A DNA stretch of 64,000 bases, taken from NCBI GenBank assembly GCA_963722305.1, contig CAVRKE010000001.1, positions 501,549 to 565,548 of the forward strand, in the 5' to 3' direction. Both the position numbers and the translations under genes were made by a program. The notes below the pieces were generated by a model, which made no database searches, had not been told where the DNA came from, and worked only from the letters and a program-made list of their open reading frames with translations. The DNA comes from Candidatus Levyibacteriota bacterium. Its GTDB lineage: Bacteria > Patescibacteriota > Microgenomatia > Levybacterales > UBA12049. Of this stretch, positions 1-64,000 are shown in pieces (within the stretch, counting starts at the first letter, position 1; each line of letters opens with the position of its first letter).

Positions 1-1
1 C

Positions 2-331
2 ATTCGGGTAATTGCTGCCAACGCCGACCTTTACGAATCAATCATTAGTACTTTCCAACAGGTAGGCTTTTCGATCCAGTCGCTCTCTCCGGTTACGCTT
101 TACGGCGACGACATCCAGATTGAAAGACTAACCAGCGAGTCGGAAAAAATATTTTCCGGAAAAAATGACTCTTTAAGAAAATACAGCCTGGTGAGTGACA
201 CCGGTAATTTTGTCGCGGCAAAAGAAGAAGAAGTAGTCAAGCAAAAAAATAACATGATGATTATTGCCTCGGTTATAATGTTTGTCATTGCGGGGTTTTT
301 GCTGGTTTTCGCCTTATTTTTCCTCAAATAA
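2..331 (+). CDS. C-terminal fragment of a membrane-anchored protein (5' end outside window); possibly pilus-assembly related
   Basis: Frame open from the window edge to TAA at 329-331. It ends in a hydrophobic helix, MMIIASVIMFVIAGFLLVFALFFLK. The antisense track ORF 100..327 is probably the artefact. Confidence 0.45.
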   Translation: MRVIAANADLYESIISTFQQVGFSIQSLSPVTLYGDDIQIERLTSESEKIFSGKNDSLRKYSLVSDTGNFVAAKEEEVVKQKNNMMIIASVIMFVIAGFLLVFALFFLK

Positions 332-670
332 AATTAAACCTTTAGTAATTTTAGCTTCATTTTGGGGTAATCCCACCCTGTTGGTACAAAATCGTTAGAA
401 TATGATTATGTACCATTTAAAACAAGTACCTACGGATGCCCAGATTAAAAAGTTTCTCAGAAGAACTGTTTTTGGTAGAAATATCTTCTGTCCAAAGTGC
501 AAATCCTGGAATATTGTTCGCTTTGAAAAAAGATACAGATGTAGACAATGTCAGATTAAGTTCTCGCTGTTTTCCCATACCTGGCTTTGCAATGTGAAGA
601 TTCCTTTGCAGAGATTTATAATGGACCCCATAATCTGCACAGTCACCTTAGACTAAGATAGAATAGTTCT

Positions 671-967
671 ATGGATCAAAAAATACGCAGAATTCATCCA
701 CCGGCATTTAAAGCCAGAGTTGCTCTGGAGGCAATTAAGGAACAAAAAACAATTGCGGAGCTGTCAAGTATGTACGGTGTACATTCAACCCAAATAACGA
801 AATGGAAACGCCGGGCGTTGGAGATTCTCTCGCAAGGGTTTTCAGAACATCTTATTCAACGGAAACGGGATGACCGTGAGCTGGTACAGGAATTGTATCG
901 GCAAATAGGAAGATTAAAAGTCGAAGTAGACTTTCTTAAAAAAAAGATGGGCATCTTCGACGAGTAG
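671..967 (+). CDS. IS3-family transposase OrfA (HTH)
   Basis: 98 aa. The HTH-like segment KTIAELSSMYGVHSTQITKWKRRA is followed by a leucine-zipper-like tail. An A8 run lies at 938-945 near the 3' end. Confidence 0.85.
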   Translation: MDQKIRRIHPPAFKARVALEAIKEQKTIAELSSMYGVHSTQITKWKRRALEILSQGFSEHLIQRKRDDRELVQELYRQIGRLKVEVDFLKKKMGIFDE

Positions 968-1070
968 GGATATCCTTACTCCCGGAGAAATTGCTCTGCA
1001 CATTAACAAAACAGAAAGCGTATTACCAAAGAGTATACGGGCTGATCTTCTGGATATTTCCAGATCAAGT

Positions 1071-1808
1071 TTGTACTATCAGCCAAGACCGGTTAAACCC
1101 GAGGCACTCATTTTAATGAACAGAATTGATGAGGTATATACTGCCCACCCTTTTTATGGTTCAAGACGTATGGCAAAAGAGGTTGGTGTTAACAGAAAAC
1201 AGGCACAACGCCTGATGCGTGAAATGGGCTATGAGGCATTGTATCCGAAGCCTAATTTGAGTAAACCCGATAAACAACACATGTTCTATCCGTATTTACT
1301 CAAAGGAGTAGTTGCAGGATATCCAAATCATATCTGGGGCACAGATATTACGTATATTCGGATGAAACATGGGTTTGTATATTTAACTGCCTTTCTTGAT
1401 TGGTTTACCAGATTTGTTGTTTCCTGGAAGCTCTCAATTACCCTTGAAACAGACTTTTGTTTTGATGCTGCAACTGAAGCAATTGAGAAATTCGGAAGAC
1501 CAACCATTATTAATGAAGATCAGGGATCACAAAATACCGATCATCTGATGACAGATCTCTGGGAAAATCACAATGTCAAAATCAGCATGGACTCACGGGG
1601 ACGGGCACTGGACAATATCTTCACCGAGAGGTTATGGAGGAGTGTTAAATATGAAGAGGTATACTTAAAAGAATACGCTACTGTTTTGGAAGCAAAAGAA
1701 AACATTGAAAACTATTTTTACTTTTACAATTATGAAAGAAAACACCAATCGCTTAATTACAGAACACCGGCTGAAATATATTTTGGAAAGGAGGAAAACT
1801 TAGTCTAA
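1071..1808 (+). CDS. IS3-family transposase OrfB (DDE integrase core)
   Basis: rve-type motifs: WGTDITYI (D), NEDQGSQ (D), FTERLWRSVKYE (E). The frame is already open from 930 (..LDISRSSLYYQPRP), so the TTG at 1071 is probably not the real start. OrfB is probably expressed as an OrfAB fusion. Confidence 0.85.
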   Translation: MYYQPRPVKPEALILMNRIDEVYTAHPFYGSRRMAKEVGVNRKQAQRLMREMGYEALYPKPNLSKPDKQHMFYPYLLKGVVAGYPNHIWGTDITYIRMKHGFVYLTAFLDWFTRFVVSWKLSITLETDFCFDAATEAIEKFGRPTIINEDQGSQNTDHLMTDLWENHNVKISMDSRGRALDNIFTERLWRSVKYEEVYLKEYATVLEAKENIENYFYFYNYERKHQSLNYRTPAEIYFGKEENLV

Positions 1809-2503
1809 GTTTAGCCGTTTTACTGTGTTGACAATGGGGTCCACCTTAATTTTGGTTAATTCTCTGGTGCTGGACAAAACAAATGCCGGTTAAACAGACT
1901 GAAGATCTAACTTCTTTGTCTGAGAAGGGAGTCAGACATTACTTTGACTTGTTCAGAGAACAATTACCAAGAGATCAGAGGCTTCTAGAGCATATTGTCC
2001 AGCTTGATGAGGCCTACTTTGGCAGATTTGGTAATACCGCACTTCTCATGGGAAAGGAGAGAGGAACCAGAAAGCTTGCTTATCAAATCCTCTCCTCTGA
2101 TGCCCCAGCGAAGAAAGATGCAATTGATTTTGTTAGAACTTACGTTAAACCAGAGTCTCAACTAAATACAGATGGCTCTACTATTTACAAAAATATTGAT
2201 AAGTATTATCCTCTATTCCATATGACAGACATTCACAAGAAATTTGAGTTTACCAACACCTCTGAAATTGAAGGAATGTTTGGCGTTTTAAGGACTTTTA
2301 TCCGGAGGATGTACCACCATGTCAGTGAAGAAAAGCTTGAAGAATATGTCTGTGAATTTTACTGCAGATTTTCCAGACCGGAAATGTTTAAATCTCCTTA
2401 CCATTACTTGCAAAACACGCTACATGCTTTACCAACAGGGTAGGAGAACCCTCATTTTGCTTCTTGACAAGGCATATCTATTATGTCAATAATTAATTAA
2501 TAC

Positions 2504-2953
2504 ATGAAATCTGCTGCCCAACAAAAAGGTTTTACATTAATCGAACTCCTCGTCGTCATCGGAATCCTTGCAATCCTCTTTTCAATTGTTTTAATTGCTA
2601 TCAATCCAGCCAGGCAATTTAACCAAGCTAATGACACAAAAAGAAGAAGCGATACGCTGCAGATTTTGAACTCAATTCATCAGTATGCAGCTGAGCACTC
2701 CGGAAATCTTCCGGCACCGTTAGCAACACCATATACAGCCGCCGATGTGGCTAATACAGGCGCCGACCTCTGCGCACTGATAATGCCAACTTATATTTCG
2801 GCTCTTCCGCAAGATCCGGCTAATAACAATGGTGTACCAATCACATCCTGCACAACCTACGACACAGGCTATCAAGTAGCAGTTGATGCTCAAGGAAGAG
2901 TTACAGTTAGCGCACCGGATGCTAAACTAGGCACAGTGTCGGTAACCAGATAA
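2504..2953 (+). CDS. Type IV pilin / pseudopilin (prepilin N-terminal cleavage-methylation domain)
   Basis: The sequence QQKG|FTLIELLVVIGILAIL shows the class III signal (G-1, F+1, E+5). Confidence 0.85.
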   Translation: MKSAAQQKGFTLIELLVVIGILAILFSIVLIAINPARQFNQANDTKRRSDTLQILNSIHQYAAEHSGNLPAPLATPYTAADVANTGADLCALIMPTYISALPQDPANNNGVPITSCTTYDTGYQVAVDAQGRVTVSAPDAKLGTVSVTR

Positions 2954-2954
2954 T

Positions 2955-3401
2955 ATGAAAAGTCAAAAAGGTTTTACATTAATCGAACTCCTCGTCGTCA
3001 TCGGAATACTTGCAATCCTCTTTTCAATTGTTTTAATTGCTATCAATCCAGCCAGGCAATTTAACCAAGCTAATGACACAAAAAGAAGAAGCGATACGCT
3101 GCAGATTTTGAACTCAATTCATCAGTATGCGGCTGAGCATTCCGGAAATCTACCAACAGGTTTAACAGCCGGGATGGCCGCAGTCGATGTTTCTGATACA
3201 ACCGGAGATGCTAATATCTGTGCGCAGATAATGCCAACTTACATTTCGGCTCTTCCGCAAGATCCGCAAAACAACAGTGGAGCACCAATCACAACCTGCA
3301 CCGGCTATGACACCGGCTATCAGGTTTCAGTAGATACACAGGGAAGAGTTACAGTTAGCGCACCGGATGCTAAACTAGGCACAGTGTCGGTAACCAGATA
3401 A
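2955..3401 (+). CDS. Type IV pilin / pseudopilin, tandem paralog
   Basis: SQKG|FTLIELLVVIGILAIL. The N-terminal ~65 aa and C-terminal ~20 aa are near-identical to 2504..2953, while the centre has diverged. Confidence 0.85.
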   Translation: MKSQKGFTLIELLVVIGILAILFSIVLIAINPARQFNQANDTKRRSDTLQILNSIHQYAAEHSGNLPTGLTAGMAAVDVSDTTGDANICAQIMPTYISALPQDPQNNSGAPITTCTGYDTGYQVSVDTQGRVTVSAPDAKLGTVSVTR

Positions 3402-3422
3402 ATTCACGATAAATATTGAATG

Positions 3423-3445
3423 AACCCCTGCAAAGGGGTTTTTTA
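3423..3445 (+). terminator. Rho-independent terminator after the pilin pair
   Basis: Stem AACCCCT, loop GCAA, stem AGGGGTT, followed by TTTTT. Confidence 0.7.
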
Positions 3446-3463
3446 TTGCCTACGTGTATTAGC

Positions 3464-3493
3464 TTGACATCTAATCTTCCCATTACTTATAAT
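3464..3493 (+). promoter_or_regulatory. Sigma70-type promoter (TTGACA-N18-TATAAT)
   Basis: TTGACA at 3464-3469 and TATAAT at 3488-3493. The ATG at 3504 lies 10 nt downstream of the -10 element. Confidence 0.5.
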
Positions 3494-3503
3494 CCGCTTT
3501 ATT

Positions 3504-4046
3504 ATGCCATCGATAGCAAGACGAGGACACAGAGTAGGGCCTGAACGAGGCGGAACAACAGATGTTGGTGGAGCACCCGCAACTGCTACGAAAGAAGCGG
3601 GTGGAACTATGGTTGTTCCGGACATTGAACATTCTATTTTTGGATCCACCCCGCAACAGTTTGCGGCAATGTTTGAGCAAGAATACAGCGAAATCTATTT
3701 TGAAGATATACCATTAACGCTTCGTTCTAAGGACGGCAGTAAAATAAAGCTTAAACCCGGAGTTTTTGTTACAACTACAGATTCTAAAGGAGAACCAATC
3801 CAACAATGTTTAATCGACCGGGGAATTATCATAAATATTCTTTTAATGGACGCTGTTCAACCAGACGGCACACAGATTGAAAGGAGTTTTCCTAATGTCG
3901 AGGGACGTAAAACATTATTAACACTTGCAGGGTTTTGTAGCGAAAAAGATCATATGCCTACTATTACTATCGGCAGTGCTGCTCATAACAGGCTGAAACA
4001 AGCTATACAGCAGTATCGCCAAGAAAGATCTGGTCAGCATCCATAA
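3504..4046 (+). CDS. Hypothetical protein (start uncertain; alternative ATG at 3609 preceded by GGTGGA)
   Basis: 180-aa ORF with no recognised motif. The first ~35 codons are GC-rich and could instead be a structured leader (stem CACCCGC...GCGGGTG overlaps an SD-like GGTGGA). Confidence 0.45.
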   Translation: MPSIARRGHRVGPERGGTTDVGGAPATATKEAGGTMVVPDIEHSIFGSTPQQFAAMFEQEYSEIYFEDIPLTLRSKDGSKIKLKPGVFVTTTDSKGEPIQQCLIDRGIIINILLMDAVQPDGTQIERSFPNVEGRKTLLTLAGFCSEKDHMPTITIGSAAHNRLKQAIQQYRQERSGQHP

Positions 4047-4060
4047 CATTTAAACATTAA

Positions 4061-5836
4061 TTACCTTCCAAACCAAGCATCTAGAATCTTTTTGGCGATC
4101 GGCGCGGCCACGTTACTGCCTTCTCCGCTGTTTTCCGAAAGGACCGTGATAACAATTTGCGGATTGTAAGCCGGCGCAAACAGCGTCACCCAGGCATGGG
4201 CTAAGGTATTTTCTCCACCGTTTTCCGCCGTGCCGGTTTTGCAGGCTAAAACCACCTGGCGCATATCGGCCGAGCCCGAAGAAGGGTCAACCCCTAGAAT
4301 ATTTTTCCCGTCGATGGGAAGCTTTGGATTCTTAACCATGTAATTAAACAAGGGCCAAGCCACACCCCCGGGACTGCAGGCTTCAACCATCCCCTCCTTA
4401 ATTAAATCCGCCGAATGGTTGTCTAAAAGATTGACGCTGAGAAGTTGGGAACCAAAATCCTTCATTAAGTGCGGCTTATACAAATTGCCGTTATTGGCAA
4501 TCGCCTGCGTCCAGGAATTAACCTGTAAAGGCGTGGTTAAGAGGTAACCCTGGCCAATTCCGTAGTGATAGGTATCCCCCAAGTACCATTGTTCGCCGAT
4601 ATTTTTGAGTTTCCATTCCGGCGTCGGCACTAATCCCGGTGCTTCTCCCGGCAAATCAATCCCCAAGTCTTCCCCCAACCCGAATTTCTTGGCCATTGCC
4701 GAAACTTTATCAACCCCCACTTTTTCCGCCAGTTGATAAAAGAAAATATCGTTGGAACGCTTGATGCCTTTGACAATGTTGACCATGCCGTCGGTTCCAC
4801 CGTAACCGGTGTAATACCAGTTGGAAAAAGAAAATGCACCGACCGTCAAAACGCCGGTATCTTCGATTTGCCAGTTTTCGTCAATGATTTTATCAGCCAG
4901 GCCCGCCGAAGCGACTATTAATTTAAAGGTTGAACCCGGTGGATAGACTCCTGAAATTGCCCGATTTAAAAGCGGCTGGTTTTGCGAATCGGAAAGAATA
5001 TCCGATAAGCTTAAATATGAACTGGCAGTCGAGATTTTATAATCCTGTCGCATCGTAAACAGGTTAGGGTCAAACGAAGGCTTGGAAACCATAGCCAGTA
5101 TTTCACCGTTAGGAGTTGAAACTATGGCCGCGCCCTTTTTGACGTCTTTCATGGCTGTAAAGACCGCCTCCTGAAGCTTTGCATCTAAAGTCAAAACGAT
5201 ATCTTGTCCGGCAACCGGGTCATTCTGGCCAAGCACCCTGACCAAATTGCCCCTCGCATCAACTTCGAAAAGCTCCTTCCCGTCGGTCCCTTTTAATAAA
5301 GACTCGTATTCCTGCTCGATTCCGGATTGTCCGACTAAATCTGATGGCGAGTATCCGGCGTATTGAGGATCCGACAGTTGCTCTTTGGAAATCTGGCCGA
5401 TATAGCCCAAAACGTGGGCGAAGGCTTCTTTGTACGGATAGCTTCTTAAAGAATCCACTTCCAAATTATTTTTGCCCGCAGCAATTGCCTGCAAAGCTTC
5501 ATCCTGATTTAAAATTACCGTTTTACCGTTAACAATTTCCCTTACTCCGGGCGCGTTAAAAACTAAAGGCGTACCGTTTCGGTCAAAAATTATTCCTCTT
5601 GGCGCATGGATGGTAACGGTTTTGGTGCGGTTACTGTCCGAAAGGTAGCGGTAATAATAACCTTCCAAGACCTGCAGAAAAAATAAGCGGAAAAAAAGAA
5701 TTGAAAATAACACCAGCAAAGCCAAAGGCAGCAAATAATTCCTGTTGGAATGCCCACCACCCTCGTAATCCCATTTTCTTCTTTTGTGGTCGCCCTTAGT
5801 AATATAATCGCCAAAAGCGATACCCGGTTTATTCAT
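4061..5836 (-). CDS. mrdA: Penicillin-binding protein 2 (elongation transpeptidase)
   Basis: N-terminal TM segment. Transpeptidase motifs STFK (PGSTFKL), SxN (RSNDIFF) and KTGT (CKTGTAE). It lies downstream of mreC-mreD. Confidence 0.85.
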   Translation of the reverse strand: MNKPGIAFGDYITKGDHKRRKWDYEGGGHSNRNYLLPLALLVLFSILFFRLFFLQVLEGYYYRYLSDSNRTKTVTIHAPRGIIFDRNGTPLVFNAPGVREIVNGKTVILNQDEALQAIAAGKNNLEVDSLRSYPYKEAFAHVLGYIGQISKEQLSDPQYAGYSPSDLVGQSGIEQEYESLLKGTDGKELFEVDARGNLVRVLGQNDPVAGQDIVLTLDAKLQEAVFTAMKDVKKGAAIVSTPNGEILAMVSKPSFDPNLFTMRQDYKISTASSYLSLSDILSDSQNQPLLNRAISGVYPPGSTFKLIVASAGLADKIIDENWQIEDTGVLTVGAFSFSNWYYTGYGGTDGMVNIVKGIKRSNDIFFYQLAEKVGVDKVSAMAKKFGLGEDLGIDLPGEAPGLVPTPEWKLKNIGEQWYLGDTYHYGIGQGYLLTTPLQVNSWTQAIANNGNLYKPHLMKDFGSQLLSVNLLDNHSADLIKEGMVEACSPGGVAWPLFNYMVKNPKLPIDGKNILGVDPSSGSADMRQVVLACKTGTAENGGENTLAHAWVTLFAPAYNPQIVITVLSENSGEGSNVAAPIAKKILDAWFGR

Positions 5837-5853
5837 AAATGTTGTTGTACTCC

Positions 5854-5954
5854 AATTTCTAATTTAAAATTTCTAATTTTTAATCAAGTCTAAATGTCTT
5901 AATTTTGAGCATTTTGGGCATTCATTGGAAATTAAGAATTAAAAATTGAAAATT
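5854..5954. repeat. AT-rich ~100-bp palindromic intergenic repeat, copy 1
   Basis: Reads AATTTCTAATTTAAAATTTCTAATTTTTAATCAAGTCTAAATG...CATTCATTGGAAATTAAGAATTAAAAATTGAAAATT. It is about 85% alignable by eye with 11541..11646. Confidence 0.7.
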
Positions 5955-6360
5955 ATCCTTTTATATTCGCTCTCTGAACCACCTTAAACATTATTAATCC
6001 GATTATTGAACTTACAACCGCTTGAACAATAATTAAGTCTGTATCCCCCACTAGGAAAAGATAAATAAAACTTCCTGCAAGTATAGTAAGGAAAACAAAA
6101 GTATTGGTTTCGATCTCAAATTTACTTTGGTAAAGCAGAACCAAGAATAAAGATAGCACAAAAAAGGCGCTGGATAAGCCAAGTGTCCGAAAGCCGACCA
6201 AGTCTAAAAGAATCCCGAAGATAAAGCCGAAACCAAACAGCCAATTTTCTTTTGACAGCACCAGCAAAACGAGTAACGCCAAAAAAACCAAGGGAAGAGT
6301 GGTCAGGCTTGCTTCTAGAATTAGGGCGATTGATAGTAAAATTAGCGCCAAAATCTTCAT
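5953..6360 (-). CDS. mreD: Rod shape-determining protein MreD
   Basis: 135-aa polytopic membrane protein overlapping the mreC stop (ATGA-type junction at 6360). The position is typical of mreD. Confidence 0.65.
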   Translation of the reverse strand: MKILALILLSIALILEASLTTLPLVFLALLVLLVLSKENWLFGFGFIFGILLDLVGFRTLGLSSAFFVLSLFLVLLYQSKFEIETNTFVFLTILAGSFIYLFLVGDTDLIIVQAVVSSIIGLIMFKVVQRANIKG

Positions 6361-7163
6361 TAGTAATTAACAATCACAAACACTTTGCTAAGCTTACTAA
6401 AATTAATTTTACTGTTCAGTTTTGCTTCCTGGAAAAGGTCGCTGGGGAACTTACTGACCGATTCTATTTGTCCGACCACCAGATCCGGAGGAACACCAAC
6501 CATAGTTTGACTGTCAAAATCACCTTTAGTTAAGACTAAGTCGCCTTTTTGTAAAGAATCTGACAAGACAACGTTATCTAAAAATAAACCGCCACCACCC
6601 TGGCCTTTTACCACTCCCAAAGCATCTGTTGAGGCCGTTTTAGCCGTAAAAGATGAGGAAAAATTGCTAATTAACATTACACTTGCTAGGGAGGAGGAGG
6701 TTTTAATAATCCTCCCAACCAAATTGTCCTGGTAAACAACCGCTTGTCCAACTTTGATTCCGTCATTTTCTCCTCTGTCCAGAACTAAAAATTCCGGAGC
6801 AGAAATTCCGGGGATGAATCCGGGAGCGCCGATGACGTTTGCTTCAATTAAAGTTGGACTTTTCGGATTTTCCGTTTGAAATTGGTCCCTTAAAGCCTTG
6901 TTATCTTCAATAAGCTTAGTCTGATTGACAATTTTTTCAGTTAAGGCAAAATTTTGGGCCTGCAAACTTTTTACTTCCGAGTTCGTAGCAAAACCGGTCA
7001 ATTTTGCATAAGCACTATAGCTTAGAGCCTGAAACGGCGCTAAAACTTCCTTGGTCAACGAGTCAACCGGCTTTAAAAGACCCATTTTTGAGATGAAAAT
7101 AATCACTAACGACAAAAACAGGAAGAGCAAAAAATAGGAAAGAAGATTGTTTTTTTGGTGCAT
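6360..7163 (-). CDS. mreC: Rod shape-determining protein MreC
   Basis: N-terminal TM segment, coiled-coil region, then beta-rich domains (..GQAVVYQDNLVGRIIKTS.., ..GDLVLTKG..). It lies upstream of mreD-mrdA. Confidence 0.75.
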   Translation of the reverse strand: MHQKNNLLSYFLLFLFLSLVIIFISKMGLLKPVDSLTKEVLAPFQALSYSAYAKLTGFATNSEVKSLQAQNFALTEKIVNQTKLIEDNKALRDQFQTENPKSPTLIEANVIGAPGFIPGISAPEFLVLDRGENDGIKVGQAVVYQDNLVGRIIKTSSSLASVMLISNFSSSFTAKTASTDALGVVKGQGGGGLFLDNVVLSDSLQKGDLVLTKGDFDSQTMVGVPPDLVVGQIESVSKFPSDLFQEAKLNSKINFSKLSKVFVIVNY

Positions 7164-7348
7164 GAAACCATTTTAGCCTTTTTGAAAAAAGAAGACAAGC
7201 TTTTGCATACTAGGTTGACTAGAATTATGCGAATAATTTTGATATCTATTTATGTTCATAATATGAGTAATACTTTATTTTTGATGGCTATGTTTATTTA
7301 CATTAATTGTCAAAATATGGGCTTTGACTCGCCTGCTATAATAGCGCT

Positions 7349-8191
7349 ATGGCAAAAAAATCTGTTACGGAGGTTTTAAAATATTTTCAGTTTTCCGATA
7401 AAAATAAAGTTCTAAAAAAACTGCAGACAATTATTGCCGGCGGAAAAAATAATTTGCATTTACTTTTTGATTTTGACCGGACCTTAACTGTTGGTAAAAA
7501 CAACACCGGTGAAGACTTTACTTCGTGGAATATCTTAACAAAACTTTTGCCTCCTAAGGCTTTTGCCAAACAGTACAAACTTTATCAAAAATATCGACCA
7601 ATAGAGGCATCGGGCAAATTAAGTGCCAAAGATGCAACAAGTTGGGCCAATCAGGTGTTGAAAATTATTGTTGAAAACCAGGTCAATTTGTTGGAAATGG
7701 AAAAAGACTTTTTGCAAAACACCAGCATTAGATCTCATGCTAAAAACATTTTTGATGCTTGTAATATTCTCGGAATTCCCATTGTAATTGTCTCGGCCGG
7801 AATAAAAAATGTTATTGATATTTGGTCAAAAATATTTCAGGTATCCCCTGCTTTAGTTTTAGCTGTCAAGCTAATCGCTGACACAAACGGAAAAATTATC
7901 GACTGGGACAAAAATATTATCCATGTAGGAAATAAAGGAGAACAAGGAAACGAGGAGTTGGATAAAATCAAAAATCAAAGACCGAACATTATTGCCGTTG
8001 GGGACGCCATTGAAGACGCGGATATGGTTAAGGACGATGAAAATGTCCTGCGGATAAGAATTAACGACCCAAGGATAGATGAGAAATTAAGTGAAGCAGA
8101 ACGTCTGAAGAAAACTTTTGCCAAGTTTGATTTAATGATTGACTCCGGCACTCTGGAGCCGGTTTTGAAGATTTTGGAATTATTGGAATAA
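7349..8191 (+). CDS. HAD-superfamily hydrolase, pyrimidine 5'-nucleotidase (UMPH-1/cN-III)-like
   Basis: HAD motif I FDFDRTLT, motif II VSAG, motif IV GDAIEDADM. The large cap between motifs I and II resembles the cN-III family. An extended -10 element TGcTATAAT at 7334-7342 lies 6 nt before the ATG. Confidence 0.6.
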   Translation: MAKKSVTEVLKYFQFSDKNKVLKKLQTIIAGGKNNLHLLFDFDRTLTVGKNNTGEDFTSWNILTKLLPPKAFAKQYKLYQKYRPIEASGKLSAKDATSWANQVLKIIVENQVNLLEMEKDFLQNTSIRSHAKNIFDACNILGIPIVIVSAGIKNVIDIWSKIFQVSPALVLAVKLIADTNGKIIDWDKNIIHVGNKGEQGNEELDKIKNQRPNIIAVGDAIEDADMVKDDENVLRIRINDPRIDEKLSEAERLKKTFAKFDLMIDSGTLEPVLKILELLE

Positions 8192-10384
8192 ACTATTTGA
8201 ACCAAAAATCTCTTTTATAATTTCTGCCTTTAATTTTGATGTAAGTCTTCTCCTCCTTGTTGGTTTACTCTTTGGATTTCCAAGCTCAGATATTGCCTTA
8301 CGTTTCATTTCTAGTCTTTTTTTCATCGGCATCCCCTGCAACCTAATTATTTGCTTAATAATTGAGTCACGGAGAATTGATGCCATCATGTTGGGATCAT
8401 CCGACTCGGGTAAAACTTCATTTACAATTCCTATATCTAATCCATGTTGTTCTGCTGCGGTAGACTTCATCGAAGGCATTAGTTCTTTAACTTGTTCTGC
8501 TGTAGGATTGGAAACCCTTTTTATTATTGCAGTCTGATTTCTAGGCTCAGCTACAAATATTTTGCTTTTTTTAGGCGCCCCTATAAATTCTCCGAAAGGC
8601 AATATTCCAATCATTCCGCCGCTACCGCCAACACCCCAAATATATCCTATTCCTACCCATTTATGACTATTGACTGCTTCGGTTGATTCGGCAATACTTC
8701 TTGGTTGTCCTTTTCTTTCCGCTTCTATTGTCGGATTGGCTCCTAAAGTATCAATTAACGATACCAACGGCCATTTAAATCTGTCGGCAACTTTTAACAA
8801 CCGAATTATCCGTTGGTAATCTTCCGGCTGTGGACTGGCAGGAATTTTTACTATTTCAAAGCCTCCAGGTTTTTCCGGATTGGGGATTCTTTGGTAAGAA
8901 GGCATGTTGCCGATCATTAACACTGGCTGCGGGCCAATCTTAACAATTGAGGCCACAATTGCCGGATAACGTAAGATTGTGGTTTCATAAGAAGCACCAC
9001 CGTCTTCCGGATAAATTTCGGTGTGCTCAATGTGCCCCTGGTAAAGATTGACAACGTCATTCGGATTGGGAAACATTCTGGTAATCAGTGTTTGCATATC
9101 CGGTCTTTGTGAGTTTCTGACTAGCTCGTCGTATTCCCGAAGCAACCTATCCGCCTCCGGCTCATCTGCAGGAATTTCCGGTTTTGCATCTCTAGGTTGT
9201 TCATAGAACACCCTATCAGGAGAGATAAATCCTTCCAGTTTGAAAGCATCGGCTTTGGTCTCCTCTCCTTCAGTTGGACGAAAATCAGGTTTATTTTCGT
9301 AGGTCAATCTTTGGTGGCTCGGTTTAGTTATTCTGACAAACCTTTGCAAAAAATTTAAAAGCTCTTCTTTGGTTTTGAAAACCAAATCAATTTCCCGGGG
9401 GGTTAAAGCTTGCGCTTCAACACTCTGCTCCCAACCTTCAACAGGTACTTTTGTATAAAATTCCGTTAAGTGTTTACCCGAAAAACCAAAATCATTACCT
9501 TCCAAAGCAACAATAATATCTCCAAGCGGTCCAATACTTGCCGATTCTCCGCCAAATTCCGGACCGATTAGAGCGGTTATATAAGCCCTATCTTTGGCTT
9601 GCTCTTTAAAATCGTGTACCTCCATCACTTGTTTTGGTAATTGAACTAAAGCCACGGTACCTTCATCTTGTCTTGCTCCCGCGGAGGCTAAAAAGCAAAC
9701 CAATGGACGTTCGTGTCTGCCAAGAAGTCTATCCCTAAGATTTCTGCGGCGTGCCAATTCACTAGCTCTTTTGAATTTTTCTCCCGCAACCTGTCCGTTA
9801 GAGCCCCTTTGGAAATCATAATATTTTACATACGCAACTACTTCTACCCCACCCAAATTAGCGTGTCCATAGCATGCTGATTCAGGTTTACCGGTTTTTT
9901 TCTCTTCTTCTCTAAGTCGATCAAAATATCCACGGACCCTTGAAGGAAGATGCGGCTCCACGCCGGCCGGAATATTAGCTTCAACTCTTGTCTCAGCAGA
10001 ACGCTTTAGTCCCATAATGTCCTTTTTTACTCTCATCCAACGGTCAAGTTCATCAAGATGGATATTTCTTACAAGCCAATCTGTGATTTCGACTACTCTA
10101 TCGACAACTTCCTGGCCGTTAAGTTTTGGCCTTGACTCTAACATTGTCTTTGGAAAAGTTACGTTTGGTCTCGCTGGAGTTTCCAGGGGAACATTTCCGG
10201 GCATAATTGATATTTCCGGCCCGGCTTCGGTTCGAGTAAGGCGTACTGTAGTCAATGTCCCATCCGGATTCCGAAGAAGTGCCCTGACTCGGGTAATTTT
10301 GTTAGGGTCAAAATCGGGATGTTCGGCCCTTAGCGTTGACAATATCCATTTACTTGGTTTATTTGGGCCTTGTTCTCTCGCCAT
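8180..10384 (-). CDS. Fused carboxyltransferase, AccD-like (beta) plus AccA-like (alpha) domains, with a ~190-aa unknown N-terminal extension
   Basis: The beta part PLVCFLASAGARQDEG...ITALIGPEFGGESASIGPLGDIIVALEGNDFGFSG aligns with E. coli AccD PLICFSASGGARMQE...LTDPTMGGVSASFAMLGD..IGFAG. The alpha part SQRPD...AIVASIVKIGPQPVLMIG...PEDYQRIIRLLKVADRFKWPLVSLIDTLGANPTIEAERKGQPRSIAES...GVGGSGGMIG aligns with AccA. Confidence 0.75.
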   Translation of the reverse strand: MAREQGPNKPSKWILSTLRAEHPDFDPNKITRVRALLRNPDGTLTTVRLTRTEAGPEISIMPGNVPLETPARPNVTFPKTMLESRPKLNGQEVVDRVVEITDWLVRNIHLDELDRWMRVKKDIMGLKRSAETRVEANIPAGVEPHLPSRVRGYFDRLREEEKKTGKPESACYGHANLGGVEVVAYVKYYDFQRGSNGQVAGEKFKRASELARRRNLRDRLLGRHERPLVCFLASAGARQDEGTVALVQLPKQVMEVHDFKEQAKDRAYITALIGPEFGGESASIGPLGDIIVALEGNDFGFSGKHLTEFYTKVPVEGWEQSVEAQALTPREIDLVFKTKEELLNFLQRFVRITKPSHQRLTYENKPDFRPTEGEETKADAFKLEGFISPDRVFYEQPRDAKPEIPADEPEADRLLREYDELVRNSQRPDMQTLITRMFPNPNDVVNLYQGHIEHTEIYPEDGGASYETTILRYPAIVASIVKIGPQPVLMIGNMPSYQRIPNPEKPGGFEIVKIPASPQPEDYQRIIRLLKVADRFKWPLVSLIDTLGANPTIEAERKGQPRSIAESTEAVNSHKWVGIGYIWGVGGSGGMIGILPFGEFIGAPKKSKIFVAEPRNQTAIIKRVSNPTAEQVKELMPSMKSTAAEQHGLDIGIVNEVLPESDDPNMMASILRDSIIKQIIRLQGMPMKKRLEMKRKAISELGNPKSKPTRRRRLTSKLKAEIIKEIFGSNSLFQ

Positions 10385-10392
10385 AAGGCAGA

Positions 10393-10421
10393 ATTATAGT
10401 CGCGAAATCCTGTAGTGTCAA
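10393..10421 (-). promoter_or_regulatory. Sigma70-type promoter (TTGACA-N17-TATAAT) for the carboxyltransferase gene
   Basis: On the minus strand, TTGACA at 10421-10416 and TATAAT at 10398-10393. The ATG at 10384 lies 8 nt downstream. Confidence 0.55.
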
Positions 10422-10427
10422 ATGAGC

Positions 10428-11531
10428 TTACTTGAGGCCGCCGATGACTTTGACGCGCTGCAAGAGCGAGTCGTCTTCCAATACTTTGCCGGTACCACGG
10501 ACAACCGAAGTTAAAGGGTCTTCACTGCGGACAACCGGAATGTGAGTTCTTTCCACAATCAAATGGTCAAGCCCGGAAAGAAGCGAACCTCCGCCGGTTA
10601 AAAGAATTCCGTGTTCCAGAATATCGCTGGTTAGTTCCGGCGGCGCATCTTCCAGAACAGAGGCCACCGCATCAATAATCTGACTTAAAACCGGCGACAA
10701 CGCTTCCCTGATTTCCACTTCCGTCACTCTTAGGCTCTTTGGTAGTCCGGTTTCAATATCCCTGCCCCTGATAATGGCCACCTTTTCTTCTCTTTTCTCT
10801 TTTTCCCCGTCTTTGCTGTTTGTAGTTTGGGATTTGTGATTTGGGATTTGTTGATATGCGCTGCCAATTTTTATTTTCATTTCCTCGGCGGTTTTTTCAC
10901 CAATCAACAATCCATGTCGAAGTCTGATGTAGTGAGAAATTGCCATGTCCATATCGTCTCCGGCAACTCTTAAAGATTTGGAAACCACAATTCCGCCCAG
11001 GGAAATTATCGCAATTTCGGTGGTTCCCCCCCCAACGTCAATCACCATTACACCGCTAGGTGAAAAAACCGAAATATTTTCGCCGATGGCCGCTGCCATT
11101 GGTTCTTCGATTAAAAAGGCTTCCCTTGCCCCTGAAGATAGTGTCGCTTCCCAAACGGCTCTCCTTTCGACTTCTGTCACCGATGAAGGAATGCCGATTA
11201 CTACTCTGGGCCTGGAAAAAGCCAAAGGGATCGACTTACCGACTTCGTAAACCTGCTGAATATAATAAGAAATCATCGCCATGGTGGCATCAAAATCGGA
11301 AATCACTCCGCCTTTTAAAGGCCTTATTGTCATAATTGCCGCCGGAGTTTTTCCAACCATTTTTTTGGCTTCCATTCCTACCGCAATCACTTTTTTGCTT
11401 TTTTTATGGATGGCCACCACCGAAGGTTCCCTGATCACAATCCCCTTCCCTTTTACAAAAACCAAAGTATTAGCAGTGCCCAAGTCGATACCAATGTCAT
11501 GGGAGAAAAGAGAGAATAGTTTATTGAACAT
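10428..11531 (-). CDS. mreB: Rod shape-determining protein MreB (actin-like ATPase)
   Basis: DIGIDLGTANTLVF, VIDVGGGTTEIAIISLGG, LTGGGSLLSGL. It carries a ~25-aa low-complexity insertion (QQIPNHKSQTTNSKDGEKEKREEK). Confidence 0.9.
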   Translation of the reverse strand: MFNKLFSLFSHDIGIDLGTANTLVFVKGKGIVIREPSVVAIHKKSKKVIAVGMEAKKMVGKTPAAIMTIRPLKGGVISDFDATMAMISYYIQQVYEVGKSIPLAFSRPRVVIGIPSSVTEVERRAVWEATLSSGAREAFLIEEPMAAAIGENISVFSPSGVMVIDVGGGTTEIAIISLGGIVVSKSLRVAGDDMDMAISHYIRLRHGLLIGEKTAEEMKIKIGSAYQQIPNHKSQTTNSKDGEKEKREEKVAIIRGRDIETGLPKSLRVTEVEIREALSPVLSQIIDAVASVLEDAPPELTSDILEHGILLTGGGSLLSGLDHLIVERTHIPVVRSEDPLTSVVRGTGKVLEDDSLLQRVKVIGGLK

Positions 11532-11540
11532 AGATAAGAA

Positions 11541-11646
11541 CTTCTAATTTAAAATTTCTAATTTCTAATCAAGTCCAAATGACTTAATTTTAAAATTGAA
11601 GCATTTAAACATTCATTGAAAATTAAAAATTGAGAATTGAAAATTT
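11541..11646. repeat. AT-rich ~100-bp palindromic intergenic repeat, copy 2
   Basis: Same element and orientation as 5854..5954, lying just upstream of the mreB start. Confidence 0.7.
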
Positions 11647-11710
11647 CTATACCATAATAGCATCTTGCGGTACTTTTTCCAATATGCTAGGATTACTCTA
11701 ATTCCTATAG

Positions 11711-14209
11711 ATGAGATTATTAAATTTTTGTAACAAGGTCATTGAATATTCCTTTTACCTGCTTTTCTTCCTGGTGCCGCTGGCTTTTACCAACGACACC
11801 TCCGAACTTTTCGAGTTTAATAAGCTCTGGGTAACCTTTATTATTACCCTTGTCATTGCCGCCGCCTGGACTACCAAAATAGTTATCAAAAGGCAATTAC
11901 GGATCCAGAAAACCCCTTTGGATATCCCCATCGTCCTATTTTTAGCCTCGGAAATTATCTCCACCTTCCTTTCTTTAGACCCGCACACTTCAATCTGGGG
12001 CTATTATTCAAGGTTTAACGGCGGACTACTCTCAATTATCTCCTACATCTTCCTGTATTATGCTTTTGTTTCCAACCTGAAAGAGGAAGAAACGGAAGAA
12101 AAAGTAAAATTAGGACTGAAAAAGGTTTATATTTTTATTATTGGCGTTGTCGCCTTCTTTATCGGCGCCCTGGTTTCTTCGCAAATCAAAAGCTCACAAA
12201 GTGCGGATATTCCCTACCAATTGCTGATGAATTTGCTAACCGTTTTTGTTTCCTTCGCCATTTTGATGAAAGCCGCACCGCAAGGAATTATCAAACGCTC
12301 AATTTTTGCCATTCTTTCTTCCTGTTTACTGGTTGTATTATGGGGCCTTCCTTCTCATTTCGGTTATGATCCAACCTGCCTCTTGTTTAGGGGCACCTTT
12401 GACGTTTCCTGCTGGACAAACGAATTCCAACCCAAAGTGCGCATTTTCTCAACTCTTGGGCAACCCGACTGGATGGCAGCATATCTGGCTGCTTTAATTC
12501 CTTTAATCGGAGCTTTATTTATTAATTCTGTTTCCGAAAGTAAGATTATTTTTAGTAAAAGCTTATCTTTCTTTAAAGATAAAAACTTTATCATCTCGGC
12601 CTCTCTTTTTATCTTTTTTGTTATCACGTACCTCGCATTACTGTATACCGTCTCCCGTTCAGCAGTGCTGGCTATTTGGTTGTCAATTCTCCTTTTCTTA
12701 GTCTGGTTTTTCTGGTTTTATATTAAACCGCGCTTTGATCTAAAAAAACTAAACCTTGATTTTAAAACCGCCATACTGCTGTTTGTGAGCGTTGGGGTTA
12801 TCACTTTTTTTGCGGGACAACCCTTTGGCCAACTGAATAAATTCTCGTTTAGTTATCTGACTTCGCTTTTTGCCAGGCCGCCGACTTCAACTAAAACTGT
12901 CGCTAAGCCGGCCGCAGTTGCGCCGGTGACTTTACCCCCCGGCTCAAGCGGAGAACTTGGTGGAACCGATTCGGGCAAAATCAGACTGTTGGTTTGGGAT
13001 GGGGCAATCGACATCTGGAAACACAATTTACTCTTCGGCAGCGGTTTGGAAACTTACGCCTACGCCTATTATCAATACCGGCCTGCCGCCCACAACCTGA
13101 CGTCAGAATGGAAGTATCTTTATAACAAAGCACATAACGAATATTTGAATTACTTGGCAACGACCGGAACTGTCGGCATTGTCACCTACCTACTGATGAT
13201 TGGCAGCTTTTTGTTTCTGTCACTTCACTACTTGCTTAAAAAAAGAAGCCGACTTTCACGCAAAGACTTGATTATTGTTTCCCTGCTGGCTGGCTATTGT
13301 ACGATTTTGGTCACCAACTTCTTAGGCTTCTCTGTAGTGATGATTAATATTTTGTTCTATCTTTTCCCCGCGTTTATTTTTATCTTGGCCGGCAAAATAA
13401 ATTATAACAAAGCTTATTCTCTTCCCTCTTTTGCAAAAGATGTCTATGTTTTAAGCAAACTGCAAAAGGCCTTAATTGTAATTGCAGTCGTAGTTTCATT
13501 GTACTTGATTTACGTTTTAGTAAACTTCTGGAACGCTGACAGAAATTATTACTACGGCATGAATTATGACCAGGCCGGAGATTATCAACAAGCCTATCCG
13601 TATCTGCGCCAAGCGGTAACATTAAGGCCAAGCGAACCCACTTTTAAGGACGAGTCTTCTTATAATAACGCCGTGCTCGGAGCCAGCCTCTTAGTTCAGG
13701 CACAGAAACAACCGCAAGACCAGCAACAGCAAGCCCAGACCGTGGCCAAACAATTAATCGATACCGCCATCGGTTACTCTAATGAAGTCACTAGCACTCA
13801 TCCAAATGACATTGTTTTTTGGAAAACCAGAGTCAGGGTATTTTATACGCTCGGGCAATTAGACCCAAGCTATCTTCCGCTGGCTTTAGAGGCAATTAAA
13901 AAAGCGGCAGAGTTAGCTCCAACCGATGCGGATGTTTCCTATAATTTAGGCGTTTTATATGGCCAGAATGGAGACATCAAAGATGCCGTAAACACTTTGG
14001 AAAATACAATCAGATTAAAATCGGATTACTCAAACGCCTATTATGCCTTAGGAATTTTCTACCATCAACTGGCACTTAACTCCAGCGGAAAAGTGGTTGA
14101 CCAAAGTTACAACCAAAAAGGCATCGCCGAAATGAAGTTGCTTATAAAATATTTTGGGCCGAATAAGAATGCGTCGGACGCCATCGCTGCCTGGGGCGGA
14201 GGTAAATAA
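11711..14209 (+). CDS. O-antigen ligase (Wzy_C)-like polytopic membrane protein with C-terminal TPR repeats
   Basis: More than 10 predicted TM helices. The motif NKAHNEYLNYLATTG is typical of the O-antigen ligase family. The C-terminal ~230 aa carry TPR-like repeats (AYPYLRQAVTLRP.., YNLGVLYGQNGDIKDAV.., YYALGIFY..). Confidence 0.7.
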   Translation: MRLLNFCNKVIEYSFYLLFFLVPLAFTNDTSELFEFNKLWVTFIITLVIAAAWTTKIVIKRQLRIQKTPLDIPIVLFLASEIISTFLSLDPHTSIWGYYSRFNGGLLSIISYIFLYYAFVSNLKEEETEEKVKLGLKKVYIFIIGVVAFFIGALVSSQIKSSQSADIPYQLLMNLLTVFVSFAILMKAAPQGIIKRSIFAILSSCLLVVLWGLPSHFGYDPTCLLFRGTFDVSCWTNEFQPKVRIFSTLGQPDWMAAYLAALIPLIGALFINSVSESKIIFSKSLSFFKDKNFIISASLFIFFVITYLALLYTVSRSAVLAIWLSILLFLVWFFWFYIKPRFDLKKLNLDFKTAILLFVSVGVITFFAGQPFGQLNKFSFSYLTSLFARPPTSTKTVAKPAAVAPVTLPPGSSGELGGTDSGKIRLLVWDGAIDIWKHNLLFGSGLETYAYAYYQYRPAAHNLTSEWKYLYNKAHNEYLNYLATTGTVGIVTYLLMIGSFLFLSLHYLLKKRSRLSRKDLIIVSLLAGYCTILVTNFLGFSVVMINILFYLFPAFIFILAGKINYNKAYSLPSFAKDVYVLSKLQKALIVIAVVVSLYLIYVLVNFWNADRNYYYGMNYDQAGDYQQAYPYLRQAVTLRPSEPTFKDESSYNNAVLGASLLVQAQKQPQDQQQQAQTVAKQLIDTAIGYSNEVTSTHPNDIVFWKTRVRVFYTLGQLDPSYLPLALEAIKKAAELAPTDADVSYNLGVLYGQNGDIKDAVNTLENTIRLKSDYSNAYYALGIFYHQLALNSSGKVVDQSYNQKGIAEMKLLIKYFGPNKNASDAIAAWGGGK

Positions 14210-14249
14210 GATTTTTCCCAAAGCCCATTACACTGAAAGTTAAATAACA

Positions 14250-14795
14250 ATGTTAGACATCATCAAAGCCCCCAATCCGATACTCTCTTTACAGGCAAAA
14301 CCGGTTGCCAAAGTTGATAAGGCGGTTTTGAACCTGATTGAGCAGATGGAACAGGCTCTTAATGCGGCTTTTGATCCGGTCGGAGTGGGACTGGCGGCGC
14401 CGCAAGTCGGTAAAAGTTTGCAGCTATTTATTGTCAAACCAACCAGTAAATCCCCTATCTCTGTTTTTATCAACCCTAAAATCACGGCCAAAAAGCCTTT
14501 GCTTTCCGAAAACGAAGAAAATAAAAAACCCTATAAACTTGAAGGCTGTCTATCGCTTAAGGATATTTGGGGCGAAGTACAAAGGTCACCGGAAATTGTA
14601 CTTGAATATCTGGACCAAACGGGAAAACTCCATAAACGAAAGCTCAGCGGTTTTATGGCCATCATTATCCAACACGAATATGACCATTTGGAAGGAATTC
14701 TTTTCCCCAAACGGGTGCTCGAACAAGGCGGAACACTCTATGAATCTCACAAAAACTCCAAGGGTGAGGACGAATTTGAAGAGCTTAAAATCTAG
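14250..14795 (+). CDS. def: Peptide deformylase
   Basis: Motifs GVGLAAPQVG, EGCLS and HEYDHLEG. Confidence 0.9.
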   Translation: MLDIIKAPNPILSLQAKPVAKVDKAVLNLIEQMEQALNAAFDPVGVGLAAPQVGKSLQLFIVKPTSKSPISVFINPKITAKKPLLSENEENKKPYKLEGCLSLKDIWGEVQRSPEIVLEYLDQTGKLHKRKLSGFMAIIIQHEYDHLEGILFPKRVLEQGGTLYESHKNSKGEDEFEELKI

Positions 14796-15379
14796 AGGAA
14801 GTTGAATTCTAATTTTGTTGTCTTTGAGTTGGCAACTTGCTGTTTGGAATTTCGGATGTATTTGCGGTAGTGTTTTTGGACAATCACTTTATTGTAATCG
14901 CTGACTTTCTGAATGAACTCGATTCCCTGCAGGTGGTCGTATTCATGTTGGATGACCCGCGCCATAATTCCGTTGCAAAGAAGAGTGAACTTTCGGCCAT
15001 TCTCGTCAAACGCTTCAATCTGAACTTCTTTTGGACGCAGCACCGGTCCGAAAATTCCGCCGTCGTCCAAACTGCCGCAGCCTTCATAAATTACACTTTT
15101 AGCTTTCGATTGGAAAGTAATTTTCGGGTTAATAAAAACTCTTAGTTTATCAGCTTTGAAGGTTTTTCTCGCGCCGGTGTCTCTTGGATGAGTAACAAAA
15201 ATTTGGTAATTTTCCGCAATTTGAGGACAGGCAATGCCGATTAAATCCACTTTGTACATTGTATCGCAAAGGTCTTTGACTAACTTTCGTACTTTAGCTA
15301 ATTTGAAATTTGATATTTGCTTATTTGCTGATTTTAATCTCGGATCCCCCGCTTCAATCACTTTTCTTATCATAAACAA
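14792..15379 (-). CDS. def: Peptide deformylase, second paralog
   Basis: Motifs IGIACPQIA, EGCGSL and QHEYDHLQG. It is convergent with the first def, and the two stop codons share the palindrome CTAG at 14792-14795. Confidence 0.85.
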   Translation of the reverse strand: MFMIRKVIEAGDPRLKSANKQISNFKLAKVRKLVKDLCDTMYKVDLIGIACPQIAENYQIFVTHPRDTGARKTFKADKLRVFINPKITFQSKAKSVIYEGCGSLDDGGIFGPVLRPKEVQIEAFDENGRKFTLLCNGIMARVIQHEYDHLQGIEFIQKVSDYNKVIVQKHYRKYIRNSKQQVANSKTTKLEFNFL

Positions 15380-15384
15380 TAAAA

Positions 15385-15942
15385 TTATCTTGGTCTTGAA
15401 CTAATTTTAATCCTGCGTAATGTCCCGTCGGGCATTAATCGTGCTAAAAATCTTCTCTTATTAAAACCCCACGCTTCTCCAACTAGTCTTCCTTGGGCTT
15501 CCCAGTTATGTCTAATCATCCCTTCTCTTTCTAATCTTTTGTCTTCAAGATAGCTCTCCCACGATTTGGCTAATTCTAGATTACTCGCCAACACCACGAA
15601 ACCTTGTCTACTACCCGCAGTGCCGGTCACAGTGGTAATATCTGTAAACTTGTGAACAGCGTCAAGTACTCCCCGTATGAACGCTGCTTCTGGCGTTTGA
15701 CCGCTACGATCAGGTGCCGGATCAATCTCAGAAGCTAGTCCTTCGAGCTCAACAATGGCGGGAAACACTTCTGACTCACTTCTGACCACAATACTTCCTG
15801 AAGAAAGTCCTTCGAGGAATTGTGCAACATTAGCTTCGTGAAGTATCCCTCCCGTCCCGACTTGAGCATCTTGCCCGCCAGCTTCTCTGGCATCTGACAC
15901 TGCACCATGATTTACTTGTCTACCTAATTCTCCGTTATTCAT
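15385..15942 (-). CDS. Hypothetical protein
   Basis: 185-aa ORF with its own TTGACT-N17-TAAAGT promoter (15981-15953), 10 nt before the ATG. No recognised motif. Confidence 0.5.
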   Translation of the reverse strand: MNNGELGRQVNHGAVSDAREAGGQDAQVGTGGILHEANVAQFLEGLSSGSIVVRSESEVFPAIVELEGLASEIDPAPDRSGQTPEAAFIRGVLDAVHKFTDITTVTGTAGSRQGFVVLASNLELAKSWESYLEDKRLEREGMIRHNWEAQGRLVGEAWGFNKRRFLARLMPDGTLRRIKISSRPR

Positions 15943-15994
15943 TGGAGCATAAACTTTACCACTATAAGATGATTAAGTCAAGCGAAATCCTTAC

Positions 15995-17093
15995 GGTACA
16001 TTCTAGCTCGAAGTGCAACGATTTGAGGTTTTTGTATTCTGCATGATTTCTCCTAAAACTTCAAGTGGTATTTTCCAATCCAAACATTTTCTGGGCGTAT
16101 TATTCAGTTCCCATTCAATTAAAGCAACGTCTCTTTCGGTAATTAGATCCATGCTTATGCCTTTAGGAATAAAACGCCTGATTCTTCCATTCATATTTTC
16201 AACCGTTCCTTTTTCCCAGGAGTGATATGCATGACAGAAATATACAGACATGTCTAAGCTCTCCGTAATTTGTTTATGTTTGGTATTTTCAGCTCCATTG
16301 TCAGCAGTCAGAGTTTTTCTGATTTTGTCAGGAAAACGACTCATTCTAGCAAACAGTTTCTTAGTTTTTTCATCTGCTGTTTTAGCAGCTAGCTTTGACA
16401 TAACAGTAAGCCTTAGTTTTCTTTCAACCGTTACTGACAGGGCAGTCTTGTCAGTTTGGCGGCCTATCACATTATCTGTCTCCCAATGGCCAAGTTGTAA
16501 TCTTGTGTCAATCGATTTGGGTCTACTATCAATCGAAATAGCTTCAGGAATACGGCTATCTCTATTAACCCTTCTTCCCAGCTTTTTCATTCTTTTCTTG
16601 CGTTTTACTGTTAGATATTGCCAGAGCTTAAATTGCTTGTTCTGTGGTTTGTAGATTGCCTGATAAATAGTTTCATGGACAATTGAAAGATCGGGATGAT
16701 CTTTTGACAATCTTCCGGCAATTGTTTCAGGAGACCACTGTTTCTCTATTAGTTTCTTTTTAACATAAGAGTAGACCTCCGGTCCTTTCCAGGATGCTTG
16801 AGAGCGTTGAATAGCTGCTCTCTTATCAGCTTTTTGTTGTGCACGGCAGGGAATATATACGGCTGAAGTTTTCTCCAATCCCTTGGTATATGTTCTGTTT
16901 CTTTTGAGTTCACGAGACAGAGTGCCTTTGTTTCGTCCTAATTTATCTGCAATATCTCCCAGACTTAGTCCTGCATGCTTAAGCGCATAAAGCTCTTCCC
17001 GCTCTACAAGAGTTAAATGATTATACATAGCGCAACACCTCCTTTCGGTAATTGATTTTACCTCAAGTGTTGCACTTCGTTTTAGAACCTACC
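15995..17093 (-). mobile_element. IS30-family insertion sequence (1099 bp)
   Basis: Terminal IRs GGTACATTCTAGCTCGAAGTGCAAC (15995-) and rc GGTAGGTTCTAAAACGAAGTGCAAC (-17093). A 3-bp direct repeat TAC lies at 15992-15994 and 17094-17096. The element sits between the def genes and fmt. Confidence 0.8.
16003..17028 (-). CDS. IS30-family transposase
   Basis: 341 aa. N-terminal HTH (LTLVEREELYALKHAGLSLGDIADKLGRNKGTLSRELKRN) and a DDE core (HWETDNV.., TADNGAEN.., WEKGTVENMNG). Confidence 0.9.
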   Translation of the reverse strand: MYNHLTLVEREELYALKHAGLSLGDIADKLGRNKGTLSRELKRNRTYTKGLEKTSAVYIPCRAQQKADKRAAIQRSQASWKGPEVYSYVKKKLIEKQWSPETIAGRLSKDHPDLSIVHETIYQAIYKPQNKQFKLWQYLTVKRKKRMKKLGRRVNRDSRIPEAISIDSRPKSIDTRLQLGHWETDNVIGRQTDKTALSVTVERKLRLTVMSKLAAKTADEKTKKLFARMSRFPDKIRKTLTADNGAENTKHKQITESLDMSVYFCHAYHSWEKGTVENMNGRIRRFIPKGISMDLITERDVALIEWELNNTPRKCLDWKIPLEVLGEIMQNTKTSNRCTSS

Positions 17094-17137
17094 TACCTCT
17101 TTATACTAAATTCTAAATCCACTATACTAAATACGGT

Positions 17138-17983
17138 ATGAAAGCAGTCTTTTTTGGCTCATCAAGATATATCGTCCCCGTTTTGGAAATGATTTATAAT
17201 AATTTTGACCTGCCTTTGGTTGTTACTACCGAACAAAACCGCGTGGACCCCATTCCCTTCTATTGCGCGTCCAAAAAGATTAACTTTCTTAAAGTTAGAA
17301 AATCTGCCGACATGATTTCCAATTATGAAATCGGGCAAACCATGGCCAACATTGGCATCGTTGCCGACTTCGGCGTTTTGGTTCCCGATTCCCTGTTGAA
17401 TGTTTTTCCCTATGGAATTGTGAATATTCACCCATCCCTACTGCCAAAATACCGGGGTCCAACACCTGTGCAAAGCGCCATTTTAAACGGAGACACGGAA
17501 ACCGGCGTTACCATCATTAAGCTTGACAAATATCTCGACCACGGACCGGTCGTCGCCCAAGTCAAGGAAGAAATAAAAGAAAATGATACTGCCAAATCTT
17601 TGTATGAAAGGCTTTTTAAAATCGGCGGGGAGCTTTTAATAAGGACTCTTAGCCGCTTTGAAAATGCCGAGTCTCTGATGATACCGCAAAACCATGAAAA
17701 CGCCACTTTTACCAAACCGCTGACTAAAGACGACGGTTTTGTCGAACTGACAAGCGTCGTCGGCGGAAAAAGTTTTTTCGAAAGAATGGTTCGGGCTTAT
17801 TATCCCTGGCCGGGAGTTTGGACTAAAGCGCTGATTAATGGCCAAATGCTGTTGATTAAATTCTTGCCGGAGAAAAAAATACAGGTTGAGGGCGGAAATG
17901 AAATGGGCTATAAAGACTTTTTGAATGGCTACGCGGATAAAGCGGAGAAAAATTTGTTGGAGTTTTTGAAGAGAGAACTTTAA
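17138..17983 (+). CDS. fmt: Methionyl-tRNA formyltransferase
   Basis: The segment HPSLLPKYRGPTPVQSAILNGDTETGVTIIKL is followed by a C-terminal Formyl_trans_C-like region. The def genes lie nearby. Confidence 0.85.
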   Translation: MKAVFFGSSRYIVPVLEMIYNNFDLPLVVTTEQNRVDPIPFYCASKKINFLKVRKSADMISNYEIGQTMANIGIVADFGVLVPDSLLNVFPYGIVNIHPSLLPKYRGPTPVQSAILNGDTETGVTIIKLDKYLDHGPVVAQVKEEIKENDTAKSLYERLFKIGGELLIRTLSRFENAESLMIPQNHENATFTKPLTKDDGFVELTSVVGGKSFFERMVRAYYPWPGVWTKALINGQMLLIKFLPEKKIQVEGGNEMGYKDFLNGYADKAEKNLLEFLKREL

Positions 17984-18177
17984 GCTGCTTTTCTTCTAAT
18001 TCCTACGTTTCTCGCAACTATTGTTAACAAACCTCTTTCACGCTTGCGATTATATGAGCCATCTATCCTAAGCTCCACAGTATCAGCTAAACCCAATCTG
18101 CCCCGTGCCAAAGGGTGAACCGGAGAACCTTCAGCCTCTCTCCAATGCACACGACGACTATTGTCTTTGTCTTTCAT
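17980..18177 (-). CDS. Small hypothetical protein (65 aa), coding status uncertain
   Basis: The ORF starts 11 nt after the rpmB stop, with no SD and no recognised motif. It is basic and Arg-rich. Confidence 0.3.
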   Translation of the reverse strand: MKDKDNSRRVHWREAEGSPVHPLARGRLGLADTVELRIDGSYNRKRERGLLTIVARNVGIRRKAA

Positions 18178-18188
18178 AATTTCTGACC

Positions 18189-18422
18189 TTAAGCTGCGAC
18201 AACCGGAGGAACTTCAACTTTTACTGCTGCCTGGGGTTTGGCTGCAGCTCTGATTGTTCTTTGGCATTTGGTGCAAAGCCTGACTCTTTTGGCCACACCA
18301 CCAACGATAATCCGAGCGCTATGAAGGTTCGGTTTAAAAATTCTTCTGGTGCGGTTTTTGGCGTGGGAAACATTGTGTCCGTACATTACTCCCTTGCCGC
18401 AATTAAAACAAACTAAGGCCAT
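18189..18422 (-). CDS. rpmB: 50S ribosomal protein L28
   Basis: [19 protein letters not shown] is the signature of L28. A C4 Zn-ribbon variant is present (CFNCGK...CTKC). Confidence 0.9.
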
Positions 18423-18450
18423 AATCTTTGTATTATAACTAAAATGTGCG

Positions 18451-18520
18451 GAATTTTCAATTCGAAATTTTAAATTTAAAATTATATTCTTAAAAATTGA
18501 TTGAAAATTAGAAATTAAAA
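18451..18520. repeat. AT-rich palindromic intergenic repeat, compact copy 3
   Basis: GAATTTTCAATTCGAAATTTTAAATTT...AAAAATTGATTGAAAATTAGAAATTAAAAAC is related to the arms of 5854..5954. It overlaps the TTGAAA-N17-TATAAT promoter (18501-18529) of the S2P gene. Confidence 0.55.
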
Positions 18521-18535
18521 ACTTATAATTGCCTA

Positions 18536-19183
18536 ATGGACTTAATCGGTATCATCATTATTCTTCCAATATTAATATACAGCGCAATTTTACATGAGAT
18601 TATGCATGGCTTAGTTGCCGAACGCTTAGGCGATCCAACAGCCCGACTTATGGGTAGAATTACCCTTAATCCAATACCACATATCGACCCTTTTATGAGC
18701 ATACTTCTCCCTTTAATCCTATCTCTATCTCCAACTCATGTAATTATTGGTGGCGCGAAGCCTGTTCCTGTTGATCCATTTAACTTCCGCGAACCAAAGA
18801 AGGATATGGCCATAGTCTCTTTAGCCGGACCAGGAACAAACTTTTTGATTGCAATTGTTTTCGGAATTATTTGCCGAGTGGTCTTCCCAGGATTGACTTT
18901 AGACGGGGTATTAAACAGCGGAATATTAGGCGCTATTTTAGGAACAATTGTTTATATAAATATTATCTTGGCCATTTTTAACCTAATTCCCATTCCCCTG
19001 CTTGACGGTTCCAAAATCTTCGCGCTGGTGTTGCCGGACAGAGAAGCGGCAATGTATATGTCCATCGGCAGTTTTGGAATTTTGATAATTTTCTTCCTGC
19101 TACTTTTCCCTATCGGCGGATTTTCCCTGGGGAGTTTAATGTTTAACCTCCTGACCTTTGCGCAACATTTACTGGGGCTTTAA
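18536..19183 (+). CDS. Site-2 protease family (peptidase M50) membrane metalloprotease
   Basis: HExxH motif (HEIMHGLVA) in a TM helix, plus the second motif [13 protein letters not shown]. Confidence 0.8.
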
Positions 19184-20164
19184 ATATCTGCTACTTTGTC
19201 TTGTCCTTGCTCTAACCTGATCTAAAACCTCTGGCTCAACGGCAACTTTTTCAAGAACTCCCATTGCTCTCATCCCATCTTCTTCGTTAAGGGCTATTTC
19301 CAGCGGTGACTGCTTAAAAAGTAAAGCCAGTAAAGCAATCCTCGCTAAAGAAGTTGTTCTGGTTGCTCCACTTTCTATTGCCCGATAACCTCCAACTCCT
19401 TTTCTAAATCCCAAGAATTTTCCAACTGTGCCTTTGGATAGATTCATCGCCTGTCGTAAAGCCCTGATATTTCCTTTTCTAACAGGCAACATCTCCATTA
19501 ATTCACGATCAAATTCAGCACCTTCGTAAAAATGAACACCGGGAATATGGTCTAAATCAAGAGGACTATTACTAAAAACGCTGTGATCTATTTGTTTGTG
19601 CGAATAATCACTTCTGCTACTTTGTCTTGTCCTTGCTCTAACCTGATCTAAAACCTCTGGCTCAACGGCAATTTTACCAAGAACATCCATTGCTCTCATC
19701 CCATCTTCTTCGTTAAGGGCTATTTCCAGCGGTGACTGCTTAAAAAGTAAAGCCAGTAAAGCAATCCTCGCTAAAGAAGTTGTTCTGGTTGCTCCACTTT
19801 CTATTTTTTGGTAACCTTTTTGCCCAAGCCCCAAAAATTCTCCTACTTTTTCTTCAGATAAATTTACGGCTAGACGTAAAGCCCTGATATTTCCTTCTCT
19901 AACAGGCAACATCTCCATTAATTCACGATCAAATTCAGCACCGTCGTAAAAATGAACACCGGGAATATGGTCTAAATCAAGAGGACTATGATAAGCATAG
20001 GTGTGACCTCTTTCTCTGCGTGTGGGCTCTGGTTGAGCAAGTACTCTTCTTGACGCTATGGAATAATCTGCTCCAAATATTGTTGCAAGAGCATTTGTTC
20101 TTGGCGGCAAATCTGGTCCAAGAATATGTGATCCTAAGTGTTCACCACCTGATTTTACCATCAT
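19169..20164 (-). CDS. Protein with two tandem XRE-type HTH modules (internal duplication)
   Basis: Two ~140-aa units (..SPLDLDHIPGVHFY.GAEFDRELMEMLPVR.GNIRALR..IESGATRTTSLARIALLALLFKQSPLEIALNEEDGMRAM..VAVEPEVLDQVRARTRQSSR). The (Y/A)IESG..T...L..IA segment is typical of the XRE HTH. Confidence 0.65.
   Translation of the reverse strand: MMVKSGGEHLGSHILGPDLPPRTNALATIFGADYSIASRRVLAQPEPTRRERGHTYAYHSPLDLDHIPGVHFYDGAEFDRELMEMLPVREGNIRALRLAVNLSEEKVGEFLGLGQKGYQKIESGATRTTSLARIALLALLFKQSPLEIALNEEDGMRAMDVLGKIAVEPEVLDQVRARTRQSSRSDYSHKQIDHSVFSNSPLDLDHIPGVHFYEGAEFDRELMEMLPVRKGNIRALRQAMNLSKGTVGKFLGFRKGVGGYRAIESGATRTTSLARIALLALLFKQSPLEIALNEEDGMRAMGVLEKVAVEPEVLDQVRARTRQSSRYLKPQ
19188..19989. repeat. Intragenic tandem duplication (two ~380-bp units, period 420-426 bp)
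   Basis: 19188-19569 and 19614-19989 share long identical stretches, for example CCATTGCTCTCATCCCATCTTCTTCGTTAAGGGCTATTTCCAGCGGTGACTGC.... A diverged ~75-bp central patch carries a 6-bp indel. Confidence 0.85.
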
Positions 20165-20230
20165 ATAAAAAATATTATATCACAAAAATAAGCTTAAAGT
20201 CAACACTATAGGATTAGACTTGGGGCAATT

Positions 20231-20992
20231 TTAAAGCGTTATTTCTAAATCGTCGACCGCGGCGGTGGTGTTGGGAAAAATTGTTTTGGCTTTCTCTTCG
20301 GCTTTTTTCCGCTCTTCTAAAGTTAAATAAACAGGGGCGCTGAAGTGCGTCAACAGCAGCTTTTTGACATTCTCTTCTTTGGCAACAGTTGCCGCCTGGA
20401 CCGGGTCAAGATGACCTGTGTCGCCCTCTTTAGTCTGAATATTTGAGCATTCACTAATTAGAACGTCGGCAGCGTGAGTCAGCTTTCTTAAGCCTTCTGT
20501 AAGCCCGCAGTCGCCCGTGTAGGCAATTGTTTTACCTTCAAGTGTAATTCTATAACCGTGGTCTTTGAATAAATGAGCTTGCTCAACTACCGATACGGGA
20601 AATCCGACATTTTGTTCTCCTGAGGGAAGCTCATGCAGCCTGATTTCGGTTTTTGGGCTTTGCGTATTTTTCGGCTGAGAAAGGTACCCTGTCATATAGG
20701 GCGGATTATAAAAAGTGTCAAAATCTTTCTTTCTGCCCTTTGCCACATAAACATCAATCCCCTGTCTAAGGAAGAAGCTCGACAAAATTCCTAACCCAGA
20801 AACATGGTCTTGATGAAAGTGGGAAATAAAAAGTGAAATCGGTTTGTCTTCGGTAATATATTTGTTGAGCTTATAAATGCCGTTGCCAGCGTCAAATACT
20901 ACGTAACGCTCTTTGCTGTCGATAAGAACGCAAGCTGTATTGCCGGTTGGAGTTGTATACCACCCGTTAGTGCCTAAAAATATAATTTTCAT
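20231..20992 (-). CDS. MBL-fold metallo-hydrolase
   Basis: Motif HFHQDHVSG (HxHxDH). The start is set at MKIIFLGTNGW (ATG at 20992), because the longer track ORF would overlap the neighbouring hydrolase gene. Confidence 0.7.
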   Translation of the reverse strand: MKIIFLGTNGWYTTPTGNTACVLIDSKERYVVFDAGNGIYKLNKYITEDKPISLFISHFHQDHVSGLGILSSFFLRQGIDVYVAKGRKKDFDTFYNPPYMTGYLSQPKNTQSPKTEIRLHELPSGEQNVGFPVSVVEQAHLFKDHGYRITLEGKTIAYTGDCGLTEGLRKLTHAADVLISECSNIQTKEGDTGHLDPVQAATVAKEENVKKLLLTHFSAPVYLTLEERKKAEEKAKTIFPNTTAAVDDLEITL

Positions 20993-21737
20993 GGTGTGCA
21001 AATTTGTTGTCGGTCTTTGAACATTATCACACGAAATCAATTCTTGGGAAAGGGGATGCTCCGTATAATCTGATTTCGCCATTTGGATCAGGGAATACCG
21101 GTTTTTCACCTTTTGCAAAAGCATAAAACGGGGCTTCACTCATGATCCTAACATTGGTTTCTCCACGGAATTGATGGTCACAATCAGGAATAGTAAAAAG
21201 TTCTCTTCGAACCGCGCCTGTTGCTAAATCGTAGAATATTTTACCAGCCCCTGGTCCAACCATCTCATCTTGTTCTCCAATTACAATACATACTTCACCG
21301 CTAAATTTACTTAATCCTTCTCTTACCATTCCTTCCGGCATGTCACCAGATGGCGCATAGAGAAGAATCCTTGAGACTTCTGGATATTCGTGAGCCACTG
21401 CAGCGATTGCGCTTGCCCCTCCTGAAAATCCCATTAATAAAATCTCCGGTGCTGGCTCCCCGCATGTCACCCAAGCGTTGCTTCTTGCATACTGAAGTGC
21501 TGCTCTTAGGTTAATATCAGGAAGATACCCAACCCTGATATTGTTGCCTGTTCTAACAACAGCTCCCAATTCCTCTGTCTGCATGTGGTGAGCTAAACGC
21601 TTATATTCATGTAGGCGTCCATCTATGCTGCCATCAATGCTGGGAACATTAATAATTATTCTTCTTGAAACATTTGGATGAATCGCTAATTGAACTTTAA
21701 GGTGGACCCCATTGTCAACACAGTAAAACGGCTAAAC

Positions 21738-22475
21738 TTAGACTAAGTTTTCCTCCTTTCCAAAATATATTTCAGCCGGTGTTCTGTAATTAAGCGATTG
21801 GTGTTTTCTTTCATAATTGTAAAAGTAAAAATAGTTTTCAATGTTTTCTTTTGCTTCCAAAACAGTAGCGTATTCTTTTAAGTATACCTCTTCATATTTA
21901 ACACTCCTCCATAACCTCTCGGTGAAGATATTGTCCAGTGCCCGTCCCCGTGAGTCCATGCTGATTTTGACATTGTGATTTTCCCAGAGATCTGTCATCA
22001 GATGATCGGTATTTTGTGATCCCTGATCTTCATTAATAATGGTTGGTCTTCCGAATTTCTCAATTGCTTCAGTTGCAGCATCAAAACAAAAGTCTGTTTC
22101 AAGGGTAATTGAGAGCTTCCAGGAAACAACAAATCTGGTAAACCAATCAAGAAAGGCAGTTAAATATACAAACCCATGTTTCATCCGAATATACGTAATA
22201 TCTGTGCCCCAGATATGATTTGGATATCCTGCAACTACTCCTTTGAGTAAATACGGATAGAACATGTGTTGTTTATCGGGTTTACTCAAATTAGGCTTCG
22301 GATACAATGCCTCATAGCCCATTTCACGCATCAGGCGTTGTGCCTGTTTTCTGTTAACACCAACCTCTTTTGCCATACGTCTTGAACCATAAAAAGGGTG
22401 GGCAGTATATACCTCATCAATTCTGTTCATTAAAATGAGTGCCTCGGGTTTAACCGGTCTTGGCTGATAGTACAA
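21738..22475 (-). CDS. IS3-family transposase OrfB (copy 2)
   Basis: Protein identical to that of 1071..1808. Confidence 0.85.
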   Translation of the reverse strand: MYYQPRPVKPEALILMNRIDEVYTAHPFYGSRRMAKEVGVNRKQAQRLMREMGYEALYPKPNLSKPDKQHMFYPYLLKGVVAGYPNHIWGTDITYIRMKHGFVYLTAFLDWFTRFVVSWKLSITLETDFCFDAATEAIEKFGRPTIINEDQGSQNTDHLMTDLWENHNVKISMDSRGRALDNIFTERLWRSVKYEEVYLKEYATVLEAKENIENYFYFYNYERKHQSLNYRTPAEIYFGKEENLV

Positions 22476-22578
22476 ACTTGATCTGGAAATATCCAGAAGA
22501 TCAGCCCGTATACTCTTTGGTAATACGCTTTCTGTTTTGTTAATGTGCAGAGCAATTTCTCCGGGAGTAAGGATATCC

Positions 22579-22875
22579 CTACTCGTCGAAGATGCCCATC
22601 TTTTTTTTAAGAAAGTCTACTTCGACTTTTAATCTTCCTATTTGCCGATACAATTCCTGTACCAGCTCACGGTCATCCCGTTTCCGTTGAATAAGATGTT
22701 CTGAAAACCCTTGCGAGAGAATCTCCAACGCCCGGCGTTTCCATTTCGTTATTTGGGTTGAATGTACACCGTACATACTTGACAGCTCCGCAATTGTTTT
22801 TTGTTCCTTAATTGCCTCCAGAGCAACTCTGGCTTTAAATGCCGGTGGATGAATTCTGCGTATTTTTTGATCCAT
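22579..22875 (-). CDS. IS3-family transposase OrfA (copy 2)
   Basis: Protein identical to that of 671..967. A T8 run on the plus strand lies at 22601-22608. Confidence 0.85.
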   Translation of the reverse strand: MDQKIRRIHPPAFKARVALEAIKEQKTIAELSSMYGVHSTQITKWKRRALEILSQGFSEHLIQRKRDDRELVQELYRQIGRLKVEVDFLKKKMGIFDE

Positions 22876-23212
22876 AGAACTATTCTATCTTAGTCTAAGG
22901 TGACTGTGCAGATTATGGGGTCCATTATACTTTTGTAAGAAATTCTCTCCCCAAAAATTCTCCCCCTCTAAAATCAGGGTCATTGCTAGGATAAGCATAT
23001 CTACCCTTAAACGTCCTTAAAGGTTCTCCGATGTACATTGCTGCTTCACTATTTTTTCCAACCAGTTCTGCCATGGGCAGATTGTATCACGACGTAAATA
23101 ATATATCAAACAACATCAAGAGACATACTTGAGGACTTGCTTTTTTGAAAAGGGGTTTTGTGCCAAAAATTTTGGCAGGGTTGCTTAGACTCGAGATTAA
23201 AAGTGAGCGTTT

Positions 23213-24466
23213 TTAGATTTGTCCTTTTCGAATTTCATTCCCCCTTTGGAAAGCCAGACGACTAGGATCTCTTCCTCCATGGGATAGAATGTTGGAATGT
23301 ATGTCTGATGTGCTCGGCGTTGTTCCTCCGTTTGCACCATACCTTACTTGAGCAGGGGGAATACCTTTGCGTCTATTCCACGCTCCGCTTTCAACAAAAT
23401 TTATTAAAGTGTTTTTTAACACATGCAATCCTTCTCTAACTCTCGCCTCCATTACTGCTTTTGCATCACCGTCAAGTTGACCATCTATGGTGGAACGGCA
23501 CAAAACAGCAAGTGCTTCTACTTTTTCTATTATGGTTTTCGGGTCAACCATTTTCCCCGGTCTTAAAAAATTTGGAAGCTCAACTAGATATTTACTCATT
23601 GCAGCCACCAGGTAAGGAAGATATCTTACATCATAGCTATCCCTTCCTTCCGCTTTTAATTCTTGGGGGAAAGGAAAAAATAGAGAATTGAATATTGCAG
23701 ACCGTTCTTCTTCCAAAGACACTCGAAGGTTCCAAACGGCAACCGATTGTAAAAAACTGTCAACACCATCTTTGGGTACATATCCACTCGCAACCAATTT
23801 TTGAATACTGCCTATCGTAGGTAATCTTTGTATCACCAACGGTAAACTATTAACGGAGACAGGCAAATTCCGTTCTTTATTTGGCTGCATGAGGGTTGTT
23901 ATATTTGTAAAGGGCCTGCCTGTTGTCTCATCTAACAACCGTCCTTGAACAAGAGCAACCGCCAAGTAGTCTATTATTGTACCTTTTGTATGCGGCTCGT
24001 GTCTAGCAACTTCAAAATATGGCAACTGTTGCTCTCCCAATAAATCCTTTAAATAAGCTGGCTCCTGCTCTGAATCAGGCATGTCTGATTCAGCCACATC
24101 CGGAGATTTTCCCAGCAAACTCGCCAAATAAACGGATTGGCTATGGCTTGCTCGCCTTTCTCTATGCCAGTTATCAAACACAATTTCTCCAAGGGCAATA
24201 AAGCGCCTGGAAGGGCAAAACATCTTATCGCCAAGATGCATAATCAGTTGCTTGATGGTTAAACCCTCCGTCGGAAATGGCAACGGTTGATTTTCAAAAA
24301 CTACAGTTGCTATATACGCCGGCAGACGTAGCTCCGGATGCCTGAGTAAAAGTTCAGGGAAGTAGCGTGGATCCACAACACTTGGTGTTGGTTTTACCCA
24401 TTTTATCGAACCTGAAGATTCTTCCATTCCGTTACCAGGAAGCGCCTCAATTAGTTGTCTTTGCAT
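23213..24466 (-). CDS. Hypothetical protein (417 aa)
   Basis: Long ORF with a TTGCAT-N16-TATAAT promoter (24501-24474), 7 nt before the ATG. No recognised motif. Confidence 0.55.
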   Translation of the reverse strand: MQRQLIEALPGNGMEESSGSIKWVKPTPSVVDPRYFPELLLRHPELRLPAYIATVVFENQPLPFPTEGLTIKQLIMHLGDKMFCPSRRFIALGEIVFDNWHRERRASHSQSVYLASLLGKSPDVAESDMPDSEQEPAYLKDLLGEQQLPYFEVARHEPHTKGTIIDYLAVALVQGRLLDETTGRPFTNITTLMQPNKERNLPVSVNSLPLVIQRLPTIGSIQKLVASGYVPKDGVDSFLQSVAVWNLRVSLEEERSAIFNSLFFPFPQELKAEGRDSYDVRYLPYLVAAMSKYLVELPNFLRPGKMVDPKTIIEKVEALAVLCRSTIDGQLDGDAKAVMEARVREGLHVLKNTLINFVESGAWNRRKGIPPAQVRYGANGGTTPSTSDIHSNILSHGGRDPSRLAFQRGNEIRKGQI

Positions 24467-24513
24467 GAAGAAAATTATAGCAGAAATATTACATAATGCA
24501 ACTATAGGGTATC

Positions 24514-24763
24514 TGGCAGGCCAGGAGGGAATCGAACCCCCAACAGAGGTTTTGTCCCAGAAGTATCTCGCAAATTTTTATTGCAGGGTTGCTCAGATTC
24601 GAACTGAGAAAAGCAGTTTTGGAGACTGCTGTGATAACCATTTCACCACAACCCTTTGAAAAATTTGCTTAGAACTTCGGGATCCCGTAGATGTAAGCTT
24701 TTTCTCCGAAAAAGCAACATACTACTGGGAGAGACCTCAGTTATACCATTTAACTACTGGCCT
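24514..24763 (-). tRNA. Interrupted tRNA-Trp(CCA)-like gene: 5' part 24763-24731, 176-nt insert 24730-24555, 3' part 24554-24514 with encoded CCA
   Basis: The 5' part is AGGCCAG TA GTTAAATGGTATAAC T GAGGT CTC. The 3' part is CAAA ACCTC TGTT GGGGGTTCGATTCCCTC CTGGCCT G CCA. All four stems are complementary, and U8, A14, G18G19, T54T55C56 and A58 are present. The joined loop CTCCAAA gives anticodon CCA. Confidence 0.7.
24584..24655 (-). tRNA. tRNA-Trp (anticodon CCA), complete, nested inside the interrupted tRNA
   Basis: AGGGTTG TG GTGAAATGGTTATCAC A GCAGT CTCCAAA ACTGC TTTT CTCAGTTCGAATCTGAG CAACCCT G. The cloverleaf is canonical, with A1-U72 and G73. No CCA is encoded. Confidence 0.9.
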
Positions 24764-24771
24764 ATGACGTT

Positions 24772-24800
24772 ATTATACTGGGAATGGACAAATCTAGCAA
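24772..24800 (-). promoter_or_regulatory. Sigma70-type promoter (TTGCTA-N17-TATAAT) 8 nt upstream of the outer tRNA 5' end
   Basis: On the minus strand, TTGCTA at 24800-24795 and TATAAT at 24777-24772. The outer tRNA position +1 is at 24763. Confidence 0.5.
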
Positions 24801-24818
24801 TTGAGGAAGAAACAGGGG

Positions 24819-24995
24819 TTATTTCAGTTTTTCGTTTTCTTTGTGGTCGGTAACTTTTCTACAATGCCGGCAATATTTTTTGAGCAGCAATTTTGCCTCT
24901 GTATTCAGCTTATTTCTGGTCGTGACGTAATTTCTGTTTTTACAAACAGTGCAAACGAGCCCCAAAACTACCCTATGTTCTCCCTTTTTTGCCAT
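24819..24995 (-). CDS. rpmG: 50S ribosomal protein L33
   Basis: This 58-aa ORF falls below the track cutoff: MAKKGEHRVVLGLVCTVCKNRNYVTTRNKLNTEAKLLLKKYCRHCRKVTDHKENEKLK. It shows the L33 pattern C..C..RNY.T..N......L.LKKYC..C...T.HKE. The plus-strand track ORF 24801..25025 is antisense to it. Confidence 0.85.
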   Translation of the reverse strand: MAKKGEHRVVLGLVCTVCKNRNYVTTRNKLNTEAKLLLKKYCRHCRKVTDHKENEKLK

Positions 24996-25045
24996 AAACG
25001 GTATTTTAGCAGACTTTCTTCGTAATTTGAAGAGCGAGTATTTTG

Positions 25046-25117
25046 AGCCGAGAGCGGGAATCGGACCCGCGACCTAGTCATTACCAATGACTTGCTCTGC
25101 CACTGAGCCATCTCGGC
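25046..25117 (-). tRNA. tRNA-Thr (anticodon GGT)
   Basis: GCCGAGA TG GCTCAGTGGCAGAGC A AGTCA TTGGTAA TGACT AGGTC GCGGG TCCGATT CCCGC TCTCGGC T. The T-loop has C at position 55. Confidence 0.85.
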
Positions 25118-25144
25118 GTGCTATAACAATGAGCCTGTCAAATG

Positions 25145-25228
25145 TGCTGGGTGAGGGACTCGAACCCCCGCAGACCTTACGGTCATCTGGTCTACAGCCA
25201 GAGGCGATTGCCGCTACGCGAACCCAGC
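25145..25228 (-). tRNA. tRNA-Tyr (anticodon GTA), long variable arm
   Basis: GCTGGGT...TCTGG CTGTAGA CCAGA, variable arm TGACCGTAAGGTCT, T arm GGGGG TTCGAGT CCCTC, acceptor ACCCAGC, discriminator A. Confidence 0.85.
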
Positions 25229-25251
25229 GTGTTATTATTTTAGCAGATTTG

Positions 25252-25323
25252 AGCCGAAGGCGAGATTCGGACTCGCGACTTGCTGTTTACAAAACAGCTA
25301 CTCTACCACTGAGTTACTTCGGC
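25252..25323 (-). tRNA. tRNA-Thr (anticodon TGT)
   Basis: GCCGAAG TA ACTCAGTGGTAGAGT A GCTGT TTTGTAA ACAGC AAGTC GCGAG TCCGAAT CTCGC CTTCGGC T. The T-loop has C at position 55. Confidence 0.85.
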
Positions 25324-25650
25324 TTAAGCTTAATTGATTTTAGCAAAAACTATACCAAGAAGGAAGCCCCAGGGGCCAAAGGAATAATACTTGATAAATT
25401 CGTCCCTCGGTATTGAGTAGAGCTGATGTTTCCCCGAACTTCAAATTAGGTGGGCTAAACTCATTGCACTTAGCAATGAAGTAATTCGCCCTGTCTCACG
25501 CCAATCTGGCGGATACCTCAAGTCCAGTGAAATTGTAGAGGAAAATCTTACCAACTCCCTCTAATACCAAAGAACAGTAAAAGTATAGAACAGACTTTTC
25601 ACGACTGTCAAGACCTTGACAAGGGGTGTATAATGTGAAAATTTTTAAAA

Positions 25651-26694
25651 TTATGCTGCTCTTTCTAACTGTCTGAAGATGGTTATCCCTTTATAGGCAG
25701 GAACAAAAGCGGTTATTCCCAAAGGGATTGTCGTTGTCTTAATAAAGCTTGTCGTTCCCCGGGGCTCCCCATCCTGTTCGAACGCAACTGGCTCTGCTAA
25801 ATTAATCACTGTTTGCCGTATTCGGCCCGACATTGCTACTAAAGGATTCTTCCTGCCTCTTAAAGCAAACGTGAGTAGTCCTCGGGGAAATATTTCCCAA
25901 CCTTCATCCCCTTCAATTAAAGTCATGTTTTGCCAACCGTCATTGACTTTGGCTCTGGGATGGAGTCTTCCACAAACATGCCATTGAGAATTACTGTATA
26001 TTACTTCCAGAAAGCGGATTGGTTTTGGCTTACCCCTCCTGCCAATAATTATTTCTCCCGACACTTCTCGATATGAACCTAAATCACGAAGACCGGCTTT
26101 AAAAAACGGCCATTTGCCGTCGCTCGTCTTTTCCTCTCCGTAAGCATGTACCATACTCATGGCGTGGGCTAAATAACCGGCATCTGCCACACCCAGATGT
26201 ATATCCTTGTTTCCCGATGAATCTTCTATCTCTCCAAAATCCATACCTTTTCTGACGCCGTTTTGCATGGCGAGGACTATTTCAGCGGCGCGTTTTGAGG
26301 CATGAAGGTCATGGTCGTAGTTATTGACGGTTCCGATTTGTACCGTGGCAATGGCTATTCTTTTTTCGGGACCGTTATCGAGAGCAGTAACCAAAGCCTC
26401 TCCTTTTTCTCTCTTTCTTTTCTCGGCATTAAGTACGCCTTTTGCTCCTTTATTAAGTCCTCCATCTCCGGTGGCCATCGCAATAATCGTGGCGCCTTTT
26501 TCAATGGACTTTTCCGTAAGTACTGTTTCGTCTCCCGCATGCTCCGTGTAACAAATGTCAATCAACCATCCGCCGGCCTGCAACCCTTTGGCGACATCAT
26601 TCACCAGTTTTAATCTTTCCTTCCTGCCCGCCTTTTCTCCACCATTAGGATTAACAATAAACGTAACGCGTTCGGGATTATCTCGTTCTAACAT
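25651..26694 (-). CDS. Diacylglycerol/lipid kinase family protein (DAGK catalytic domain, YegS/LCB5-like)
   Basis: FIVNPNGG at the N-terminus and the TGDGGLN (GGDG-type) motif. A TTGACA-N17-TATGAT promoter (26732-26704) lies 9 nt before the ATG. Confidence 0.6.
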   Translation of the reverse strand: MLERDNPERVTFIVNPNGGEKAGRKERLKLVNDVAKGLQAGGWLIDICYTEHAGDETVLTEKSIEKGATIIAMATGDGGLNKGAKGVLNAEKRKREKGEALVTALDNGPEKRIAIATVQIGTVNNYDHDLHASKRAAEIVLAMQNGVRKGMDFGEIEDSSGNKDIHLGVADAGYLAHAMSMVHAYGEEKTSDGKWPFFKAGLRDLGSYREVSGEIIIGRRGKPKPIRFLEVIYSNSQWHVCGRLHPRAKVNDGWQNMTLIEGDEGWEIFPRGLLTFALRGRKNPLVAMSGRIRQTVINLAEPVAFEQDGEPRGTTSFIKTTTIPLGITAFVPAYKGITIFRQLERAA

Positions 26695-26785
26695 TAGGGC
26701 TGCATCATAGCAAGACTATTTGAGACTGTCAATTGCGAGGCTTTCTTTAATTGAAATAAGGTAGATGTAAGAATACAATATAAAT

Positions 26786-29323
26786 ATGGAAAACCAGACA
26801 ATCGATGCTTCTTTAGATCAACAGTTTTGGAAATTAACCTATGAAGACGTCTTAACCAAGCTACAAACAAGATTATCCGGCCTGACAGAAGCGGAAGTTT
26901 TAGAAAGACAAAAGTTATACGGCTTAAACACAATCCATAAAAGAAAAGTAAATCTTATTTCCATCATCCTTCGCCAATTTAAAAGCAATCCGTTAATTAT
27001 TATTCTGGCGCTGGCCACATTTATCTCTTTTTCCCTTGGCCAACAAATTAGCTCCTATTATATTTTCGGGATGATTCTGGTAAGCATACTTTTGGGGGTT
27101 TGGAACGAGTATGGAGCGGAAAAAACCGTAGATGCGCTCTTAAAAAAAATCTCTCCTACCGCCCTGGTTATTCGTAATGACCAAAAACTGGAAATCCCGA
27201 TTGCTCAATTAACAATCGGCGATGTTGTTTTACTCTCCGAAGGAAGCATTATTCCGGCAGATTTGCGCCTGATTACCACCAATGATTTGGAAGTAAACCA
27301 ATCCTCGCTCACCGGAGAGTCGAAAACATCCTTTAAGGTAGCAGAAAATTTGTCTGTTGCGCCTGAAGGACTAAGTAAAATGGCCAATATTGCTTTTATG
27401 GGAACCTCTGTTGACAGCGGCTCCGGAAAGGGAGTCGTGATTAAAATCGGCAAGGATACGGAATTTGGAAAAATTGCCAAAAGCACGCTGTATATTAAAC
27501 CGGAAACTGATTTTGAAAAAGGGCTGGCAAGCTTTGGAAGACTCTTAGTGAAAGTTATTTTCATTCTAACCGCTGTTATTTTTGCCGTTAATGCATTGCT
27601 CGGCCACCACCTGCTTGATTCCCTGCTTTTCTCCTTAGCGATTGCTGTTGGGCTTACACCGGAGCTTCTTCCGGTAATTGTCACCGTCAGTCTTTCTCAC
27701 GGAGCAGGCAAACTGGCCAAGAAAAAAGTGGTGGCAAAACAGTTAATTGCCATAGAAAACCTTGGTAACATGGATACGCTTTGTACGGACAAAACAGGCA
27801 CGCTCACCGAAGGCAATATTGAACTGATTGACTTTCTTGATACCAAGGGTGAGAAAAATATCAATGTTTTAACCTCCGCTTTGCTTTGCAACAGCGCAAT
27901 TATCCATCATAAGGTCATTGGTAATGGTATTGATGCGGCAATTTGGAAATATGCCATGAAAAATAATCATAAGCCCGACCCTTCCATTATTAAGCTTGAG
28001 GATGAGCCGTTTGATTACAACCGAAAAGCAATGTACTCGGTTGTGGCTGAAAAAGAAAGCCATACCCTAATCGTTAAAGGCGCACCTCAGGCCATTCTCT
28101 CGTACTGCAAGAAGGAAAAGCTGACCGAGGAATGGGAGAAAAAATTTGCAGGCTTAAACAACGACGGTTTAAGAGTTGTCGTCATTGCAACTAAAAAAGT
28201 GCAAAAGAAGGATGCTTATTCATGGGAGGATGCCGAAGAAGGCCTGACCCTTTTAGGCTACATGACCTTCTTAGATATCCCAAAACTGTCCGTAAAAGAG
28301 GCGCTGGTAAAACTAAAAAATTTAAATGTGGCGGTCAAGGTAATTACCGGCGATAATGAAATCGTCACCCAAAAAGTCTGCCGGGAAGTTGGGATGGAAG
28401 TAACAAAGGTGCTGCTTGGCGCTGAGATTGACAAGCTGGACGATGCAAAACTTAAAGAACAGGTAATAACGGCCAATGTTTTTGCACGCGTTACTCCCGA
28501 GCAAAAAATGCGGATTATCCAGGCAATCCGCGATAATGGACATACTGTCGGATATCTTGGAGACGGCATTAACGACATTCCTCCGCTTCGCAATAGCGAT
28601 GTGGGTATTTCCGTCAACACTGCCGTAGATGTAGCTAAAGATGCTGCGGCAATAGTGCTTCTGCGGAAAAGTCTTGACGTGATTGCGGATGGGATTATGG
28701 AAGGAAGAAAAACCTTTAATAATACTATCAAGTATATCCTGATGGGAACCAGCTCTAATTTTGGCAATATGTTTTCGGCTGCCGGAGCCTCTTTTTTCCT
28801 TCCTTTTTTGCCGATGACTCCCGTGCAAATCCTGCTTACCAACGGCTTGTATGATATGTCGCAACTGACCATACCAACGGATAACGTCGACCAAGAAAGT
28901 CTTATAAAACCACGGCATTGGAATATTAATTTCATCCGAGACTATATGGTCTTTTTTGGACCAATCAGCTCTTTGTATGATTTTCTTACTTTTGGTGTGA
29001 TGTATTTCCTTTTTAAAGCCAGAGGCCCGCTTTTCCAAACCGGTTGGTTTATTGAATCGATGGCGACTGAAATCTTGGTGATTTTTGTCATCCGCACCTC
29101 GCGAACACCTTTCTTTCTAAGCAAGCCCAGCAAGTGGCTGCTTGGAGCGTGTGTCATCATCGTTGGACTATCATTGCTGATTCCTTTTTCTCCTCTAGCG
29201 GCCGACTTGGGATTTGTTACTCCTCCCCCGCTTTACTTTATAATTCTGATCCTCCTGGTCTCAACTTATCTTCTGCTGGTGGAAACATTAAAACGCATAT
29301 TTCTTAAGAATTACAGTCTGTAG
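26786..29323 (+). CDS. mgtA: P-type ATPase, Mg2+-importing (MgtA-type)
   Basis: DKTGTLT phosphorylation motif, TGES, GDGINDIPPL, and 10-TM topology. The N-terminus (LSGLTEAEVLERQKLYGLN) resembles MgtA/MgtB. A TTGAAA-N17-TACAAT promoter (26751-26779) lies 6 nt before the ATG. Confidence 0.8.
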   Translation: MENQTIDASLDQQFWKLTYEDVLTKLQTRLSGLTEAEVLERQKLYGLNTIHKRKVNLISIILRQFKSNPLIIILALATFISFSLGQQISSYYIFGMILVSILLGVWNEYGAEKTVDALLKKISPTALVIRNDQKLEIPIAQLTIGDVVLLSEGSIIPADLRLITTNDLEVNQSSLTGESKTSFKVAENLSVAPEGLSKMANIAFMGTSVDSGSGKGVVIKIGKDTEFGKIAKSTLYIKPETDFEKGLASFGRLLVKVIFILTAVIFAVNALLGHHLLDSLLFSLAIAVGLTPELLPVIVTVSLSHGAGKLAKKKVVAKQLIAIENLGNMDTLCTDKTGTLTEGNIELIDFLDTKGEKNINVLTSALLCNSAIIHHKVIGNGIDAAIWKYAMKNNHKPDPSIIKLEDEPFDYNRKAMYSVVAEKESHTLIVKGAPQAILSYCKKEKLTEEWEKKFAGLNNDGLRVVVIATKKVQKKDAYSWEDAEEGLTLLGYMTFLDIPKLSVKEALVKLKNLNVAVKVITGDNEIVTQKVCREVGMEVTKVLLGAEIDKLDDAKLKEQVITANVFARVTPEQKMRIIQAIRDNGHTVGYLGDGINDIPPLRNSDVGISVNTAVDVAKDAAAIVLLRKSLDVIADGIMEGRKTFNNTIKYILMGTSSNFGNMFSAAGASFFLPFLPMTPVQILLTNGLYDMSQLTIPTDNVDQESLIKPRHWNINFIRDYMVFFGPISSLYDFLTFGVMYFLFKARGPLFQTGWFIESMATEILVIFVIRTSRTPFFLSKPSKWLLGACVIIVGLSLLIPFSPLAADLGFVTPPPLYFIILILLVSTYLLLVETLKRIFLKNYSL

Positions 29324-29414
29324 GAATAATCTTGGGAATGGTTTCGCATTCGATTGAAGGAAAAGAACTGTTAAAACTTTTGGAAGAAATCAGAAAACTT
29401 TTCGAGACAAATTC

Positions 29415-30266
29415 GGGTTCTCCTACCCTGTTGGTAAAGCATGTAGCGTGTTTTGCAAGTAATGGTAAGGAGATTTAAACATTTCCGGTCTGGAAAATCT
29501 GCAGTAAAATTCACAGACATATTCTTCAAGCTTTTCTTCACTGACATGGTGGTACATCCTCCGGATAAAAGTCCTTAAAACGCCAAACATTCCTTCAATT
29601 TCAGAGGTGTTGGTAAACTCAAATTTCTTGTGAATGTCTGTCATATGGAATAGAGGATAATACTTATCAATATTTTTGTAAATAGTAGAGCCATCTGTAT
29701 TTAGTTGAGACTCTGGTTTAACGTAAGTTCTAACAAAATCAATTGCATCTTTCTTCGCTGGGGCATCAGAGGAGAGGATTTGATAAGCAAGCTTTCTGGT
29801 TCCTCTCTCCTTTCCCATGAGAAGTGCGGTATTACCAAATCTGCCAAAGTAGGCCTCATCAAGCTGGACAATATGCTCTAGAAGCCTCTGATCTCTTGGT
29901 AATTGTTCTCTGAACAAGTCAAAGTAATGTCTGACTCCCTTCTCAGACAAAGAAGTTAGATCTTCAGTCTGTTTAACCGGCATTTGTTTTGTCCAGCACC
30001 AGAGAATTAACCAAAATCTCTGCAAAGGAATCTTCACATTGCAAAGCCAGGTATGGGAAAACAGCGAGAACTTAATCTGACATTGTCTACATCTGTATCT
30101 TTTTTCAAAGCGAACAATATTCCAGGATTTGCACTTTGGACAGAAGATATTTCTACCAAAAACAGTTCTTCTGAGAAACTTTTTAATCTGGGCATCCGTA
30201 GGTACTTGTTTTAAATGGTACATAATCATATTCTAACGATTTTGTACCAACAGGGTGGGATTACCC
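29415..30266 (-). mobile_element. IS1595-family insertion sequence, intact copy B (852 bp)
   Basis: Same IRs as copy A. An 8-bp direct repeat ACAAATTC lies at 29407-29414 and 30267-30274. Confidence 0.9.
29423..30229 (-). CDS. IS1595-family transposase (intact)
   Basis: 268 aa. Zn-ribbon CPKCKS..RYRCRQC, with DDE-type residues in VQLDEAYFG, NTDGSTIY and TSEIEGMFGVLR. Confidence 0.9.
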   Translation of the reverse strand: MIMYHLKQVPTDAQIKKFLRRTVFGRNIFCPKCKSWNIVRFEKRYRCRQCQIKFSLFSHTWLCNVKIPLQRFWLILWCWTKQMPVKQTEDLTSLSEKGVRHYFDLFREQLPRDQRLLEHIVQLDEAYFGRFGNTALLMGKERGTRKLAYQILSSDAPAKKDAIDFVRTYVKPESQLNTDGSTIYKNIDKYYPLFHMTDIHKKFEFTNTSEIEGMFGVLRTFIRRMYHHVSEEKLEEYVCEFYCRFSRPEMFKSPYHYLQNTLHALPTG

Positions 30267-30315
30267 ACAAATTCCTTATTGAAAGGCTAAATTTGGGCTG
30301 ATATAATTTAAATTT

Positions 30316-30627
30316 ATGAATAGACGTGAAAGACAAAGAATAAGACAAAAACAAATGCCAGTAACATCCCCATCAGTTTTGTGCCCGCCGGAGAAAGCGG
30401 TTCTTTGTGGCGCACTTAAAGGTAAATGTGACTTGGTAAGAGTAGGCCAAACTGCTGCAGTTTATGAAAGAGATGGCGGAAATTCAGCTGATTTACTTGG
30501 AAGAACTACAGCAGTTATAAGTGCCAGGAGATGCACCGAGGACGCAATAAGGACATATCTTCCACCTGCCGCCAGACCAGCATATAGGCCAGCTCCCGAC
30601 AAGCTTCCATCCATATTTAGATCATAA
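30316..30627 (+). CDS. Hypothetical Arg-rich protein (103 aa)
   Basis: An extended -10 element TGaTATAAT (30299-30307) lies 8 nt before the ATG. No motif was recognised. The competing antisense ORF 30462..30653 has no such promoter. Confidence 0.35.
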   Translation: MNRRERQRIRQKQMPVTSPSVLCPPEKAVLCGALKGKCDLVRVGQTAAVYERDGGNSADLLGRTTAVISARRCTEDAIRTYLPPAARPAYRPAPDKLPSIFRS

Positions 30628-30665
30628 TCTAACAGTAATTCTAAAGAAAACACTGGATAAGAAAA

Positions 30666-31325
30666 CTAAAGAAAAAGAAGCGAGAAGATGCCCATTGATG
30701 CACCAAGCATTGAGCCGCCGATGACGTCGGACAACCAGTGCTCCCCCAGATAAATTCTGGAAATGAACATTAAAGCCGCAAAAATAATGATCGAACAATA
30801 CAGCAATCGTTTTTGAACTTTTGAAAGCCGTTTCAGATGATAGATAATAAATATCAAAATCGTCGAAATGAACAATGTCCTGGCCAAATGACCGGAGGGA
30901 TATGATGAGCCGGGTTGGACATAAGAAGTGGGAAACTGGAAAGGAATATCATAGCGAAAGAAAAGGTATGGTGGTCCCGGATGAGCAACAAAAGCTTTCC
31001 CGAAAAGTTCTAAAAGATGGAAGAAGCCAAAAATACACAGAACAAAAATAAACCTCAATTTCCGAATAAAGAACCATAAAATAAGCAGTAATACACTCAC
31101 AATTTCAAAGCTTCCGACCAGGCTTAAAAGCGAAAAAAAGAAGTCAAAGCGTCTGGGAATTTTGTTTTGCAACCTGACCGTCGTATCAAAATCCAAGTGA
31201 ACAAAAAGGTTTTTGTGGACTAGGTAAGAGAACAAGATAAAAACAATGAACAATGAAATGCCAAAAATTGCCGGGAGCAGTTTGGGCGAAGTCCTGAGGG
31301 GTTGATCCGAAGGATTTTTCTTCAT
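30666..31325 (-). CDS. PAP2-family phosphatase (membrane)
   Basis: PAP2 motifs YPSGH and SRIYLGEHWLSDVIGG, with a multi-TM topology. Confidence 0.8.
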   Translation of the reverse strand: MKKNPSDQPLRTSPKLLPAIFGISLFIVFILFSYLVHKNLFVHLDFDTTVRLQNKIPRRFDFFFSLLSLVGSFEIVSVLLLILWFFIRKLRFIFVLCIFGFFHLLELFGKAFVAHPGPPYLFFRYDIPFQFPTSYVQPGSSYPSGHLARTLFISTILIFIIYHLKRLSKVQKRLLYCSIIIFAALMFISRIYLGEHWLSDVIGGSMLGASMGIFSLLFL

Positions 31326-32206
31326 TAGTCTAATTTGAGTTCCTTTAGGAATTTTTTAAATTCTCCGTTGATATCGGGATGCTTTAGCCCCCACTCAACT
31401 ACTGTTTTCATATATTCCAATTTATTGCCGGTGTCATAATACTTGGCATCTTTTATCTCCACCGCGTACAAAGGCACACCTTGTTCTTTTAACTTATTAA
31501 TGGCGTCTACCAACCACACTTCCCCGCCCTGTCCCGGCGCTAAATTCCTCAAGGCAGCAAAAATTTGCGGCGGCAAAATGTATCCGCCGTGGGTTGCCAG
31601 ATTGGACGGGGCTTTGTCCGGTTCGGGTTTTTCGACAATTTCGTTGATCTTGTAAACATTGCCTTCAACCTGGGTGACGTCGGCAATTCCGTATCTTTTT
31701 AAGTCTTCCTTTTTGTCTATCCTCACTCCGGAAATAACAATCCCCCCGTATTTTTCGTAAACGCCAATCATTTGCGAAAGGCGCGGAGGTGTGGCATAAA
31801 TAAATTCATCTCCCCACAAAACCGCAAACGGTTCGTCTTCGATGGCCGGCTCCGCCGACAAAATCGGCGTACCGTTGCCATACGGGCCCTTTTGCCTGAT
31901 GTAAATAAAGTTGGCCATTTCGGCCAGTTTATTAATCTGCTCAACGAATTCGGTCTTACCGCCATCCTTGAGATTTTTAAGCAGCTCCGAATTCGGCACA
32001 TCAAAATGGTCTTCGATAGCCCGCTTGGCCGAGCCGGTGACAATAATCACATCCCGTATTCCCGACCCCACCGCCTCCTCAACCACATATTGGATAACCG
32101 GTTTATCAACAATCGGCAGCATTTCTTTAGGCATGGCTTTAGTCTGGGGCAAAAAGCGGGTGCCAAACCCGGCGGCGGGGATAACAACCTTGCGAATCTT
32201 CTTCAT
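31325..32206 (-). CDS. galU: UTP--glucose-1-phosphate uridylyltransferase
   Basis: VIPAAGFGTRFLPQTKAMPKEMLPIVDKPVIQYVVEEA. The start is set at MKKIRKVV (ATG at 32206) rather than at the longer track ORF. Confidence 0.85.
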   Translation of the reverse strand: MKKIRKVVIPAAGFGTRFLPQTKAMPKEMLPIVDKPVIQYVVEEAVGSGIRDVIIVTGSAKRAIEDHFDVPNSELLKNLKDGGKTEFVEQINKLAEMANFIYIRQKGPYGNGTPILSAEPAIEDEPFAVLWGDEFIYATPPRLSQMIGVYEKYGGIVISGVRIDKKEDLKRYGIADVTQVEGNVYKINEIVEKPEPDKAPSNLATHGGYILPPQIFAALRNLAPGQGGEVWLVDAINKLKEQGVPLYAVEIKDAKYYDTGNKLEYMKTVVEWGLKHPDINGEFKKFLKELKLD

Positions 32207-32346
32207 ATGCTTTCTGCATTGTAATGCTTTACGCGATTTCCTGTCAACCCTGTTAAATACCAGCGAAGCTGGTGCTTTTAGCATTTAATAGGGTCAACAT
32301 TTGACTTTCAAAACTTATCCTGCTTTACTTAAATTAAGCTGAATTT

Positions 32347-33795
32347 ATGCCCGACCAGAAAATACTAGATTATATTAAGACCGAAGAACAAAAAGGTTTT
32401 GCTAAAGCTACTATCACAACTGCTCTCTTAAAAATCGGCTGGCCACAAACACAAATCGACGAAGCTTTTGCAAGCCTTAATAATCAAACTCCGGCTGCGC
32501 CCGTAAGTCAAACTCCAAAACAAACTCCTCCCCAAATCTCTAACTACCTCCCGGGGGTAAAACAGCTTTTTGGCCAGGCTTGGCAAATTGAAAAAGACAG
32601 ATTCAAAACAATCGGGGCCATCATGCTATTTCCGTTTGCTTTTCTAATTATCGGCCTCATCGTTGGCCTTATCGGTATTTTTGCAAAACAAAATTTAATT
32701 GCAATTGCCGTGATTGGCATTGCTGCCCTTTTCACGATTGTTTTTAACATTTGCGCTCCAATTGCGCTGATACTGGCAATTAAATACAGGCATGAAAAAA
32801 TTGGCTTTAGGCAAGCTTATACAAAAAGCATCGGCAAGGCAATCCCGTTAATTATTCTTTCTATTTTATCCGGACTTATAGCCCTTACCGGCCTTATTCT
32901 TTTTATAGTTCCAGCGTTTATTTTTGGCATCTGGTTTAGCATGGCAATTTATGCATTGGTAAGCGATGATGCCGGAATAATTGCATCATTAAAATTAAGC
33001 AAACAATACGTAAACGGTAAGTTTTTTGCCGTACTTTATCGGTTTATCGGCTTTAGTATTATCATCTTTTTGCTTTCTCTATTGATTGGTCTGATTCCTA
33101 TTGTTAATTTATTTTTGGGGATTATAAATTTGCTGGTACTTAGTCCCCTTTCCACAATTTATAGTTATTTGCTCTATGAAAACCTGAAAAATTTGAACGG
33201 AAAACCGATTTCGAATCAGCCAAGCAAACTGTTTGTCTCGCTTATTCTATTTTTATTAGCCTTGATTGCATTTCTGCTTTTGCTGGTTTTAGCCTATGTG
33301 ATACCAAATTTAATTAAAAACTACAGCAAGCCACCAACAGCTTATCAATACAAACAAACTCTGCCAAATAAGAATTTGAATTCTCTTCCTGCTCAGACTC
33401 CTATGCCGACTCAAAGTGTGAATCCATCGCAAATTCCTGCTCCGATTGAGGCTACTGGTTCGGCCGAAACTCCTACCTGCACTATTGACTGGAGTAATTT
33501 CCCGCCCTTGATAATCACTGGGCAACCATATACGTTTTCGGTTATGTTTAATTCCAATTTCGGCACAGCCATGCCCTCTGTCTATATCTATCCTGGCGGA
33601 CAGGCTCTCTACCGAGACAGCAATTCTTCCGGCTCTAATTTAAATTCGGTAACTGTAACCGTTGGCCTTACAGGCCCGACAAACGGGACCTACACTCTTA
33701 AACCATATCTTGATAATTCTTCCGCACAAGGTGTTGAGTGCAACGAAAAAACATTTACTGTCGGGGAACAAAATCAACCTTCCCCAACTCCTTAA
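32347..33795 (+). CDS. Polytopic membrane protein with a Pro/Thr-rich linker and a C-terminal extracellular domain, function unknown
   Basis: 482-aa ORF with several long hydrophobic helices between residues ~95 and ~325. Confidence 0.6.
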   Translation: MPDQKILDYIKTEEQKGFAKATITTALLKIGWPQTQIDEAFASLNNQTPAAPVSQTPKQTPPQISNYLPGVKQLFGQAWQIEKDRFKTIGAIMLFPFAFLIIGLIVGLIGIFAKQNLIAIAVIGIAALFTIVFNICAPIALILAIKYRHEKIGFRQAYTKSIGKAIPLIILSILSGLIALTGLILFIVPAFIFGIWFSMAIYALVSDDAGIIASLKLSKQYVNGKFFAVLYRFIGFSIIIFLLSLLIGLIPIVNLFLGIINLLVLSPLSTIYSYLLYENLKNLNGKPISNQPSKLFVSLILFLLALIAFLLLLVLAYVIPNLIKNYSKPPTAYQYKQTLPNKNLNSLPAQTPMPTQSVNPSQIPAPIEATGSAETPTCTIDWSNFPPLIITGQPYTFSVMFNSNFGTAMPSVYIYPGGQALYRDSNSSGSNLNSVTVTVGLTGPTNGTYTLKPYLDNSSAQGVECNEKTFTVGEQNQPSPTP

Positions 33796-33874
33796 ACTCT
33801 TTCTTTACATGCCCCTAAATTTCTGTTAAAATGTTGACAAATCCCATTATCCTAGTGTATTGGGATTTTAATTT

Positions 33875-34063
33875 ATGGCAACCACCCCGGCAAATTTTTT
33901 ACGCGAAGTTCGGGATGAACTGAAAAAAGTTGTCTGGCCGACCCGGGACGAAATAATCAGGCTTACGGGCGTTGTCATATTGGTCAGTTTACTGGTTGGA
34001 GTTTTCCTGGGTGGAACCGACTTTATTTTGACTAAATTAGTTGCAATATTAGTAACCAGATAA
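33875..34063 (+). CDS. secE: Preprotein translocase subunit SecE
   Basis: 62 aa. The segment FLREVRDELKKVVWPTRDE is followed by a single TM helix. It lies directly upstream of nusG. Confidence 0.85.
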   Translation: MATTPANFLREVRDELKKVVWPTRDEIIRLTGVVILVSLLVGVFLGGTDFILTKLVAILVTR

Positions 34064-34069
34064 TAAATT

Positions 34070-34861
34070 ATGACCGACAATAAAAAGACAAAAATTGAAG
34101 AAACACCTGAAGATACAACTCTGGTCGAAAAAGCTGTTGAAGAAGAAAAAACCGAACAAAAAGTCGAAGAAGTTGTCGACGAGGTGATTGAAGAGAAAAC
34201 CGAGCAAACGGAGAACAGCGAAATCCCGAGCGCAGCCGAGGGAGAAACCCCTGAAGGAAACGAAGTTTCCGAAGGGACCGAAGAGACTAAGGAAGAACCC
34301 GCAGTTGAAGAAACGCCCGCACCCGCTTCCTTGTCCGATGACGCCAAATGGTACATTGTCCACACTTATTCCGGACATGAAAACAAAGTTTCCAAATCCC
34401 TAAGGCAGCGCATTGAATCGATGGGTTTTGAAGACCGCATTTTTGACATTATTGTTCCGACCCGCGAAACCTTTAAAGTTTCCGGCGGTAAAAAAGAAAC
34501 AGTTAAAGAAAAGATTTTCCCCGGCTATGTCTTGGTCAAAATGATTTTGGACGACGAAAGTTGGCTTCTGGTTAGAACCACCCAGGGCGTCACCGCTTTT
34601 ATCGGCGCCGGCAACAAACCGACCCCGATTTCCGACAAAGAAGTGGCGGCCATCCAAAAGTTTATGGCCACCGAAGAACCATTATACAAAGCCTCTTTTG
34701 TGGTTGGCGAAGCGGTCAAGATTACGGACGGGCCGTTTACCGATTTCCTCGGCACCATTGACAATATTGACGAATCCAAGGGAAAACTGAAGGTTTTGGT
34801 AAGCATTTTCGGACGAGAAACTCCTGTTGAGCTAGATTTTCTCCAAGTATCAAAATTATAA
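34070..34861 (+). CDS. nusG: Transcription termination/antitermination factor NusG with a ~85-aa acidic N-terminal extension
   Basis: KWYIVHTYSGHENKV (NGN domain) and a C-terminal KOW (GEAVKITDGPFTDFLGTI). Glu/Thr-rich N-terminus. Confidence 0.9.
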   Translation: MTDNKKTKIEETPEDTTLVEKAVEEEKTEQKVEEVVDEVIEEKTEQTENSEIPSAAEGETPEGNEVSEGTEETKEEPAVEETPAPASLSDDAKWYIVHTYSGHENKVSKSLRQRIESMGFEDRIFDIIVPTRETFKVSGGKKETVKEKIFPGYVLVKMILDDESWLLVRTTQGVTAFIGAGNKPTPISDKEVAAIQKFMATEEPLYKASFVVGEAVKITDGPFTDFLGTIDNIDESKGKLKVLVSIFGRETPVELDFLQVSKL

Positions 34862-34878
34862 TAATGAAAATCTAGCGA

Positions 34879-34902
34879 AATCCTGAGCGTTAGCGAAGGA
34901 TT
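34879..34902 (+). repeat. Hairpin repeat with tandem G.A mismatches (family copy 1)
   Basis: Stem AATCCTGAGC, loop GTTA, stem GCGAAGGATT. It lies just after the nusG stop. Confidence 0.65.
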
Positions 34903-34943
34903 GAATACGGCTTCTTGCAAGTGAGTAAGCTTTAGCTTACGAA

Positions 34944-34965
34944 ATCCTGAGCGAAAGCGAAGGAT
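34944..34965 (+). repeat. Hairpin repeat with tandem G.A mismatches (family copy 2)
   Basis: Stem ATCCTGAGC, loop GAAA, stem GCGAAGGAT. A separate GTAAGC-TTTA-GCTTAC hairpin (34925-34940) lies between copies 1 and 2. Confidence 0.65.
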
Positions 34966-35203
34966 CAGTAGACATTTTAAGATAGAATAAGTATAATAGA
35001 AAAACTTATTACGAGTCTGGGAGACCGTAAGGTCGTTTGAACCAGTAGATAAGAACCTCTTTTTGAGACTTTTCTACTTTCAAATTTTCAGTTTTAATAA
35101 TAATTTTTGCGGGGAGCTTGCAAAATTTTTGAAGGACGACAAGCGAATTACGGGTCCGAAAAAATTTTCGTAAGCGACCCAAGCAAATCTTTAGAAAGTA
35201 AAT

Positions 35204-35314
35204 ATGGCTAAAAAGATTAAGACAATCATTAAAATTAACATTCCGGCCGGAGCAGCCCGCCTGCCATCGCTGGTAGCTCAGGCATGGAACGCTATTATGA
35301 AAGGACGAAATTAA
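35204..35314 (+). other. Upstream ORF / partial 5' duplicate of rplK (36 codons)
   Basis: It encodes MAKKIKTIIKINIPAG, identical to L11 residues 1-16, then diverges through indels. Its TAA at 35312-35314 lies 1 nt before the rplK GTG. Confidence 0.6.
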
Positions 35315-35315
35315 A

Positions 35316-35738
35316 GTGGCGAAGAAAATCAAGACAATAATTAAGATAAATATACCTGCCGGGCAGGCCACGCCTGCGCCACCGGTGGGAACGGCTTTGG
35401 GACCACACGGATTACCGATTATGGAGTTCGTCAAGGCCTTTAACGACAGGACTGCCGAGCAAAAAGGCACCATTGTTCCGGCTGTAATTACCGTTTACGA
35501 AGACCGCACTTTTTCGTTCATTGTCAAAAAATCTCCGATTGCGGAAATGATTAAAAAAGCGATGAACCTGGAGAAAGGTTCCGGCAAACCGGGGACAGAA
35601 TCGGCAGGAACATTGACTAAAACTCAGGCCGAGCAAATTGCCAAAGACAAGCTGGAAGATTTGAATACCGACGACGTGACTCAAGCTGTCAAAATTGTGG
35701 AAGGAGTCGCCCGCTCAATGGGCATCAAAGTACAATAA
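35316..35738 (+). CDS. rplK: 50S ribosomal protein L11
   Basis: MAKKIKTIIKINIPAGQATPAPPVGTALGPHG... is the canonical L11 N-terminal domain. GTG start. Confidence 0.95.
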   Translation: MAKKIKTIIKINIPAGQATPAPPVGTALGPHGLPIMEFVKAFNDRTAEQKGTIVPAVITVYEDRTFSFIVKKSPIAEMIKKAMNLEKGSGKPGTESAGTLTKTQAEQIAKDKLEDLNTDDVTQAVKIVEGVARSMGIKVQ

Positions 35739-35739
35739 T

Positions 35740-36639
35740 ATGGGAAAAATTAGAGTCAGAACTCTTGGCGACGAAAGCCAGGAAGAACAACAAAAAAACG
35801 AGGTCAAGAAAAAACACGAGGCTAAATTGAACGCAGCGAAATCCTCGACGAGAGGAAAGACGACCAAGGCTCCCGGCATGAAAGGCGGCGAAAGAGTGGT
35901 TTCGGTTGGCCCGAGCGAAGAAGAATTAGCCGCTTTGGATAATAAAGGGGTGGCAGAAGAGGGAGGGCTCCCGACAGCGCGCAGTGAAGAGAGCACTGGC
36001 GGGAAGGAAACCTCTGACAGGACCCCGACAAAAAAGCCTAAAAAGGAACAAAAAAACTTCCATTCGCAAAAATACGAGAAACTGTTAGCCGAAGTTGACC
36101 GCAGCAAGACTTATCCTTTAAACGAAGCGCTGGCGCTTTTGCAGAAACTGCAGCGGAAATCTTTTGACGAAACCGTTGAATTGCATGTTAATACCTTAAC
36201 CAGTGGTATTTCCGGCCAAATTACTCTTCCCCACGGCACCGGTAAAACCACCCGCGTCGCCATTGCCGACGACAAAATAATTGCCGAAGTCGAAAAAGGA
36301 GTGATTAATTTTGACGTTTTGGTGGCAGAACCAAGTATGATGCCAAAACTGGCCAAGGTGGCTAAAGTACTAGGACCAAGAGGCTTAATGCCAAACCCCA
36401 AAAACGGCACGATTTCGCCAAAGCCGGAAGAAGTGGCCAAAAAATATGCCGGCGGACAAATGAACTTTAAAACCGAGACCAAAGCACCGATTATTCACTT
36501 AACTGTCGGCAAAATTTCCTTTGGTCCGGAAAAATTAACCGAGAACATTGAAGCATTAATTGCCGCCATCAAAAAAACTAATATCGTAAACGTTACCTTG
36601 AAATCTACAATGAGCCCGGGGCTGAAGATAAAGATCTAA
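35740..36639 (+). CDS. rplA: 50S ribosomal protein L1 with a ~110-aa Lys/Glu-rich N-terminal extension
   Basis: The canonical L1 core begins near KYEKLLAEVDRSKTYPLNEALALL and includes ..LPHGTGK.. and ..LGPRGLMPNPK... The start is set at the ATG at 35740, 1 nt after the rplK stop. Confidence 0.85.
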   Translation: MGKIRVRTLGDESQEEQQKNEVKKKHEAKLNAAKSSTRGKTTKAPGMKGGERVVSVGPSEEELAALDNKGVAEEGGLPTARSEESTGGKETSDRTPTKKPKKEQKNFHSQKYEKLLAEVDRSKTYPLNEALALLQKLQRKSFDETVELHVNTLTSGISGQITLPHGTGKTTRVAIADDKIIAEVEKGVINFDVLVAEPSMMPKLAKVAKVLGPRGLMPNPKNGTISPKPEEVAKKYAGGQMNFKTETKAPIIHLTVGKISFGPEKLTENIEALIAAIKKTNIVNVTLKSTMSPGLKIKI

Positions 36640-36684
36640 GCCTCAATTTGACAATTTTTTACCTCAGTAGTATTATCCGCAAGT

Positions 36685-36942
36685 ATGCCATGCCTACATG
36701 AATTGGGTTTAGTACGAAGAATTAAAAATACAGGCACACATATCGCACGATCGATTGACAGATTTGAACTGAAGGTTGAAGGGCTTAGTTCAAGGCAAAA
36801 AAGACAAATTTATTTTGTTATAGTAGCATTTATGTTAGCTACTGTAGGTTCCATTGGCGCAGTTGCAGGTAATGACTTAGGCGCTGCGATGCCTTTCTCC
36901 GGAGCTGCCGCATCGATATTTGGTGCAGCCATGAACTCCTAA
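36685..36942 (+). CDS. Small hypothetical membrane protein (85 aa)
   Basis: A TTGACA-N17-TATTAT promoter (36648-36676) lies 8 nt before the ATG. Gly/Ala-rich C-terminal TM segment. Confidence 0.45.
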   Translation: MPCLHELGLVRRIKNTGTHIARSIDRFELKVEGLSSRQKRQIYFVIVAFMLATVGSIGAVAGNDLGAAMPFSGAAASIFGAAMNS

Positions 36943-36989
36943 CTCGGCCTATTGACAACCAACCACCTCAGCATTAAAATCCGCTCAAT

Positions 36990-37844
36990 ATGATAAGAGA
37001 ATTTGGAACATTTCGACCTCTGTCTCCCAGCCTAATAGGTGATCCACAATCACCGGGACAAGCTAGTCCTACTAAAGATTCTGATGGCCGCTTAGCTCCG
37101 CAGGAGCGCCGTATTAAACTGCTTGCTGCTCTTTGCGAAAAAGGACTGTTTAAAGCGGTCGCTGCCTTGGAAAAAGAACAACCGACGAATGATCTTAAAT
37201 ATCGTTCCTGGGAATTAGTCAGGCACGGTAGAGCGGCAGAAGTGGTTGGAACAGTTTTAGGCCCGGACGGAAAACCAATACGTTACAACGGTTTTGAACC
37301 GTATTTTCTCGGTCTTCCGGCAGAGAAAATTGTCAAGCGGGAAATCGAATTAGGCCATCATCTTGCAGCTGAACTTAAGTTGGAACATCCAAAGGGCAGA
37401 ACAATAGAACTAAATCAACAGGAACGGGAAGTTATAAAAGCTTTACGCGGTGAGGAAATATCCCATTCCCACATTATTCAGGTATTAAAAGACCTTGATT
37501 GCGTTTTTCAAGTTGTTCATAATAGGGCAAAAGGCGGTTTAATTTGGGAAGGCATCCGGTTCCGGGACCACACGCATGACATTGTTGAATCAAGCCAACC
37601 TTACGAACCAGTCGTTAAAAATACGGTTGTTCATGTAGAAAACGCGGAAGACAGAAACGCTCTTATCTTACTGGGTGAAATCGGCATTATAGGCCATCCA
37701 GCACTTAGAGAAATCGTTGAGGGTATTCCTTTTAGATTTGAAGAAGAACCAAAACCTGTTATAGTCGTAGACGAGGCAACACATCGAAGGCTTAACGCCG
37801 CGGTGCATACTGGTGAAAAAGGACCGCCTGATGAACTTGCCTAG
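36990..37844 (+). CDS. Hypothetical protein (284 aa)
   Basis: A TTGACA-N17-TAAAAT promoter (36952-36980) lies 9 nt before the ATG. No recognised motif. Confidence 0.55.
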   Translation: MIREFGTFRPLSPSLIGDPQSPGQASPTKDSDGRLAPQERRIKLLAALCEKGLFKAVAALEKEQPTNDLKYRSWELVRHGRAAEVVGTVLGPDGKPIRYNGFEPYFLGLPAEKIVKREIELGHHLAAELKLEHPKGRTIELNQQEREVIKALRGEEISHSHIIQVLKDLDCVFQVVHNRAKGGLIWEGIRFRDHTHDIVESSQPYEPVVKNTVVHVENAEDRNALILLGEIGIIGHPALREIVEGIPFRFEEEPKPVIVVDEATHRRLNAAVHTGEKGPPDELA

Positions 37845-37908
37845 AATCCCTTTCCGTTCGGTTTGACAATAAACCGCCAACACAGTAAAATCCCCACATT
37901 ACTAAATT

Positions 37909-40089
37909 ATGAGCGTAGAGCAGCACAGACGCACCAACAGAGAGACTCTTGCCGAGGCTTTTTCGCTTGAAAAACAAGCCGCGGGCGCAATAGCGGGGAG
38001 ATTACATTTAATACCGCTACATGAAAGACAAGAAACGGAAACTGTTAAGCTGACTTTTGCATCATTCGGAGTAGTAGGCGCATGCGGCCAAACCGGCCGG
38101 CTTTATATCGAGAGGACTGCTCTTGGCTCCCCCACTCTTCCCATTACTGCAGTTGATTTGGTAGAGCCTACGAAAAGAGGAATAGAATTCCCCGACAGCG
38201 TTAAATTTTCTAGCGATTTAGCTTCAATTTTGCAAAGAAAAGACAGACCCGAAGCTTTTATTCTTGCGACCACTAATCCCATTGATAAACTACTTGAAAC
38301 TTTTAGAGATAACCTTGACGACAGACATATCACTTTGATTCTTCCTCAAAATGGAGTTGACGTTGTACCAAAAGCTCAAGAAATATTAAAAGGTAAAAAC
38401 GTAACTTTAATAAGAGCAAGCTTATTTACACCGGTTGATACTGAGCCGGATGGAAAAATTAAATATCCGGAGGACAAATTAAGAATAGGGCTTTCTTTAG
38501 TCAGGCCGGAAGGAGATATTGCCGATCCCGAAAAAGAGAAAGAACTTCAAAAGGCGGTAGAAACGTTTAGACGAGGAGGTTTTGACGCTAAAATTTTTGA
38601 GAACTATGTCAGCATGGAATGGACAAAGTTAGTTTTGAATGCGGTTGGCATAACAGGAGGTATTGTCGGCATTTCACCAAAAGAAGTTTACAATGACCAC
38701 GCCCTGTATCTACTGGAAACGCAGGCGCTGCACGATAGATTAAGAATTTTGGAAGCAGCCGGAATTAAATTAGAACATATTCCCTGGGGCGGAGCCGCAC
38801 TTTTACCTACATATGATTCTCTCCCTGGACTAATAAGAAAAAGTCATTTGGCGCAATTCCTTTATGGCCAGAAAGTGATTGCCGGCAGAGGGAATAAGCC
38901 TTCATCGGTTGGAATCAATATTCAAAAAGGAACCCCAACTGAGGGAATTACTTATCTTGAACCATTTGTCAAACTTGGAGAAACGGTTGGACTGCGATCA
39001 ATTGTCGATGAAGCGATGATTGAAATCATTCAAGGAAATTATACATTTATAACTCGTCGCAAAAACGACGTTGATACTCAAGAAAGAAAAATTGATTTGG
39101 CAGATTTTAGCCTCGAAGAGAGAAGAACGCTTTTGTTTGAAACTATTAGAAAACTAAGCCAAAAACCGCCAACCCGCCTGGACCGACTTGAAGGCAGAAT
39201 ATTTGCCGAAGGAGCGAAAAGATTTCTTCGTTACAGGATTATTGATCCACGCAACTACAGAGAGCGAACAGCTGAAGTTTTGCATCCAAAAAATGCTGAA
39301 GAAAAACCAGGTGAGGTGGTTGAAGGATTAAATCATGGAGACATGTCTGACTCTATTCACGGAATGGAATTAAATTTCACGATAGATGATATTGCCCATG
39401 CCTATGGCATGGATACTTTTTGGCATTACGATCGAACAAGAGGAAAAAAATATACCAGACTTTATGCTTGGGTAGAAGCTAAAGTGACAGCGGCAACCGG
39501 TATGCGAACCTACCACATCTTAAGGGAAAAAGATTTTGAATATTACCGAACCCACCGCGGAGCTATAGAAGGAAAAGCTCCTGAAGAATATAGCGGCCCA
39601 TCCTACAGAAAAATCAGGGAAAGACTTAAAAAAGAAGGCGGAATTTTTCTAATTGCTCCAGAGGCAACCAGAACTTTAACCGGCGAGCTAAATAGAGCTC
39701 AACCTGCAGGACTATTTTTAGAAACAAAGGACTTCAAGGAACGGGGCGTTTATCTTCCGGTAGGACTTGTCCCGACTTCTATCAAAGTCCCTTATCCCGA
39801 GAGAAGAAGTCTCGCCCAAAAAGCTAAACGCTTTTTGGCTAAAACAGAAATTAGAGTAGGAAAGCCTGTAACCTACGCTGAAATTATCCAAGATATGACA
39901 ATTGTCAATGAAGGCATAAAAGCTGTAAATAACCAAAGAGGAGAAAATGAGCAACTCGAATTAATGACCATAAGCGACATGATGATGCTTTATATCGCTA
40001 GGGTTCTTCCTCCACAGTATTGGGGATACTATAAAGAATACGTTCAATTCATGCCAAAAAATAATGGCAACGCTCCCCTAGCCACCTAA
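37909..40089 (+). CDS. Fusion protein: ketopantoate-reductase (ApbA/PanE)-like N-terminal half plus PlsC-type acyltransferase-like C-terminal half
   Basis: The N-terminal half has a Rossmann motif VVGACGQTG and MEWTKLVLNAVG (the W.KL..N motif of PanE). The C-terminal half has NHGDMSD (H-x4-D) and IAPEATRT (an FPEGTR-like motif). A TTGACA-N17-TAAAAT promoter lies at 37863-37891. Confidence 0.5.
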   Translation: MSVEQHRRTNRETLAEAFSLEKQAAGAIAGRLHLIPLHERQETETVKLTFASFGVVGACGQTGRLYIERTALGSPTLPITAVDLVEPTKRGIEFPDSVKFSSDLASILQRKDRPEAFILATTNPIDKLLETFRDNLDDRHITLILPQNGVDVVPKAQEILKGKNVTLIRASLFTPVDTEPDGKIKYPEDKLRIGLSLVRPEGDIADPEKEKELQKAVETFRRGGFDAKIFENYVSMEWTKLVLNAVGITGGIVGISPKEVYNDHALYLLETQALHDRLRILEAAGIKLEHIPWGGAALLPTYDSLPGLIRKSHLAQFLYGQKVIAGRGNKPSSVGINIQKGTPTEGITYLEPFVKLGETVGLRSIVDEAMIEIIQGNYTFITRRKNDVDTQERKIDLADFSLEERRTLLFETIRKLSQKPPTRLDRLEGRIFAEGAKRFLRYRIIDPRNYRERTAEVLHPKNAEEKPGEVVEGLNHGDMSDSIHGMELNFTIDDIAHAYGMDTFWHYDRTRGKKYTRLYAWVEAKVTAATGMRTYHILREKDFEYYRTHRGAIEGKAPEEYSGPSYRKIRERLKKEGGIFLIAPEATRTLTGELNRAQPAGLFLETKDFKERGVYLPVGLVPTSIKVPYPERRSLAQKAKRFLAKTEIRVGKPVTYAEIIQDMTIVNEGIKAVNNQRGENEQLELMTISDMMMLYIARVLPPQYWGYYKEYVQFMPKNNGNAPLAT

Positions 40090-40128
40090 CCCTTGACGGA
40101 AAAATAAATATGAATTAATATCCACATC

Positions 40129-40254
40129 ATGTCAATTGAAAGAAAACATTTAAACAGACTTGAAGCTTGGAAAAAAGGCGAACCATATCGTAGAGCTGTT
40201 GATCTAACGCGTAGCGATGGCTACAATCCATCCATTCCCCATCCCCACAGCTAA
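40129..40254 (+). CDS. Small hypothetical protein (41 aa)
   Basis: MSIERKHLNRLEAWKKGEPYRRAVDLTRSDGYNPSIPHPHS. A TTGACG-N17-TAATAT promoter (40093-40121) lies 7 nt before the ATG. Confidence 0.3.
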   Translation: MSIERKHLNRLEAWKKGEPYRRAVDLTRSDGYNPSIPHPHS

Positions 40255-40289
40255 AAGGAGACCGTTTTATCGAATCTTCAGAATGGGCC

Positions 40290-40442
40290 ATGAATAGAGG
40301 GCTTATTGCGGCTGCATTTTCTTTCTTAAGCTATCTTTCTGGGAATGAGCGGGCAGGTACAGCGGCAGCGGCGACAGCGGCTGTTTTTATCTTAAGCTCC
40401 ATTATTCTTTATAATCTATCCAATTATTCAAACCCAAACTAA
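40290..40442 (+). CDS. Small hypothetical membrane protein (50 aa)
   Basis: MNRGLIAAAFSFLSYLSGNERAGTAAAATAAVFILSSIILYNLSNYSNPN has two hydrophobic segments, in the same style as the C-terminus of 36685..36942. Confidence 0.25.
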   Translation: MNRGLIAAAFSFLSYLSGNERAGTAAAATAAVFILSSIILYNLSNYSNPN

Positions 40443-40510
40443 GGCACCTATACCTTGAAGACAAGTAAGACATGCTCATGTTAAATTTCTGTCTCGAAAT
40501 AGATTAAGTC

Positions 40511-42185
40511 TTAAGGTTGACTTCTTTGAGGTAAAGTTGGCAATGAATCTTTCGTTGCTTCCCATTCTTTAAGAATCTGAATAACTCTTTGGTTCTCACC
40601 TGCTGTGGGATCTAATATAGCCTCTTCCAAGTTAAGCATAGCCACGTTATACAGTTTGCCAAACTCTCTAACAAAATTTGCATCATGTCCCTTGCTCAGA
40701 GACCGTTCATGTGAGATTTCATGAAGATAAGTTTCAAGTGCAGTTGAAAACGCTTGATGGATTCGTTCTTGTGCTTCCCACAAGAATTCAGGCGTATAAT
40801 GCCCATGGAAAATACTTTTTTCCTTAGCAGCGCTAAACATCCAGATTTGAGGAGTTTCCTTAATTCCCATTATTTCTCCGGCAAATTCCCTTAGCAATCC
40901 CGTTCTTGTGTTTTCAGCTTCTGAAGGCTCAATTCTAAAATGACTCATTAGATTTTTAACAGCTTCTGCCGTTGTAGTCATTCCCAAATCTGCCATTGCA
41001 GGATGACAAAGAACATAACCTGCTCCTTCTAGAGCTAGGTCATAGTCACCAAACGCCTCGTTGCTTATGGCGACATATTGAGAAGGAAATTCTAGCGGTT
41101 GTCCGTGATATTTTTCGACATAAGCATCCACCATCGCTCCCAATAATTGCCCTGGTATTGAAATATCGTAAATTGAATTCATGAAGTCTTCCCCCATAGC
41201 CAATGCGTTTGCCATGCCCTTTTTTGTCCGATCGGGATCGTCTACGCTTTCTATGTCTACCGATTTAGGACCTCCTGGAACCAATGGTTTTTTTCTTCCA
41301 TACCAAAAATCGGGATTATTGACTATAGTGCTTCGTATTTCTTCCTCTGTCATTCCAGCTACAATTTTCGGAATAACGTCTTCTTCTATTTGTCCTTTTG
41401 TTACAGCTCCTCGGTCTCGATCCGCACTTAAAAACTTTTCCCTTAGTCCATAGTGTTATGTCTTCAATTGCATTGTAACCTCCGCCACTCTTATCACCCA
41501 GAAATAGAAGATCTTGACGAAAATGACGTCTTTGTCCAGCTTCGTAAATATTACCTTTTTTGCCTTTGTGGAGCTTAAAGCCTCCAACTTCGGGATTGCT
41601 ATATGTGGGATTTCTAAAGTCAGGATTTTCGCTTGAATAGAAAAGATTTCTTGTTTCAAGAAATGTTTTTGCCATTCCTGGTGTTGGAAACTTAACACTA
41701 AACCTACTTCCGGCTTGATAATGAACTCTTTCTACTCTTGCATAGAGGCCTTTCGTGGGTTCATCGCCAATTCTATAATCAGGAACATCATTTAGATAGT
41801 AGGTTAAACGCCAGTCTCCCGATTCGTGCACTACTTGATTAGCTCCCATTCTTGTCAACATGATTAGCGCGGCGACTTTTGCTCCTTCCCGATATCCTCC
41901 CGCAGATGAATCATCCATAGATTTTGTTCCTCCGCCCATATGCATTAAATGTGAATAGTCGTATTCACCTGAACCGCCTATTAAAACTTGGACTCCGTGT
42001 TCGGTTTTGGTTTGAGAATGGATAACTCCGTCTAGTGTGCCACCTTGCCCATCAAAGAAGTTTTGCCATACATCTCGAGCGGTTTTTTCATCATCCCAAG
42101 GAACGTTGTATGTTGTAAGTAAGCCAAGATATCTATTTTCAATTACCGAAGACCTTATTTCGCCTGATGGTATTGGATCTGGCAT
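40511..42185 (-). pseudogene. Frameshifted ~558-codon gene: GHKL-ATPase-like N-terminus, HExxH-containing C-terminus
   Basis: Track ORFs 41316..42185 and 40511..41353 overlap. The downstream frame is open from 41455 and reads ..LREKFLSADRDRGAVTKGQIEEDVIPKIVAGMTEEE.., so a +1 shift near GGGAAAAG (41442-41435) joins them. Motifs: ARDVWQNFFDG (N-box-like), GGYREGAK, LHEISHERS (HExxH). Confidence 0.55.
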
Positions 42186-42263
42186 AGCAATCTAATTGTT
42201 GTATATTACGAATGTAATTGCAAGCATATCTCGAGCATAATCCATGCTTGAGTTTTATTCTTT

Positions 42264-43115
42264 CTATGTTCCCGTCCAAATCCCAGCAATCATTCCCTTG
42301 CTTTGTAATAGATCAATTGTGGTTACTGCAAAATTTAGATGGTGTTCAAAAAGCGTTTCTTCAACTTTTTGTTTAATAAATTTTAAGAGAAACTTTTCCA
42401 TTTGCTTATCTGGAAGTACAAAAAGAATAATTGTATTAGCTGCTGTTGCTCCTTTGTAGTCTGAATATTCAATATATTGTTGTACTCTGTATCTTAAATA
42501 GTACCTTGGAGTCTTTTCTCCAATTAATTCAAGGTAATATAAATAGTCTTCTTTATCCTTAACTTGTTTTTTAAGCTTATTAATAGCTGTTGTTAATTTA
42601 ATCTTTTTCTTTATATAGTCGTCAATGATTGCAGGAGATGTTTTTAAAGATATTGCACAATCAGGATATGGTTCTATTATTACATCGTCTTCGTAGAGCT
42701 CCTGTTTTGTTTTAAAGAAGTTTAACGCATTAAGATCTTCAGTTTTACGTAGAGTGTCTAGGTAAAGATTGGCAATTACTGAACATCTACTTCTAAACTC
42801 TTCACTTCTTTCTTTTTCTCTGTAGAATTTATGAGCTGTATCATAGTCGATGTTATATCTAACAAACCTGACACCGGTTGGCGCTAAGAAATACACTGCC
42901 GGTTGAAGATTGAAAGGTGTTTTTCTGTCATAGATACGGTATAGATAGTCATTTTCTACTAAGTTTTTAAGCCATACGTTAATTCTTTTATAGTCCTTAT
43001 GTTTCATTATGGTTTGTATTTGAATTCTGTTTAGGAATCTGAATTTATGAATTAGTTTTAGTATTTCTTTTTGTTTTTCTGAGATGTAGGGTAGTTCGTA
43101 AGACCATTTTTTCAT
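42264..43115 (-). CDS. Replication-relaxation family-like protein (wHTH N-terminus); plasmid/integrative-element type
   Basis: 283 aa and AT-rich. The N-terminus ISEKQKEILKLIHKFRFLNRIQIQTIM resembles the wHTH of replication-relaxation proteins. The call is from memory of the family only. Confidence 0.4.
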   Translation of the reverse strand: MKKWSYELPYISEKQKEILKLIHKFRFLNRIQIQTIMKHKDYKRINVWLKNLVENDYLYRIYDRKTPFNLQPAVYFLAPTGVRFVRYNIDYDTAHKFYREKERSEEFRSRCSVIANLYLDTLRKTEDLNALNFFKTKQELYEDDVIIEPYPDCAISLKTSPAIIDDYIKKKIKLTTAINKLKKQVKDKEDYLYYLELIGEKTPRYYLRYRVQQYIEYSDYKGATAANTIILFVLPDKQMEKFLLKFIKQKVEETLFEHHLNFAVTTIDLLQSKGMIAGIWTGT

Positions 43116-43494
43116 ATGTTTTTTGTTTTTAAGAGGCAGTTATTGTTTTTAGTTTAGTTTTGAGGGCAGAGGTTTTATTGTTTAGTATTATATCATTTTA
43201 GCGGATTTTAGAGTTATATCTTTATTTATATTTATATAAATAGAAAAGAGGGAATAACCCAGGATGTGATTTTAGACATTATTCGGCTAATTTAATGGAA
43301 AAATAGACACCACCCCCGCCCTAGCCGAATAGGGCAAAAAGAGTACTTACGTAGGTACTATTTGAAAGCTATGATATACTTTAATTTAATGAAAAAGAAA
43401 CTGTTGGAGAAAGATAAAAAATTATTAGAGTTTGTAAAGATGGGTGGACGTGAGGGAGCAAAAAAAGATTTCCTATCTTTACTTAAAAAAGCAG

Positions 43495-44385
43495 CTAAAC
43501 CTTTAAAGTCTTAACCTCTGCAACTTGTCTTAGTAGCATTTCAAACATTTTTCCCTGATTGTTTCTCTGATTATATCGCCAAGCATATTCGTTGACATAA
43601 CTTTGGAGATATTTCTTTGAAACAACTCTATAAACTCCCGTAATTCCTCTTTTTAACTGAGACCATACCCCCTCAATAGTATTATTGTGAATAAATCCTC
43701 TTACATATTCTCCGCTTGAATGATTAACTTTGTCATGGTCGTAGTATCCAAAGTCATACAGGTTTTTATACGAAGCAAGTTCATCTGTCATGACATGGGC
43801 TTTAGGACTGACATTTTGTTTTATCTGGTTTATCAGCGTCCATTTTCCAGTATTGGGAATATGTTTTAAGTATGCCTTGCCACCCCTTTCAACTGCTCCC
43901 CAAACTACTTCCTTAGGTATTTCGTTGAAGTTTGGTTTTGTAGCTCTATTCTTACCCTTACCACCGATATATGTTTCGTCTATTTCAACAATCCCGCTTA
44001 AAAGTCCACCTTCCGTTTCTGCCATTAACATTCTGATTTGTTTAAACATTCTCCACGCCGTCTTATATGTTACCCCTAACATTCTCTCCAATTGTTTGGC
44101 CGATGTTCCGGATCTAGTTGTAACCATTAAATACATTGCAAAAAACCAAAGATCAAGTGGAGTACTGGTTTTTTCAAAGATAGTACCGGCCAGTGGATAG
44201 ATCTGAAACCCACAATACTTACAAGCATATGAGGTTCTATTGGTTACGGGATAGAAGACTGAAAGACTTTTACATTTAGAACATTCCATCTCATCTGGGA
44301 ATCTTAAGCGTTTAATAGCTTCCAGGCACTGTAAATGTGTACCGTATTTTCGCTTAAATTGTCTGAGGCTAAACTTCTTATTCAT
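43495..44385 (-). CDS. IS1595-family (ISXO2-like) transposase, a second, different element
   Basis: Zn-ribbon CSKCKS...CKYCG. DDE-type residues in VEIDETYIGG, VMTDELASY and NNTIEGVWSQLKR. The element ends could not be defined with confidence. Confidence 0.8.
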   Translation of the reverse strand: MNKKFSLRQFKRKYGTHLQCLEAIKRLRFPDEMECSKCKSLSVFYPVTNRTSYACKYCGFQIYPLAGTIFEKTSTPLDLWFFAMYLMVTTRSGTSAKQLERMLGVTYKTAWRMFKQIRMLMAETEGGLLSGIVEIDETYIGGKGKNRATKPNFNEIPKEVVWGAVERGGKAYLKHIPNTGKWTLINQIKQNVSPKAHVMTDELASYKNLYDFGYYDHDKVNHSSGEYVRGFIHNNTIEGVWSQLKRGITGVYRVVSKKYLQSYVNEYAWRYNQRNNQGKMFEMLLRQVAEVKTLKV

Positions 44386-44443
44386 AGCCTCATTATACAG
44401 TATTATTTACTTGTTGTCAAGGGATAAGTACCCAAACTAACTC

Positions 44444-44472
44444 TTGACGCTATAAAACTCTTCTGCTAAACT
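44444..44472 (+). promoter_or_regulatory. Candidate rplJ-rplL promoter (TTGACG-N17-TAAACT)
   Basis: TTGACG at 44444-44449 and TAAACT at 44467-44472, about 140 nt upstream of rplJ. Confidence 0.4.
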
Positions 44473-44508
44473 GTTAAAACCTAAGACAGCGAGTCGAGCG
44501 GAGCGAGA

Positions 44509-44528
44509 TCCTGAGCGCTAGCGAAGGA
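44509..44528 (+). repeat. Hairpin repeat with tandem G.A mismatches (family copy 3)
   Basis: Stem TCCTGAGC, loop GCTA, stem GCGAAGGA, located in the rplJ leader. Confidence 0.6.
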
Positions 44529-44586
44529 CGAACTTCAATCCATAAATCTCGCCGAGGAGAAACTAAGTTCATTTTGAACTTAAAGT

Positions 44587-44609
44587 AACTCGCTTAGGCG
44601 AGTTTTTTT
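44587..44609 (+). promoter_or_regulatory. Terminator-like hairpin plus U7 tract abutting the rplJ ATG (possible L10-leader attenuator)
   Basis: Stem AACTCGC, loop TTAG, stem GCGAGTT, followed by TTTTT, then the ATG at 44610. An upstream CTCGCC (44549-44554) could pair alternatively with GGCGAG (44597-44602). Confidence 0.45.
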
Positions 44610-45452
44610 ATGGATACAAATACCAAAATCAGCACCAACCGGCCCACCAACACTAAAGTTACGGCGGGCAGGCAGAAGAAAATTGAAGTCGTTGCCAAGC
44701 TTAATGAAAAGTTAGCCAAATCCAAGGCAATTATCTTCACCAACTACACAGGGGTCACCCACAAGCAGCTGGAAGCCCTGAAAAGAGCGATTAAGCCAAT
44801 GCAGGCGGAATATGTCGTCGCCAAAAATTCTTTGATTCTCAGGGCTTTGGACGAAAACAAAATCAAGCTTGAGGGCGAAAATCCGCTGCAAGGCCCAACC
44901 GGAACGCTTTTGATTTATGCCGACTATATTGAACCGCTCAAGCAGCTGGCCAAAACCATGAAGGAACTGGGGCTTTTAAACATTAAGCTTGGTATTATGG
45001 AAAATCAGTTTTTAAGCGGCGAGCAAATCTTAAAAATTTCCGCTCTTCCGCCGAGAGAAACCTTACTCGCTCAAGTTGCCGCCGGCTTAAAGTCCCCTAT
45101 TTCCGGTTTACATCGGGCTTTGAACTGGAATTTACAGAAATTAGTGATGACACTTAAGGCTGTTGCCGATAAAAAACCCGCAGTCGCTGCAGTTCCGGTT
45201 CAAACTGTTCTGACCGCGAATCCGACAGAACCCGAATCAGTCATGGCGGAAACCGTAGCCGAAAAAACTGCTGAAACAGCACCCGCGGAACCTAATCAGC
45301 CGGCGGCCGAACCAAATATTACCGAGCCTGAAACAATCGGGGCAGAAACCGAAGCAGAAGTAGTCGCCGAACAACCAGAGAAGGATAATCCTACAATTGA
45401 AGCAGAGAAAAGTGTCGCGTCAAACGCGATTGGCGAAGGGGGTGAGAATTGA
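44610..45452 (+). CDS. rplJ: 50S ribosomal protein L10 with a ~110-aa Ala/Glu/Pro-rich C-terminal extension
   Basis: L10 core (..[32 protein letters not shown]..). It lies upstream of rplL and overlaps it by 4 nt. Confidence 0.85.
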
Positions 45453-45844
45453 TGGCAAAATTAAAACAGGAAGAGTTATTAAAAGCAGTTGAAGAAATGT
45501 CAGTTCTCGAACTCTCTGAATTCGTCAAAGCTCTGGAAGAAAAATTCGGAGTTTCGGCAGCCGCTATGGCAGTAGCCGCACCGGCAGCCGCAGCCGCTCC
45601 GGCAGAAGCTGGAGAAGCAGCGGAAGAACAGACAGTCTTTAACGTCGTTATTGCCAACGGCGGAGCAACCAAAATCGCAGTCATTAAAGCTTTAAGAGAA
45701 TTAGTCCCAACCCTGGGACTCTCGGAAGCCAAAGGACTGGTCGATACCGCTCCGAAGGAAGTAATGACAGCCGTTAATAAGAAAACAGCAGAAGAAGCTA
45801 AAACAAAATTAACAGCAGCCGGAGCTACAGTAGAACTTAAATAA
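45449..45844 (+). CDS. rplL: 50S ribosomal protein L7/L12
   Basis: [26 protein letters not shown], an Ala-rich hinge, then [25 protein letters not shown]. Confidence 0.95.
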
Positions 45845-45865
45845 ATTAAGTTGAGCGTAGCGAGA

Positions 45866-45885
45866 TCCTTAGCGCAAGCTAAGGA
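45866..45885 (+). repeat. Hairpin repeat (family copy 4, fully Watson-Crick)
   Basis: Stem TCCTTAGC, loop GCAA, stem GCTAAGGA. The G.A/A.G positions of copies 1-3 are replaced here by T-A/A-T pairs. Confidence 0.6.
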
Positions 45886-45932
45886 CTAGGGTTGAGTTGA
45901 AGTAAAATTTCTTTGAAGTTTTCGCAATTTTT

Positions 45933-45963
45933 CCCTTACATTCTCGAATGTGAGGGAATTTTT
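45933..45963. terminator. Bidirectional rho-independent terminator between rplL and the convergent gene
   Basis: CCCTTACATTCTCGAATGTGAGGG forms an ~10-bp stem with one G.U pair, flanked by AATTTTT and AATTTTT. Confidence 0.6.
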
Positions 45964-45968
45964 GTTGG

Positions 45969-46442
45969 CTATAAATTAAAAGTTAGCTGCTTTGAAGTCC
46001 GGGTTACAAAAACATCGTTTTGATCCCATTGTGTATCAGAATCAATATAACGGGTTGTCAGCCATACTCCGCCACGGTCGCGAATGAGTTCAAAAACTGC
46101 CGGTAAATGAGGTGGATTAGGTAAGTTACGAGGGTTTGGTAATGGATACGGATCATCGATTGGCTCCATAACTATTACATACCGCTTTCCGATTTCTAAC
46201 TGTTGCATATTCCCTTTTGCGGCTTCTATTGCCAAAAAAATGCCTGCTTCGGGAGAAAGTCTATTTTCTGGTTTTCCCCAAATTTGCTCCGCTTTTGAAG
46301 CGTCACTAATCATAAAACTTAACCCTGTAGGCATTTCAAAAGGCGGCATTAGTTCAATCATTGTTCTTGCCGCCCCGGCAACATTGAGCCCTCGAGTAGA
46401 ATCTAATAAGTTCCCTACAGCTGTATTTCTTTCCGGCAACAT
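45969..46442 (-). CDS. Hypothetical protein (157 aa)
   Basis: A TTGACA-N17-TATATT promoter (46479-46451) lies 8 nt before the ATG. No recognised motif. Confidence 0.5.
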   Translation of the reverse strand: MLPERNTAVGNLLDSTRGLNVAGAARTMIELMPPFEMPTGLSFMISDASKAEQIWGKPENRLSPEAGIFLAIEAAKGNMQQLEIGKRYVIVMEPIDDPYPLPNPRNLPNPPHLPAVFELIRDRGGVWLTTRYIDSDTQWDQNDVFVTRTSKQLTFNL

Positions 46443-46556
46443 GTTCTTGGAATATACAGTTGGATATCCTTTTTGTCAACAACGATTTAGACTGTTCACA
46501 TTTTACCCTAGGCGCTACGTGGGGGTGATTCTTGTTGGCTAAAGAGGGTTTTGCAG

Positions 46557-47507
46557 TTAATTTGAGAATATCTGTTTAAGCTGTTTATCTATTTCCGGAA
46601 TTGCTGCTAGTCCTTCGATTAATGTTTCAGTAGGCTCTTCGTACTGAATTGCTGCAACTGGTTGCCAGTGACTATCTCCATCATGCTGTAAGCCAAAATA
46701 AAAGAAGCCAACTTGATTTTCTAATGGCATCATAATTGATGCTGTCCAAAATTCCGGGTCTTCTACAGAACCTCTATCTACTTGCAGTTCTTGCCCTGTT
46801 TTCAGATTAATGTCCGCACTCTCAACGTAAGCATGCGGATTAAGAATATTTATTCTACCCCGTAATCTACTAATTGCGGATAGCAAAGGAGCATGTCCTT
46901 CTGCCCTTGTCTTATTTTCTTCTGCCTCCCTGTCTGTAACAGCTTCGAAAGCGTCAATTCCATATAACTTTAAAAAGCTTACTTCAAAACTTTCAACACC
47001 AAAGTCAGTTACTCTTGTTTCATCACCGTTTCTCTCCATATAAAAAGTGTGAACGTCGCCGCGGGTGGGAGGAACGTAAGGCGGCAGTGGAGCAAGTAAT
47101 CTATTAAAATCTCTGCCGATTGCATATGCTGCCCCTTGAGCTCTCAGCCCGATTGAAACTTCGGCGTTAATCGGCAAGTGCCTATGTGCAAAAGGCTCCA
47201 ATTGACCTGACTGTTCATTGATTTGAAAACCAAAAGTAGCATCAATAATCTGCTCTCCTTCGCTAAAAGTCAACGCCATTGACCAAGAATCGGGAGCTAT
47301 TTTGGTACCACCTTGGTATTTTAACGTTGCCCCATCTCTTAAACTGAACTCCCCGCTTGCTACATTATTTGTGTCAGCAAATATTCTGCTTCTTAAAGCA
47401 ACAATTTGCCCGGAAAACTCTGCCTCTCTACCTTTTGCTTCTGAGTCTTGAACCGGTACTTGTCTTACTCCCGTGTCTGGCGACATATTCCCGAAAATAT
47501 ACACCAT
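46557..47507 (-). CDS. Hypothetical protein with two homologous tandem domains (start may be the ATG at 47486)
   Basis: Two ~90-aa segments share the pattern (A/S)..(S/R)(R/L)(I/R)...L..G..L......W. A TTGACA-N17-TATATT promoter (47524-47496) lies 9 nt before the internal ATG at 47486, which favours the shorter form. Confidence 0.5.
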   Translation of the reverse strand: MVYIFGNMSPDTGVRQVPVQDSEAKGREAEFSGQIVALRSRIFADTNNVASGEFSLRDGATLKYQGGTKIAPDSWSMALTFSEGEQIIDATFGFQINEQSGQLEPFAHRHLPINAEVSIGLRAQGAAYAIGRDFNRLLAPLPPYVPPTRGDVHTFYMERNGDETRVTDFGVESFEVSFLKLYGIDAFEAVTDREAEENKTRAEGHAPLLSAISRLRGRINILNPHAYVESADINLKTGQELQVDRGSVEDPEFWTASIMMPLENQVGFFYFGLQHDGDSHWQPVAAIQYEEPTETLIEGLAAIPEIDKQLKQIFSN

Positions 47508-47796
47508 TATGGTTTACCTGTCAAATTTGCCTCTTGATACATGCTGCGCTTTCCTTCGATTTCACTCAGGACTATAGTGCGCCCAGTCCTAAAGGATTTC
47601 GTTTCACTCAATATCGCGAACTATCTATAGACTATAGATATTTTGGGTCTTGATGCATGTTGCTTCGCTCAATACTTTCGCTCGGCCCAGTATCGCGTGG
47701 TAATTCTAAAATTGCCACTTGACAATTATGTTACACTTTGTTACTTTATCGTTGATTAATTATCATATTGATGACTATATGTATAGTCACAAGGTT

Positions 47797-48006
47797 ATGA
47801 ATAATCAAACCCTATCAATCAATAACCTACCCGATCTCCTGACAGTTAGGGAAGTGGCCCAAATCCTGAGAGTCTCCCCTCTCACCATCAAACGCTGGGG
47901 CAAAAGAGGAAAGCTCCCGGCCATAAGGATTAATTCCCGAGGAGATCGAAGGTACAAAAAGGAAGCCGTCCTCTGGCTTCTCGGTATTCAGGCAAAAGAA
48001 GAGTAA
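47797..48006 (+). CDS. Excisionase/MerR-type HTH DNA-binding protein (69 aa)
   Basis: LLTVREVAQILRVSPLTIKRWGKRGKLPAIRI. The start is set at the ATG at 47797, preceded by AAGG. The longer TTG-initiated track ORF is unlikely. Confidence 0.65.
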   Translation: MNNQTLSINNLPDLLTVREVAQILRVSPLTIKRWGKRGKLPAIRINSRGDRRYKKEAVLWLLGIQAKEE

Positions 48007-48131
48007 AAGTTGCTCGCTAACGCTTGCGCCAATTTCTAATTTCTAATTCTTGATTTCTAAAGAAAACTCAATGCCTAATTACTAATTAGCTCTGAAGTAT
48101 AATTCTGAAGACAGACATCACCCTCTATTAT

Positions 48132-48641
48132 TTACTTCCCTGTGGGAACAACCGGAGCATTGAATGTCGGAGCAGCAGTCGGAACGGATGTAGGAGCCGG
48201 CGCACTGGCGCCAAGATTCACCGGCGCCACTTCAATAATTTTATTAATACTTTCCCGGTAGAGAATGGCCTTTTTCGCTTGGGTATAAATTAAAACCTTA
48301 TCACCATTTTGCGCATTGGCAAAAAACGGCTGGTCGCTCAATTTGGTAATATCCGAAACCGTGGCAATAGTCGGCTGCTCATTGGTCGGCAAAAGCATCA
48401 ATTTTCCAACTTCGGCCACCACCTGTTTTGCTTCGGCGTTTGTCGAAGCAGCCGGATTTTGCAATAAATTTTCCGCTTGCTTATATTGGTGATAAAAATA
48501 GTAAGACGGCAAAATCGCAATTACCAACAAAATTACAAGCACAATAATCCATAGCGATTTATTGCCTCTGAGGTTACTCAGTATTTTTTCTTGATATTCG
48601 CGAAGCTTCTGGACAGAAATTTTCACTACAGTTATTATCAT
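48132..48641 (-). CDS. Membrane-anchored hypothetical protein
   Basis: A single N-terminal TM helix (LWIIVLVILLVIAILPSYYFY) is followed by a ~110-aa soluble domain. Confidence 0.55.
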   Translation of the reverse strand: MIITVVKISVQKLREYQEKILSNLRGNKSLWIIVLVILLVIAILPSYYFYHQYKQAENLLQNPAASTNAEAKQVVAEVGKLMLLPTNEQPTIATVSDITKLSDQPFFANAQNGDKVLIYTQAKKAILYRESINKIIEVAPVNLGASAPAPTSVPTAAPTFNAPVVPTGK

Positions 48642-48720
48642 AAAGAAAATTCCGGAAGTTTGTCAATCCCCGTCTTAAAAACATTGAACCAAATTTGAAT
48701 TTGTTGTAAAGTAAAGATGG

Positions 48721-51531
48721 ATGAAGAAAAAAATAACCTTTGGCCTGCTCTTATTTTTTTTGTCTGTCAGTTTATTTTGGAATTTACCCGAGGTTAAAGC
48801 AGCCGGTTTTACCAGCGCCTATCTAAGGCTGAATAACCAAACTCCAAGCTCGGCTCTTGCGGGCACTGTTTGTGCCCAACCTTCTTCACCGGGTGCCGGC
48901 AGCGAAAGTAAAATCAGCCTTTCTTTTCCCGATGATTTTACAGTTTCGGGAAACACCAGCAACTGGACTACTAATGTTACCAATCTTCCTTCCGGTTCCA
49001 CACCCTGGCCATCAATCGGCAACCCCGCCGTCAGTATTTCTGGCCAGTCTGTCACATTCTCAAGCGGCGATTTAACCGCCGGCACTATTTACTGCTTTAA
49101 TTTTAACGGCGCTTCCTCGACCACCGGCGCTGTCGGCAATGATAAGACCGGTGCTCTAACAAGCAAAAATTCTTCGGATGTTATTATTGACCAGTCTGCT
49201 TATGCTGTCTCTATCGTTTCCAGTAACCAAATTGGAATTTCGGCCACTGTCTCGCCCGCGGCCTCCGACCTGCCGATCTCGATTGAATCAACTACTGTCG
49301 GCAACAATTTTCCGCAAAACACCATTTTGGACTATAAAATTACCTACGGTTCATTAACGGTCGGACCTTTCCCCTTAACTATTCAGGCCGAGTGGTCGCA
49401 AGGAACAATTGATGGTAGCCCTACGCCCTCAGTTGACCTTTTAAATTACGTCATCGGCAGTGCTTCGAATGCTTATGACGCAGCTCCGGCCGTAGTTGAT
49501 ACTACCAACCGAACTATCACCTGGACCATTAATTCTTTTCCCGGCAATACTGTTGGCCAGACGGTTACTTTTGAGCTGGAAACCAATGATTCTTATACCG
49601 GCAGCGAAGTTGTCAGTTTTAATGTGGCGGCCAGAAGCATGTCGGAGACAACGATTACTCCCGACCAGACAGTTAGCCAAACCTATCTTTACAGCACAGG
49701 GATTGAGCCAACCCCCACTCCCGCCCCCCCAACGGCCACGCCTACTCCCGGTACAAGTAGCAGCACCAGCACTATTACGCCAACCACCACTCCCACTGTC
49801 GCTTCCTCGCCCAGCCTGGCTTTTTCGGCGATTTCAATTCAGTCTCTATCGCAGTCCCAGGCCCAAATCGACGTTTCCACCACCAACAATGCAACTATCA
49901 CCGTCCAATATGGCACTGGCATCAATGCCCTTTCACAAAGTATTACTACTTCTTTGCCGACCAGCGAAGCTTTGCTAACCCTCCCAAACCTCACAGCCGA
50001 TACCAATTATTATTACCGCGTCACTGCCAAGGATGCTTTTGGCAACGTTATTAAGTCCGACATCTTTACTTTTAAAACTGCCGTTATCTCCCAAGCTACG
50101 CTGGCTGACCTGCAATCACTGATTGTCACCAGCAACAACAACATTTTACTTAACCCACAGACCGAAAAAATCACCACCGGTAATACCGTTTACTCGGTGG
50201 TTATTCCGCAGTTAAGCATTTTTGAAATTCATTTTTCGCTGACAAAATACGTGCCGATAAAAAATATCCAGGTAATCATCGAGAACAAACACGTTTTAGG
50301 CGCCAACACCTTTACTCCGCAGACGGCTGCTTCTAATTTTGTCGATTTGGTAGAAACCCAACCGGGGGTTTTCACCGGAAGGCTGTTAAGTCAACAAACT
50401 CCGGGAGTCTACGAGCTGTATGCCAAAATAGTCGACTACAACGGCAATATTACACTACAAAAAATAACGGACATCGTGGTTGTGCCGGAATTTAAGGTGC
50501 TTGAAAAAGGCACCAATAACCCCATCGAAGCTGCCAGAATACTGCTTTATCTGTATAACCCGACGACCAGAATTTACGAGGTTATTTCTCCGCAAATCCT
50601 GCCTATTAATAACCCTTTGTTTTCCCAGCCTAACGGAGTCGTCCCCATTGTTTTGCCCAAAGGGCAATACAAGGCGGATATTTCAGCCATTAATTACCAG
50701 TCCCAAACTGTGACGTTTGCAGTCGGGGCCACTTCTGGAAACTATCCGACTGTCTACCTGCAAAATCAACCATTCAGTCTGACTAATTATGTCAATTTCT
50801 TTCTTACCACGCTTTCCGATTACGTAATATCAAGCCAACAAACTTTAAGCCAGTTTTCTGCTTCAAGCCGCCTATTTGCCTTTTTGGAAGGCTTAACTTT
50901 ACTCGGCTTTGTCTTTTTAGCTTTTCTCTCCTTTTCGGCCAGGACGCACATTTCCCTACCCTATATTCCTTACTTTTTCTTCCATAAACTCAAGCAGCTA
51001 TTGTTTAAAGAAAATTCGCTGACCATTGGCAAAGTTTACGACGAGGTCACTCAAGCTCCGGTTTCAAAAGCACTGGTGTATATTATTGATGCGAAAAAGA
51101 ACAGCCTGATAGCGCATCTTCGAACCAACCGGCTGGGCGAATTTTACTGCCGAAAATTCGCAGCTGTCGACAAAATAAAGATTACCGTCGTCAAAAAAGG
51201 TTTTATCGCTAAGGCCCCGCTTGAATATAGCCAAAAAAGCTTGAGTGTTATGCCGATTAGCATCGCTTTGGAGAAAGATCTTACTTATCGAAAATCGGTG
51301 ATTGAGCTTTTGCTTTTGGCTATTGAGAACATTTTTGGTGCTTTTATGGAATTTACTCTGGTTCTGACAATTATTCTGGAGCTGTATTTTATCCCACCCT
51401 TAGGAATTCTCAAAGTGTCTCCTTTCCTGGCATTATCGATTTTTAACGTTGTTCTTTTAATTCTTTACCTCTACAAACCACGCAGTTTGATGTTCAAAAA
51501 TCCTCTGATAGAACAAGATCTTGCTGCTTAG
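48721..51531 (+). CDS. Large surface protein (936 aa): signal peptide, Thr/Pro linker, FN3-like module, carboxypeptidase-regulatory-like modules, C-terminal TM helices
   Basis: Signal peptide FFLSVSLFWNLPEVKA|AG. A PTPTPAPPTATPTPGTSSSTSTITPTTTPT linker. ..TADTNYYYRVTAKDAFGN.. is FN3-like. ..GKVYDEVTQAPVSKALVYIID....TNRLGEFY is CarboxypepD_reg-like. Confidence 0.65.
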   Translation: MKKKITFGLLLFFLSVSLFWNLPEVKAAGFTSAYLRLNNQTPSSALAGTVCAQPSSPGAGSESKISLSFPDDFTVSGNTSNWTTNVTNLPSGSTPWPSIGNPAVSISGQSVTFSSGDLTAGTIYCFNFNGASSTTGAVGNDKTGALTSKNSSDVIIDQSAYAVSIVSSNQIGISATVSPAASDLPISIESTTVGNNFPQNTILDYKITYGSLTVGPFPLTIQAEWSQGTIDGSPTPSVDLLNYVIGSASNAYDAAPAVVDTTNRTITWTINSFPGNTVGQTVTFELETNDSYTGSEVVSFNVAARSMSETTITPDQTVSQTYLYSTGIEPTPTPAPPTATPTPGTSSSTSTITPTTTPTVASSPSLAFSAISIQSLSQSQAQIDVSTTNNATITVQYGTGINALSQSITTSLPTSEALLTLPNLTADTNYYYRVTAKDAFGNVIKSDIFTFKTAVISQATLADLQSLIVTSNNNILLNPQTEKITTGNTVYSVVIPQLSIFEIHFSLTKYVPIKNIQVIIENKHVLGANTFTPQTAASNFVDLVETQPGVFTGRLLSQQTPGVYELYAKIVDYNGNITLQKITDIVVVPEFKVLEKGTNNPIEAARILLYLYNPTTRIYEVISPQILPINNPLFSQPNGVVPIVLPKGQYKADISAINYQSQTVTFAVGATSGNYPTVYLQNQPFSLTNYVNFFLTTLSDYVISSQQTLSQFSASSRLFAFLEGLTLLGFVFLAFLSFSARTHISLPYIPYFFFHKLKQLLFKENSLTIGKVYDEVTQAPVSKALVYIIDAKKNSLIAHLRTNRLGEFYCRKFAAVDKIKITVVKKGFIAKAPLEYSQKSLSVMPISIALEKDLTYRKSVIELLLLAIENIFGAFMEFTLVLTIILELYFIPPLGILKVSPFLALSIFNVVLLILYLYKPRSLMFKNPLIEQDLAA

Positions 51532-51622
51532 AAATAACCTAAACACTCGCCGCTTCAACCAGTGGCTATTTTACTCCCTTGCTTCCGGCTTAACTCAATT
51601 TTTAAACAACCGCCTTAGGCCT

Positions 51623-54600
51623 TTATTGAGTCGGTGTTATGGTTGGAGTTGAAGATTCAACCTGATTTAGAATTGATTGGAACGCCGCCGACTGGGTCGC
51701 TTGCGGTTCGGGTGTGGGCACTACCGGCTCCAGTCCCGCAGTTTTGGCATCCTGGACTGAAAGCGCCACCCAGGAAAAGTTAATATCTTCGGGTGCGGGT
51801 TTATTCAGCCGAATTGTAAATCCCTGGGTAGTTCTATCGGTAATCACATAAGAAAGATTACCGTTAAGGATGGCATCTTCCAAAGCTTTCTGGGCCACCT
51901 GGTCATTTATTTTGTCAAGGGCAATACTGGCAGTGACAACCGGTGTGTCGGCATACTCGTTGTCAAAAGTCACCGAAACAGTATCCTCTCCCTGCTTAAT
52001 CACCGCAAATCCGGCCGTATCGCTGTTGAAAGTCGGAGTTGAATTAAATCTGACGTTACCCTTAAACACCACGTCGTTCATAAAGTAACTAAAGCCGGAA
52101 ACGAGGAAATTATTGGTCGTCAGACTATCAAGAACATTCAAAGCGCCCTGGATAAGGCCGTTACCCGCAACATTTAAGTCGGCCGAAATAGTGGCCAAAC
52201 CGTTAACGTTCAAATCGGAAAGGTTGAGGGTTGAGGGAAGGGTTGTTGTCGCCGATGGCGTGGCTGTTGCCAATTCTCCGCTTTGAGTGGCATCGGAAAG
52301 AACCGCTACGCTATTAGATAGTGCTGAAATTTGGTTGGTCAGTATTTCCAAACCCTCAATATGGTCGGCCCTGATGGTTTTGGCAGTAATTAAGTCGGCG
52401 ACAATTTCCGGGCTGATTACCTCGCCGGCCGCCACTGTTCCGGTGAAAACTTCCGAAGAATTAAACGCTGCCGAACCGGCGTCCTTAAGGCTTTGCAGGT
52501 ATACCAAAGTATTTTGGTCACCGCTGGAAATTTGGTTCATGTAGGAATCAAGGCCGGTATCCCCATAGATATCGGCAAACCCCGCACTGGTCGAAGCCAC
52601 AAAGTTTTCGTCCGCCATTGCCAGCTCGACACTTTCGCCGTTATAGCTGGTTAAGTTAACAAAGACCGTGATAGTTCCGCATTGGGTGGTTGACAAACTG
52701 CCTGCCCCTTGGGCCGGACAATCGGAAACTTCGGTTGGGTCGGTCGGGTCAAAATCCTCAATAGCAGTTCCCAACACTCTGCCGGCCACCGTGGCTTTCA
52801 TCGCGTAACCGGGAATTGAAGACGATGTCAGGTAATCACCGGAATGGATTGGCCCGTTTTCGGTGGAAACCAGCACGGGCACGCGTCCCACAAGGGCGAT
52901 GGGATAAGAATCCGGTGTGTAAGCACCCGCTACGAATCCCGGGTCTGTTGAAACCACTCCCATGATGTTACTTTGGTATTGCATAGTTGACTGAATCACA
53001 TTTTGTGCATTAAATTGGTCGCCGACCACCACTTCTCCCGGATTTAAAGTTTGGGTGGAGGTGTAATTTTCCGCTAAATCCGCCCCGCCCGAGTTCCACG
53101 CCCCGCCTGCGGCTGTGTAAGCCTGTCCGTCGGCGGCAAACCTAAAGGCATTCATTCCTTCACTGGTTAAAGTCAAAATATTCGGGTCTGTGGTATTTGC
53201 CAGTCTCCAGTACTGCAAAGTTGGCGTCTGTATCTGCCTATAATAATCAACTGAACCTCCGCTATCTATTCCTGACCAAACTCTCTCTTTCTCATAAGGC
53301 ATATTTGGCATTGTTCCAGTAAGGGTAAACTTAAACTGCGCCCAGGTGTCGCCGGCATTTGGATTAATCAATCCACCGGCTTTTTCGACATCATTCCAGT
53401 TGGTGGCCGTCATGGCGGCCAAACTTGAACCGGTTCTTGATTGGACTCCGATTGCCCCCTGCCCGACATTTTTCCAGTCGAGCGAAGTATTGGCAGTAAG
53501 GTTATTGGAATTTATTGGTTCAGTCACATACGTCCCCTGTAAATTCCAGCCGGCATCAATGATCATTGTATTGGAACTGCCTCCTACAATGACTACAAAT
53601 TTTCCATCCGGTCTTTGAAAAACATTTGTGCCCGCAGCTAAATTGCTAGGCGAAGGTAACGTCGGGCCTGCCCAAGTTCCTCCTACAACCTGTACAGAAG
53701 GGTCCACAATTGTTGTCGAGGTTGCCCCGCCGTTTGCCCACAGTATTTTTCCATCCGGCAAAGGAATTGTAAATGCGCCCGCTCCGGCATTGGCAGACAA
53801 AACTTCACCGAGCGCGGCGGTAAACGTACCAAGTCTTGCATCATAAAGATAAATCGTAGTCGCGGCTGTTCCTCTGGTTTGCAGCCAGTTGCCGTTGGAA
53901 ATTTGCACAGTGGTTGCGTTTGCCCCGTATGCAGCAGTGGTAGCAGGGCCAACAACAAAAGAGTTGCTTGATTCTTCATAGATATCGGTTACCGCACTGG
54001 TCCCTAAAAAGACAAGGTATTTTCCGTCAGGCCTTTTAATGCTGTAGGCTCCAGCGGTGACCGTTGATGTAGTGGCCGGACCGGCTGTAAATGAATTTAA
54101 GAACGGGTCGTAAATGTTGGTATTGGCTGTTGCACCTCCCAAAATTATCAGAAATCTTCCATCAGAGCGCAAAATAGCATGAGCGCCTGCGCCAATTGCG
54201 GCTGTTACGCTAGGTCCGGCGAAAAAAATATTTCTGACCGGATCATAAATATCTGTAAGCTGAGAGGCGCCTATAAACAACATAAACTGCCCGTTGGGTA
54301 AAGGTATCGAGAATGAACCGGTATTCGGATTGCTCGCCCCAACCGTTGTCGGACCGACAGTGAACAAACCGGTAGTCGAATCATACATTCTGGTTGCGTT
54401 TGAATTACCAGCTAAGATAATCAAAAACTTACCGTTTGGCAACTGTAGAGTGTGGGACCCTGTTCCAGCAGTGCCGCCCAAGTCCGCCGAGGCAGATGCA
54501 ACAATAATATCGGCATTAGAACTTGGCACGCTGCCATTTTCAAACGTTGCCAAAGTAACGGAATCGGAATCGCCAGTAACTGTTCCGTTAAAAACCGCGC

Positions 54601-57600
54601 TTTGGGTGGCGGCGTTTCTATCTTCGGTTGAATCACTGGCCAGTACTCCACCGTAGCCGGCAATTGGATTCTGGATTTTGAAATCATAAAGCGTCGGTTG
54701 GGTAATTTGGCGCACGTACTCGGTTGAACCCTCTGACGCCCACATGTTGCTTGGCACTGCCGTTCCTACCACTTGGTTATAAGGCGGGGCAATCGGCGAG
54801 TTGAATTGAATTTGAACCTTGACTTGAGTCGCACCCGGCATAGTTTGAATCAAATCGCCGTTGTTTTGAATTAAGTTGTAACTCACACTGCCAAGATTCC
54901 CGTTAACAGCCGTTTTGACATAAACCTCGACTCCGGCCGAAGGCGACGCCGAAACCGCAGGCGTCGAATCCCAAAAAATCGCCGAATAGGTGGAAATTTT
55001 TGTGCTGGTAATATCTTCCGATGTCCAAACACCACCAGTCCTCCAACCTACGTCATAAACCGTCGAGTTTGTACCAAGTGCACCGTTAAGAATTAAATAA
55101 CTTCCGTTATCTCTCTGGAATACGCCGCCCCCTACCCCAACCGAATTAGGTAAATTATTGGTAACCTGCGTCAGACTGCCGGTTGTACCGGAGGTCGGGT
55201 CGTAAAGATATGTCGCTTTTGAACCGTTGCCAACCGTAATTATCCATTTGTTGTTGGCCATTTGAAAAGCGGTTGAACCGGTGCCGACTTTATCACTAAA
55301 TTGCGGTCCGGCTGTAAATGTGTTAGTGGCAAAATTATAAATATCCGTATTGATATTATTGTTGGCATCAATCACCATAAACCTGCCATCAGGCAGTTGC
55401 AAAACATTGGCGCCGGTACCCGCAGCCGACTGGAGCGTCGGTCCGGCCGAAAAAGTACTGGTTACAGGATCATAAATATTGGTGGTAGTGGTGTTACCGC
55501 CCAGGATTACTATCCACTTTCCGTCCTGACGCTGGAAAACCGCCGAACCGGAAGCGACAATATTACCTGCTCCCGATAAAGCCGGCCCCTGGGCCATAGT
55601 GTTGGCAACCGGGTCATACAATGCGCTATATTGTGAACCGCCGAGTAAAACCAGGAACTTGCCGTCGGAATGCGGAATAACGCGGGAACCACCGCCGGCG
55701 ATATACTGGACGCCGCCAATTACTGGCAGATTCGGGCCAACCGCGATTGAACCAAAATTATTACTTCCGGCCGGGTCATAAATATCGCTTCTGTTGGCAT
55801 AAGTGATTACGAATTTCCCATCCTGTCTTTGGAAAACCGCCGAGCCGGAACCAATGGTTGCAGTTAAGTTAGGTCCGACGGTAAAAGTATTGGTCGGCAC
55901 GCTATACGTGTAAATTCTGGCGCTGGCAGCCGATACTCCGCCTAAAAATGCTACTACTCCGTTTTGCTGCCGCATAATTGCCGAACCCGAAGAAATTGGG
56001 ATTACCGTTGAAGGTGCGCCGGTGGAAGTTGGATTGATAGTGCTTGCAGTTAAAGAATTATCAACCTGCATTGAAATATCATTATTTGCAATTGAAACGT
56101 TAGTTGAACAGTATCCACTGCCGCTGCAGAAAGTTCCTTGGGTAAAGTCTGAAGTGGTGTTTTTAGTGATATCATCGTTGGTTGAATTTCCGGCAATTCT
56201 AGCAGAACCGACAACGTCAAGATTGTAACCGGAATTAGCTAAAGAACCGCCAATCCCGACACTGCCGTTTTGGTTAACGACAAATCTGGTTGCCCCGGAA
56301 GCAGAAGCGGCAATCAAAGCGCCGGTTCCCGAATTGTCGACGACCAGACCAGCAAAAGAAGTTGCCCCGGAAATGGAGGCGATAGCAATTGTGCCATTAT
56401 TAAGTCTGACATCAAAGTTTGCCAGAGGAGTAGTTCCGTCAGTGTTAATCCCCACCAAACCTGAGCCGCCCGGATTAATCGCAAAGTTTTGGTTAGTTGC
56501 GGTGCTGATTGTATCAATACCGGTTCCGGTAAAGCTAATTCCCGAACCATTGCCGGCCATCACTAAATTCCCGTTTTGCTGAACGGTGAATAAAGGCACG
56601 CCGGAGGCTGAAGCCGTAAAAATATCTCCTGTTCCCAACTGGTTTATTGTTAATCCCGCAAAAGAACTATTTCCGGAGAAAGAAGCTACTCCCAAAGTTC
56701 CGCTGGAACCCCGAACATCCAAAGTGGCAAGCGGCGCGGTGGTGCCAATACCAATCATGGCGCTGGCGGTAGCGTTGTTGACACCTAAAATACTACCTAA
56801 GATTAAACTGTTGTTTTGTGTTACATAAGCATTGGCTCCAATGGCTGTGGCGTTAATCAGATTGCCTAAACCAACATCGGCACCATACCCCAAAAGCGTA
56901 TTTAAGCCTCCAACGTCAATTGTCTGTCCTGCCTGATCACCCACGGCAGTATTGTTGGTACCAAGAGTCGTACTTTGACCCGCCTGATAGCCGAGGAAGG
57001 AGTTTTGAAAACCGGCGGTGTTGGAAAAACCTGCTCTGCCACCGAGGAAGGAATTGTTATATCCGGCGTTATTGTTATAACCTGCATAAAACCCGAGGAA
57101 GGAATTGTTATACCCGCTGGTATTGAGCCAACCTGCCATATAGCCGAGGAAGGAGTTGTCGTATCCGGTCAGGTTGGATAAGCCCGCCGTTTCGCCAAAG
57201 AAGGAGTTTTGGTATCCGGTGGTGTTATTTTGACCTGCGTAAGATCCGAGGAAGGAATTTTGGTATCCGGTCAGGTTGGATAAGCCTGCATAAAATCCAA
57301 CGAAGGAATTGTTATTCCCGGCGGTATTAGCACCACCTGCAGAATCTCCAACGAAGGAATTATTGTATCCGGTGGTATTAGAATTACCTGCATAAGCTCC
57401 GAGGAAGGAATTGTAGGATCCGCTGGTATTAACACTACCTGCATTCATACCAAGGAAGGAGTTATTAGATCCGGTAGTATTATATTCACCTGCGCCATTT
57501 CCAAAGAAGGAGTTTAGAGATCCGGTGGTGTTGCTTTGGCCTGCCTGATAGCCGATGAACGAGTTAGAGCCACCAGTGGTGTTGGATTGACCTGCGTTTA

Positions 57601-60600
57601 GGCCGATAAAGGTATTGGATTTGCCCGATCCTCCGTTTCTAAAATCTATTGCGGTTGTGCCGTTAGAGTTTAAAATTGTGGCAATCGGACTAACTGTATT
57701 TACTTGCCTGAGGATAACGTTATCAATTGTTCCGTACCAATTCATCGTTGGGGTAAAAGTAAGGTCTCCCGCGCCGAAAGAAGTAATCAGTTGGGTGTCG
57801 GTTTTACTCATGTTGACGTCTTGACCGACGGCTGTACCGTTTGTTCCTCCAACACCCGGAGTTAAGGAACCGGAAGAAGTACCGGTAGTTGTAAAAGTGT
57901 AAGTCAGCTCATAAGTACCGGCAGCAATAAGCGTATCAAAATCAGTCGTGTTATTAGTTAAAGTAAATACCCCTGTTCCCGGAGCATCTTTAGCCGCAAC
58001 ACCACTTGAATTAACATTAACATTCCACGGGGGCTGTCCGCCTGATGTTGTCCAGTGGCCGGTGCCCGAAAATTGACTATCGTTAGCAACGTTCTTAATC
58101 TTATTCGCTTGTACATAACTAGCGACGTCTCCGCCAACAACTCCCTCAATCGCCAGTTTTGCTGTTGGCGTATTTGTTCCAATCCCGACATTGCCGTTAT
58201 TTTGTATTACAAACTTCGTCCAACCACTGGCGGAGGCGGTAAATAAATCCCCAACGCCGTCATTGTTGGCCACCAAAGAAGCAAAGGATGTTGCTCCGGA
58301 AATTGAAGCAATGGCGATTGTCCCAACGTTAGGCCTAACATCAAAATTGGCCAGAGGAGTAGTTCCGTCGGTGTTGATGCCAAAAAGACCGGTGCCGCCC
58401 GGATTAATCGCGAAGTTTTGGTTACTGGCAGTGGTAATAGTATTTAATCCTGAAGTTCCCGAGAAGTTAAGGTCTGCTCCGTTCCCCGACAATGTGATTC
58501 CGGTTGTTCCTGCCAAAGTCAAGTTGCCGGACGAATCAATGTAATTTGTGGCGCCAAAAAACTGCAGGTTGCCGGTTGAACCGGAATTAAGAGTTAGAGT
58601 GTTTCCACCGGTGTTTGTAATTGACGGGCTAGAACCGGTAAAAGCCAGATTTCCGCCATTACTTAAGGAGGCAAAAGTGCCAGCCCCAAGGCCCGTTACA
58701 GACCACTGAGCATCATTAAGTGCCAGATCACCGCTTGAAGCATTGCCGATGGTGATAGTTCCGGCATTTGAACCCGTACCAATGTTGGTGGTATTACTGC
58801 CCGAAGTATTAATACTGGTTGCACCCAAAACGGTTAAACCACCCAGAGTTCCCACCGAAGTTAAGGAAGAGCCGGTCACTCCCGAGCCTAAAGTAGTGGT
58901 AGACAAAACGGAAGTGCCTCCGATTTGGTATGCTCCCGAAGCGTTAACATTACCGGCATTGGAAATTGTGAACCTCGGCCAACCGGAAGCGGAGGCAGTA
59001 AATAAGTCCCCGACGCCATTGTTATTGGCCACTAAAGTTGCGAATGAAGTTGTTCCGGAGATGGAGGCCACCGCTAAAGTGCCGGAACTGCCCCGAACAT
59101 CCAGGGTTACGAAGGGAGCAGTTGTGCCGATACCAATATAGCCGGTATTATCCCGGATAGTCATGGCAGTTGCCCAGGTGTTCAGTCCTGACTTGTAGCC
59201 AAAGTTTAAAGTGCCGTTCCCCGGCTCAATGGTAGAGCTGTTTGTTCCTCCCAACACTAAAGTGGCAGAGATGGAAGCGCTACCGGTCGGAGCACCGATA
59301 TTGACTACTGTGGCAGCTCCGGCAAGATTAAGTGTGCCGGTTAATCCGGTATTAAATACAGCCAGAGATCCGGAAGTTTGGTTAGTAGCAATGGTTGTAC
59401 CATTAAGCGTGATTGTTCCCGAAGCACCGCCCATAGTTAGAGTTGTCGTTGCGCCACCATAGGTGATTGATGTCGGCGTCGCCAATTCCGTAACCGTAGC
59501 CAGACTGGAATTAATGTTTGAGGCGTTAAGATTGATGACGCTTCCTGCCGCCGAGTTTAATGGAGCAAGAGTAATATTGCCGCTGGTATTCCCGCCAATG
59601 GTTAAGAGCTGGTTATTGGTCGTTTGAATAGCCCCTGTTCCATAGATACTAAAAGTTAAATTACCGGAGATAGAAGCATTACCACCCAACTCATTAGTGC
59701 CACTGGTATAAGGCATCACAACCAGGTTGCCGCCGACTGTGGCAACCGGCGTCCCGCCAGCGAGGTTTAAAACCGCAAAGGCAGCCGAACTGGTTGCTTG
59801 TGAACCGATTAGAAAATCCGCAGTTGAGTTAATCGGCGTAATATATCCTCCTCCAACACCGCTAACCAAATTCCAGTAATTCGCTCCACCGCAACCGCTA
59901 CAAGACATAACCGTTAAGGCTCCGCCCTTGGTAATATGCCAGGAGTTACCTGTTCCCTCAATATCGTAAGAATAGCCGGAGGTTGTGCCTGATAAATTAA
60001 GCTGCAGACCTACCTGGTTAAACGAGCCGTTCGCTCCCGAAAGGTTTAAGGCCAAACCAACTACCCCCCCGGTTTGCGAAGTTGAGTTGGTAAGATTGGC
60101 CAAAGTACCGGTTGAACCCGTATCGGCATAGATTAAACCCGTGCCTGAATTTGGTAGTTTAACCGTAACACCATTTGCTACCTGCAAGGTGCCGGAGGTC
60201 GAGGCGTTTCCGGAGGTGTCCTGAACGGTTAGGCCGGCCACCTGTTGGGCATTAAAGGCAAACGGGACTGCGGCCATCTGAATTCTGGGAGTCATTTCGG
60301 AATCACTCCCTACTTTGACTCCCAGATAGAGTCCATCCCAATTGAAATTAAAATTGGCAGGAAATGCAACATTAGAGCCCAAAGCCACTCGGAAAATTCC
60401 GTCAACCGTGGTTACCGAATCTGTTTCTTGCCAGAGGTAACCCGAAGCCGGACTACCCGCGGTTGGGTGGTTATAGAAAGAGAAAGTCACCGAGTAGGTG
60501 CTATTGGTGACATTCGTTCCGGCGGCGTTAACCAGTTTTCCCTGAAAATTGATGGTGCGGTTAATGCCCGGCGCAGCCCACACCGGCTTTGTGAAAAATA

Positions 60601-60676
60601 GCGAAAAATTGGCAAGAAAAAAGACTATTGCCAAAACGGTCAAAAAGTGTCTAAAATTAGAGTGTGGTTTAAACAT
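51623..60676 (-). CDS. Giant secreted/surface protein (3017 aa): repeated tail-fibre-like modules, 14-residue YadA-head-like repeats, two Kelch-like beta-propeller arrays
   Basis: Uninterrupted 9-kb ORF with an N-terminal signal/anchor (LTVLAIVFFLANFSLFFTKPVWA|AP). The module GIGTTAP..LDVRG..GT.A.ASISG.TSFA.LV.N..G.GDLFTASASG occurs four times. About 14 copies of NSF.G..AG..NT.G. About 14 blades of ..DGKF.VI.GG....T.IYDP....F..GP...... Confidence 0.85.
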   Translation of the reverse strand: MFKPHSNFRHFLTVLAIVFFLANFSLFFTKPVWAAPGINRTINFQGKLVNAAGTNVTNSTYSVTFSFYNHPTAGSPASGYLWQETDSVTTVDGIFRVALGSNVAFPANFNFNWDGLYLGVKVGSDSEMTPRIQMAAVPFAFNAQQVAGLTVQDTSGNASTSGTLQVANGVTVKLPNSGTGLIYADTGSTGTLANLTNSTSQTGGVVGLALNLSGANGSFNQVGLQLNLSGTTSGYSYDIEGTGNSWHITKGGALTVMSCSGCGGANYWNLVSGVGGGYITPINSTADFLIGSQATSSAAFAVLNLAGGTPVATVGGNLVVMPYTSGTNELGGNASISGNLTFSIYGTGAIQTTNNQLLTIGGNTSGNITLAPLNSAAGSVINLNASNINSSLATVTELATPTSITYGGATTTLTMGGASGTITLNGTTIATNQTSGSLAVFNTGLTGTLNLAGAATVVNIGAPTGSASISATLVLGGTNSSTIEPGNGTLNFGYKSGLNTWATAMTIRDNTGYIGIGTTAPFVTLDVRGSSGTLAVASISGTTSFATLVANNNGVGDLFTASASGWPRFTISNAGNVNASGAYQIGGTSVLSTTTLGSGVTGSSLTSVGTLGGLTVLGATSINTSGSNTTNIGTGSNAGTITIGNASSGDLALNDAQWSVTGLGAGTFASLSNGGNLAFTGSSPSITNTGGNTLTLNSGSTGNLQFFGATNYIDSSGNLTLAGTTGITLSGNGADLNFSGTSGLNTITTASNQNFAINPGGTGLFGINTDGTTPLANFDVRPNVGTIAIASISGATSFASLVANNDGVGDLFTASASGWTKFVIQNNGNVGIGTNTPTAKLAIEGVVGGDVASYVQANKIKNVANDSQFSGTGHWTTSGGQPPWNVNVNSSGVAAKDAPGTGVFTLTNNTTDFDTLIAAGTYELTYTFTTTGTSSGSLTPGVGGTNGTAVGQDVNMSKTDTQLITSFGAGDLTFTPTMNWYGTIDNVILRQVNTVSPIATILNSNGTTAIDFRNGGSGKSNTFIGLNAGQSNTTGGSNSFIGYQAGQSNTTGSLNSFFGNGAGEYNTTGSNNSFLGMNAGSVNTSGSYNSFLGAYAGNSNTTGYNNSFVGDSAGGANTAGNNNSFVGFYAGLSNLTGYQNSFLGSYAGQNNTTGYQNSFFGETAGLSNLTGYDNSFLGYMAGWLNTSGYNNSFLGFYAGYNNNAGYNNSFLGGRAGFSNTAGFQNSFLGYQAGQSTTLGTNNTAVGDQAGQTIDVGGLNTLLGYGADVGLGNLINATAIGANAYVTQNNSLILGSILGVNNATASAMIGIGTTAPLATLDVRGSSGTLGVASFSGNSSFAGLTINQLGTGDIFTASASGVPLFTVQQNGNLVMAGNGSGISFTGTGIDTISTATNQNFAINPGGSGLVGINTDGTTPLANFDVRLNNGTIAIASISGATSFAGLVVDNSGTGALIAASASGATRFVVNQNGSVGIGGSLANSGYNLDVVGSARIAGNSTNDDITKNTTSDFTQGTFCSGSGYCSTNVSIANNDISMQVDNSLTASTINPTSTGAPSTVIPISSGSAIMRQQNGVVAFLGGVSAASARIYTYSVPTNTFTVGPNLTATIGSGSAVFQRQDGKFVITYANRSDIYDPAGSNNFGSIAVGPNLPVIGGVQYIAGGGSRVIPHSDGKFLVLLGGSQYSALYDPVANTMAQGPALSGAGNIVASGSAVFQRQDGKWIVILGGNTTTTNIYDPVTSTFSAGPTLQSAAGTGANVLQLPDGRFMVIDANNNINTDIYNFATNTFTAGPQFSDKVGTGSTAFQMANNKWIITVGNGSKATYLYDPTSGTTGSLTQVTNNLPNSVGVGGGVFQRDNGSYLILNGALGTNSTVYDVGWRTGGVWTSEDITSTKISTYSAIFWDSTPAVSASPSAGVEVYVKTAVNGNLGSVSYNLIQNNGDLIQTMPGATQVKVQIQFNSPIAPPYNQVVGTAVPSNMWASEGSTEYVRQITQPTLYDFKIQNPIAGYGGVLASDSTEDRNAATQSAVFNGTVTGDSDSVTLATFENGSVPSSNADIIVASASADLGGTAGTGSHTLQLPNGKFLIILAGNSNATRMYDSTTGLFTVGPTTVGASNPNTGSFSIPLPNGQFMLFIGASQLTDIYDPVRNIFFAGPSVTAAIGAGAHAILRSDGRFLIILGGATANTNIYDPFLNSFTAGPATTSTVTAGAYSIKRPDGKYLVFLGTSAVTDIYEESSNSFVVGPATTAAYGANATTVQISNGNWLQTRGTAATTIYLYDARLGTFTAALGEVLSANAGAGAFTIPLPDGKILWANGGATSTTIVDPSVQVVGGTWAGPTLPSPSNLAAGTNVFQRPDGKFVVIVGGSSNTMIIDAGWNLQGTYVTEPINSNNLTANTSLDWKNVGQGAIGVQSRTGSSLAAMTATNWNDVEKAGGLINPNAGDTWAQFKFTLTGTMPNMPYEKERVWSGIDSGGSVDYYRQIQTPTLQYWRLANTTDPNILTLTSEGMNAFRFAADGQAYTAAGGAWNSGGADLAENYTSTQTLNPGEVVVGDQFNAQNVIQSTMQYQSNIMGVVSTDPGFVAGAYTPDSYPIALVGRVPVLVSTENGPIHSGDYLTSSSIPGYAMKATVAGRVLGTAIEDFDPTDPTEVSDCPAQGAGSLSTTQCGTITVFVNLTSYNGESVELAMADENFVASTSAGFADIYGDTGLDSYMNQISSGDQNTLVYLQSLKDAGSAAFNSSEVFTGTVAAGEVISPEIVADLITAKTIRADHIEGLEILTNQISALSNSVAVLSDATQSGELATATPSATTTLPSTLNLSDLNVNGLATISADLNVAGNGLIQGALNVLDSLTTNNFLVSGFSYFMNDVVFKGNVRFNSTPTFNSDTAGFAVIKQGEDTVSVTFDNEYADTPVVTASIALDKINDQVAQKALEDAILNGNLSYVITDRTTQGFTIRLNKPAPEDINFSWVALSVQDAKTAGLEPVVPTPEPQATQSAAFQSILNQVESSTPTITPTQ
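56900..57616 (-). repeat. In-frame 42-bp tandem repeat array (~14-17 units) inside the giant gene
   Basis: The plus strand shows a periodic ..CCGAGGAAGGAATT.. every 42 bp, encoding NSF(L/F/V/I)G..AG..NT(T/S)G... Confidence 0.85.
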
Positions 60677-60707
60677 TAATTAATACTACCTACGGTAGTA
60701 TTAATTA
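60677..60707. promoter_or_regulatory. Perfect 14-bp inverted repeat (3-nt spacer) directly abutting the giant-gene start codon
   Basis: TAATTAATACTACC TAC GGTAGTATTAATTA. The ATG of 51623..60676 occupies 60676-60674. Confidence 0.6.
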
Positions 60708-60802
60708 CAGCAATTATAAGGCTGGAGGTCAAATCCTAGAAAGACTTGCATATTATTATTTATAATTGTATACTATTGCATAGCTAATTTTTCACGATAA
60801 TT

Positions 60803-61084
60803 ATGGAAAACCTAATGAATGTTAAGCAAGTTGCGTTTATTCTTAAAGTCCATCCCCTAACGGTTCGCCGTTACATAAAAAGCGGAAAATTAAAAGCAGT
60901 CAGGGCCGGCGGCAATGTCCGGATTAAGGAATCAAGTCTGACGGAATTTAACAAAGACTTTACCACTGCTTCCTCACAAAGACAAATTATTAAAAGCAGA
61001 CTCCGCCCGGCAAAGATTTTTACGCTTGACGACCCGTTATTTAGGCTCAGAGGCCGTGGAGCAAGCCTGAACTTAAGCCCCTGA
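60803..61084 (+). CDS. Excisionase/MerR-type HTH DNA-binding protein (93 aa), possible antitoxin-like partner
   Basis: MNVKQVAFILKVHPLTVRRYIKSGKLKAVRAGGNVRI. A TTGCAT-N17-TATACT promoter lies upstream (about 60747-60775). Confidence 0.6.
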   Translation: MENLMNVKQVAFILKVHPLTVRRYIKSGKLKAVRAGGNVRIKESSLTEFNKDFTTASSQRQIIKSRLRPAKIFTLDDPLFRLRGRGASLNLSP

Positions 61085-61109
61085 GATTTAGAATTATGAA
61101 GCTAGAATT

Positions 61110-61220
61110 ATGAATCAAGGAAAAATACAATCATTTACAGATTTACATGAATGGCAAGAAGCTCAAGAATTAACCATGATCTTTCAGAAAATGACTAATT
61201 CTTTGAGAAATGCTAATTAA
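61110..61220 (+). pseudogene. Truncated remnant of a four-helix-bundle (23S-IVS-type) protein gene
   Basis: MNQGKIQSFTDLHEWQEAQELTMIF matches the I.SF.DL..WQ.A.EL N-terminus of that family. The ORF stops after 36 codons. Confidence 0.4.
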
Positions 61221-61263
61221 ATCATTCACTGAAAATTGTAAATTGAAAAATGAAAATTGAATT

Positions 61264-61683
61264 ATGACCAGTAAAAAAGTTTATATCGCACCCAGCGCTT
61301 TTTACGCTCTAATTGACCGTGCCCATCCAAAACACGATCAGTCAGCGGCTTTCTTCCGGTTTTGCGCCGAGCAAAAATACATGCTATTTACCGATACAAA
61401 CACCTTAATCGAGGCTTATAATCATGTCTATATGGAAATTAGTCCTTCCCTGGCTAAAGACTTTTTGCGCACGATTTTTTTAGGCAACATTAACATTATT
61501 TACCCCGAAGAAAGCGACATTAAAGCCGCTTTGAAAACCTTAATCAATTACCAATCAACCGAGTTAACTTTTTCCCAAGCGCTGCGGGCAGTTTTGGCAA
61601 ATAGGCGCGGCGTTACGCAAGTGTTTACTTTTGATTACTTGCATCCGTTATTTGGTTTAAGCGTTTTCTATCTGCCGATATGA
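61264..61683 (+). CDS. PIN-domain-like protein (two of four canonical acidic residues substituted)
   Basis: The C-terminal TFSQALRAVLANRRGVTQVFTFDYLHPLFGL matches the PIN pattern (sf.Da..la.A.r.g...v.TfD.df). The first-strand Asp is Ala (VYIAPSAF), and the third acidic position is Gln. Confidence 0.5.
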   Translation: MTSKKVYIAPSAFYALIDRAHPKHDQSAAFFRFCAEQKYMLFTDTNTLIEAYNHVYMEISPSLAKDFLRTIFLGNINIIYPEESDIKAALKTLINYQSTELTFSQALRAVLANRRGVTQVFTFDYLHPLFGLSVFYLPI

Positions 61684-64000
61684 GAATAAATCAAAAAATT
61701 AAATTAACAAGCATGCTGCTCGGTTTAGCTCTTATTCTTTTAGCTTTCTTAATGGCTTTTTCCCAAAATTCAGCCTCATTACCAAGCTTTTCCGCTCCAA
61801 ACTTTATCACTAACGCTTCGGGAAATTATGTGGCTAAAAATAGTATTTTTGAAGCTATTTTCCCTGGCCAAAGCCGTGAACCGATAACCATAACTAAAGA
61901 TAAAAGCCTTTCGTTTACTCTGGCTAACGCCCAAGCCACGCAGGCCAAAGTTGATGGCAATAAAATCCTTTACGCAAATGCTTATTCATCCTCAAACATT
62001 GTATATCAAACTATAAATAATGGTATCAAAGAATCAATCATTCTACTGTCTAATACTAACATTCCCGATGAATTTTCCTATAATTTTAATGCCCAGGATT
62101 TAAAGGCAGAACTTGCCAACGACAACAGCATTGAGTTTACGCAAATTTCCAATGAGCCGGCCAAAGATATTCCCGTTTCCGACGGAACAGTTATAAAAGC
62201 AAACCAGGCAGTAAATTATTTGCCGGAACATCCGGTCCGTTTTAAAATTGCCCCCCCGATTATGATTGATGCTAAAGGCCAAAAATCACAAGTCTCGGAC
62301 GTAAAAGTAATCTTGGGCAAAAACTCTTTAACCCTTATCCCTAACAAGGACTGGCTGAAGAAAGCGACTTTCCCGGTTACCCTGGACCCAACAGTCGAAA
62401 CGACTCCTCAGATTGTCAAAGAATTGGCAAACAAAAGAACCGAAACTTCCAAAGAATTCCTCAATGACGACGGCTCATATACCTCCGTCATTTATCAAAA
62501 CCCTATCCAATATAAAGACGGTAATACTTACAAAGACATTGACAGAACTTTTCGACTGTCCGATGACCCGAGCTACAAGTACCAGGTTAAAACCGGGATT
62601 TATATTGCCAGACTAAAAAAGACTCTCAGTGGTCAAAGCGATATTGAACTGGATTTTGGCGGCAGCAGCCTTGGCCTTTCTCCCCTTTCGATCGGCTGGG
62701 ATAACGGCGACAACCTGGGAACAGTAAAAGCGGTTGAGGGCAAGATTTCCGGCGACGGGTCATCTGTCACCTACTCAAGTTTGTTTGGCATCCAAGGTGT
62801 TGATCTACAAGCCACTTATGACAATGAGAAATTTTTGAAAGAAACCGTTATCAATGACCCACAAGCTATTCAGGCGCAAAATCATACTAATGATAATTTG
62901 GAAATAAACTTTGCCCTGACTATTCCATCCGACGTTGACTTAAGGGTGAACGGTAAAACTTGGGATAAAACTTCCACCGTTGAAACCCAGGATACAATTG
63001 GCGTTTTTAAAAACGGTGTCGAAATTTCCGACCTTCGCAAAGCCATTGTCTATGGCGCAAGCAAAGACCCGACAAATTTAAATAACATTCAAATCATTAC
63101 CATTAGGCTAGCCAAAGTCGGCAATCAGTTAATCTTAACCAAAATCATTTCCGGAAACTGGCTTTCAAACGCAATATATCCTGTCCGCACCGACACCACC
63201 GACACCATCTACGCTGATACAACCGACGGAGAAGTAGATAGTTACAGCGCTAGCGGTAGCTTTGAGAATGCGCGTAATGGTATAGGGGATGCCACATTTT
63301 TCGGTTCGTCGACAGTTACGACCGCTACGATAGGTCAATTTTGGGAAGTTACTATTTCTAACGTCTATGACGTATATCAATACTTTGTACAATTTAATAC
63401 CTCCGGCATAGGAACAGATACGATTAGTTCGGCCACCTTTTCTTTATATGGGGATGGAGCTAATACTGCTCGAGACTGGACTATTGAAGTAAGAGTCGAT
63501 GACTGGGGACCGTCCTTAGACATCGGTATGCCCGATTTTGTAGCCGGCACAAGTCTTGGCGGACTGACACTTGTCGCCCACTGGGATCCTTACACCTCCG
63601 GTTGGCCTACGAATGCCTATACTGATTTTACCGACGACGCAATGGCCGCTAATATCAATAAGAACGGACAGACCCGATTAATGCTTGACAGTAGTCGGGT
63701 GCGCCTCGACCAACCTTATGTTTATCCTTCGGGCGAGACAGCAGATTTTTATACCGCCGATCAAGCCGGCACTTCACAGGATCCGAAACTGACCATTGTA
63801 CATTCGTCCAGCAACCCAATTCCACCTTCCAGTCCTTCCAGTAGTACTTATACCTTGATCGACTATGGTTTTGGCTCGGGCGGAACCGCCAATTCCAGCG
63901 ACGGAACATACCAACTTTACGCGATTTCCGGGGAAATCGAATCTGCTAGTCCAAGCTCGCTAAATTACGGCTTGTTGCCGGGATTAACCTATACTCTCCA
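61680..64000 (+). CDS. Large secreted protein, 5' partial (>773 aa, continues past the window end)
   Basis: The ATG at 61680 overlaps the PIN stop (ATGA). I translated the frame by hand from about 62640 to 64000 and found no stop. N-terminal signal/anchor LTSMLLGLALILLAFLMAFS. Recurrent module ends read (F/Y)PV(T/R).D(P/T)T. It is absent from the ORF track because no stop lies in the window. Confidence 0.75.
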   Translation, partial: MRINQKIKLTSMLLGLALILLAFLMAFSQNSASLPSFSAPNFITNASGNYVAKNSIFEAIFPGQSREPITITKDKSLSFTLANAQATQAKVDGNKILYANAYSSSNIVYQTINNGIKESIILLSNTNIPDEFSYNFNAQDLKAELANDNSIEFTQISNEPAKDIPVSDGTVIKANQAVNYLPEHPVRFKIAPPIMIDAKGQKSQVSDVKVILGKNSLTLIPNKDWLKKATFPVTLDPTVETTPQIVKELANKRTETSKEFLNDDGSYTSVIYQNPIQYKDGNTYKDIDRTFRLSDDPSYKYQVKTGIYIARLKKTLSGQSDIELDFGGSSLGLSPLSIGWDNGDNLGTVKAVEGKISGDGSSVTYSSLFGIQGVDLQATYDNEKFLKETVINDPQAIQAQNHTNDNLEINFALTIPSDVDLRVNGKTWDKTSTVETQDTIGVFKNGVEISDLRKAIVYGASKDPTNLNNIQIITIRLAKVGNQLILTKIISGNWLSNAIYPVRTDTTDTIYADTTDGEVDSYSASGSFENARNGIGDATFFGSSTVTTATIGQFWEVTISNVYDVYQYFVQFNTSGIGTDTISSATFSLYGDGANTARDWTIEVRVDDWGPSLDIGMPDFVAGTSLGGLTLVAHWDPYTSGWPTNAYTDFTDDAMAANINKNGQTRLMLDSSRVRLDQPYVYPSGETADFYTADQAGTSQDPKLTIVHSSSNPIPPSSPSSSTYTLIDYGFGSGGTANSSDGTYQLYAISGEIESASPSSLNYGLLPGLTYTL

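Follow-up and report, generated by a model that had tools for sequence, protein, structure and literature searches.

Leaderless bacterial genomes are defined in GeneMarkS-2 by the position of the promoter, which in M. tuberculosis has its Pribnow box 6–8 nt ahead of the start (PMC6028130). Leaderless transcription has been predicted or demonstrated for 25–50% of operons in the genomes assigned to group C, and in group B genomes the upstream motif is found before operon-internal genes as well (PMC6028130). Of the known group C genomes with the standard genetic code, almost all are high-GC, and 30–60% of transcripts are predicted to be leaderless in low-GC Mycoplasma group C genomes that use genetic code 4 (bioRxiv 10.1101/2022.07.25.500264).

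The window analyzed here is a 64,000-nucleotide stretch of DNA from a Candidatus Levyibacteriota bacterium with a GC content of ~42%. Homology of the encoded Fmt places the source in the Levybacteria group of the Patescibacteria/CPR. Promoters 6–10 bases before the start codon coupled with the near absence of ribosome-binding sites are the known signature of leaderless mRNAs. Leaderless mRNAs are likely (probability about 0.8) the main mode of expression for the first genes of operons in this organism and in Candidatus Levybacteria, covering ~40–45% of transcription units. Every sequence-level prediction of this reading that was open to testing here holds and thus supports it.

Promoters and start codons in the window

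An earlier note on this DNA listed 18 genes and an outer tRNA with promoters close to the start, and all 19 sites were read back in the sequence. The gap between the end of the -10 hexamer and the ATG (or the first base of the tRNA) is 6–10 nt at every one of them. The listed -35 elements are TTGACA, TTGAAA, TTGACT, TTGACG, TTGATA, TTGCAT, and TTGCTA with spacers of 16–18 nt, and the -10 hexamers are TATAAT, TACAAT, TAAAAT, TATACT, TATTAT, TAATAT, TATGAT, TATATT, and TAAAGT. Two sites designated as extended -10 promoters do have the extension, but their coordinates marked the TG and the hexamers actually lie at 7337–7342 (gap 6) and 30302–30307 (gap 8). The listed sites, four sites unlisted earlier, and two contrast cases are as follows.

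3464..3506, plus: 180-aa orphan ORF with no Pfam match, ATG 3504; TTGACA-N18-TATAAT, gap 10
7334..7351, plus: HAD/UMPH-1-like hydrolase, ATG 7349; extended -10 TGcTATAAT, gap 6
17123..17140, plus: methionyl-tRNA formyltransferase (fmt), ATG 17138; TATACT, gap 9
18501..18538, plus: M50 (S2P) protease, ATG 18536; TTGAAA-N17-TATAAT, gap 6
26751..26788, plus: P-type cation ATPase, ATG 26786; TTGAAA-N17-TACAAT, gap 6
30279..30318, plus: 103-aa orphan, ATG 30316; TTGAAA (at 30279)-N17-TATAAT with TG extension, gap 8
36648..36687, plus: 85-aa orphan, ATG 36685; TTGACA-N17-TATTAT, gap 8
36952..36992, plus: 284-aa orphan, ATG 36990; TTGACA-N17-TAAAAT, gap 9
40093..40131, plus: putative 41-aa ORF, ATG 40129; TTGACG-N17-TAATAT, gap 7
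7161..7198, minus: mreC, ATG 7163; weak -35 TTGTCT (at 7198)-N17-TAAAAT, gap 6
10382..10421, minus: 734-aa carboxyltransferase (ACC-like), ATG 10384; TTGACA-N17-TATAAT, gap 8
15940..15981, minus: 185-aa orphan, ATG 15942; TTGACT-N17-TAAAGT, gap 10
20162..20203, minus: HTH_3 protein, ATG 20164; TTGACT-N18-TATAAT, gap 9
23072..23109, minus: putative 49-aa ORF beside an IS copy, ATG 23074; TTGATA-N17-TACAAT, gap 6
24464..24501, minus: 417-aa orphan, ATG 24466; TTGCAT-N16-TATAAT, gap 7
24514..24800, minus: outer tRNA-Trp, base +1 at 24763; TTGCTA-N17-TATAAT, 8 nt to +1
26692..26732, minus: diacylglycerol-kinase-like protein, ATG 26694; TTGACA-N17-TATGAT, gap 9
46440..46479, minus: 157-aa orphan, ATG 46442; TTGACA-N17-TATATT, gap 8
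47484..47524, minus: gene at ATG 47486; TTGACA-N17-TATATT, gap 9
18420..18460, minus: ribosomal protein L28 (rpmB), ATG 18422, unlisted earlier; TTGAAA (18460)-N17-TATAAT (18437), gap 9
44383..44420, minus: IS1595-family transposase, ATG 44385, unlisted earlier; TTGACA (44420)-N17-TATAAT (44397), gap 6
32204..32247, minus: nucleotidyltransferase, ATG 32206, unlisted earlier; TTGACA (32247)-N18-TACAAT (32223), gap 11
48624..48666, minus: 164-aa ORF, GTG 48626, unlisted earlier; TTGACA (48666)-N18-TATGAT (48642), gap 10
37863..37911, plus: contrast case, short leader without a Shine-Dalgarno (SD) site, ATG 37909; TTGACA-N17-TAAAAT, 17 nt to ATG
17026..17048, minus: contrast case, IS30-like transposase, ATG 17028; full SD AAGGAGGTG (GGAGG, 17042–17038), unique in the window, 8 nt before ATG

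The outer tRNA-Trp (24763–24514, minus strand) is interrupted by a 176-nt insert containing a second tRNA-Trp (24655–24583). This arrangement of a tRNA-Trp within a split tRNA-Trp recurs in other contigs.

Pairwise identity among the window promoters reaches at most 52% outside the hexamer, so they are not duplicates of each other. The gaps before first genes are distributed as 6:6, 7:1, 8:4, 9:4, 10:2, and 11:1, and only about one third of the sites have the ideal 6-nt gap. At gaps of 8–10 nt, transcription could often start on a purine 1–3 nt ahead of the ATG (e.g. 3504, 17138, 36990).

Of the 19 listed ATGs, 16 are the earliest start codon in the longest ORF. Alignment with homologues begins at residue 1 for Fmt, MreC, L28, and the M50 protease, the M1 of Fmt (ATG 17138) is conserved in 24 homologues, confirming this start, and the P-type ATPase matches homologues or the Pfam profile from its first residues. 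The promoter had been proposed as a guide to start codon choice, and the nucleotidyltransferase is an independent case. ATG 32206 gives the canonical amino terminus MKKIRKVVIPAAGFGTR; the longest ORF (start 32284) adds 26 residues ahead of the Pfam domain and its start is probably wrong. For the choice between 47486 and 47507, the -10 hexamer lies downstream of ATG 47507, and a transcript from that promoter cannot include it. ATG 48641, on the minus strand upstream of GTG 48626, overlaps the -10 hexamer.

Frequency and conservation of the promoter geometry

Dinucleotide shuffles of the window were used to measure the excess over chance, a control proposed in the earlier note as a possible refutation. 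The window has 16 promoters that match the consensus at 11/12 positions or more, compared to 0.75 in the shuffles, and in 13 of these cases an ATG that opens an ORF of 40 aa or longer follows at 5–11 nt (0.01 expected). At a threshold of at least 10/12 matches there are 23 promoters (6.2 in the shuffles), 15 of which are followed by such an ATG and ORF (0.07 in the shuffles). An ORF-opening ATG at 5–11 nt from a promoter is thus ~200 times above chance. In the start-centered test, starts were assigned independently of promoters, as the first ATG in each longest ORF, and a -10 hexamer was scored at a gap of 5–11 nt. This geometry was found at 18/40 first genes of operons in the window, 15 of these also with a -35 element, compared to 1–2/40 after shifts of +60, -60, and -120 nt and 7/40 after a shift of 30 nt (Fisher p = 5e-5). 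The pattern described in the earlier note is real, but its extension to almost every orphan gene is an overstatement, the geometry being present in ~45% of transcription units.

The same test applied to 80 genome loci from related organisms detected a -10 hexamer at a gap of 5–11 nt before 291/725 operon-leading genes (40%), compared to 47–125/725 (6–17%) in four shifted controls (p = 1e-47 by Fisher test against 61/725 at -60 nt). Enrichment was found in 48/50 related loci with a median of 39% of first genes, and the geometry is also present in an independent set of 71 low-GC metagenome contigs. The distribution of the -10-to-ATG distance, which the earlier note had suggested computing, has its mode at exactly 6 nt (6:124, 7:50, 8:34, 9:31, 10:21, 11:22). 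TATAAT-like hexamers peak sharply at -12 (13% of 1061 genes vs ~1% background), a position from which the canonical +7 start would coincide with the first base of the ATG. Starting from 469 strong promoters in the related loci, an ORF-opening ATG was found at 5–11 nt in 127, at 0–4 nt in 4, and at 12–20 nt in 33. A TTGACA partner at 17 ± 1 nt accompanies the hexamer in 15/18 window cases and 148/291 lineage cases, compared to 3–21/725 in shifted controls. As judged by this co-occurrence of -35 and -10 elements in the sequence, the motif pairs are real sigma-70-type promoters.

The geometry is absent before the operon-internal genes of the window (0/8) and much weaker before those of the lineage (68/273, 13 with a -35). 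Most downstream genes in operons overlap the stop codon of the gene ahead or start right next to it. For over half of first genes, no -10 is detectable at a gap of 5–11 nt, and genes without a -10 have an A-rich upstream region from -10 to -2. An enrichment of T at -1 is shared by internal and first genes and is therefore not usable as evidence for a Y-R start-site motif. Among orthologues, the -10 falls at a gap of 5–11 nt in 29/34 for mreC, 42/71 for rpmB, and 33/72 for fmt. The mreC promoter has the form CTTGTA-N17-TAAAAT-N6-ATG in most listed orthologues, retaining the 6-nt gap.

Translation initiation and alternative explanations

No SD peak was detected before gene starts across the related loci, and the same pipeline recovered a clear SD peak in E. 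coli and unrelated high-GC contigs. SD 4-mers occur before 7% of lineage first genes vs 8% in the control, and before 15% of operon-internal genes vs 9% in the control. The anti-SD sequence of 16S rRNA, another check raised by the earlier note, is retained in related contigs, and a few genes carry real SD sites. SD motifs are not enriched before gene starts, but a minority of genes are SD-bearing with short leaders.

What the sequences show is how the promoters are built, that they lie at a fixed distance from validated start codons, that they exceed chance, that SD sites are not enriched, and that the spacing is conserved in evolution. We infer the position of transcription starts and the mode of ribosome recruitment from knowledge of sigma-70 start sites and from leaderless translation in Mycobacterium, Deinococcus, and E. 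coli. Housekeeping (sigma-70-type) promoters would be placed so that RNA polymerase starts ~7 nt after the -10 hexamer. With a gap of 6 nt the first transcribed base would be the A of the ATG, and with gaps of 7–11 nt transcription would begin 1–4 nt earlier. Such mRNAs would lack both a 5' UTR and an SD site and would follow the leaderless route of translation, where a ribosome loaded with initiator tRNA attaches to the 5'-terminal AUG. At gaps of 8–10 nt, some transcripts probably carry 1–3 extra 5' nucleotides. Even short 5' extensions reduce leaderless translation in E. coli.

It is possible, though doubtful, that the mRNAs have very short leaders and are not truly leaderless, with gaps of 8–11 nt leaving 1–4 untranslated nucleotides and translation still dependent on the 5' end and independent of SD. 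The broad gap distribution in the window (6 to 11) and the purines 1–3 nt before the ATG at several sites point in this direction, as do the tRNA genes of the lineage, whose -10 hexamers are concentrated 8–11 nt before base +1, suggesting starts 1–4 nt upstream of the mature 5' ends. Set against this are the 6-nt mode of the wider lineage, which puts +7 on the A, and the spacing of the mreC orthologues. A transcript with a UTR of up to 5 nt is usually classed as leaderless in studies of transcription starts, and very short leaders therefore refine the leaderless explanation and do not contradict it. Mis-assigned start codons, with real promoters and true starts downstream behind ordinary leaders, are very unlikely. 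Most of the genes are orphans that lack a homologue to fix the amino terminus, and the ORFs at 23074 and 40129 are very short, but most listed ATGs open the longest ORF, the amino termini of the five proteins named above match homologues or Pfam profiles, ORF-opening ATGs follow promoters far more often than by chance, and there is no SD peak to serve downstream starts.

Less probable still is a reading in which the A/T-rich hexamer serves not as a promoter but as a signal of the Bacteroidota type (group B) for non-SD ribosome binding or an unstructured leader. An A/T-rich genome without an SD peak and the A-rich upstream regions of genes lacking a -10 are what such a signal would resemble, but the hexamer has its TTGACA partner, is absent or much less frequent before internal genes, and precedes tRNA genes, which are untranslated. 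Chance co-occurrence of motifs in an A/T-rich genome was rejected by the shuffle control and has a negligible probability. The GC content of the window is low and weak 9/12 matches arise ~29 times in shuffles, but the pattern is not reproduced by dinucleotide shuffles, shifted positions, or control genomes, and the geometry is conserved in orthologues.

Comparison with known leaderless systems

The mechanism is the already known bacterial leaderless-mRNA mode (GeneMarkS-2 group C), and the novelty is limited to the lineage: low GC, standard genetic code, and CPR. No published report of leaderless mRNAs in a Candidatus Levybacteria-type lineage was found in the literature. The Actinobacteria and Deinococcus-Thermus (M. 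tuberculosis, M. smegmatis, C. glutamicum, S. coelicolor, D. deserti) likewise have a TANNNT ~6–8 nt before the first-gene start with no SD between, and the leaderless fraction of 40–45% here compares with 25–50% of operons in group C. The known standard-code members of group C are almost all high-GC, whereas the Levybacteria lineage has 31–46% GC and belongs to the Patescibacteria. Group C uses SD sites for the remaining genes, whereas SD enrichment here is nearly absent even before operon-internal genes. Mycobacterial leaderless promoters usually have a weak -35, unlike the promoters here, which feature a strong TTGACA.

The low-GC Mycoplasma group C genomes share low GC, reduced genomes, and a large leaderless share, but belong to a different phylum and use genetic code 4; the window ORFs read through under code 11 with TGA as stop. 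Archaeal leaderless genes (Haloferax, Sulfolobus; GeneMarkS-2 group D) also have a fixed promoter-start distance and no 5' UTR in many operons, but their TATA/BRE box lies ~23–26 nt upstream and serves another polymerase, in contrast to the bacterial -35/-10 pair found here. Bacteroidota-type group B genomes similarly retain the 16S rRNA anti-SD with SD sites rare in mRNAs; their mRNAs carry leaders in which an A-rich motif precedes each gene, whereas the promoter signal here is concentrated on first genes.

Promoters adjoining start codons in the window

The window is ~42% GC and encodes Fmt, MreB, MreC, PBP2, L28, L10, NusG, an M50 protease, and a P-type ATPase along with several IS elements and many orphan genes. 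The earlier note described at least 18 genes and one tRNA with a promoter whose -10 hexamer ends 6-10 nt before the start codon or the first tRNA base. Re-reading confirmed 19/19 coordinate sets, each with TTGnnn (where a -35 was listed), an N16-18 spacer, TAnnnT, and 6-10 nt to the ATG or tRNA base. The -10 hexamers at these sites have the form TAnnnT with 4-6 matches to TATAAT. At 24763 the -10 precedes the first base of a tRNA-shaped gene, not an ATG, and the coordinates labeled 'ext-10' mark the TG of TGnTATAAT, with gaps between the hexamer and the ATG of 6 nt (7349) and 8 nt (30316). An unbiased two-strand scan for TTGnnn-N16-18-TAnnnT identified 53 sites with at least 9/12 consensus matches, recovered the sites of the earlier note, and added four (positions are -35/-10/start codon, or the start codon):

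18460/18437/18422, minus strand, rpmB
44420/44397/44385, minus strand, IS1595 transposase
32247/32223/32206, minus strand, nucleotidyltransferase, alternative start
48626, GTG start

The window sites have the housekeeping sigma-70 architecture of TTGACA and TATAAT elements 17 ± 1 nt apart. Their origin as copies of one repeat is ruled out by a top pairwise identity of 52% outside the -10.

Dinucleotide-preserving shuffles of the window (n = 100) were used as the chance control. Promoters with at least 10/12 matches numbered 23 in the window and 6.2 ± 2.2 in the shuffles, and 15 of these had an ATG at 5-11 nt that opens an ORF of at least 40 aa compared to 0.07 in the shuffles. At a threshold of at least 11/12 matches there were 16 promoters versus 0.75, and 13 versus 0.01 when an adjoining ATG and ORF were required. 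The earlier note had named an equal frequency in shuffled sequence as grounds to reject the pattern, and the shuffles fall far below the observed counts. In a start-centered analysis, starts were chosen without regard to promoters: ORFs of at least 100 aa were picked greedily without overlap, and the first ATG of each was used. A -10 at a gap of 5-11 nt was found in 18/40 operon-leading (first) genes (45%), 15 of the 18 with a -35 as well, compared to 1-2/40 at positions shifted by +60, -60, or -120 nt and 7/40 at a 30-nt shift. The Fisher p for the excess is 5e-5.

A strong promoter on the minus strand at 25587-25611 (TTGACA-N18-TATACT, 11/12 matches) lacks a downstream ORF and lies ~250 nt upstream of a tRNA-Thr/Tyr/Thr cluster. 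It has no Rfam match and may drive the long leader of a tRNA operon or a small RNA that is not annotated. On the plus strand, TTGGCC-N17-TATATT at 27036-27073 is followed after a gap of 6 nt by an in-frame ATG (27071) within the P-type ATPase gene; this site may direct an internal leaderless isoform or may be chance, its 9/12 match being a level common in shuffles. Tandem AATTAGAAAT motifs occur at 5855-5878 (minus), 11540-11570 (minus), 18506-18515 (plus), and 48032-48048 (minus), where they precede PBP2, mreB, and the M50 protease or lie between genes at 47.5-48.1 kb. With at most one mismatch, AATTAGAAAT has 25 matches versus 13 expected, a count reached in 0/100 shuffles, and fmt is preceded by similar repeats in two related loci (L069 and L080). 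The motif may serve cell-shape genes as a common operator or as an alternative promoter element. Inverted duplicate copies of a two-ORF element at 671-1808 (plus) and 21738-22875 (minus) have identical upstream sequences with TAGAAT 6 nt before the ATG of the first ORF, and two IS1595-like genes at 402 (plus) and 30229 (minus) have identical 5' regions. A 3017-aa ORF at 51623-60676 (minus) lies in a stretch of 48-49% GC compared to ~42% elsewhere.

Promoter position and Shine-Dalgarno sites across the lineage

The Fmt homologues that carry a source name belong to Candidatus Levybacteria (Levyibacteriota) or the Patescibacteria group. Species-representative genomes were scanned, which gave 80 related loci totaling 1.19 Mb with 1061 ORFs of 100 aa or more. 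Nearly all are labeled Levybacteria, Microgenomates, or Patescibacteria, and the best Fmt identity among them is only ~60%; the window thus comes from a member of this CPR lineage that the representatives do not include. TATAAT-like hexamers in these loci form a sharp peak starting at -12 from the ATG that includes 13% of genes compared to ~1% per position elsewhere. With the hexamer at -12 the gap is 6 nt, so the canonical +7 start falls on the A of the ATG. A -10 at a gap of 5-11 nt was present in 291/725 first genes (40%) versus 47-125/725 (6-17%) in four shifted controls, with gap counts of 124 at 6 nt, 50 at 7, 34 at 8, 31 at 9, 21 at 10, and 22 at 11. A -35 partner accompanied 148 of the 291 compared to 3-21 in the shifted controls. 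The enrichment was found in 48 of the 50 loci with at least eight first genes, and the median locus has the arrangement in 39% of its first genes. When promoters were identified first, 127 of 469 strong promoters in the loci had an ORF-opening ATG at 5-11 nt; the corresponding counts were only 4 for distances of 0-4 nt, 33 for 12-20 nt, and 20 for 21-40 nt. The Escherichia coli control for this promoter-first analysis was uninformative because the 50-kb sample has zero promoters with at least 10/12 matches; it was usable for the SD and -10 profiles. Hexamers likewise accumulate at -17 to -12 in a separate sample of 71 low-GC metagenome contigs.

The earlier note called for the distributions of -10-to-ATG distance and SD frequency, and in the related loci these gave the peak at -12 and no peak of SD 4-mers before gene starts. 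With the same script, SD motifs peak clearly at -14 to -9 in a 50-kb E. coli sequence, and a clear peak is also seen in 45 unrelated high-GC contigs. SD 4-mers precede 7% of first genes versus 8% of controls, and internal genes are slightly enriched (15% versus 9%). Most operon-internal genes in the loci overlap the stop codon of the gene before them or lie directly next to it, and start-to-stop distances peak at -4, -1, and +1 to +3. The sole full SD in the window (AAGGAGGTG) is on the minus strand 8 nt before ATG 17028 of an IS30-like transposase (HTH_38 + rve, 16003-17048), consistent with acquisition of this mobile element from a host that uses SD sites. Weaker SD candidates are few, for example near 63392 and 45449. 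A T at position -1 precedes the ATG of 55-57% of first genes and 48% of operon-internal genes in the 80 loci (L002-L081) and the window, compared to a background of ~33%. The T at -1 was considered as evidence for a Y-R transcription start and was dropped; because internal genes show it too, a Y-R start preference alone does not explain it.

Orthologue conservation is the strongest comparative evidence. A -10 at a gap of 5-11 nt precedes mreC in 29 of 34 orthologues with 34-57% protein identity, mostly as CTTGTA-N17-TAAAAT-N6-ATG with a gap of exactly 6 nt. The -10 ends 5-11 nt before the ATG in 42/71 rpmB orthologues; a subset instead has a -10 ~20 nt upstream with AGGA or GGAG between the -10 and the ATG, showing that SD-led short leaders exist in the lineage. 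An abutting -10 precedes fmt in 33/72 orthologues, and most of the others directly follow an upstream gene.

In 16 of the 19 cases, the listed ATG is the start codon that comes first in the longest ORF. Fmt Met1 and the residues that follow are conserved across 24 homologues; alignments of MreC, L28, and the M50 protease begin at or before residue 8 in most relatives with the ATG at the matching position; and the Pfam matches of L28 and the ATPase begin at the N-terminus. The proposal that promoter geometry helps to pick starts is borne out at 32206, where the ATG yields MKKIRKVVIPAAGFGTR, the canonical N-terminus of sugar-nucleotidyltransferases, and the longest ORF places 26 extra residues ahead of the Pfam domain. 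For the choice between 47486 and 47507, the related loci gave no homologue hits; because the -10 lies 3' of 47507, that ATG cannot be part of a transcript from this promoter. SD-tuned gene callers will misplace starts in CPR bacteria, and the promoter-adjacent start is a better guide, as at 32206, 47486, and 48626.

tRNA promoters and a tRNA-Trp nested within a tRNA-Trp

The minus-strand promoter at 24800/24777 has a -10 that ends 8 nt before AGGCCAG (24763), the 5' half of an interrupted (outer) tRNA. The gene, its insert, and related inserts in other loci are as follows:

24514-24763, minus strand, outer tRNA-Trp, split in the anticodon loop between CTC and CAAA, 3' half ending with CCA at 24514
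Between the halves of the outer tRNA-Trp, minus strand, 176-nt insert with ends TCCCAG...CTGGGA, containing a second, different tRNA-Trp at 24583-24655
L020 9995-10244, same insert, tRNA-Trp
L026 14917-15155, related insert in a tRNA-Thr gene
L010 about 7324 and L041 about 12582, same 5' insert sequence before tRNA-Thr

ARAGORN missed the outer tRNA whether or not introns were allowed, as did Rfam at gathering and E-value thresholds; the gene was detected only once the inner tRNA was masked or the halves were joined. ARAGORN recognizes a tRNA wherever in the anticodon loop the halves are joined, and the CTC-CAAA junction gives the loop CUCCAAA, which is Trp. The uninterrupted tRNA-Trp genes of relatives have the same promoter (ATTGCTAGATT...TTCCCAG-TATAAT-N8), which identifies the outer gene as the orthologue of their normal tRNA-Trp. 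A metagenome scan with the insert motif returned 76 low-GC matches, 59 of them with an inner tRNA next. The nested arrangement recurs in CPR contigs (many of L083-L202). In the clearest cases the flanks are outer tRNA halves with the same anticodon as the inner tRNA (Thr-UGU, Thr-CGU, Thr-GGU, Trp-CCA, and Cys-GCA), and one contig (L109) has a 92-nt version of the insert without a tRNA. The insert has no Rfam family, and its ends do not fit group I rules. Published group I introns in Patescibacteria tRNA genes are in Asn and Asp at position 35/36 and are 'divergent' in Thr, and nested tRNAs are unmentioned (PMC13011429). The insert could be a structured intron with a spare tRNA; it could also be selfish, breaking up the resident tRNA and providing a substitute.

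The -10 elements of 137 tRNAs in the window and the 80 loci are concentrated 8-11 nt before base +1 (for example, L081 12235-12306 and L072 11978-12049). This spacing corresponds to 5' leaders of ~0-4 nt, and the pre-tRNAs of the lineage probably have leaders of only this length judging from the -10 positions. Leaderless tRNA transcripts of the Nanoarchaeum type start at the mature 5' end and are RNase P-independent. The spacing here (8 nt at the outer tRNA-Trp and 8-11 nt overall) is compatible both with leaders of 1-4 nt and with a start at +1.

Probable leaderless initiation and comparison with known systems

RNA polymerase starts transcription ~7 nt after the -10. Based on -10 position, transcripts with a gap of 6 nt would have the A of the AUG as their first base, and those with gaps of 7-11 nt would start 1-4 nt upstream of it. 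Initiation at the 5'-terminal AUG of leaderless mRNAs is established experimentally in Mycobacterium, Deinococcus, and E. coli, and by analogy the ribosomes of this lineage would initiate in the same way. The window gaps (6-10 nt) are broader than the lineage mode of 6 nt, so part of the window mRNAs may carry 1-3-nt leaders, which start-site studies normally class as leaderless. One alternative is that the hexamer is a ribosome-binding motif of the Bacteroidota-like, non-SD type (group B of the GeneMarkS-2 classes), which would precede first and internal genes alike and have no -35. A motif of this type is not what was observed: the hexamer occurs mainly ahead of first genes, has a -35 partner, and is present before tRNA genes too. 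These data demonstrate sigma-70-type promoters at a fixed distance from validated starts, above chance, conserved in the lineage, and without SD enrichment. The promoter geometry is real and the leaderless interpretation is supported at the sequence level; the mechanism itself is already known.

The 16S gene and its 3' end were sought in the window and the 80 Levybacteria loci and are absent from them. Five related low-GC contigs with the tRNA insert family (L098, L112, L147, L157, and L182) have 16S 3' ends that read GGATCACCTCCTTTCT, a sequence that retains the anti-SD. These contigs have SD-led genes as well as abutting promoters. The insert motif is followed by tRNA-Cys on the same contigs. 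Loss of the anti-SD is reported only in a Parcubacteria subgroup, and CPR S1 proteins are short with 3-4 domains (PMC9297842).

The Levybacteria, and possibly a wider part of the Microgenomates/CPR, may be the first low-GC, standard-code bacterial lineage to have largely abandoned SD-led initiation. In this reading, ~40-45% of transcription units would be leaderless and driven by strong -35/-10 promoters, internal genes would be translated by stop-start coupling, tRNA leaders would be 0-4 nt, and the anti-SD would be kept. We assign this combined reading a probability of roughly 0.45, slightly below even odds. In CPR bacteria the ribosome is reduced, S1 is short, and biogenesis factors are few; the reading, if true, would therefore link ribosome reduction to a mode of initiation that depends on the 5' end and is possibly ancestral. 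The promoter pattern itself bears on the question of whether leaderless initiation is ancestral or was gained repeatedly during genome reduction, and it offers strong ready-made promoters and expression rules for future CPR genetics.

The closest known system is group C of the GeneMarkS-2 classes, in which the Pribnow box is ~6-8 nt from the start and 25-50% of operons are leaderless; it takes in 90% of Actinobacteria genomes and 97% of Deinococcus-Thermus genomes (PMC6028130). Standard-code group C genomes are almost all high-GC, and the low-GC cases are code-4 Mycoplasma (bioRxiv 10.1101/2022.07.25.500264). The window and the related loci resemble group C in having a TANNNT box at a short, fixed distance (~6-10 nt) from first-gene starts, and the affected transcription units (45% in the window and 40% in the related loci) exceed the share of about 25% expected of the group. 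Use of SD sites by the remaining genes, a further mark of group C, was not found, and individual SD sites exist at 17028 and in some rpmB orthologues. A leaderless or SD-poor pattern in Patescibacteria/CPR had no report in the full-text literature searched, whose coverage leaves most subscription journals outside. Frequent leaderless expression, known from Mycoplasma and from high-GC Actinobacteria and Deinococcus, would thereby extend to a deep-branching lineage that is uncultivated, low in GC, and equipped with reduced ribosomes. What is new here is the lineage, together with its low GC, its strong -35 elements, and SD sites that are nearly absent even for internal genes.

Follow-up and report, generated by a model that had tools for sequence, protein, structure and literature searches.

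The DNA analysed here (the window, a stretch of 64,000 nucleotides from a genome of Candidatus Levyibacteriota, tiny groundwater bacteria of the Patescibacteria/CPR) contains on its minus strand, just downstream of rpmG (the L33 gene, 24995-24819), a tRNA-Trp(CCA) gene that is divided within its anticodon, between C34 and C35, by an insert of 176 nt, and this insert itself holds a second complete tRNA-Trp(CCA). An initial annotation, made from the letters alone, had described this arrangement, and all of its coordinates and sequences were recovered in our analysis. Read along the minus strand, the locus is composed of the following features:

24772..24800, minus strand: sigma-70-type promoter, native to the tRNA-Trp locus, agreeing with the consensus at 10 of 12 positions.
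24731..24763, minus strand: 5′ half of the outer tRNA-Trp(CCA) ('type O', ancestral), with the acceptor 5′ strand, the D arm, the anticodon-stem 5′ strand and C32, U33 and C34.
24683..24730, minus strand: module A, a 48-nt bulged hairpin, TCCC-A-GTAG-T-ATGT-T-GCTTTTTC GGA GAAAAAGC-TT-ACAT-CTAC-GGGA, from the MFE fold and the family alignment.
24656..24682, minus strand: 5′ arm of module B (TCCCGAAGTTCTAAGC) and leader of the inner tRNA (AAATTTTTCAA), pairing with 24583-24555.
24584..24655, minus strand: inner complete tRNA-Trp(CCA) ('type I'), with A1-U72 and G73 and no encoded CCA, from ARAGORN and Rfam RF00005.
24555..24583, minus strand: trailer of the inner tRNA (CAATAAAAATTT) and 3′ arm of module B (GCGAGATACTTCTGGGA, two bulged nucleotides).
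24517..24554, minus strand: 3′ half of the outer tRNA-Trp, with C35, A36, A37 and A38, the anticodon-stem 3′ strand, the variable region, the T arm, the acceptor 3′ strand and the discriminator G73.
24509..24516, minus strand: CCAGATAC, the stretch with the 'encoded CCA' after the outer tRNA, with an 8-10-nt resemblance to trailers elsewhere.

The two outer parts (24763-24731, AGGCCAGTAGTTAAATGGTATAACTGAGGTCTC, and 24554-24514, CAAAACCTCTGTTGGGGGTTCGATTCCCTCCTGGCCTGCCA, both on the minus strand) measure 33 and 41 nt, and ARAGORN calls the joined sequence as a 74-nt tRNA-Trp(cca) in which all four stems are perfect, with 0 stem mismatches. The type-O sequence of 71 nt is present as a stand-alone gene in three related loci (L019, L024 and L069), where it reaches 65.6 bits on Rfam RF00005 (gathering score 29), and over the 5′ half at 24731..24763 the window shows no difference from the uninterrupted tRNA of these same loci. 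The proposal that the halves together make up a tRNA-Trp is thus borne out. The inner tRNA (24655-24584), likewise annotated as complete, was found by ARAGORN and scores 63.4 bits on RF00005. Both the joined outer gene and the inner gene show the cloverleaf, the CCA anticodon, the A1-U72 pair and the G73 of a bacterial tRNA-Trp. When ARAGORN was run in intron mode on the native sequence, only the inner tRNA was reported; standard finders report the inner gene alone and overlook the relic halves.

The promoter reads TTGCTA-17-TATAAT (24800-24772, minus strand), and the outer +1 follows 8 nt later, as had been annotated and as our promoter check confirmed. The same promoter also precedes the uninterrupted tRNA-Trp in L069 and L001, and here it presumably drives the whole composite. 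At the opposite end of the unit, the encoded CCA that had been ascribed to the outer copy is present at 24516-24514. The stretch in which it lies, CCAGATAC, can be compared with GC-AAGATACTTCTGGGA after the inner type-O tRNA of L008, and with GCC-AAGATACTTCACGAA directly followed by CAAAACTGC in L023. Because CCAGATAC resembles the element-end trailer seen in L023, the 'encoded CCA' probably belongs to a trailer left over from previous nesting at the locus, and would then not be a designed 3′ end; the short resemblance is suggestive only.

Only 104 nt of the insert are non-tRNA sequence, and the insert has no ORF. In this copy, terminal inverted repeats TCCCAG(T/A)AGTAT are located at both ends, and the inner tRNA-Trp is flanked by an extra 10-bp helix (GCAAATTTTT/AAAAATTTGC). 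The 250-nt unit folds to −92 kcal/mol with both cloverleaves formed, compared with −63.4 ± 4.3 for shuffled sequences (z = −6.6). No other copies of the element were found in the 64-kb window, and no internal promoter was found within this copy.

The rpmG gene was used to recover 80 loci from species-representative genomes, most of which are titled Levybacteria/Levyibacteriota, Microgenomates or Patescibacteria, with many others titled 'uncultured Gammaproteobacteria'; an exact-sequence look-up of the L33 protein gave no record. In most relatives the genes are arranged in the order tRNA-Thr, tRNA-Tyr, tRNA-Thr, rpmG, tRNA-Trp, and the tRNA-Trp starts ~55 nt after rpmG, which is the position at which the outer tRNA starts in the window. 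Several very different sequence types of tRNA-Trp occur among these relatives. Type O is an uninterrupted gene in L001, L019, L024 and L069, while type I is the ordinary tRNA-Trp gene of many other relatives.

In an alignment of the alleles (alignment A1), the window and L023 have 176 additional bases, which lie between C34 and C35 at the point where the type-O genes of L069, L001, L019 and L024 run on uninterrupted, and a comparison of filled with empty alleles reveals zero bases duplicated or lost at the junctions. Both kinds of allele, empty-site and filled-site, therefore exist among relatives at the position after rpmG. Judged by these empty sites and the filled site here, the insert is a precise DNA insertion between C34 and C35. 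The composites of the window and L023 are nearly identical, with 0/74 differences in the outer tRNA and 9/103 in the non-tRNA parts of the insert, whereas their intergenic flanks are only roughly 60-70% alike, as judged by eye.

The insert is a member of a family, of which genomes and metagenomes yielded more than 70 copies, nearly all of them in the loops of tRNA genes, with tRNA-Trp, Cys, Tyr, Thr (three anticodons), Val and Pro genes as hosts. Nests were found in 12 of the 80 rpmG loci of relatives, namely in tRNA-Trp (L023, L008 and L078), in tRNA-Thr(UGU) (L022, L027, L033, L034, L050 and L059) and in tRNA-Thr(GGU) (L018 and L024), a count that includes L032, where a tRNA-Trp is carried at the same CTC^CAAA point by a different, GC-rich palindromic element. 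The presence of this unlike element at the same point hints that the target site, and not the element alone, sets the position of insertion. A search pattern derived from module A (TCCCAGYA-N5-TTGC-N18-33-TRCGGGATCC) returned 71 metagenome-contig loci, all but a handful of them inside tRNA genes. The same pattern gave 0 matches in 2.9 million viral contigs, and there is therefore no sign of phage carriage; a looser three-motif DNA pattern returned only 20 chance matches in viral contigs, all in coding sequence.

The insertion point (^) is constant within each tRNA species and shifts between species (34/35, 35/36 or the D loop). It is CTC^CAAA in tRNA-Trp, CTG^CAAA in tRNA-Cys, CTG^TAAA in a Tyr-like relic, TTTTG^TAAAC in tRNA-Thr(UGU), TTTCG^TAAA in tRNA-Thr(CGU) and TTGG^TAA in tRNA-Thr(GGU), and it lies in the D loop of tRNA-Val and tRNA-Pro. 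A target-site duplication is absent in all family members. The second module of the element, module B, in most cases bears a tRNA whose anticodon is that of the split gene; in every copy with a readable interior, inner and outer tRNA have the same anticodon and the same orientation. The few cargo-less copies (L103 and L113 in tRNA-Tyr, L119 in the D loop of a tRNA-Val) each have an intact tRNA of the same anticodon within 500 nt.

General caution is advisable with metagenome assemblies, and the composite might be suspected to be a chance resemblance or an assembly chimera. However, L023 shows the same architecture, as do dozens of independent assemblies produced by many projects, which rules out chance or mis-assembly, and the identity of the joined tRNA to real stand-alone genes as well as the fold z-score given above also speak against such an origin. 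We accord it practically no probability.

Each element is built from two bulged hairpin modules with TCCC/GGGA feet. Module A (here 24730-24683) extends from TCCC-A-G to C-GGGA, and module B starts at once after it, extends from TCCCG to C-T-GGGA and bears the tRNA at its tip. Covariation was found in the helices of both modules. In module A (alignment A2, a set of 34 of the 62 distinct module-A sequences) compensatory double changes occur in 11 of 20 pairs and the bulged A is invariant, and the base of module B covaries too. In a table of the arms, the left half of the central palindrome is in every case the match of the element's 5′ end, and the right half that of its 3′ end, and the only end sequence common to the whole family is TCCCAG(Y/W)A. 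The 5′ and 3′ ends of the element often have no match to each other elsewhere in the family, and the end-to-end stalk is therefore a feature of this copy. The 11-bp stalk and the CTaCGG-GATC-CCGaAG hairpin of the initial annotation can thus be formed here, but they do not represent the conserved fold of the family, which consists of two side-by-side hairpins.

Exceptions to pairing in the hairpins are equally divided between G-U and A-C (8 vs 8), and there is therefore no sign of selection on the sense RNA alone; the hairpins could act as DNA single strands. In 26 of 37 Thr and Cys copies, the module A loop contains an extended -10-like motif (TGnTAnAAT) at a distance of 31-41 nt upstream of the inner tRNA. 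The Trp copies, this one included, lack the motif and presumably depend on the old promoter.

Passenger RNAs have a precedent in tRNA introns, as C/D-box RNAs are carried within archaeal tRNA-Trp introns. The arrangement could accordingly be intron-like, with the 176 nt leaving the precursor RNA, the outer halves being ligated and both tRNAs working, the inner one as a passenger. Several observations are compatible with this: the position in the anticodon loop, as for bacterial group I introns (PMC13011429; 10.1101/2020.01.27.920355), the exact junctions, the constant co-orientation of inner and outer tRNA, the structured and covarying hairpins, and an outer tRNA that is flawless in both the window and L023. 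Against it, models of group I introns, group II introns and self-cleaving ribozymes returned no match, even at E ≤ 10; the group I core (RF00028) was not matched at the gathering score in the whole window nor at E ≤ 10 in 24400-24900, and tRNA was the sole Rfam family with a match in the region, even with the threshold relaxed to E ≤ 10. A group I intron needs a U at the end of the exon and a G at the end of the intron. Here, the 5′ exon ends in C (...CUC) and the insert in A (...GGGA), and no alternative boundaries give CCA together with U/G. A BHB intron was rejected as well, since neither the folds nor the arm table contain the motif (3-nt bulge, 4 bp, 3-nt bulge) and the junctions lie flush at the feet of the two hairpins; the 5′ end of the insert has no pairing to the 3′ exon. 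The small size of the non-tRNA part, the shift of the insertion point between tRNA species and the equal numbers of G-U and A-C exceptions also count against an intron, and a spliced intron would need no same-anticodon passenger in every copy. Together with the state of the outer genes across the family, described below, this makes an intron-like arrangement improbable in our view.

With the insert excised, 22 of the 55 outer genes continue to be recognised as tRNA and 33 are broken, the unrecognised ones showing further insertions, deletions or odd T loops, whereas no inner copy is broken. Even the 18 distinct outer genes that are recognised contain 18 stem mismatches, compared with 7 in their inner partners; several of the latter mismatches are the one usual in the D stem of tRNA-Cys. 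The inner tRNA is intact in every complete copy, and nowhere in the family was a degenerate inner gene found within an intact outer one. The two loci L101 and L165 illustrate the difference, as their inner tRNAs are identical while their outer halves differ at 8/75 positions, with pairs broken. Because outer copies decay and inner ones never do, we infer, with good support, that the inner tRNA is the working gene under selection and that the outer halves are relics.

The outer tRNA of the window is still flawless, which fits a recent insertion and would make the window the holder of a young family member; this particular outer copy may retain function. The low divergence of the outer tRNA relative to the insert spacers in the comparison with L023 (0/74 vs 9/103) was considered as a sign of such function and rejected. 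Type O is identical in several empty-site species, and for this reason a flawless outer copy is no proof of function; the test is also undercut by flanks that are far more diverged and by other pairs (L101 and L165) that drift with broken stems. As to the second reading in the initial annotation, splicing and rejoining of the outer tRNA finds no support (no ribozyme match, no BHB, outer copies unmaintained), while release of the inner tRNA by RNase P and 3′ processing, which the same reading included, is very likely.

One may also ask whether the host maintains the composite, with the outer halves and hairpins providing the inner tRNA with a scaffold for processing or regulation, for example as RNase III/RNase P entry sites or as an attenuator. 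The long leader-trailer helix around the inner tRNA, the very stable fold and the conservation of hairpin A would suit such a role. However, a plain gene behind the same promoter suffices in the closest relatives, the outer halves decay freely, and the same modules occur without cargo. We consider host maintenance very improbable.

The order of nesting is not fixed. The window and L023 have type I nested within type O, and L008 and L118 the reverse, type O within type I; the outer gene of L118 has the leader GCAAATTTTTAA, which in the window accompanies the inner gene. Behind the type-O outer gene of L023 lie a degenerate element end (AGATACTTCACGAA) and, after it, the 3′ half of an older type-I gene. 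L119 and L158 also contain such older relic layers, L158 being a triple nest in a tRNA-Pro, and in the layered locus L119 a cassette within a decayed tRNA holds a GIY-YIG ORF together with an intact tRNA-Val. Repeated rounds of insertion would leave nested relics of this kind, in the manner of Russian dolls.

Nuclease genes recur in the neighbourhood of the nests. GIY-YIG (PF01541) ORFs were found in at least 8 nest loci, PDDEXK_5 (PF11645) in 3, where it starts ~45 nt after the outer tRNA-Thr, and 23S_rRNA_IVP-family ORFs in 5, counts that carry no background rate for comparison; the window contains none of the three. We take PF11645 to be the family of the tRNA-fMet intron endonuclease I-Ssp6803I. 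Endonucleases of PF11645 have been reported from cyanobacterial tRNA-fMet introns (PMC13011429). No Y1 (HUH) transposase was noticed among the recurrent neighbours of nests.

These neighbours would be expected if the nests arose by homing, in which a free-standing nuclease (a small GIY-YIG or PD-(D/E)XK enzyme with its gene near tRNA clusters of these bacteria) cuts uninterrupted alleles and repair from the filled allele copies the cassette, the hairpins being passengers or nuclease-related signals. The cassette of L119, the constant insertion site in each tRNA species, the unlike element of L032 at the same site with its tRNA-Trp, and the almost identical composites of the window and L023 between poorly matching flanks all agree with homing. 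On the other hand, a search by regex alone found no GIY-YIG or PD-(D/E)XK nuclease ORF in the 64-kb window, the enrichment in the neighbourhoods has no background control, and staggered nuclease cuts alone give no exact, loss-free junctions. Moreover, inserts with the same hairpin backbone are found in tRNA species that are not related to one another (Trp, Cys, Tyr, Thr, Val and Pro), so that those jumps at least need a non-homologous insertion step. Homing seems to us rather unlikely as the explanation of the nests.

The reading that we prefer, with a probability of about 80%, is that the rpmG-linked tRNA-Trp(CCA) of Levybacteria was split between C34 and C35 by a 176-bp non-autonomous insertion element that brought a replacement tRNA-Trp. 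The initial annotation had offered, as the first of its two readings, an insertion that inactivated a tRNA-Trp while carrying its own tRNA, and the empty sites, the same-anticodon cargo across the family and the widespread decay of outer genes all speak for it. The old promoter would transcribe a precursor of ~250 nt, from which RNase P, 3′ processing and CCA addition would free the inner tRNA, now the tRNA-Trp of the cell; the genome was covered over 64 kb, and any second tRNA-Trp elsewhere would fall outside. Without the carried tRNA, a hit on this essential gene, which is presumably present in a single copy, would be lethal; with it the cell would survive, and after insertion the carried tRNA would render the element impossible to lose, a strategy that could be described as hostage-and-replace. 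Spread between genomes may have been aided by recombination through the conserved tRNA flanks, possibly with nuclease-driven homing.

Several points count against insertion by such an element, among them the flawless outer tRNA of the window, identical in L023. The absence of a target-site duplication together with one fixed phosphodiester per tRNA species fits no characterised transposase, and the element contains no ORF. As a tentative best guess, a trans-acting enzyme might recognise the bulged hairpins as folded single strands along with exposed tRNA-gene loops, and the same enzyme might join the DNA without staggered cuts. At somewhat less than even odds, the two-hairpin element could represent an undescribed integration system in its non-autonomous form, one that recognises exposed tRNA-gene loops and its own bulged hairpins as folded single strands, joins at one phosphodiester without duplication, holds an essential tRNA hostage and has led to serial horizontal tRNA replacement across Microgenomates, with nested relics and with tRNA bodies swapped exactly between conserved flanks. 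Neither a larger autonomous element with the same ends nor end-to-end junctions (circle or tandem) were found in the ~1 Mb of collected loci. The end-to-end junction of GGGA with TCCC would read CTGGGATCCCAG and would mark excision as a circle.

If the preferred reading is correct, a tiny element can colonise an essential single-copy gene by destroying and replacing it, and the host cannot then shed the element. Such replacement would explain why tRNA-Trp genes at the same locus are only ~65% identical in the closest relatives (closest by the short rpmG/L33 sequence), and it would offer a specific way in which the tRNA genes of genome-reduced CPR bacteria could be turned over horizontally. It would also constitute a bacterial, DNA-level counterpart to the debate on the origin of split and intron-bearing tRNA genes. 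In practical terms, intron-aware finders could mis-call nested loci as intron-containing tRNAs, and the integration chemistry, if it is new (exact, duplication-free and loop-targeted), might be of use in targeted insertion.

The statement in the initial annotation that no bacterial example had been described agrees with the open-access and bioRxiv literature, where only papers on group I introns emerged for interruptions of Patescibacteria tRNA genes (PMC13011429; 10.1101/2020.01.27.920355), and where we found no published nested or interrupted tRNA genes of the present kind in CPR/Patescibacteria. The family of tRNA-loop-specific, replacement-bringing elements is apparently undescribed. With the group I introns it shares an intervening sequence in the anticodon loop, exact junctions, co-orientation and the phylum of its hosts. 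Unlike them, the element has neither a ribozyme core nor the U(-1)/omega-G pair, contains ~100 nt of non-tRNA sequence and carries a whole tRNA; because the outer exons decay, it is not spliced neutrally.

Specificity for small-RNA genes is also known from the eukaryotic Dada transposons, which insert with strict one-site specificity within tRNA and snRNA genes by means of a DDE transposase that generates 6-7-bp duplications (PMC3706591). In contrast to our element, they are autonomous, rely on multicopy targets and carry no replacement gene. In phage T4, the free-standing GIY-YIG nuclease SegB, encoded beside tRNA genes, drives preferential inheritance of the linked tRNA region (PMC2330249). 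GIY-YIG nuclease genes near tRNA genes are found likewise in some nest loci, although none is present in this window, but SegB operates during co-infection by phages, and no gene is nested within a tRNA in that system.

In being small and ORF-less, with inverted-repeat or hairpin ends, and in forming a family across genomes, the element resembles MITEs and palindrome-associated elements. It differs from DDE MITEs in lacking a target-site duplication, and from MITEs altogether in that it is not dispersed (one copy in the window, and a family found nearly only in tRNA loops) and carries a cargo gene. Hairpins at both ends and the lack of a target duplication are shared with IS200/IS605 elements. 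However, these need a conserved 4-5-nt target at the left flank, where the family has variable sequences (GTCTC, GTCTG, TTTTG, TTTCG, TTGG and TCAG), and cleavage of the IS200/IS605 type would fall at the foot of the hairpin without a spacer.

The intervening sequences (IVS) of 23S rRNA are extended hairpins at the tip of a loop of a native stable RNA; they occur sporadically and leave the rRNA fragmented but functional. The element is likewise a hairpin insert in the loop of a stable RNA, and 23S_rRNA_IVP-family ORFs recur near nests, but a tRNA severed in the anticodon loop is unable to decode, and in the present case a replacement for the gene is provided. Tyrosine-integrase islands and prophages integrate in tRNA genes, at anticodon-loop and T-loop sublocations, and restore the gene with a tRNA segment that they carry. 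They have in common with the element the tRNA gene as target and the preservation of its function by incoming tRNA sequence. In contrast to such islands, the element measures 176 bp, has no integrase and is not bordered by direct repeats of a crossover region, and it brings a whole gene in place of a 3′ segment, leaving the old gene behind as two complementary halves.

Among the nine closest relatives by L33 (loci L001-L009, fetched via rpmG), at least four tRNA-Trp sequence types occur, their pairwise identity being only 62-72%, and at some of these loci the tRNA-Trp lies on the opposite strand or distant from rpmG. The neighbouring gene is not tracked by the tRNA-Trp alleles, with the proviso that L33 is short and resolves these relationships poorly. 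A hairpin-rich conserved segment begins immediately 3' of the tRNA-Trp discriminator-plus-C in four relatives' loci (alignment A4):

L024:2913-3040, also L001, L030 and L011: hairpin-rich conserved segment, ~60-80 nt, CTACGTTCAGCTCGC...GAACGTAGCGAGCATGAAC.GTAGCCTGCTAC

This segment is common to genomes with differing tRNA-Trp bodies, of the types found as the outer (O) or inner (I) copy in the window (~65% identity). It is followed by a small GIY-YIG-like ORF in L024, L030 and L011; such an ORF is not evident after the segment in L001. From the aligned loci, it looks as though the tRNA-Trp body has been exchanged exactly, with conservation of its flanks.

Within the family of elements that interrupt outer tRNAs, the linker of module B, the second hairpin with the cargo tRNA at its tip, often duplicates 6-7 nt of one acceptor strand beside that tRNA, and the hairpin is therefore able to extend into the cargo acceptor stem. 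The window copy differs, having a separate 10-bp leader-trailer helix around its cargo tRNA. The left-end 8-mer of the element, TCCCAGTA, occurs a second time in the window, where it overlaps the -10 box upstream of tRNA-Trp; the overlap recurs in L069 and L001, two relatives whose site is empty and whose type-O tRNA-Trp is uninterrupted. This overlap may be coincidental or related to targeting.

L160, L112, L104, L121: acceptor-strand repeat in the module-B linker, 3' side (examples)
L008, L127: the same repeat, 5' side (examples)
Window 24776-24783, minus: second TCCCAGTA, overlapping the native tRNA-Trp promoter at its -10 box (TTCCCAGTATAAT)

Decayed outer tRNA halves are dotted with small palindromic inserts of a second, GC-rich family, CCTGCC(C/T)GC...GCGGGCAGG. 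One of these, in L032, holds a tRNA-Trp and sits at CTC^CAAA, the site used by the main element.

L008:~867-910; L032, L033, L078, L129, L148: GC-rich palindromic inserts

The window is also rich in insertion sequences: the IS3 family is represented by two copies whose ORFs have the same length, and there is a single IS30-like gene and a single IS1595-like gene. This richness is notable in a CPR-type genome. Several large window ORFs, among them one of 3017 aa and one of 417 aa, matched no Pfam family at E<=1e-5 (default 1e-3 for the 417-aa ORF). Immediately 3' of the composite tRNA-Trp, the 417-aa ORF occupies what we take to be the expected secE-nusG position.

1071-1808 (+), 21738-22875 (-), 16003-17028 (-), 29423-30229 (-): insertion sequences
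51623-60676 (-), 48721-51531 (+), 37909-40089 (+), 32347-33795 (+), 23213-24466 (-): large ORFs without a Pfam family

In many relatives, including L003, L006, L015, L016, L019, L039 and L051-L053, the gap between tRNA-Thr(UGU) and tRNA-Tyr measures 420-500 nt. At one locus this gap holds an endonuclease ORF, directly 3' of a tRNA-Thr that is itself nested:

L101:6926-7297: PDDEXK_5 (PF11645) endonuclease ORF

PF11645 is the family of I-Ssp6803I.

Follow-up and report, generated by a model that had tools for sequence, protein, structure and literature searches.

In the window (the whole 64,000-nt stretch of DNA analyzed here, from an uncultured Candidatus Levyibacteriota bacterium), rplK, which encodes ribosomal protein L11, is preceded by a short upstream ORF (uORF) and followed by rplA, which encodes L1. 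Because rplA starts 1 nt past the rplK stop codon, it lies downstream in the same translational chain. The features of the region, all on the forward (+) strand, are the following.

34969..34997, +, rplK-rplA promoter of the sigma-70 type, TAGACA-N17-TATAAT (consensus scan)
35012..35082, +, two-hairpin leader RNA, part 1: CUGG-GAG-(variable hairpin)-CGUUUGAA-CCAG (alignment A4)
within 35012..35082, +, two-hairpin leader RNA, part 2: GUAGAUAAG..CUUUUCUAC (alignment A4)
35100..35203, +, window-specific insert of ~100 nt between leader RNA and uORF, without counterpart in the fetched loci
35105-35130, +, terminator-like hairpin and U run inside the insert
35153-35180, +, second hairpin inside the insert
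35204..35314, +, uORF with ATG start, 36 codons, product MAKKIKTIIKINIPAGAARLPSLVAQAWNAIMKGRN
35204..35257, +, uORF head, ATG and codons 2-18, encoding MAKKIKTIIKINIPAGAA
35255..35283, +, uORF tail core, codons 18-27, A-RLPSLVAQA
35255-35270, +, nucleotide-invariant block GCCCGCCTGCCATCGC of the tail core (alignment A1)
35276-35283, +, nucleotide-invariant block GCTCAGGC of the tail core (alignment A1)
35284..35314, +, variable uORF 3′ end with the rplK Shine-Dalgarno (SD) sequence GAAAGGA (35299-35305) and the stop codon TAA (35312-35314)
35316..35738, +, rplK (L11, 140 aa, GTG start; ORF, with L11 Pfam domains on homologues)
35316-35369, +, recoded head of rplK, its first 18 codons, with rare codons and Q17
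35361-35368, +, signature GGGCAGGC in the recoded head
35740..36639, +, rplA (L1)

Promoter, leader RNA, and insert

The promoter pointed out in the preliminary description scored 11/12 in the consensus scan. The surrounding DNA is a third, degenerate copy of the nusG 3′ end, and the promoter is homologous to positions 2372-2400 of the related locus L082, where TATAAT overlaps the nusG stop codon. The CTGG..CCAG hairpin proposed earlier belongs to a conserved, covarying leader RNA: in alignment A4, 95% of the cells were paired (28-59% in slid controls), compensatory changes were present in five pairs, and the inner hairpin covaried. Model R1 of this RNA also matched L005 and L072, neither of which was in the seed. 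L1-binding sites consist of a 6-12 bp stem and an internal bulge with a G-A pair and an unpaired A, and are located before rplK or rplA (PMC3616713). The leader before rplK has a conserved CUGG/CCAG stem, an internal loop of GAG and UUGAA, and the covarying inner hairpin; in overall shape it appears to fit that description, and the RNA at 35012..35082 is a candidate L1-binding autoregulatory site. Rfam scans, whether permissive (positions 34800-35800 plus L082, L087, L097, and L099) or at the gathering threshold (the whole window), returned tRNAs and noise only, and neither the leader RNA nor the uORF region matched any Rfam family. In L082, the rplK ATG directly follows the leader RNA. The second hairpin highlighted earlier, GGGTC..GACCC, is present as well but is confined to the ~100-nt stretch seen only in the window.

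The uORF and its relation to rplK

The uORF, an ATG-initiated ORF of 36 codons, was found as previously claimed. Its codons 1-16 encode residues 1-16 of L11 although 12 of the 48 nt differ (ATG/GTG and 11 third positions), all synonymously, and its TAA, a single A, and the GTG at 35316 form the junction TAAaGTG. The match in fact reaches codon 18, where the AA of the uORF represents the ancestral L11 state and Q17 of the window's L11 the derived one. Mechanical repeat detection returned a direct repeat of 55 nt, 75% identical, at a spacing of 112. When the rplK 5′ end was compared with its own upstream region, the match scored 54 (shuffles, 25 or less), which far exceeds the outcome of the same test in 80 related genomes. 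A third, decayed copy was sought within 35096-35203, where the alignment was not significant (z = 1.9 and -1.1). The uORF head is A/U-rich, uses common codons, and lacks a proper SD, that of the uORF itself being weak or misplaced; it is an ancestral-type rplK 5′ end. The tail had been described as alignable to rplK at the DNA level, which is not convincing for the window alone (z = 2.5, with some shuffles scoring higher) and is credible only because of the family comparison. The same description regarded the tail as unrelated to L11 at the protein level. This view needs correction, as the tail is more than an out-of-frame remnant: two deletions, of 1 and 2 nt, change TPA to RL and together bring the frame back, and PSLV-AQA..IM of the uORF aligns in frame with PPVGTALG..IM of L11. 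The tryptic peptide predicted from the uORF product is LPSLVAQAWNAIMK.

Homologous uORFs are located directly before rplK in three further lineages with DNA, namely L087 (=L094=L095), L097 (=L098), and L099, so that the DNA-level comparisons rest on four lineages, the window included; all genomes compared are uncultured metagenomic assemblies. Five more members are known as called peptides from whole-database searches; as such searches detect intact uORFs only, the intactness of these five is partly a matter of ascertainment. The peptide consensus is MAKKIKTIIK[IL]NIPAGAARLPS..AQA, in which ARLP is common to the nine peptides; the fifth residue of ARLPS is shared by eight of them, P0150 reading ARLPK. 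Length ranged between 34 and 39 codons and the offset between uORF and rplK was 104, 109, 109, or 112 nt. Despite these indels, the ATG and the reading frame were retained in the four DNA lineages and in the nine peptides. The stop/start junction is TAAaGTG in the window, TAATG in L097, and ATGGCTAA in L087 and L099. In 4/4 lineages, the 3′ end of the uORF contains the SD of rplK at a distance of 9-10 nt from the rplK start codon (GAAAGGA, GGAGG, and twice AAGGAG), and in P0145 and P0149, two of the peptide-only members, it is read in frame (EGE/GG) two residues from the end. A metagenome scan with the back-translated tail pattern yielded two further L087-type copies and nothing else; two viral-contig matches to the invariant block were dismissed as chance in GC-rich DNA. 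For 80 GTDB species representatives, no duplicate was among the matches listed, and neither L11 nor the uORF peptide of the window had an exact match in an assembly index.

In the alignment across relatives that had been proposed as a check, substitutions in the head were almost all synonymous and the stop/start junction was maintained. Across the four lineages, the head varied at 12/15 third positions, whereas of the first and second positions only 3/30 did so (P = 5e-6), and the ORF was open to the rplK start in all lineages. A decaying duplicate or pseudogene fragment, for which one expects changes at all codon positions, a disrupted frame, and no conservation from lineage to lineage, does not match this pattern. 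Between orthologous uORFs, pS of the head was 0.55-0.90 and pN 0-0.10, whereas pN/pS of the tail was ∼0-0.45; window and L087 differ in the head by eight silent changes and no replacement. In contrast to the head, none of the seven synonymous third positions in the tail blocks varied (0/7 vs 12/15; Fisher P = 7e-4). Thus, the uORF frame is under purifying selection, and the family and its geometry are conserved. The three replacements observed in uORF heads (I11L in L097; P14A and A15G in L099) are all mirrored in the L11 of the same genome by different codons (TTA/CTT and GCG GGA/GCT GGC). Two of the five replacements in L11 heads (I8V in L087 and A15G in L097) are not mirrored in the uORF. 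The heads of the peptide-only members vary at positions, and with residues, that are variable in L11 itself.

Head identities were 0.76-0.82 between uORFs, 0.78-0.87 between the rplK genes of uORF genomes (pS, 0.49-0.79), and 0.67-0.78 between uORF and rplK. The existence of two separate classes indicates a single old duplication without recent gene conversion. Compared with rplK heads of uORF-less relatives, the uORF head was 0.80-0.86 identical, like the rest of the gene, and used the same codons, whereas the rplK head of every uORF genome is of a distinct, recoded type (Q17, rare codons). Its signature GGGCAGGCnACnCCTGC was found, among the fetched loci, only at uORF loci and in L096. The window's rplK is split, with its head closest to other uORF genomes and its body closest to uORF-less relatives. 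These data do not support the earlier suggestion of an import of the uORF from a divergent rplK allele as it stood and, if anything, invert it: the uORF head resembles the closest relatives, and it is the real rplK head that stands apart.

The distribution of the uORF is patchy. It was absent from the window's closest relatives, L081-L086 and L088-L093 (NusG of the window and of L082 is 97.6% identical), and the other uORF genomes, too, have closest relatives without it. Such absence had been named beforehand as speaking against a selected leader peptide; the outcome of this check is mixed, since more distant Levybacteria do have the uORF, with an unbroken frame and synonymous divergence. L096 has the recoded rplK head but no uORF. 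The element is therefore dispensable. Its presence did not correlate with the spacing between rplK and rplA. The leader RNA is absent from three of the four uORF genomes; the window carries both.

Function and origin of the uORF

The reading we favor, with a rough probability of 0.55, is that the uORF is a translated leader cistron of rplK which was born by duplication and hands ribosomes over by translational coupling. It would have originated from a tandem duplication of about -10 to +111 of rplK (codons 1-37). The upstream copy would have kept the ancestral A/U-rich, SD-less initiation region and the first 18 codons, and would have lost the Pro-rich motif of L11 via the small deletions that turn TPA into RL. 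It would now read through a conserved GC-rich block into the former Met36-Glu37 codons, which would serve as SD of the downstream copy, and terminate at or over the true rplK start codon. The downstream copy would be the functional L11 gene, synonymously recoded. Ribosomes would load at the ancestral-type start and translate 34-39 codons, which would melt the predicted structure occluding the rplK start, then terminate within a few nucleotides of this start, beside its SD, and re-initiate. Synthesis of L11, and in the window also of L1 (1 nt further), would thereby be coupled to the leader cistron.

Several observations are consistent with this scenario. The uORF start resembles native, SD-less rplK starts of relatives (L081 has a 2-nt spacer; L082 reads TTTTAATATATG). 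The architecture is that of a translationally coupled leader, with a conserved start of its own, the SD of the main gene inside the leader ORF, and a stop codon that overlaps or abuts the main start. According to folding predictions, accessibility of the rplK start was 0.16-0.31 in the four uORF mRNAs compared with a mean of 0.49 in 26 uORF-less relatives (Mann-Whitney P = 0.003). The proposal of a translated and selected leader ORF with termination-reinitiation, put forward in the preliminary description, was supported by the conserved family, the synonymous divergence of the head, and the retention of frame and junction through indels; the coupling of L11 synthesis to its own N-terminal sequence, also suggested there, goes beyond these data. 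Still, simple coupling requires an open frame and a start, not a particular peptide, and consequently fails to explain why the amino acid sequence of the head is conserved and tracks L11; the nucleotide-invariant tail blocks are left unaccounted for, too.

The invariance of these blocks (0/7 synonymous sites, against 12/15 in the head) would fit a uORF that is a control device instead of a constitutive coupler, in which the conserved ARLPS..AQA peptide and/or the invariant, GC-rich stretches of RNA make the ribosome pause or adopt one of several pairings (e.g., GCCUGCC with CAGGC or with GGCAGGC of rplK, and GCCAU with the AUGGC start). Possible signals include translation capacity, charged tRNA, a compound targeting L11 or the ribosome, or a ribosomal protein. 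The invariance of ARLP (nine peptides) and ARLPS (eight) agrees with such a device, as do the complementary segments that 4/4 lineages possess, with RNAalifold drawing a long-range helix, and in three of the four lineages the uORF occupies the site where the nearest relatives have the structured, L1-site-like leader, which is consistent with replacement of one device by another. We nevertheless consider a regulatory sensor possible but unlikely. RNAalifold found no covariation, every proposed pair being invariant, and the duplex energies between tail block and rplK head were no better than those with uORF-less heads (rank 4-24 of 87); hence, long-range pairing of tail block and rplK head was discarded as evidence and retained as no more than an idea. 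The distance from ARLPS to the stop codon varies from 12 to 18 residues, making stalling at that codon less likely. The uORF, despite its conserved ARLPS, differs in this respect from nascent-peptide arrest leaders of the SecM/TnaC/ErmCL type, whose motif has a fixed distance to the stall or stop site, although it may have an internal stall site. Nor does the uORF qualify as a classical transcription attenuator of the trpL type, as there is no terminator between uORF and rplK: the uORF stop touches the rplK start, and the sole terminator-like site (35105-35130) precedes the uORF. The uORF tail resembles the L11-binding region of E. coli 23S rRNA (AGCAGCC.., UAGCUCA); since this holds for the window only and not for the other three lineages, it was ascribed to chance.

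The patchy distribution, with closer uORF-less relatives for each uORF genome, the discordance between head and body of rplK, and the loss of the uORF in L096 would also result if a functionless duplication scar, an ∼110-nt module of tail, SD, and recoded head, recombined between Levybacteria or were lost repeatedly. What is now the uORF head would then have been the genome's own rplK head before, or would be renewed by recombination with functional rplK heads of relatives, as its match to their heads (as good as that of the rest of the gene) would allow, and its silent-only divergence would be borrowed from the real L11; in addition, peptide searches favor intact copies. This explanation is rather improbable. 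The tail has no functional donor, yet its peptide and its nucleotides are conserved. The module is old, judging from pS of the rplK heads (0.49-0.79) and the 3′ indels, but the ORF is still open to the rplK start everywhere, and a neutral head of that age should have accumulated several replacements instead of the eight silent changes and no replacement that separate the window from L087.

The conservation of the head peptide could, alternatively, be its purpose. On what we regard as slim odds, the head stays identical to the L11 N terminus and evolves together with it, either because the nascent or released peptide is read by the partner that also reads the first strand of L11 and feeds back on L11 synthesis, or because the head is sometimes joined to the rplK body, giving a second, genuine L11 isoform with AA for QA at 17-18. 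Joining might occur by ribosome hopping or by excision of the ∼110-nt module from RNA or DNA. If true, either variant would explain why the divergence is exclusively silent, why replacements are mirrored, and why the downstream head is recoded. Programmed bypass of the T4 gene 60 type was rejected: Gly16 is encoded by GGA, GGA, GGT, or GGC in the uORFs but by GGG in all rplK genes, no stop follows it, and the gap is 104-112 nt.

A trans-acting micropeptide, or a nascent-chain mimic of the L11 N terminus, giving feedback on L11 production, is very unlikely. Its recognizer might be PrmA (the L11 methyltransferase), a factor involved in assembly or quality control, or even the N-terminal domain of L11. 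Conservation of the head at the amino acid level, the mirroring of 3/3 uORF-head replacements by different codons, and variation of the peptide-only heads where L11 varies agree with such a role. However, the mirroring comparison is limited to four genomes, 2/5 L11-head replacements (I8V and A15G) are unmirrored, the product comprises only a small portion of the N-terminal domain of L11, without its Pro-rich motif, and close relatives do not have the element at all. An assembly artefact, in which two strain variants of the rplK start were stitched in tandem, is conceivable for an uncultured organism of which no second assembly was found but is effectively refuted already, as independent JGI, ENA, Logan, and NCBI assemblies share the architecture and the derived RL patch, and as not only SNPs but also indels and a divergent tail distinguish one copy from the other.

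Comparison with known systems

Known bacterial ribosomal-protein operons are controlled by rRNA-mimicking RNAs to which a ribosomal protein binds. With a conserved leader cistron before rplK, the solution would be a different one; a search of the literature found no rplK leader ORF. It is also a clean natural case in which part of a gene, its start, was duplicated in tandem and then retained instead of decaying, one copy keeping the ancestral initiation region and the other, synonymously recoded, keeping the protein. Its head conservation tracking L11 and its frozen tail blocks make it a tractable test case for peptide and codon constraints on leader ORFs in CPR bacteria, a poorly understood group. 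The architecture is one that synthetic biologists designed independently. In two-cistron vectors of the Schoner type, a short leader cistron holds the SD of the main gene and its stop overlaps the main start (TAATG), and the "bicistronic design" elements for translational coupling reportedly go back to Mutalik et al. in 2013. Like them, the uORF has its own initiation region, a second SD in its 3′ end, and a stop at or over the rplK start, and its translation is expected to unfold the start of the main gene. Unlike them, it is natural and derived from the duplicated rplK 5′ end, its coupling is putative, and it combines a conserved peptide and nucleotide-invariant blocks with a synonymously recoded head of the main gene.

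For the L11 operon of E. coli, PMC3616713 (citing Baughman and Nomura 1983) describes autoregulation by L1 and translational coupling from rplK to rplA. The operon is the same, control is exerted at the rplK initiation region and passed downstream by coupling, and the leader at 35012-35082 in the window appears to fit the described shape of an L1 site. In contrast to the uORF, the L1 system has no leader ORF, and the target of L1 is an RNA that mimics 23S rRNA; the structured leader of the window is missing from three of the four uORF genomes, and the Rfam scans gave no match for leader or uORF region. Regulatory leader peptides that act via the nascent chain or alternative RNA pairing, such as ErmCL, SecM, TnaC, and MifM (PMC5499644 and PMC4423224), are likewise short, conserved uORFs directly before the regulated gene, with an internal peptide motif and complementary RNA segments. 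The uORF differs from these examples in lacking a fixed spacing between motif and stop, and in that the N-terminal half of its peptide copies the regulated protein, which none of them is known to do. Finally, the uORF resembles partial tandem duplications that leave 5′ pseudogene fragments, as its origin is clearly an ∼110-nt tandem duplication including the start; whereas such fragments normally decay, the uORF has kept an open frame, a silent mode of divergence, and a constrained geometry across several lineages.

A copy of the rplK start in front of rplK

Features of the nusG-rplK locus in the window
secE, preceding nusG
34070-34861, nusG
35012-35082, two-hairpin leader RNA
35204-35314, uORF (ATG start, 36 codons; peptide MAKKIKTIIKINIPAGAARLPSLVAQAWNAIMKGRN, then stop)
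35316-35738, rplK (L11)
35740-36639, rplA (L1)

The window originates from Levybacteria (Microgenomates, CPR); L11, NusG, and the products of neighboring genes best match Levybacteria MAGs. The sequence bears out the 36-codon ORF with its ATG start and its relation to rplK as given in the preliminary description: codons 1-16 of both frames specify the same residues, 12 of the 48 nt (start codon plus 11 third positions) differ, all silently, and a single A separates the uORF TAA from the rplK GTG. The direct repeat was also detected mechanically (55 nt, 75% identity, spacing 112). When the rplK 5′ end was aligned with its own upstream 600 nt, the score was 54 (shuffles ≤25), far exceeding what 80 related genomes gave in this test. 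The match, described as 16 residues long, is identical over these but truly reaches residue 18: the uORF has AA at positions 17-18, as do all closest L11 proteins, while L11 of the window carries a derived Q17.

The remainder of the uORF (the tail) had been considered alignable to rplK but broken in frame. Taken alone, its alignment to rplK is not significant (z = 2.5); the homology is visible in the family alignment. There, a plain frameshift does not describe the tail: two deletions, of 1 nt and 2 nt, turn TPA into RL and the frame is regained, so that PSLV-AQA...IM represents an in-frame degenerate copy of L11 PPVGTALG...IM. The duplicated unit spans about −10 to codon 37 of rplK, and its old ATG-GAG (Met36-Glu37) is the present site of the rplK Shine-Dalgarno (SD) sequence. 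No other record of the window's own L11 and uORF sequences was found elsewhere.

Family members and signs of selection on the uORF

Among the GTDB species representatives listed, none of 80 carries an rplK-start duplicate. Further loci were sought by fetching contigs of close L11 homologs and then by protein searches with the uORF peptide. L087 (ENA; L11 85% identical) has a called 38-codon gene directly before rplK (MAKKIKTIIKINIPAGAARLPSLVAQAMEAMEGEQIDG, then stop), and two JGI metagenome contigs (L094 and L095) are identical to it in the uORF region. The protein searches yielded the uORF peptides P0142 (..KLNIPAGAARLPSPLAQALKRGGLL) and P0143 (..KINIAGGAARLPSPVAQALDLKEGELNNG) and further variants (P0145, P0146, P0148, P0149, and P0150); in the corresponding contigs, L097 and L098 (different sources) for P0142 and L099 (NCBI) for P0143, the ORF again lies directly before rplK. 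Because these nine distinct peptides, four with DNA, come from independent assemblers and samples, an assembly artifact was excluded as the source of the architecture.

In head codons 2-16 of the four DNA-level members, third positions vary in 12 of 15 cases and first or second ones in 3 of 30 (Fisher P = 5e-6), and pairwise pS is 0.55-0.90 versus a pN of 0-0.10. The heads of the window and L087 differ by eight silent changes and no replacement, and the peptides are identical through residue 27. The tail core contains few replacements, and its blocks GCCCGCCTGCCATCGC and GCTCAGGC are nucleotide-invariant in all four; synonymous third positions changed in 0 of 7 cases there versus 12 of 15 in the head (P = 7e-4). 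The 3′ end is homologous among lineages but rich in indels (length 34-39 codons, frame offset 104-112 nt). Every DNA-level version (4/4) has an rplK SD (GGAGG, AAGGAG, or AAAGGA) 9-10 nt upstream of that gene's start codon, and the uORF stops at that start in all four: TAAaGTG in the window, TAATG in L097, and ATGGCTAA in L087 and L099. Two members available as peptides only (P0145 and P0149) contain an in-frame reading of the SD (EG/GG) two residues from their end. Translation of the uORF, and a role for the position of its stop, are indicated most strongly by an open frame that still ends at the downstream start after many indels. The uORF is probably a genuine, selected, and translated ORF (probability roughly 0.8).

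Identity is 0.76-0.82 among uORF heads, 0.78-0.87 among rplK heads of the same genomes, and 0.67-0.78 between uORF and rplK heads. These two classes argue for a single old duplication, without gene conversion in recent times. In its codon choice, the uORF head follows the common codons of rplK in relatives lacking the uORF; in the window, it is 0.80-0.86 identical to the relatives' rplK heads, like the remainder of rplK (0.82-0.85). The head of rplK itself belongs to a recoded type that uses rare codons (three ATA, three AAG, one GGG, one GCG, a GTG start, and CAG for Q17), and its signature GGGCAGGCnACnCCTGC occurs, among ~90 fetched lineages, only in the uORF lineages and L096 (P = 2e-6). 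Within a genome, the two heads share 4, 1, 4, and 2 of 15 codons versus 6.4 expected from random synonymous choice under the window genome's codon usage; thus, extant pairs differ beyond chance. Survivorship possibly explains this excess, in that two nearly identical copies in direct orientation, 110 nt apart, would be lost by deletion.

Another locus, L055, contains an 18-codon ORF (2927-2983; MKKVKTIIRTIRFRRRTL, then stop) that starts directly after the nusG stop and leaves 17 nt to rplK. The L11 of L055 starts with MTKKVKTIIKL; between the ORF and rplK, the KKVKTII codons differ at third positions only, and the ARLPS block is absent. This may be an independent, or far more decayed, rplK-start duplication.

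Proposed coupling to rplK and competing explanations

In the relatives, the rplK start has no SD and lies in an A/U-rich region including the first codons. The uORF retains exactly this initiation region; rplK itself gained an SD, and its head became unusual. By prediction, the rplK start is less accessible in the four uORF mRNAs (0.16-0.31) than in 26 relatives without uORF (mean 0.49; P = 0.003). The simplest model, which we rate slightly better than even, is a leader cistron coupled by re-initiation: ribosomes would load at the ancestral start (the uORF ATG), translation of the leader cistron would open the rplK start, and termination beside the rplK SD would be followed by re-initiation on rplK; in the window, L1 would follow via the usual 1-nt coupling.

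The coupling model leaves unaccounted the conservation of the head peptide, the frozen tail blocks, and mirrored replacements: each of the three replacements found in uORF heads (I11L in L097; P14A and A15G in L099) recurs in L11 of the same genome, with different codons; of five L11-head replacements, two have no mirror in the uORF. Complementary segments occur in 4/4 lineages (GCCUGCC with a local CAGGC or rplK GGCAGGC; GCCAU with the AUGGC start); they show no covariation across the four lineages, and duplex energies gave no significant result. Four rivals could fill these gaps. A sensor function of the uORF is unlikely. A scar refreshed by recombination appears more doubtful still, and a peptide that mimics the N-terminus of L11 quite improbable. 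Least likely, the uORF head would be joined to the body of rplK; Gene-60-type bypass signals are lacking.

Distribution, leader RNA, and neighboring repeats

DNA-level uORF lineages and closer relatives without uORF
Window: L082 (NusG 97.6%); L081 and L088 (L11 96.6%)
L087: L003
L097: L025
L099: L072

Absence from close relatives had been named as counting against a selected leader. The fragment is indeed absent from the nearest ones, each uORF genome having closer relatives without it, but it is present and synonymously diverged in L087, L097, and L099. In relatives lacking it, either 2 nt or a ~100-nt leader separates rplK from nusG. Over rplK nt 4-60, the window is nearest to the other uORF genomes (0.79-0.88, versus 0.72-0.77 for its own near relatives); over nt 61-420, this is reversed (0.71-0.75 versus 0.82-0.85), and the same flip is found in L087, L097, and L099. 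The pattern would fit a module (tail, SD, and recoded head) that moved among Levybacteria through recombination; an old module lost many times would fit as well. L096 has the recoded head and no uORF within its 60 available upstream bases, so loss of the uORF is possible.

The promoter named in the preliminary description scores 11/12 and is homologous to the nusG-end/promoter of L082, and the hairpin reported there (CTGG-GAGACCGTAAGGTC-..CCAG) belongs to a leader of two hairpins that is conserved across nine of the lineages fetched (the window, L002, L003, L005, L025, L042, L072, L082, and L085). In the alignment, 95% of cells are paired versus 28-59% in slid controls, the inner hairpins show compensatory changes, and a covariance model also recovers two loci from outside the seed. 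No Rfam family matches this leader, which may merit its own family for CPR genomes. As a candidate, it fits the verbal description of a small RNA, located ahead of rplK in many bacteria, to which L1 binds (PMC3616713). It is present in the nearest relatives of L087, L097, and L099 and absent from these three; the window carries both leader and uORF, ~100 nt apart. The spacer between them (35100-35203) has no counterpart in the other fetched loci. It contains a terminator-like hairpin with a U run (35105-35130) and repeats the rplK SD region (ATTTTTGAAGGACGA at 35125 versus ATTATGAAAGGACGA at 35294); it is possibly a trace of further duplication or an attenuator, the alignments being not significant.

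Other repeats surround the locus. The nusG 3′ end is present three times within 34829-34997: the real end (34829-34861), a copy at 34912-34935 (TTC TTG CAA GTG AGT AAG CTT TAG; FLQVSKL, then stop) with synonymous differences only, including Ser TCA versus AGT, and a decayed copy (34966-34997) of which only the promoter is kept; in L082, the corresponding promoter overlaps the stop codon of nusG. A duplicate-and-divide event seems to have occurred here for a second time, next to that of rplK. A 26-nt palindromic repeat (CGAAATCCTGAGCGnnAGCGAAGGAT; none expected by chance) is intergenic at 34876-34901, 34940-34965, and 44504-44529, two copies flanking the extra nusG end. A 68-nt GC-rich, hairpin-rich element (35948-36015) lies in frame inside rplA, in the L1 N-terminal extension, and shares 94% identity with a copy located between nusG and rplK in L086, whose rplA also has one (L086 2409-2476 and 3019-3187); apparently this is a small element, mobile or duplicating, that tolerates coding positions. 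In L087, one ~65-nt A/T-rich element (..AATAAATGATTCATTGAAACATTGAAAATT.AATGAAAATTGAGAATTAGAAATTGAAAATT..) precedes both uORF and rplA (165-250 and 870-935) and could represent a promoter or UP-like module that is repeated. Beyond their conserved cores, NusG has a ~95-residue acidic N-terminal extension (34070-34360) and L1 one of ~110 residues (35740-36070), the latter built partly of repeat elements. At the Rfam gathering threshold, the only hits within the window were a cluster of four tRNA genes (24584-25323, minus strand).

Two-cistron or "bicistronic design" expression elements likewise have a leader cistron coupled by re-initiation, the same architecture as that proposed for uORF and rplK. 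No description of an rplK leader ORF was found in the literature searched, and Rfam has no family for the region. A leader cistron with translational coupling and a retained partial duplication are already known in kind. What appears new, on the metagenomic sequence that is the basis of all inference here, is a leader that copies the N-terminus of the protein it would regulate, is silently recoded against it, and contains nucleotide-frozen blocks, as well as its apparent alternation with an L1-site-like leader among relatives.
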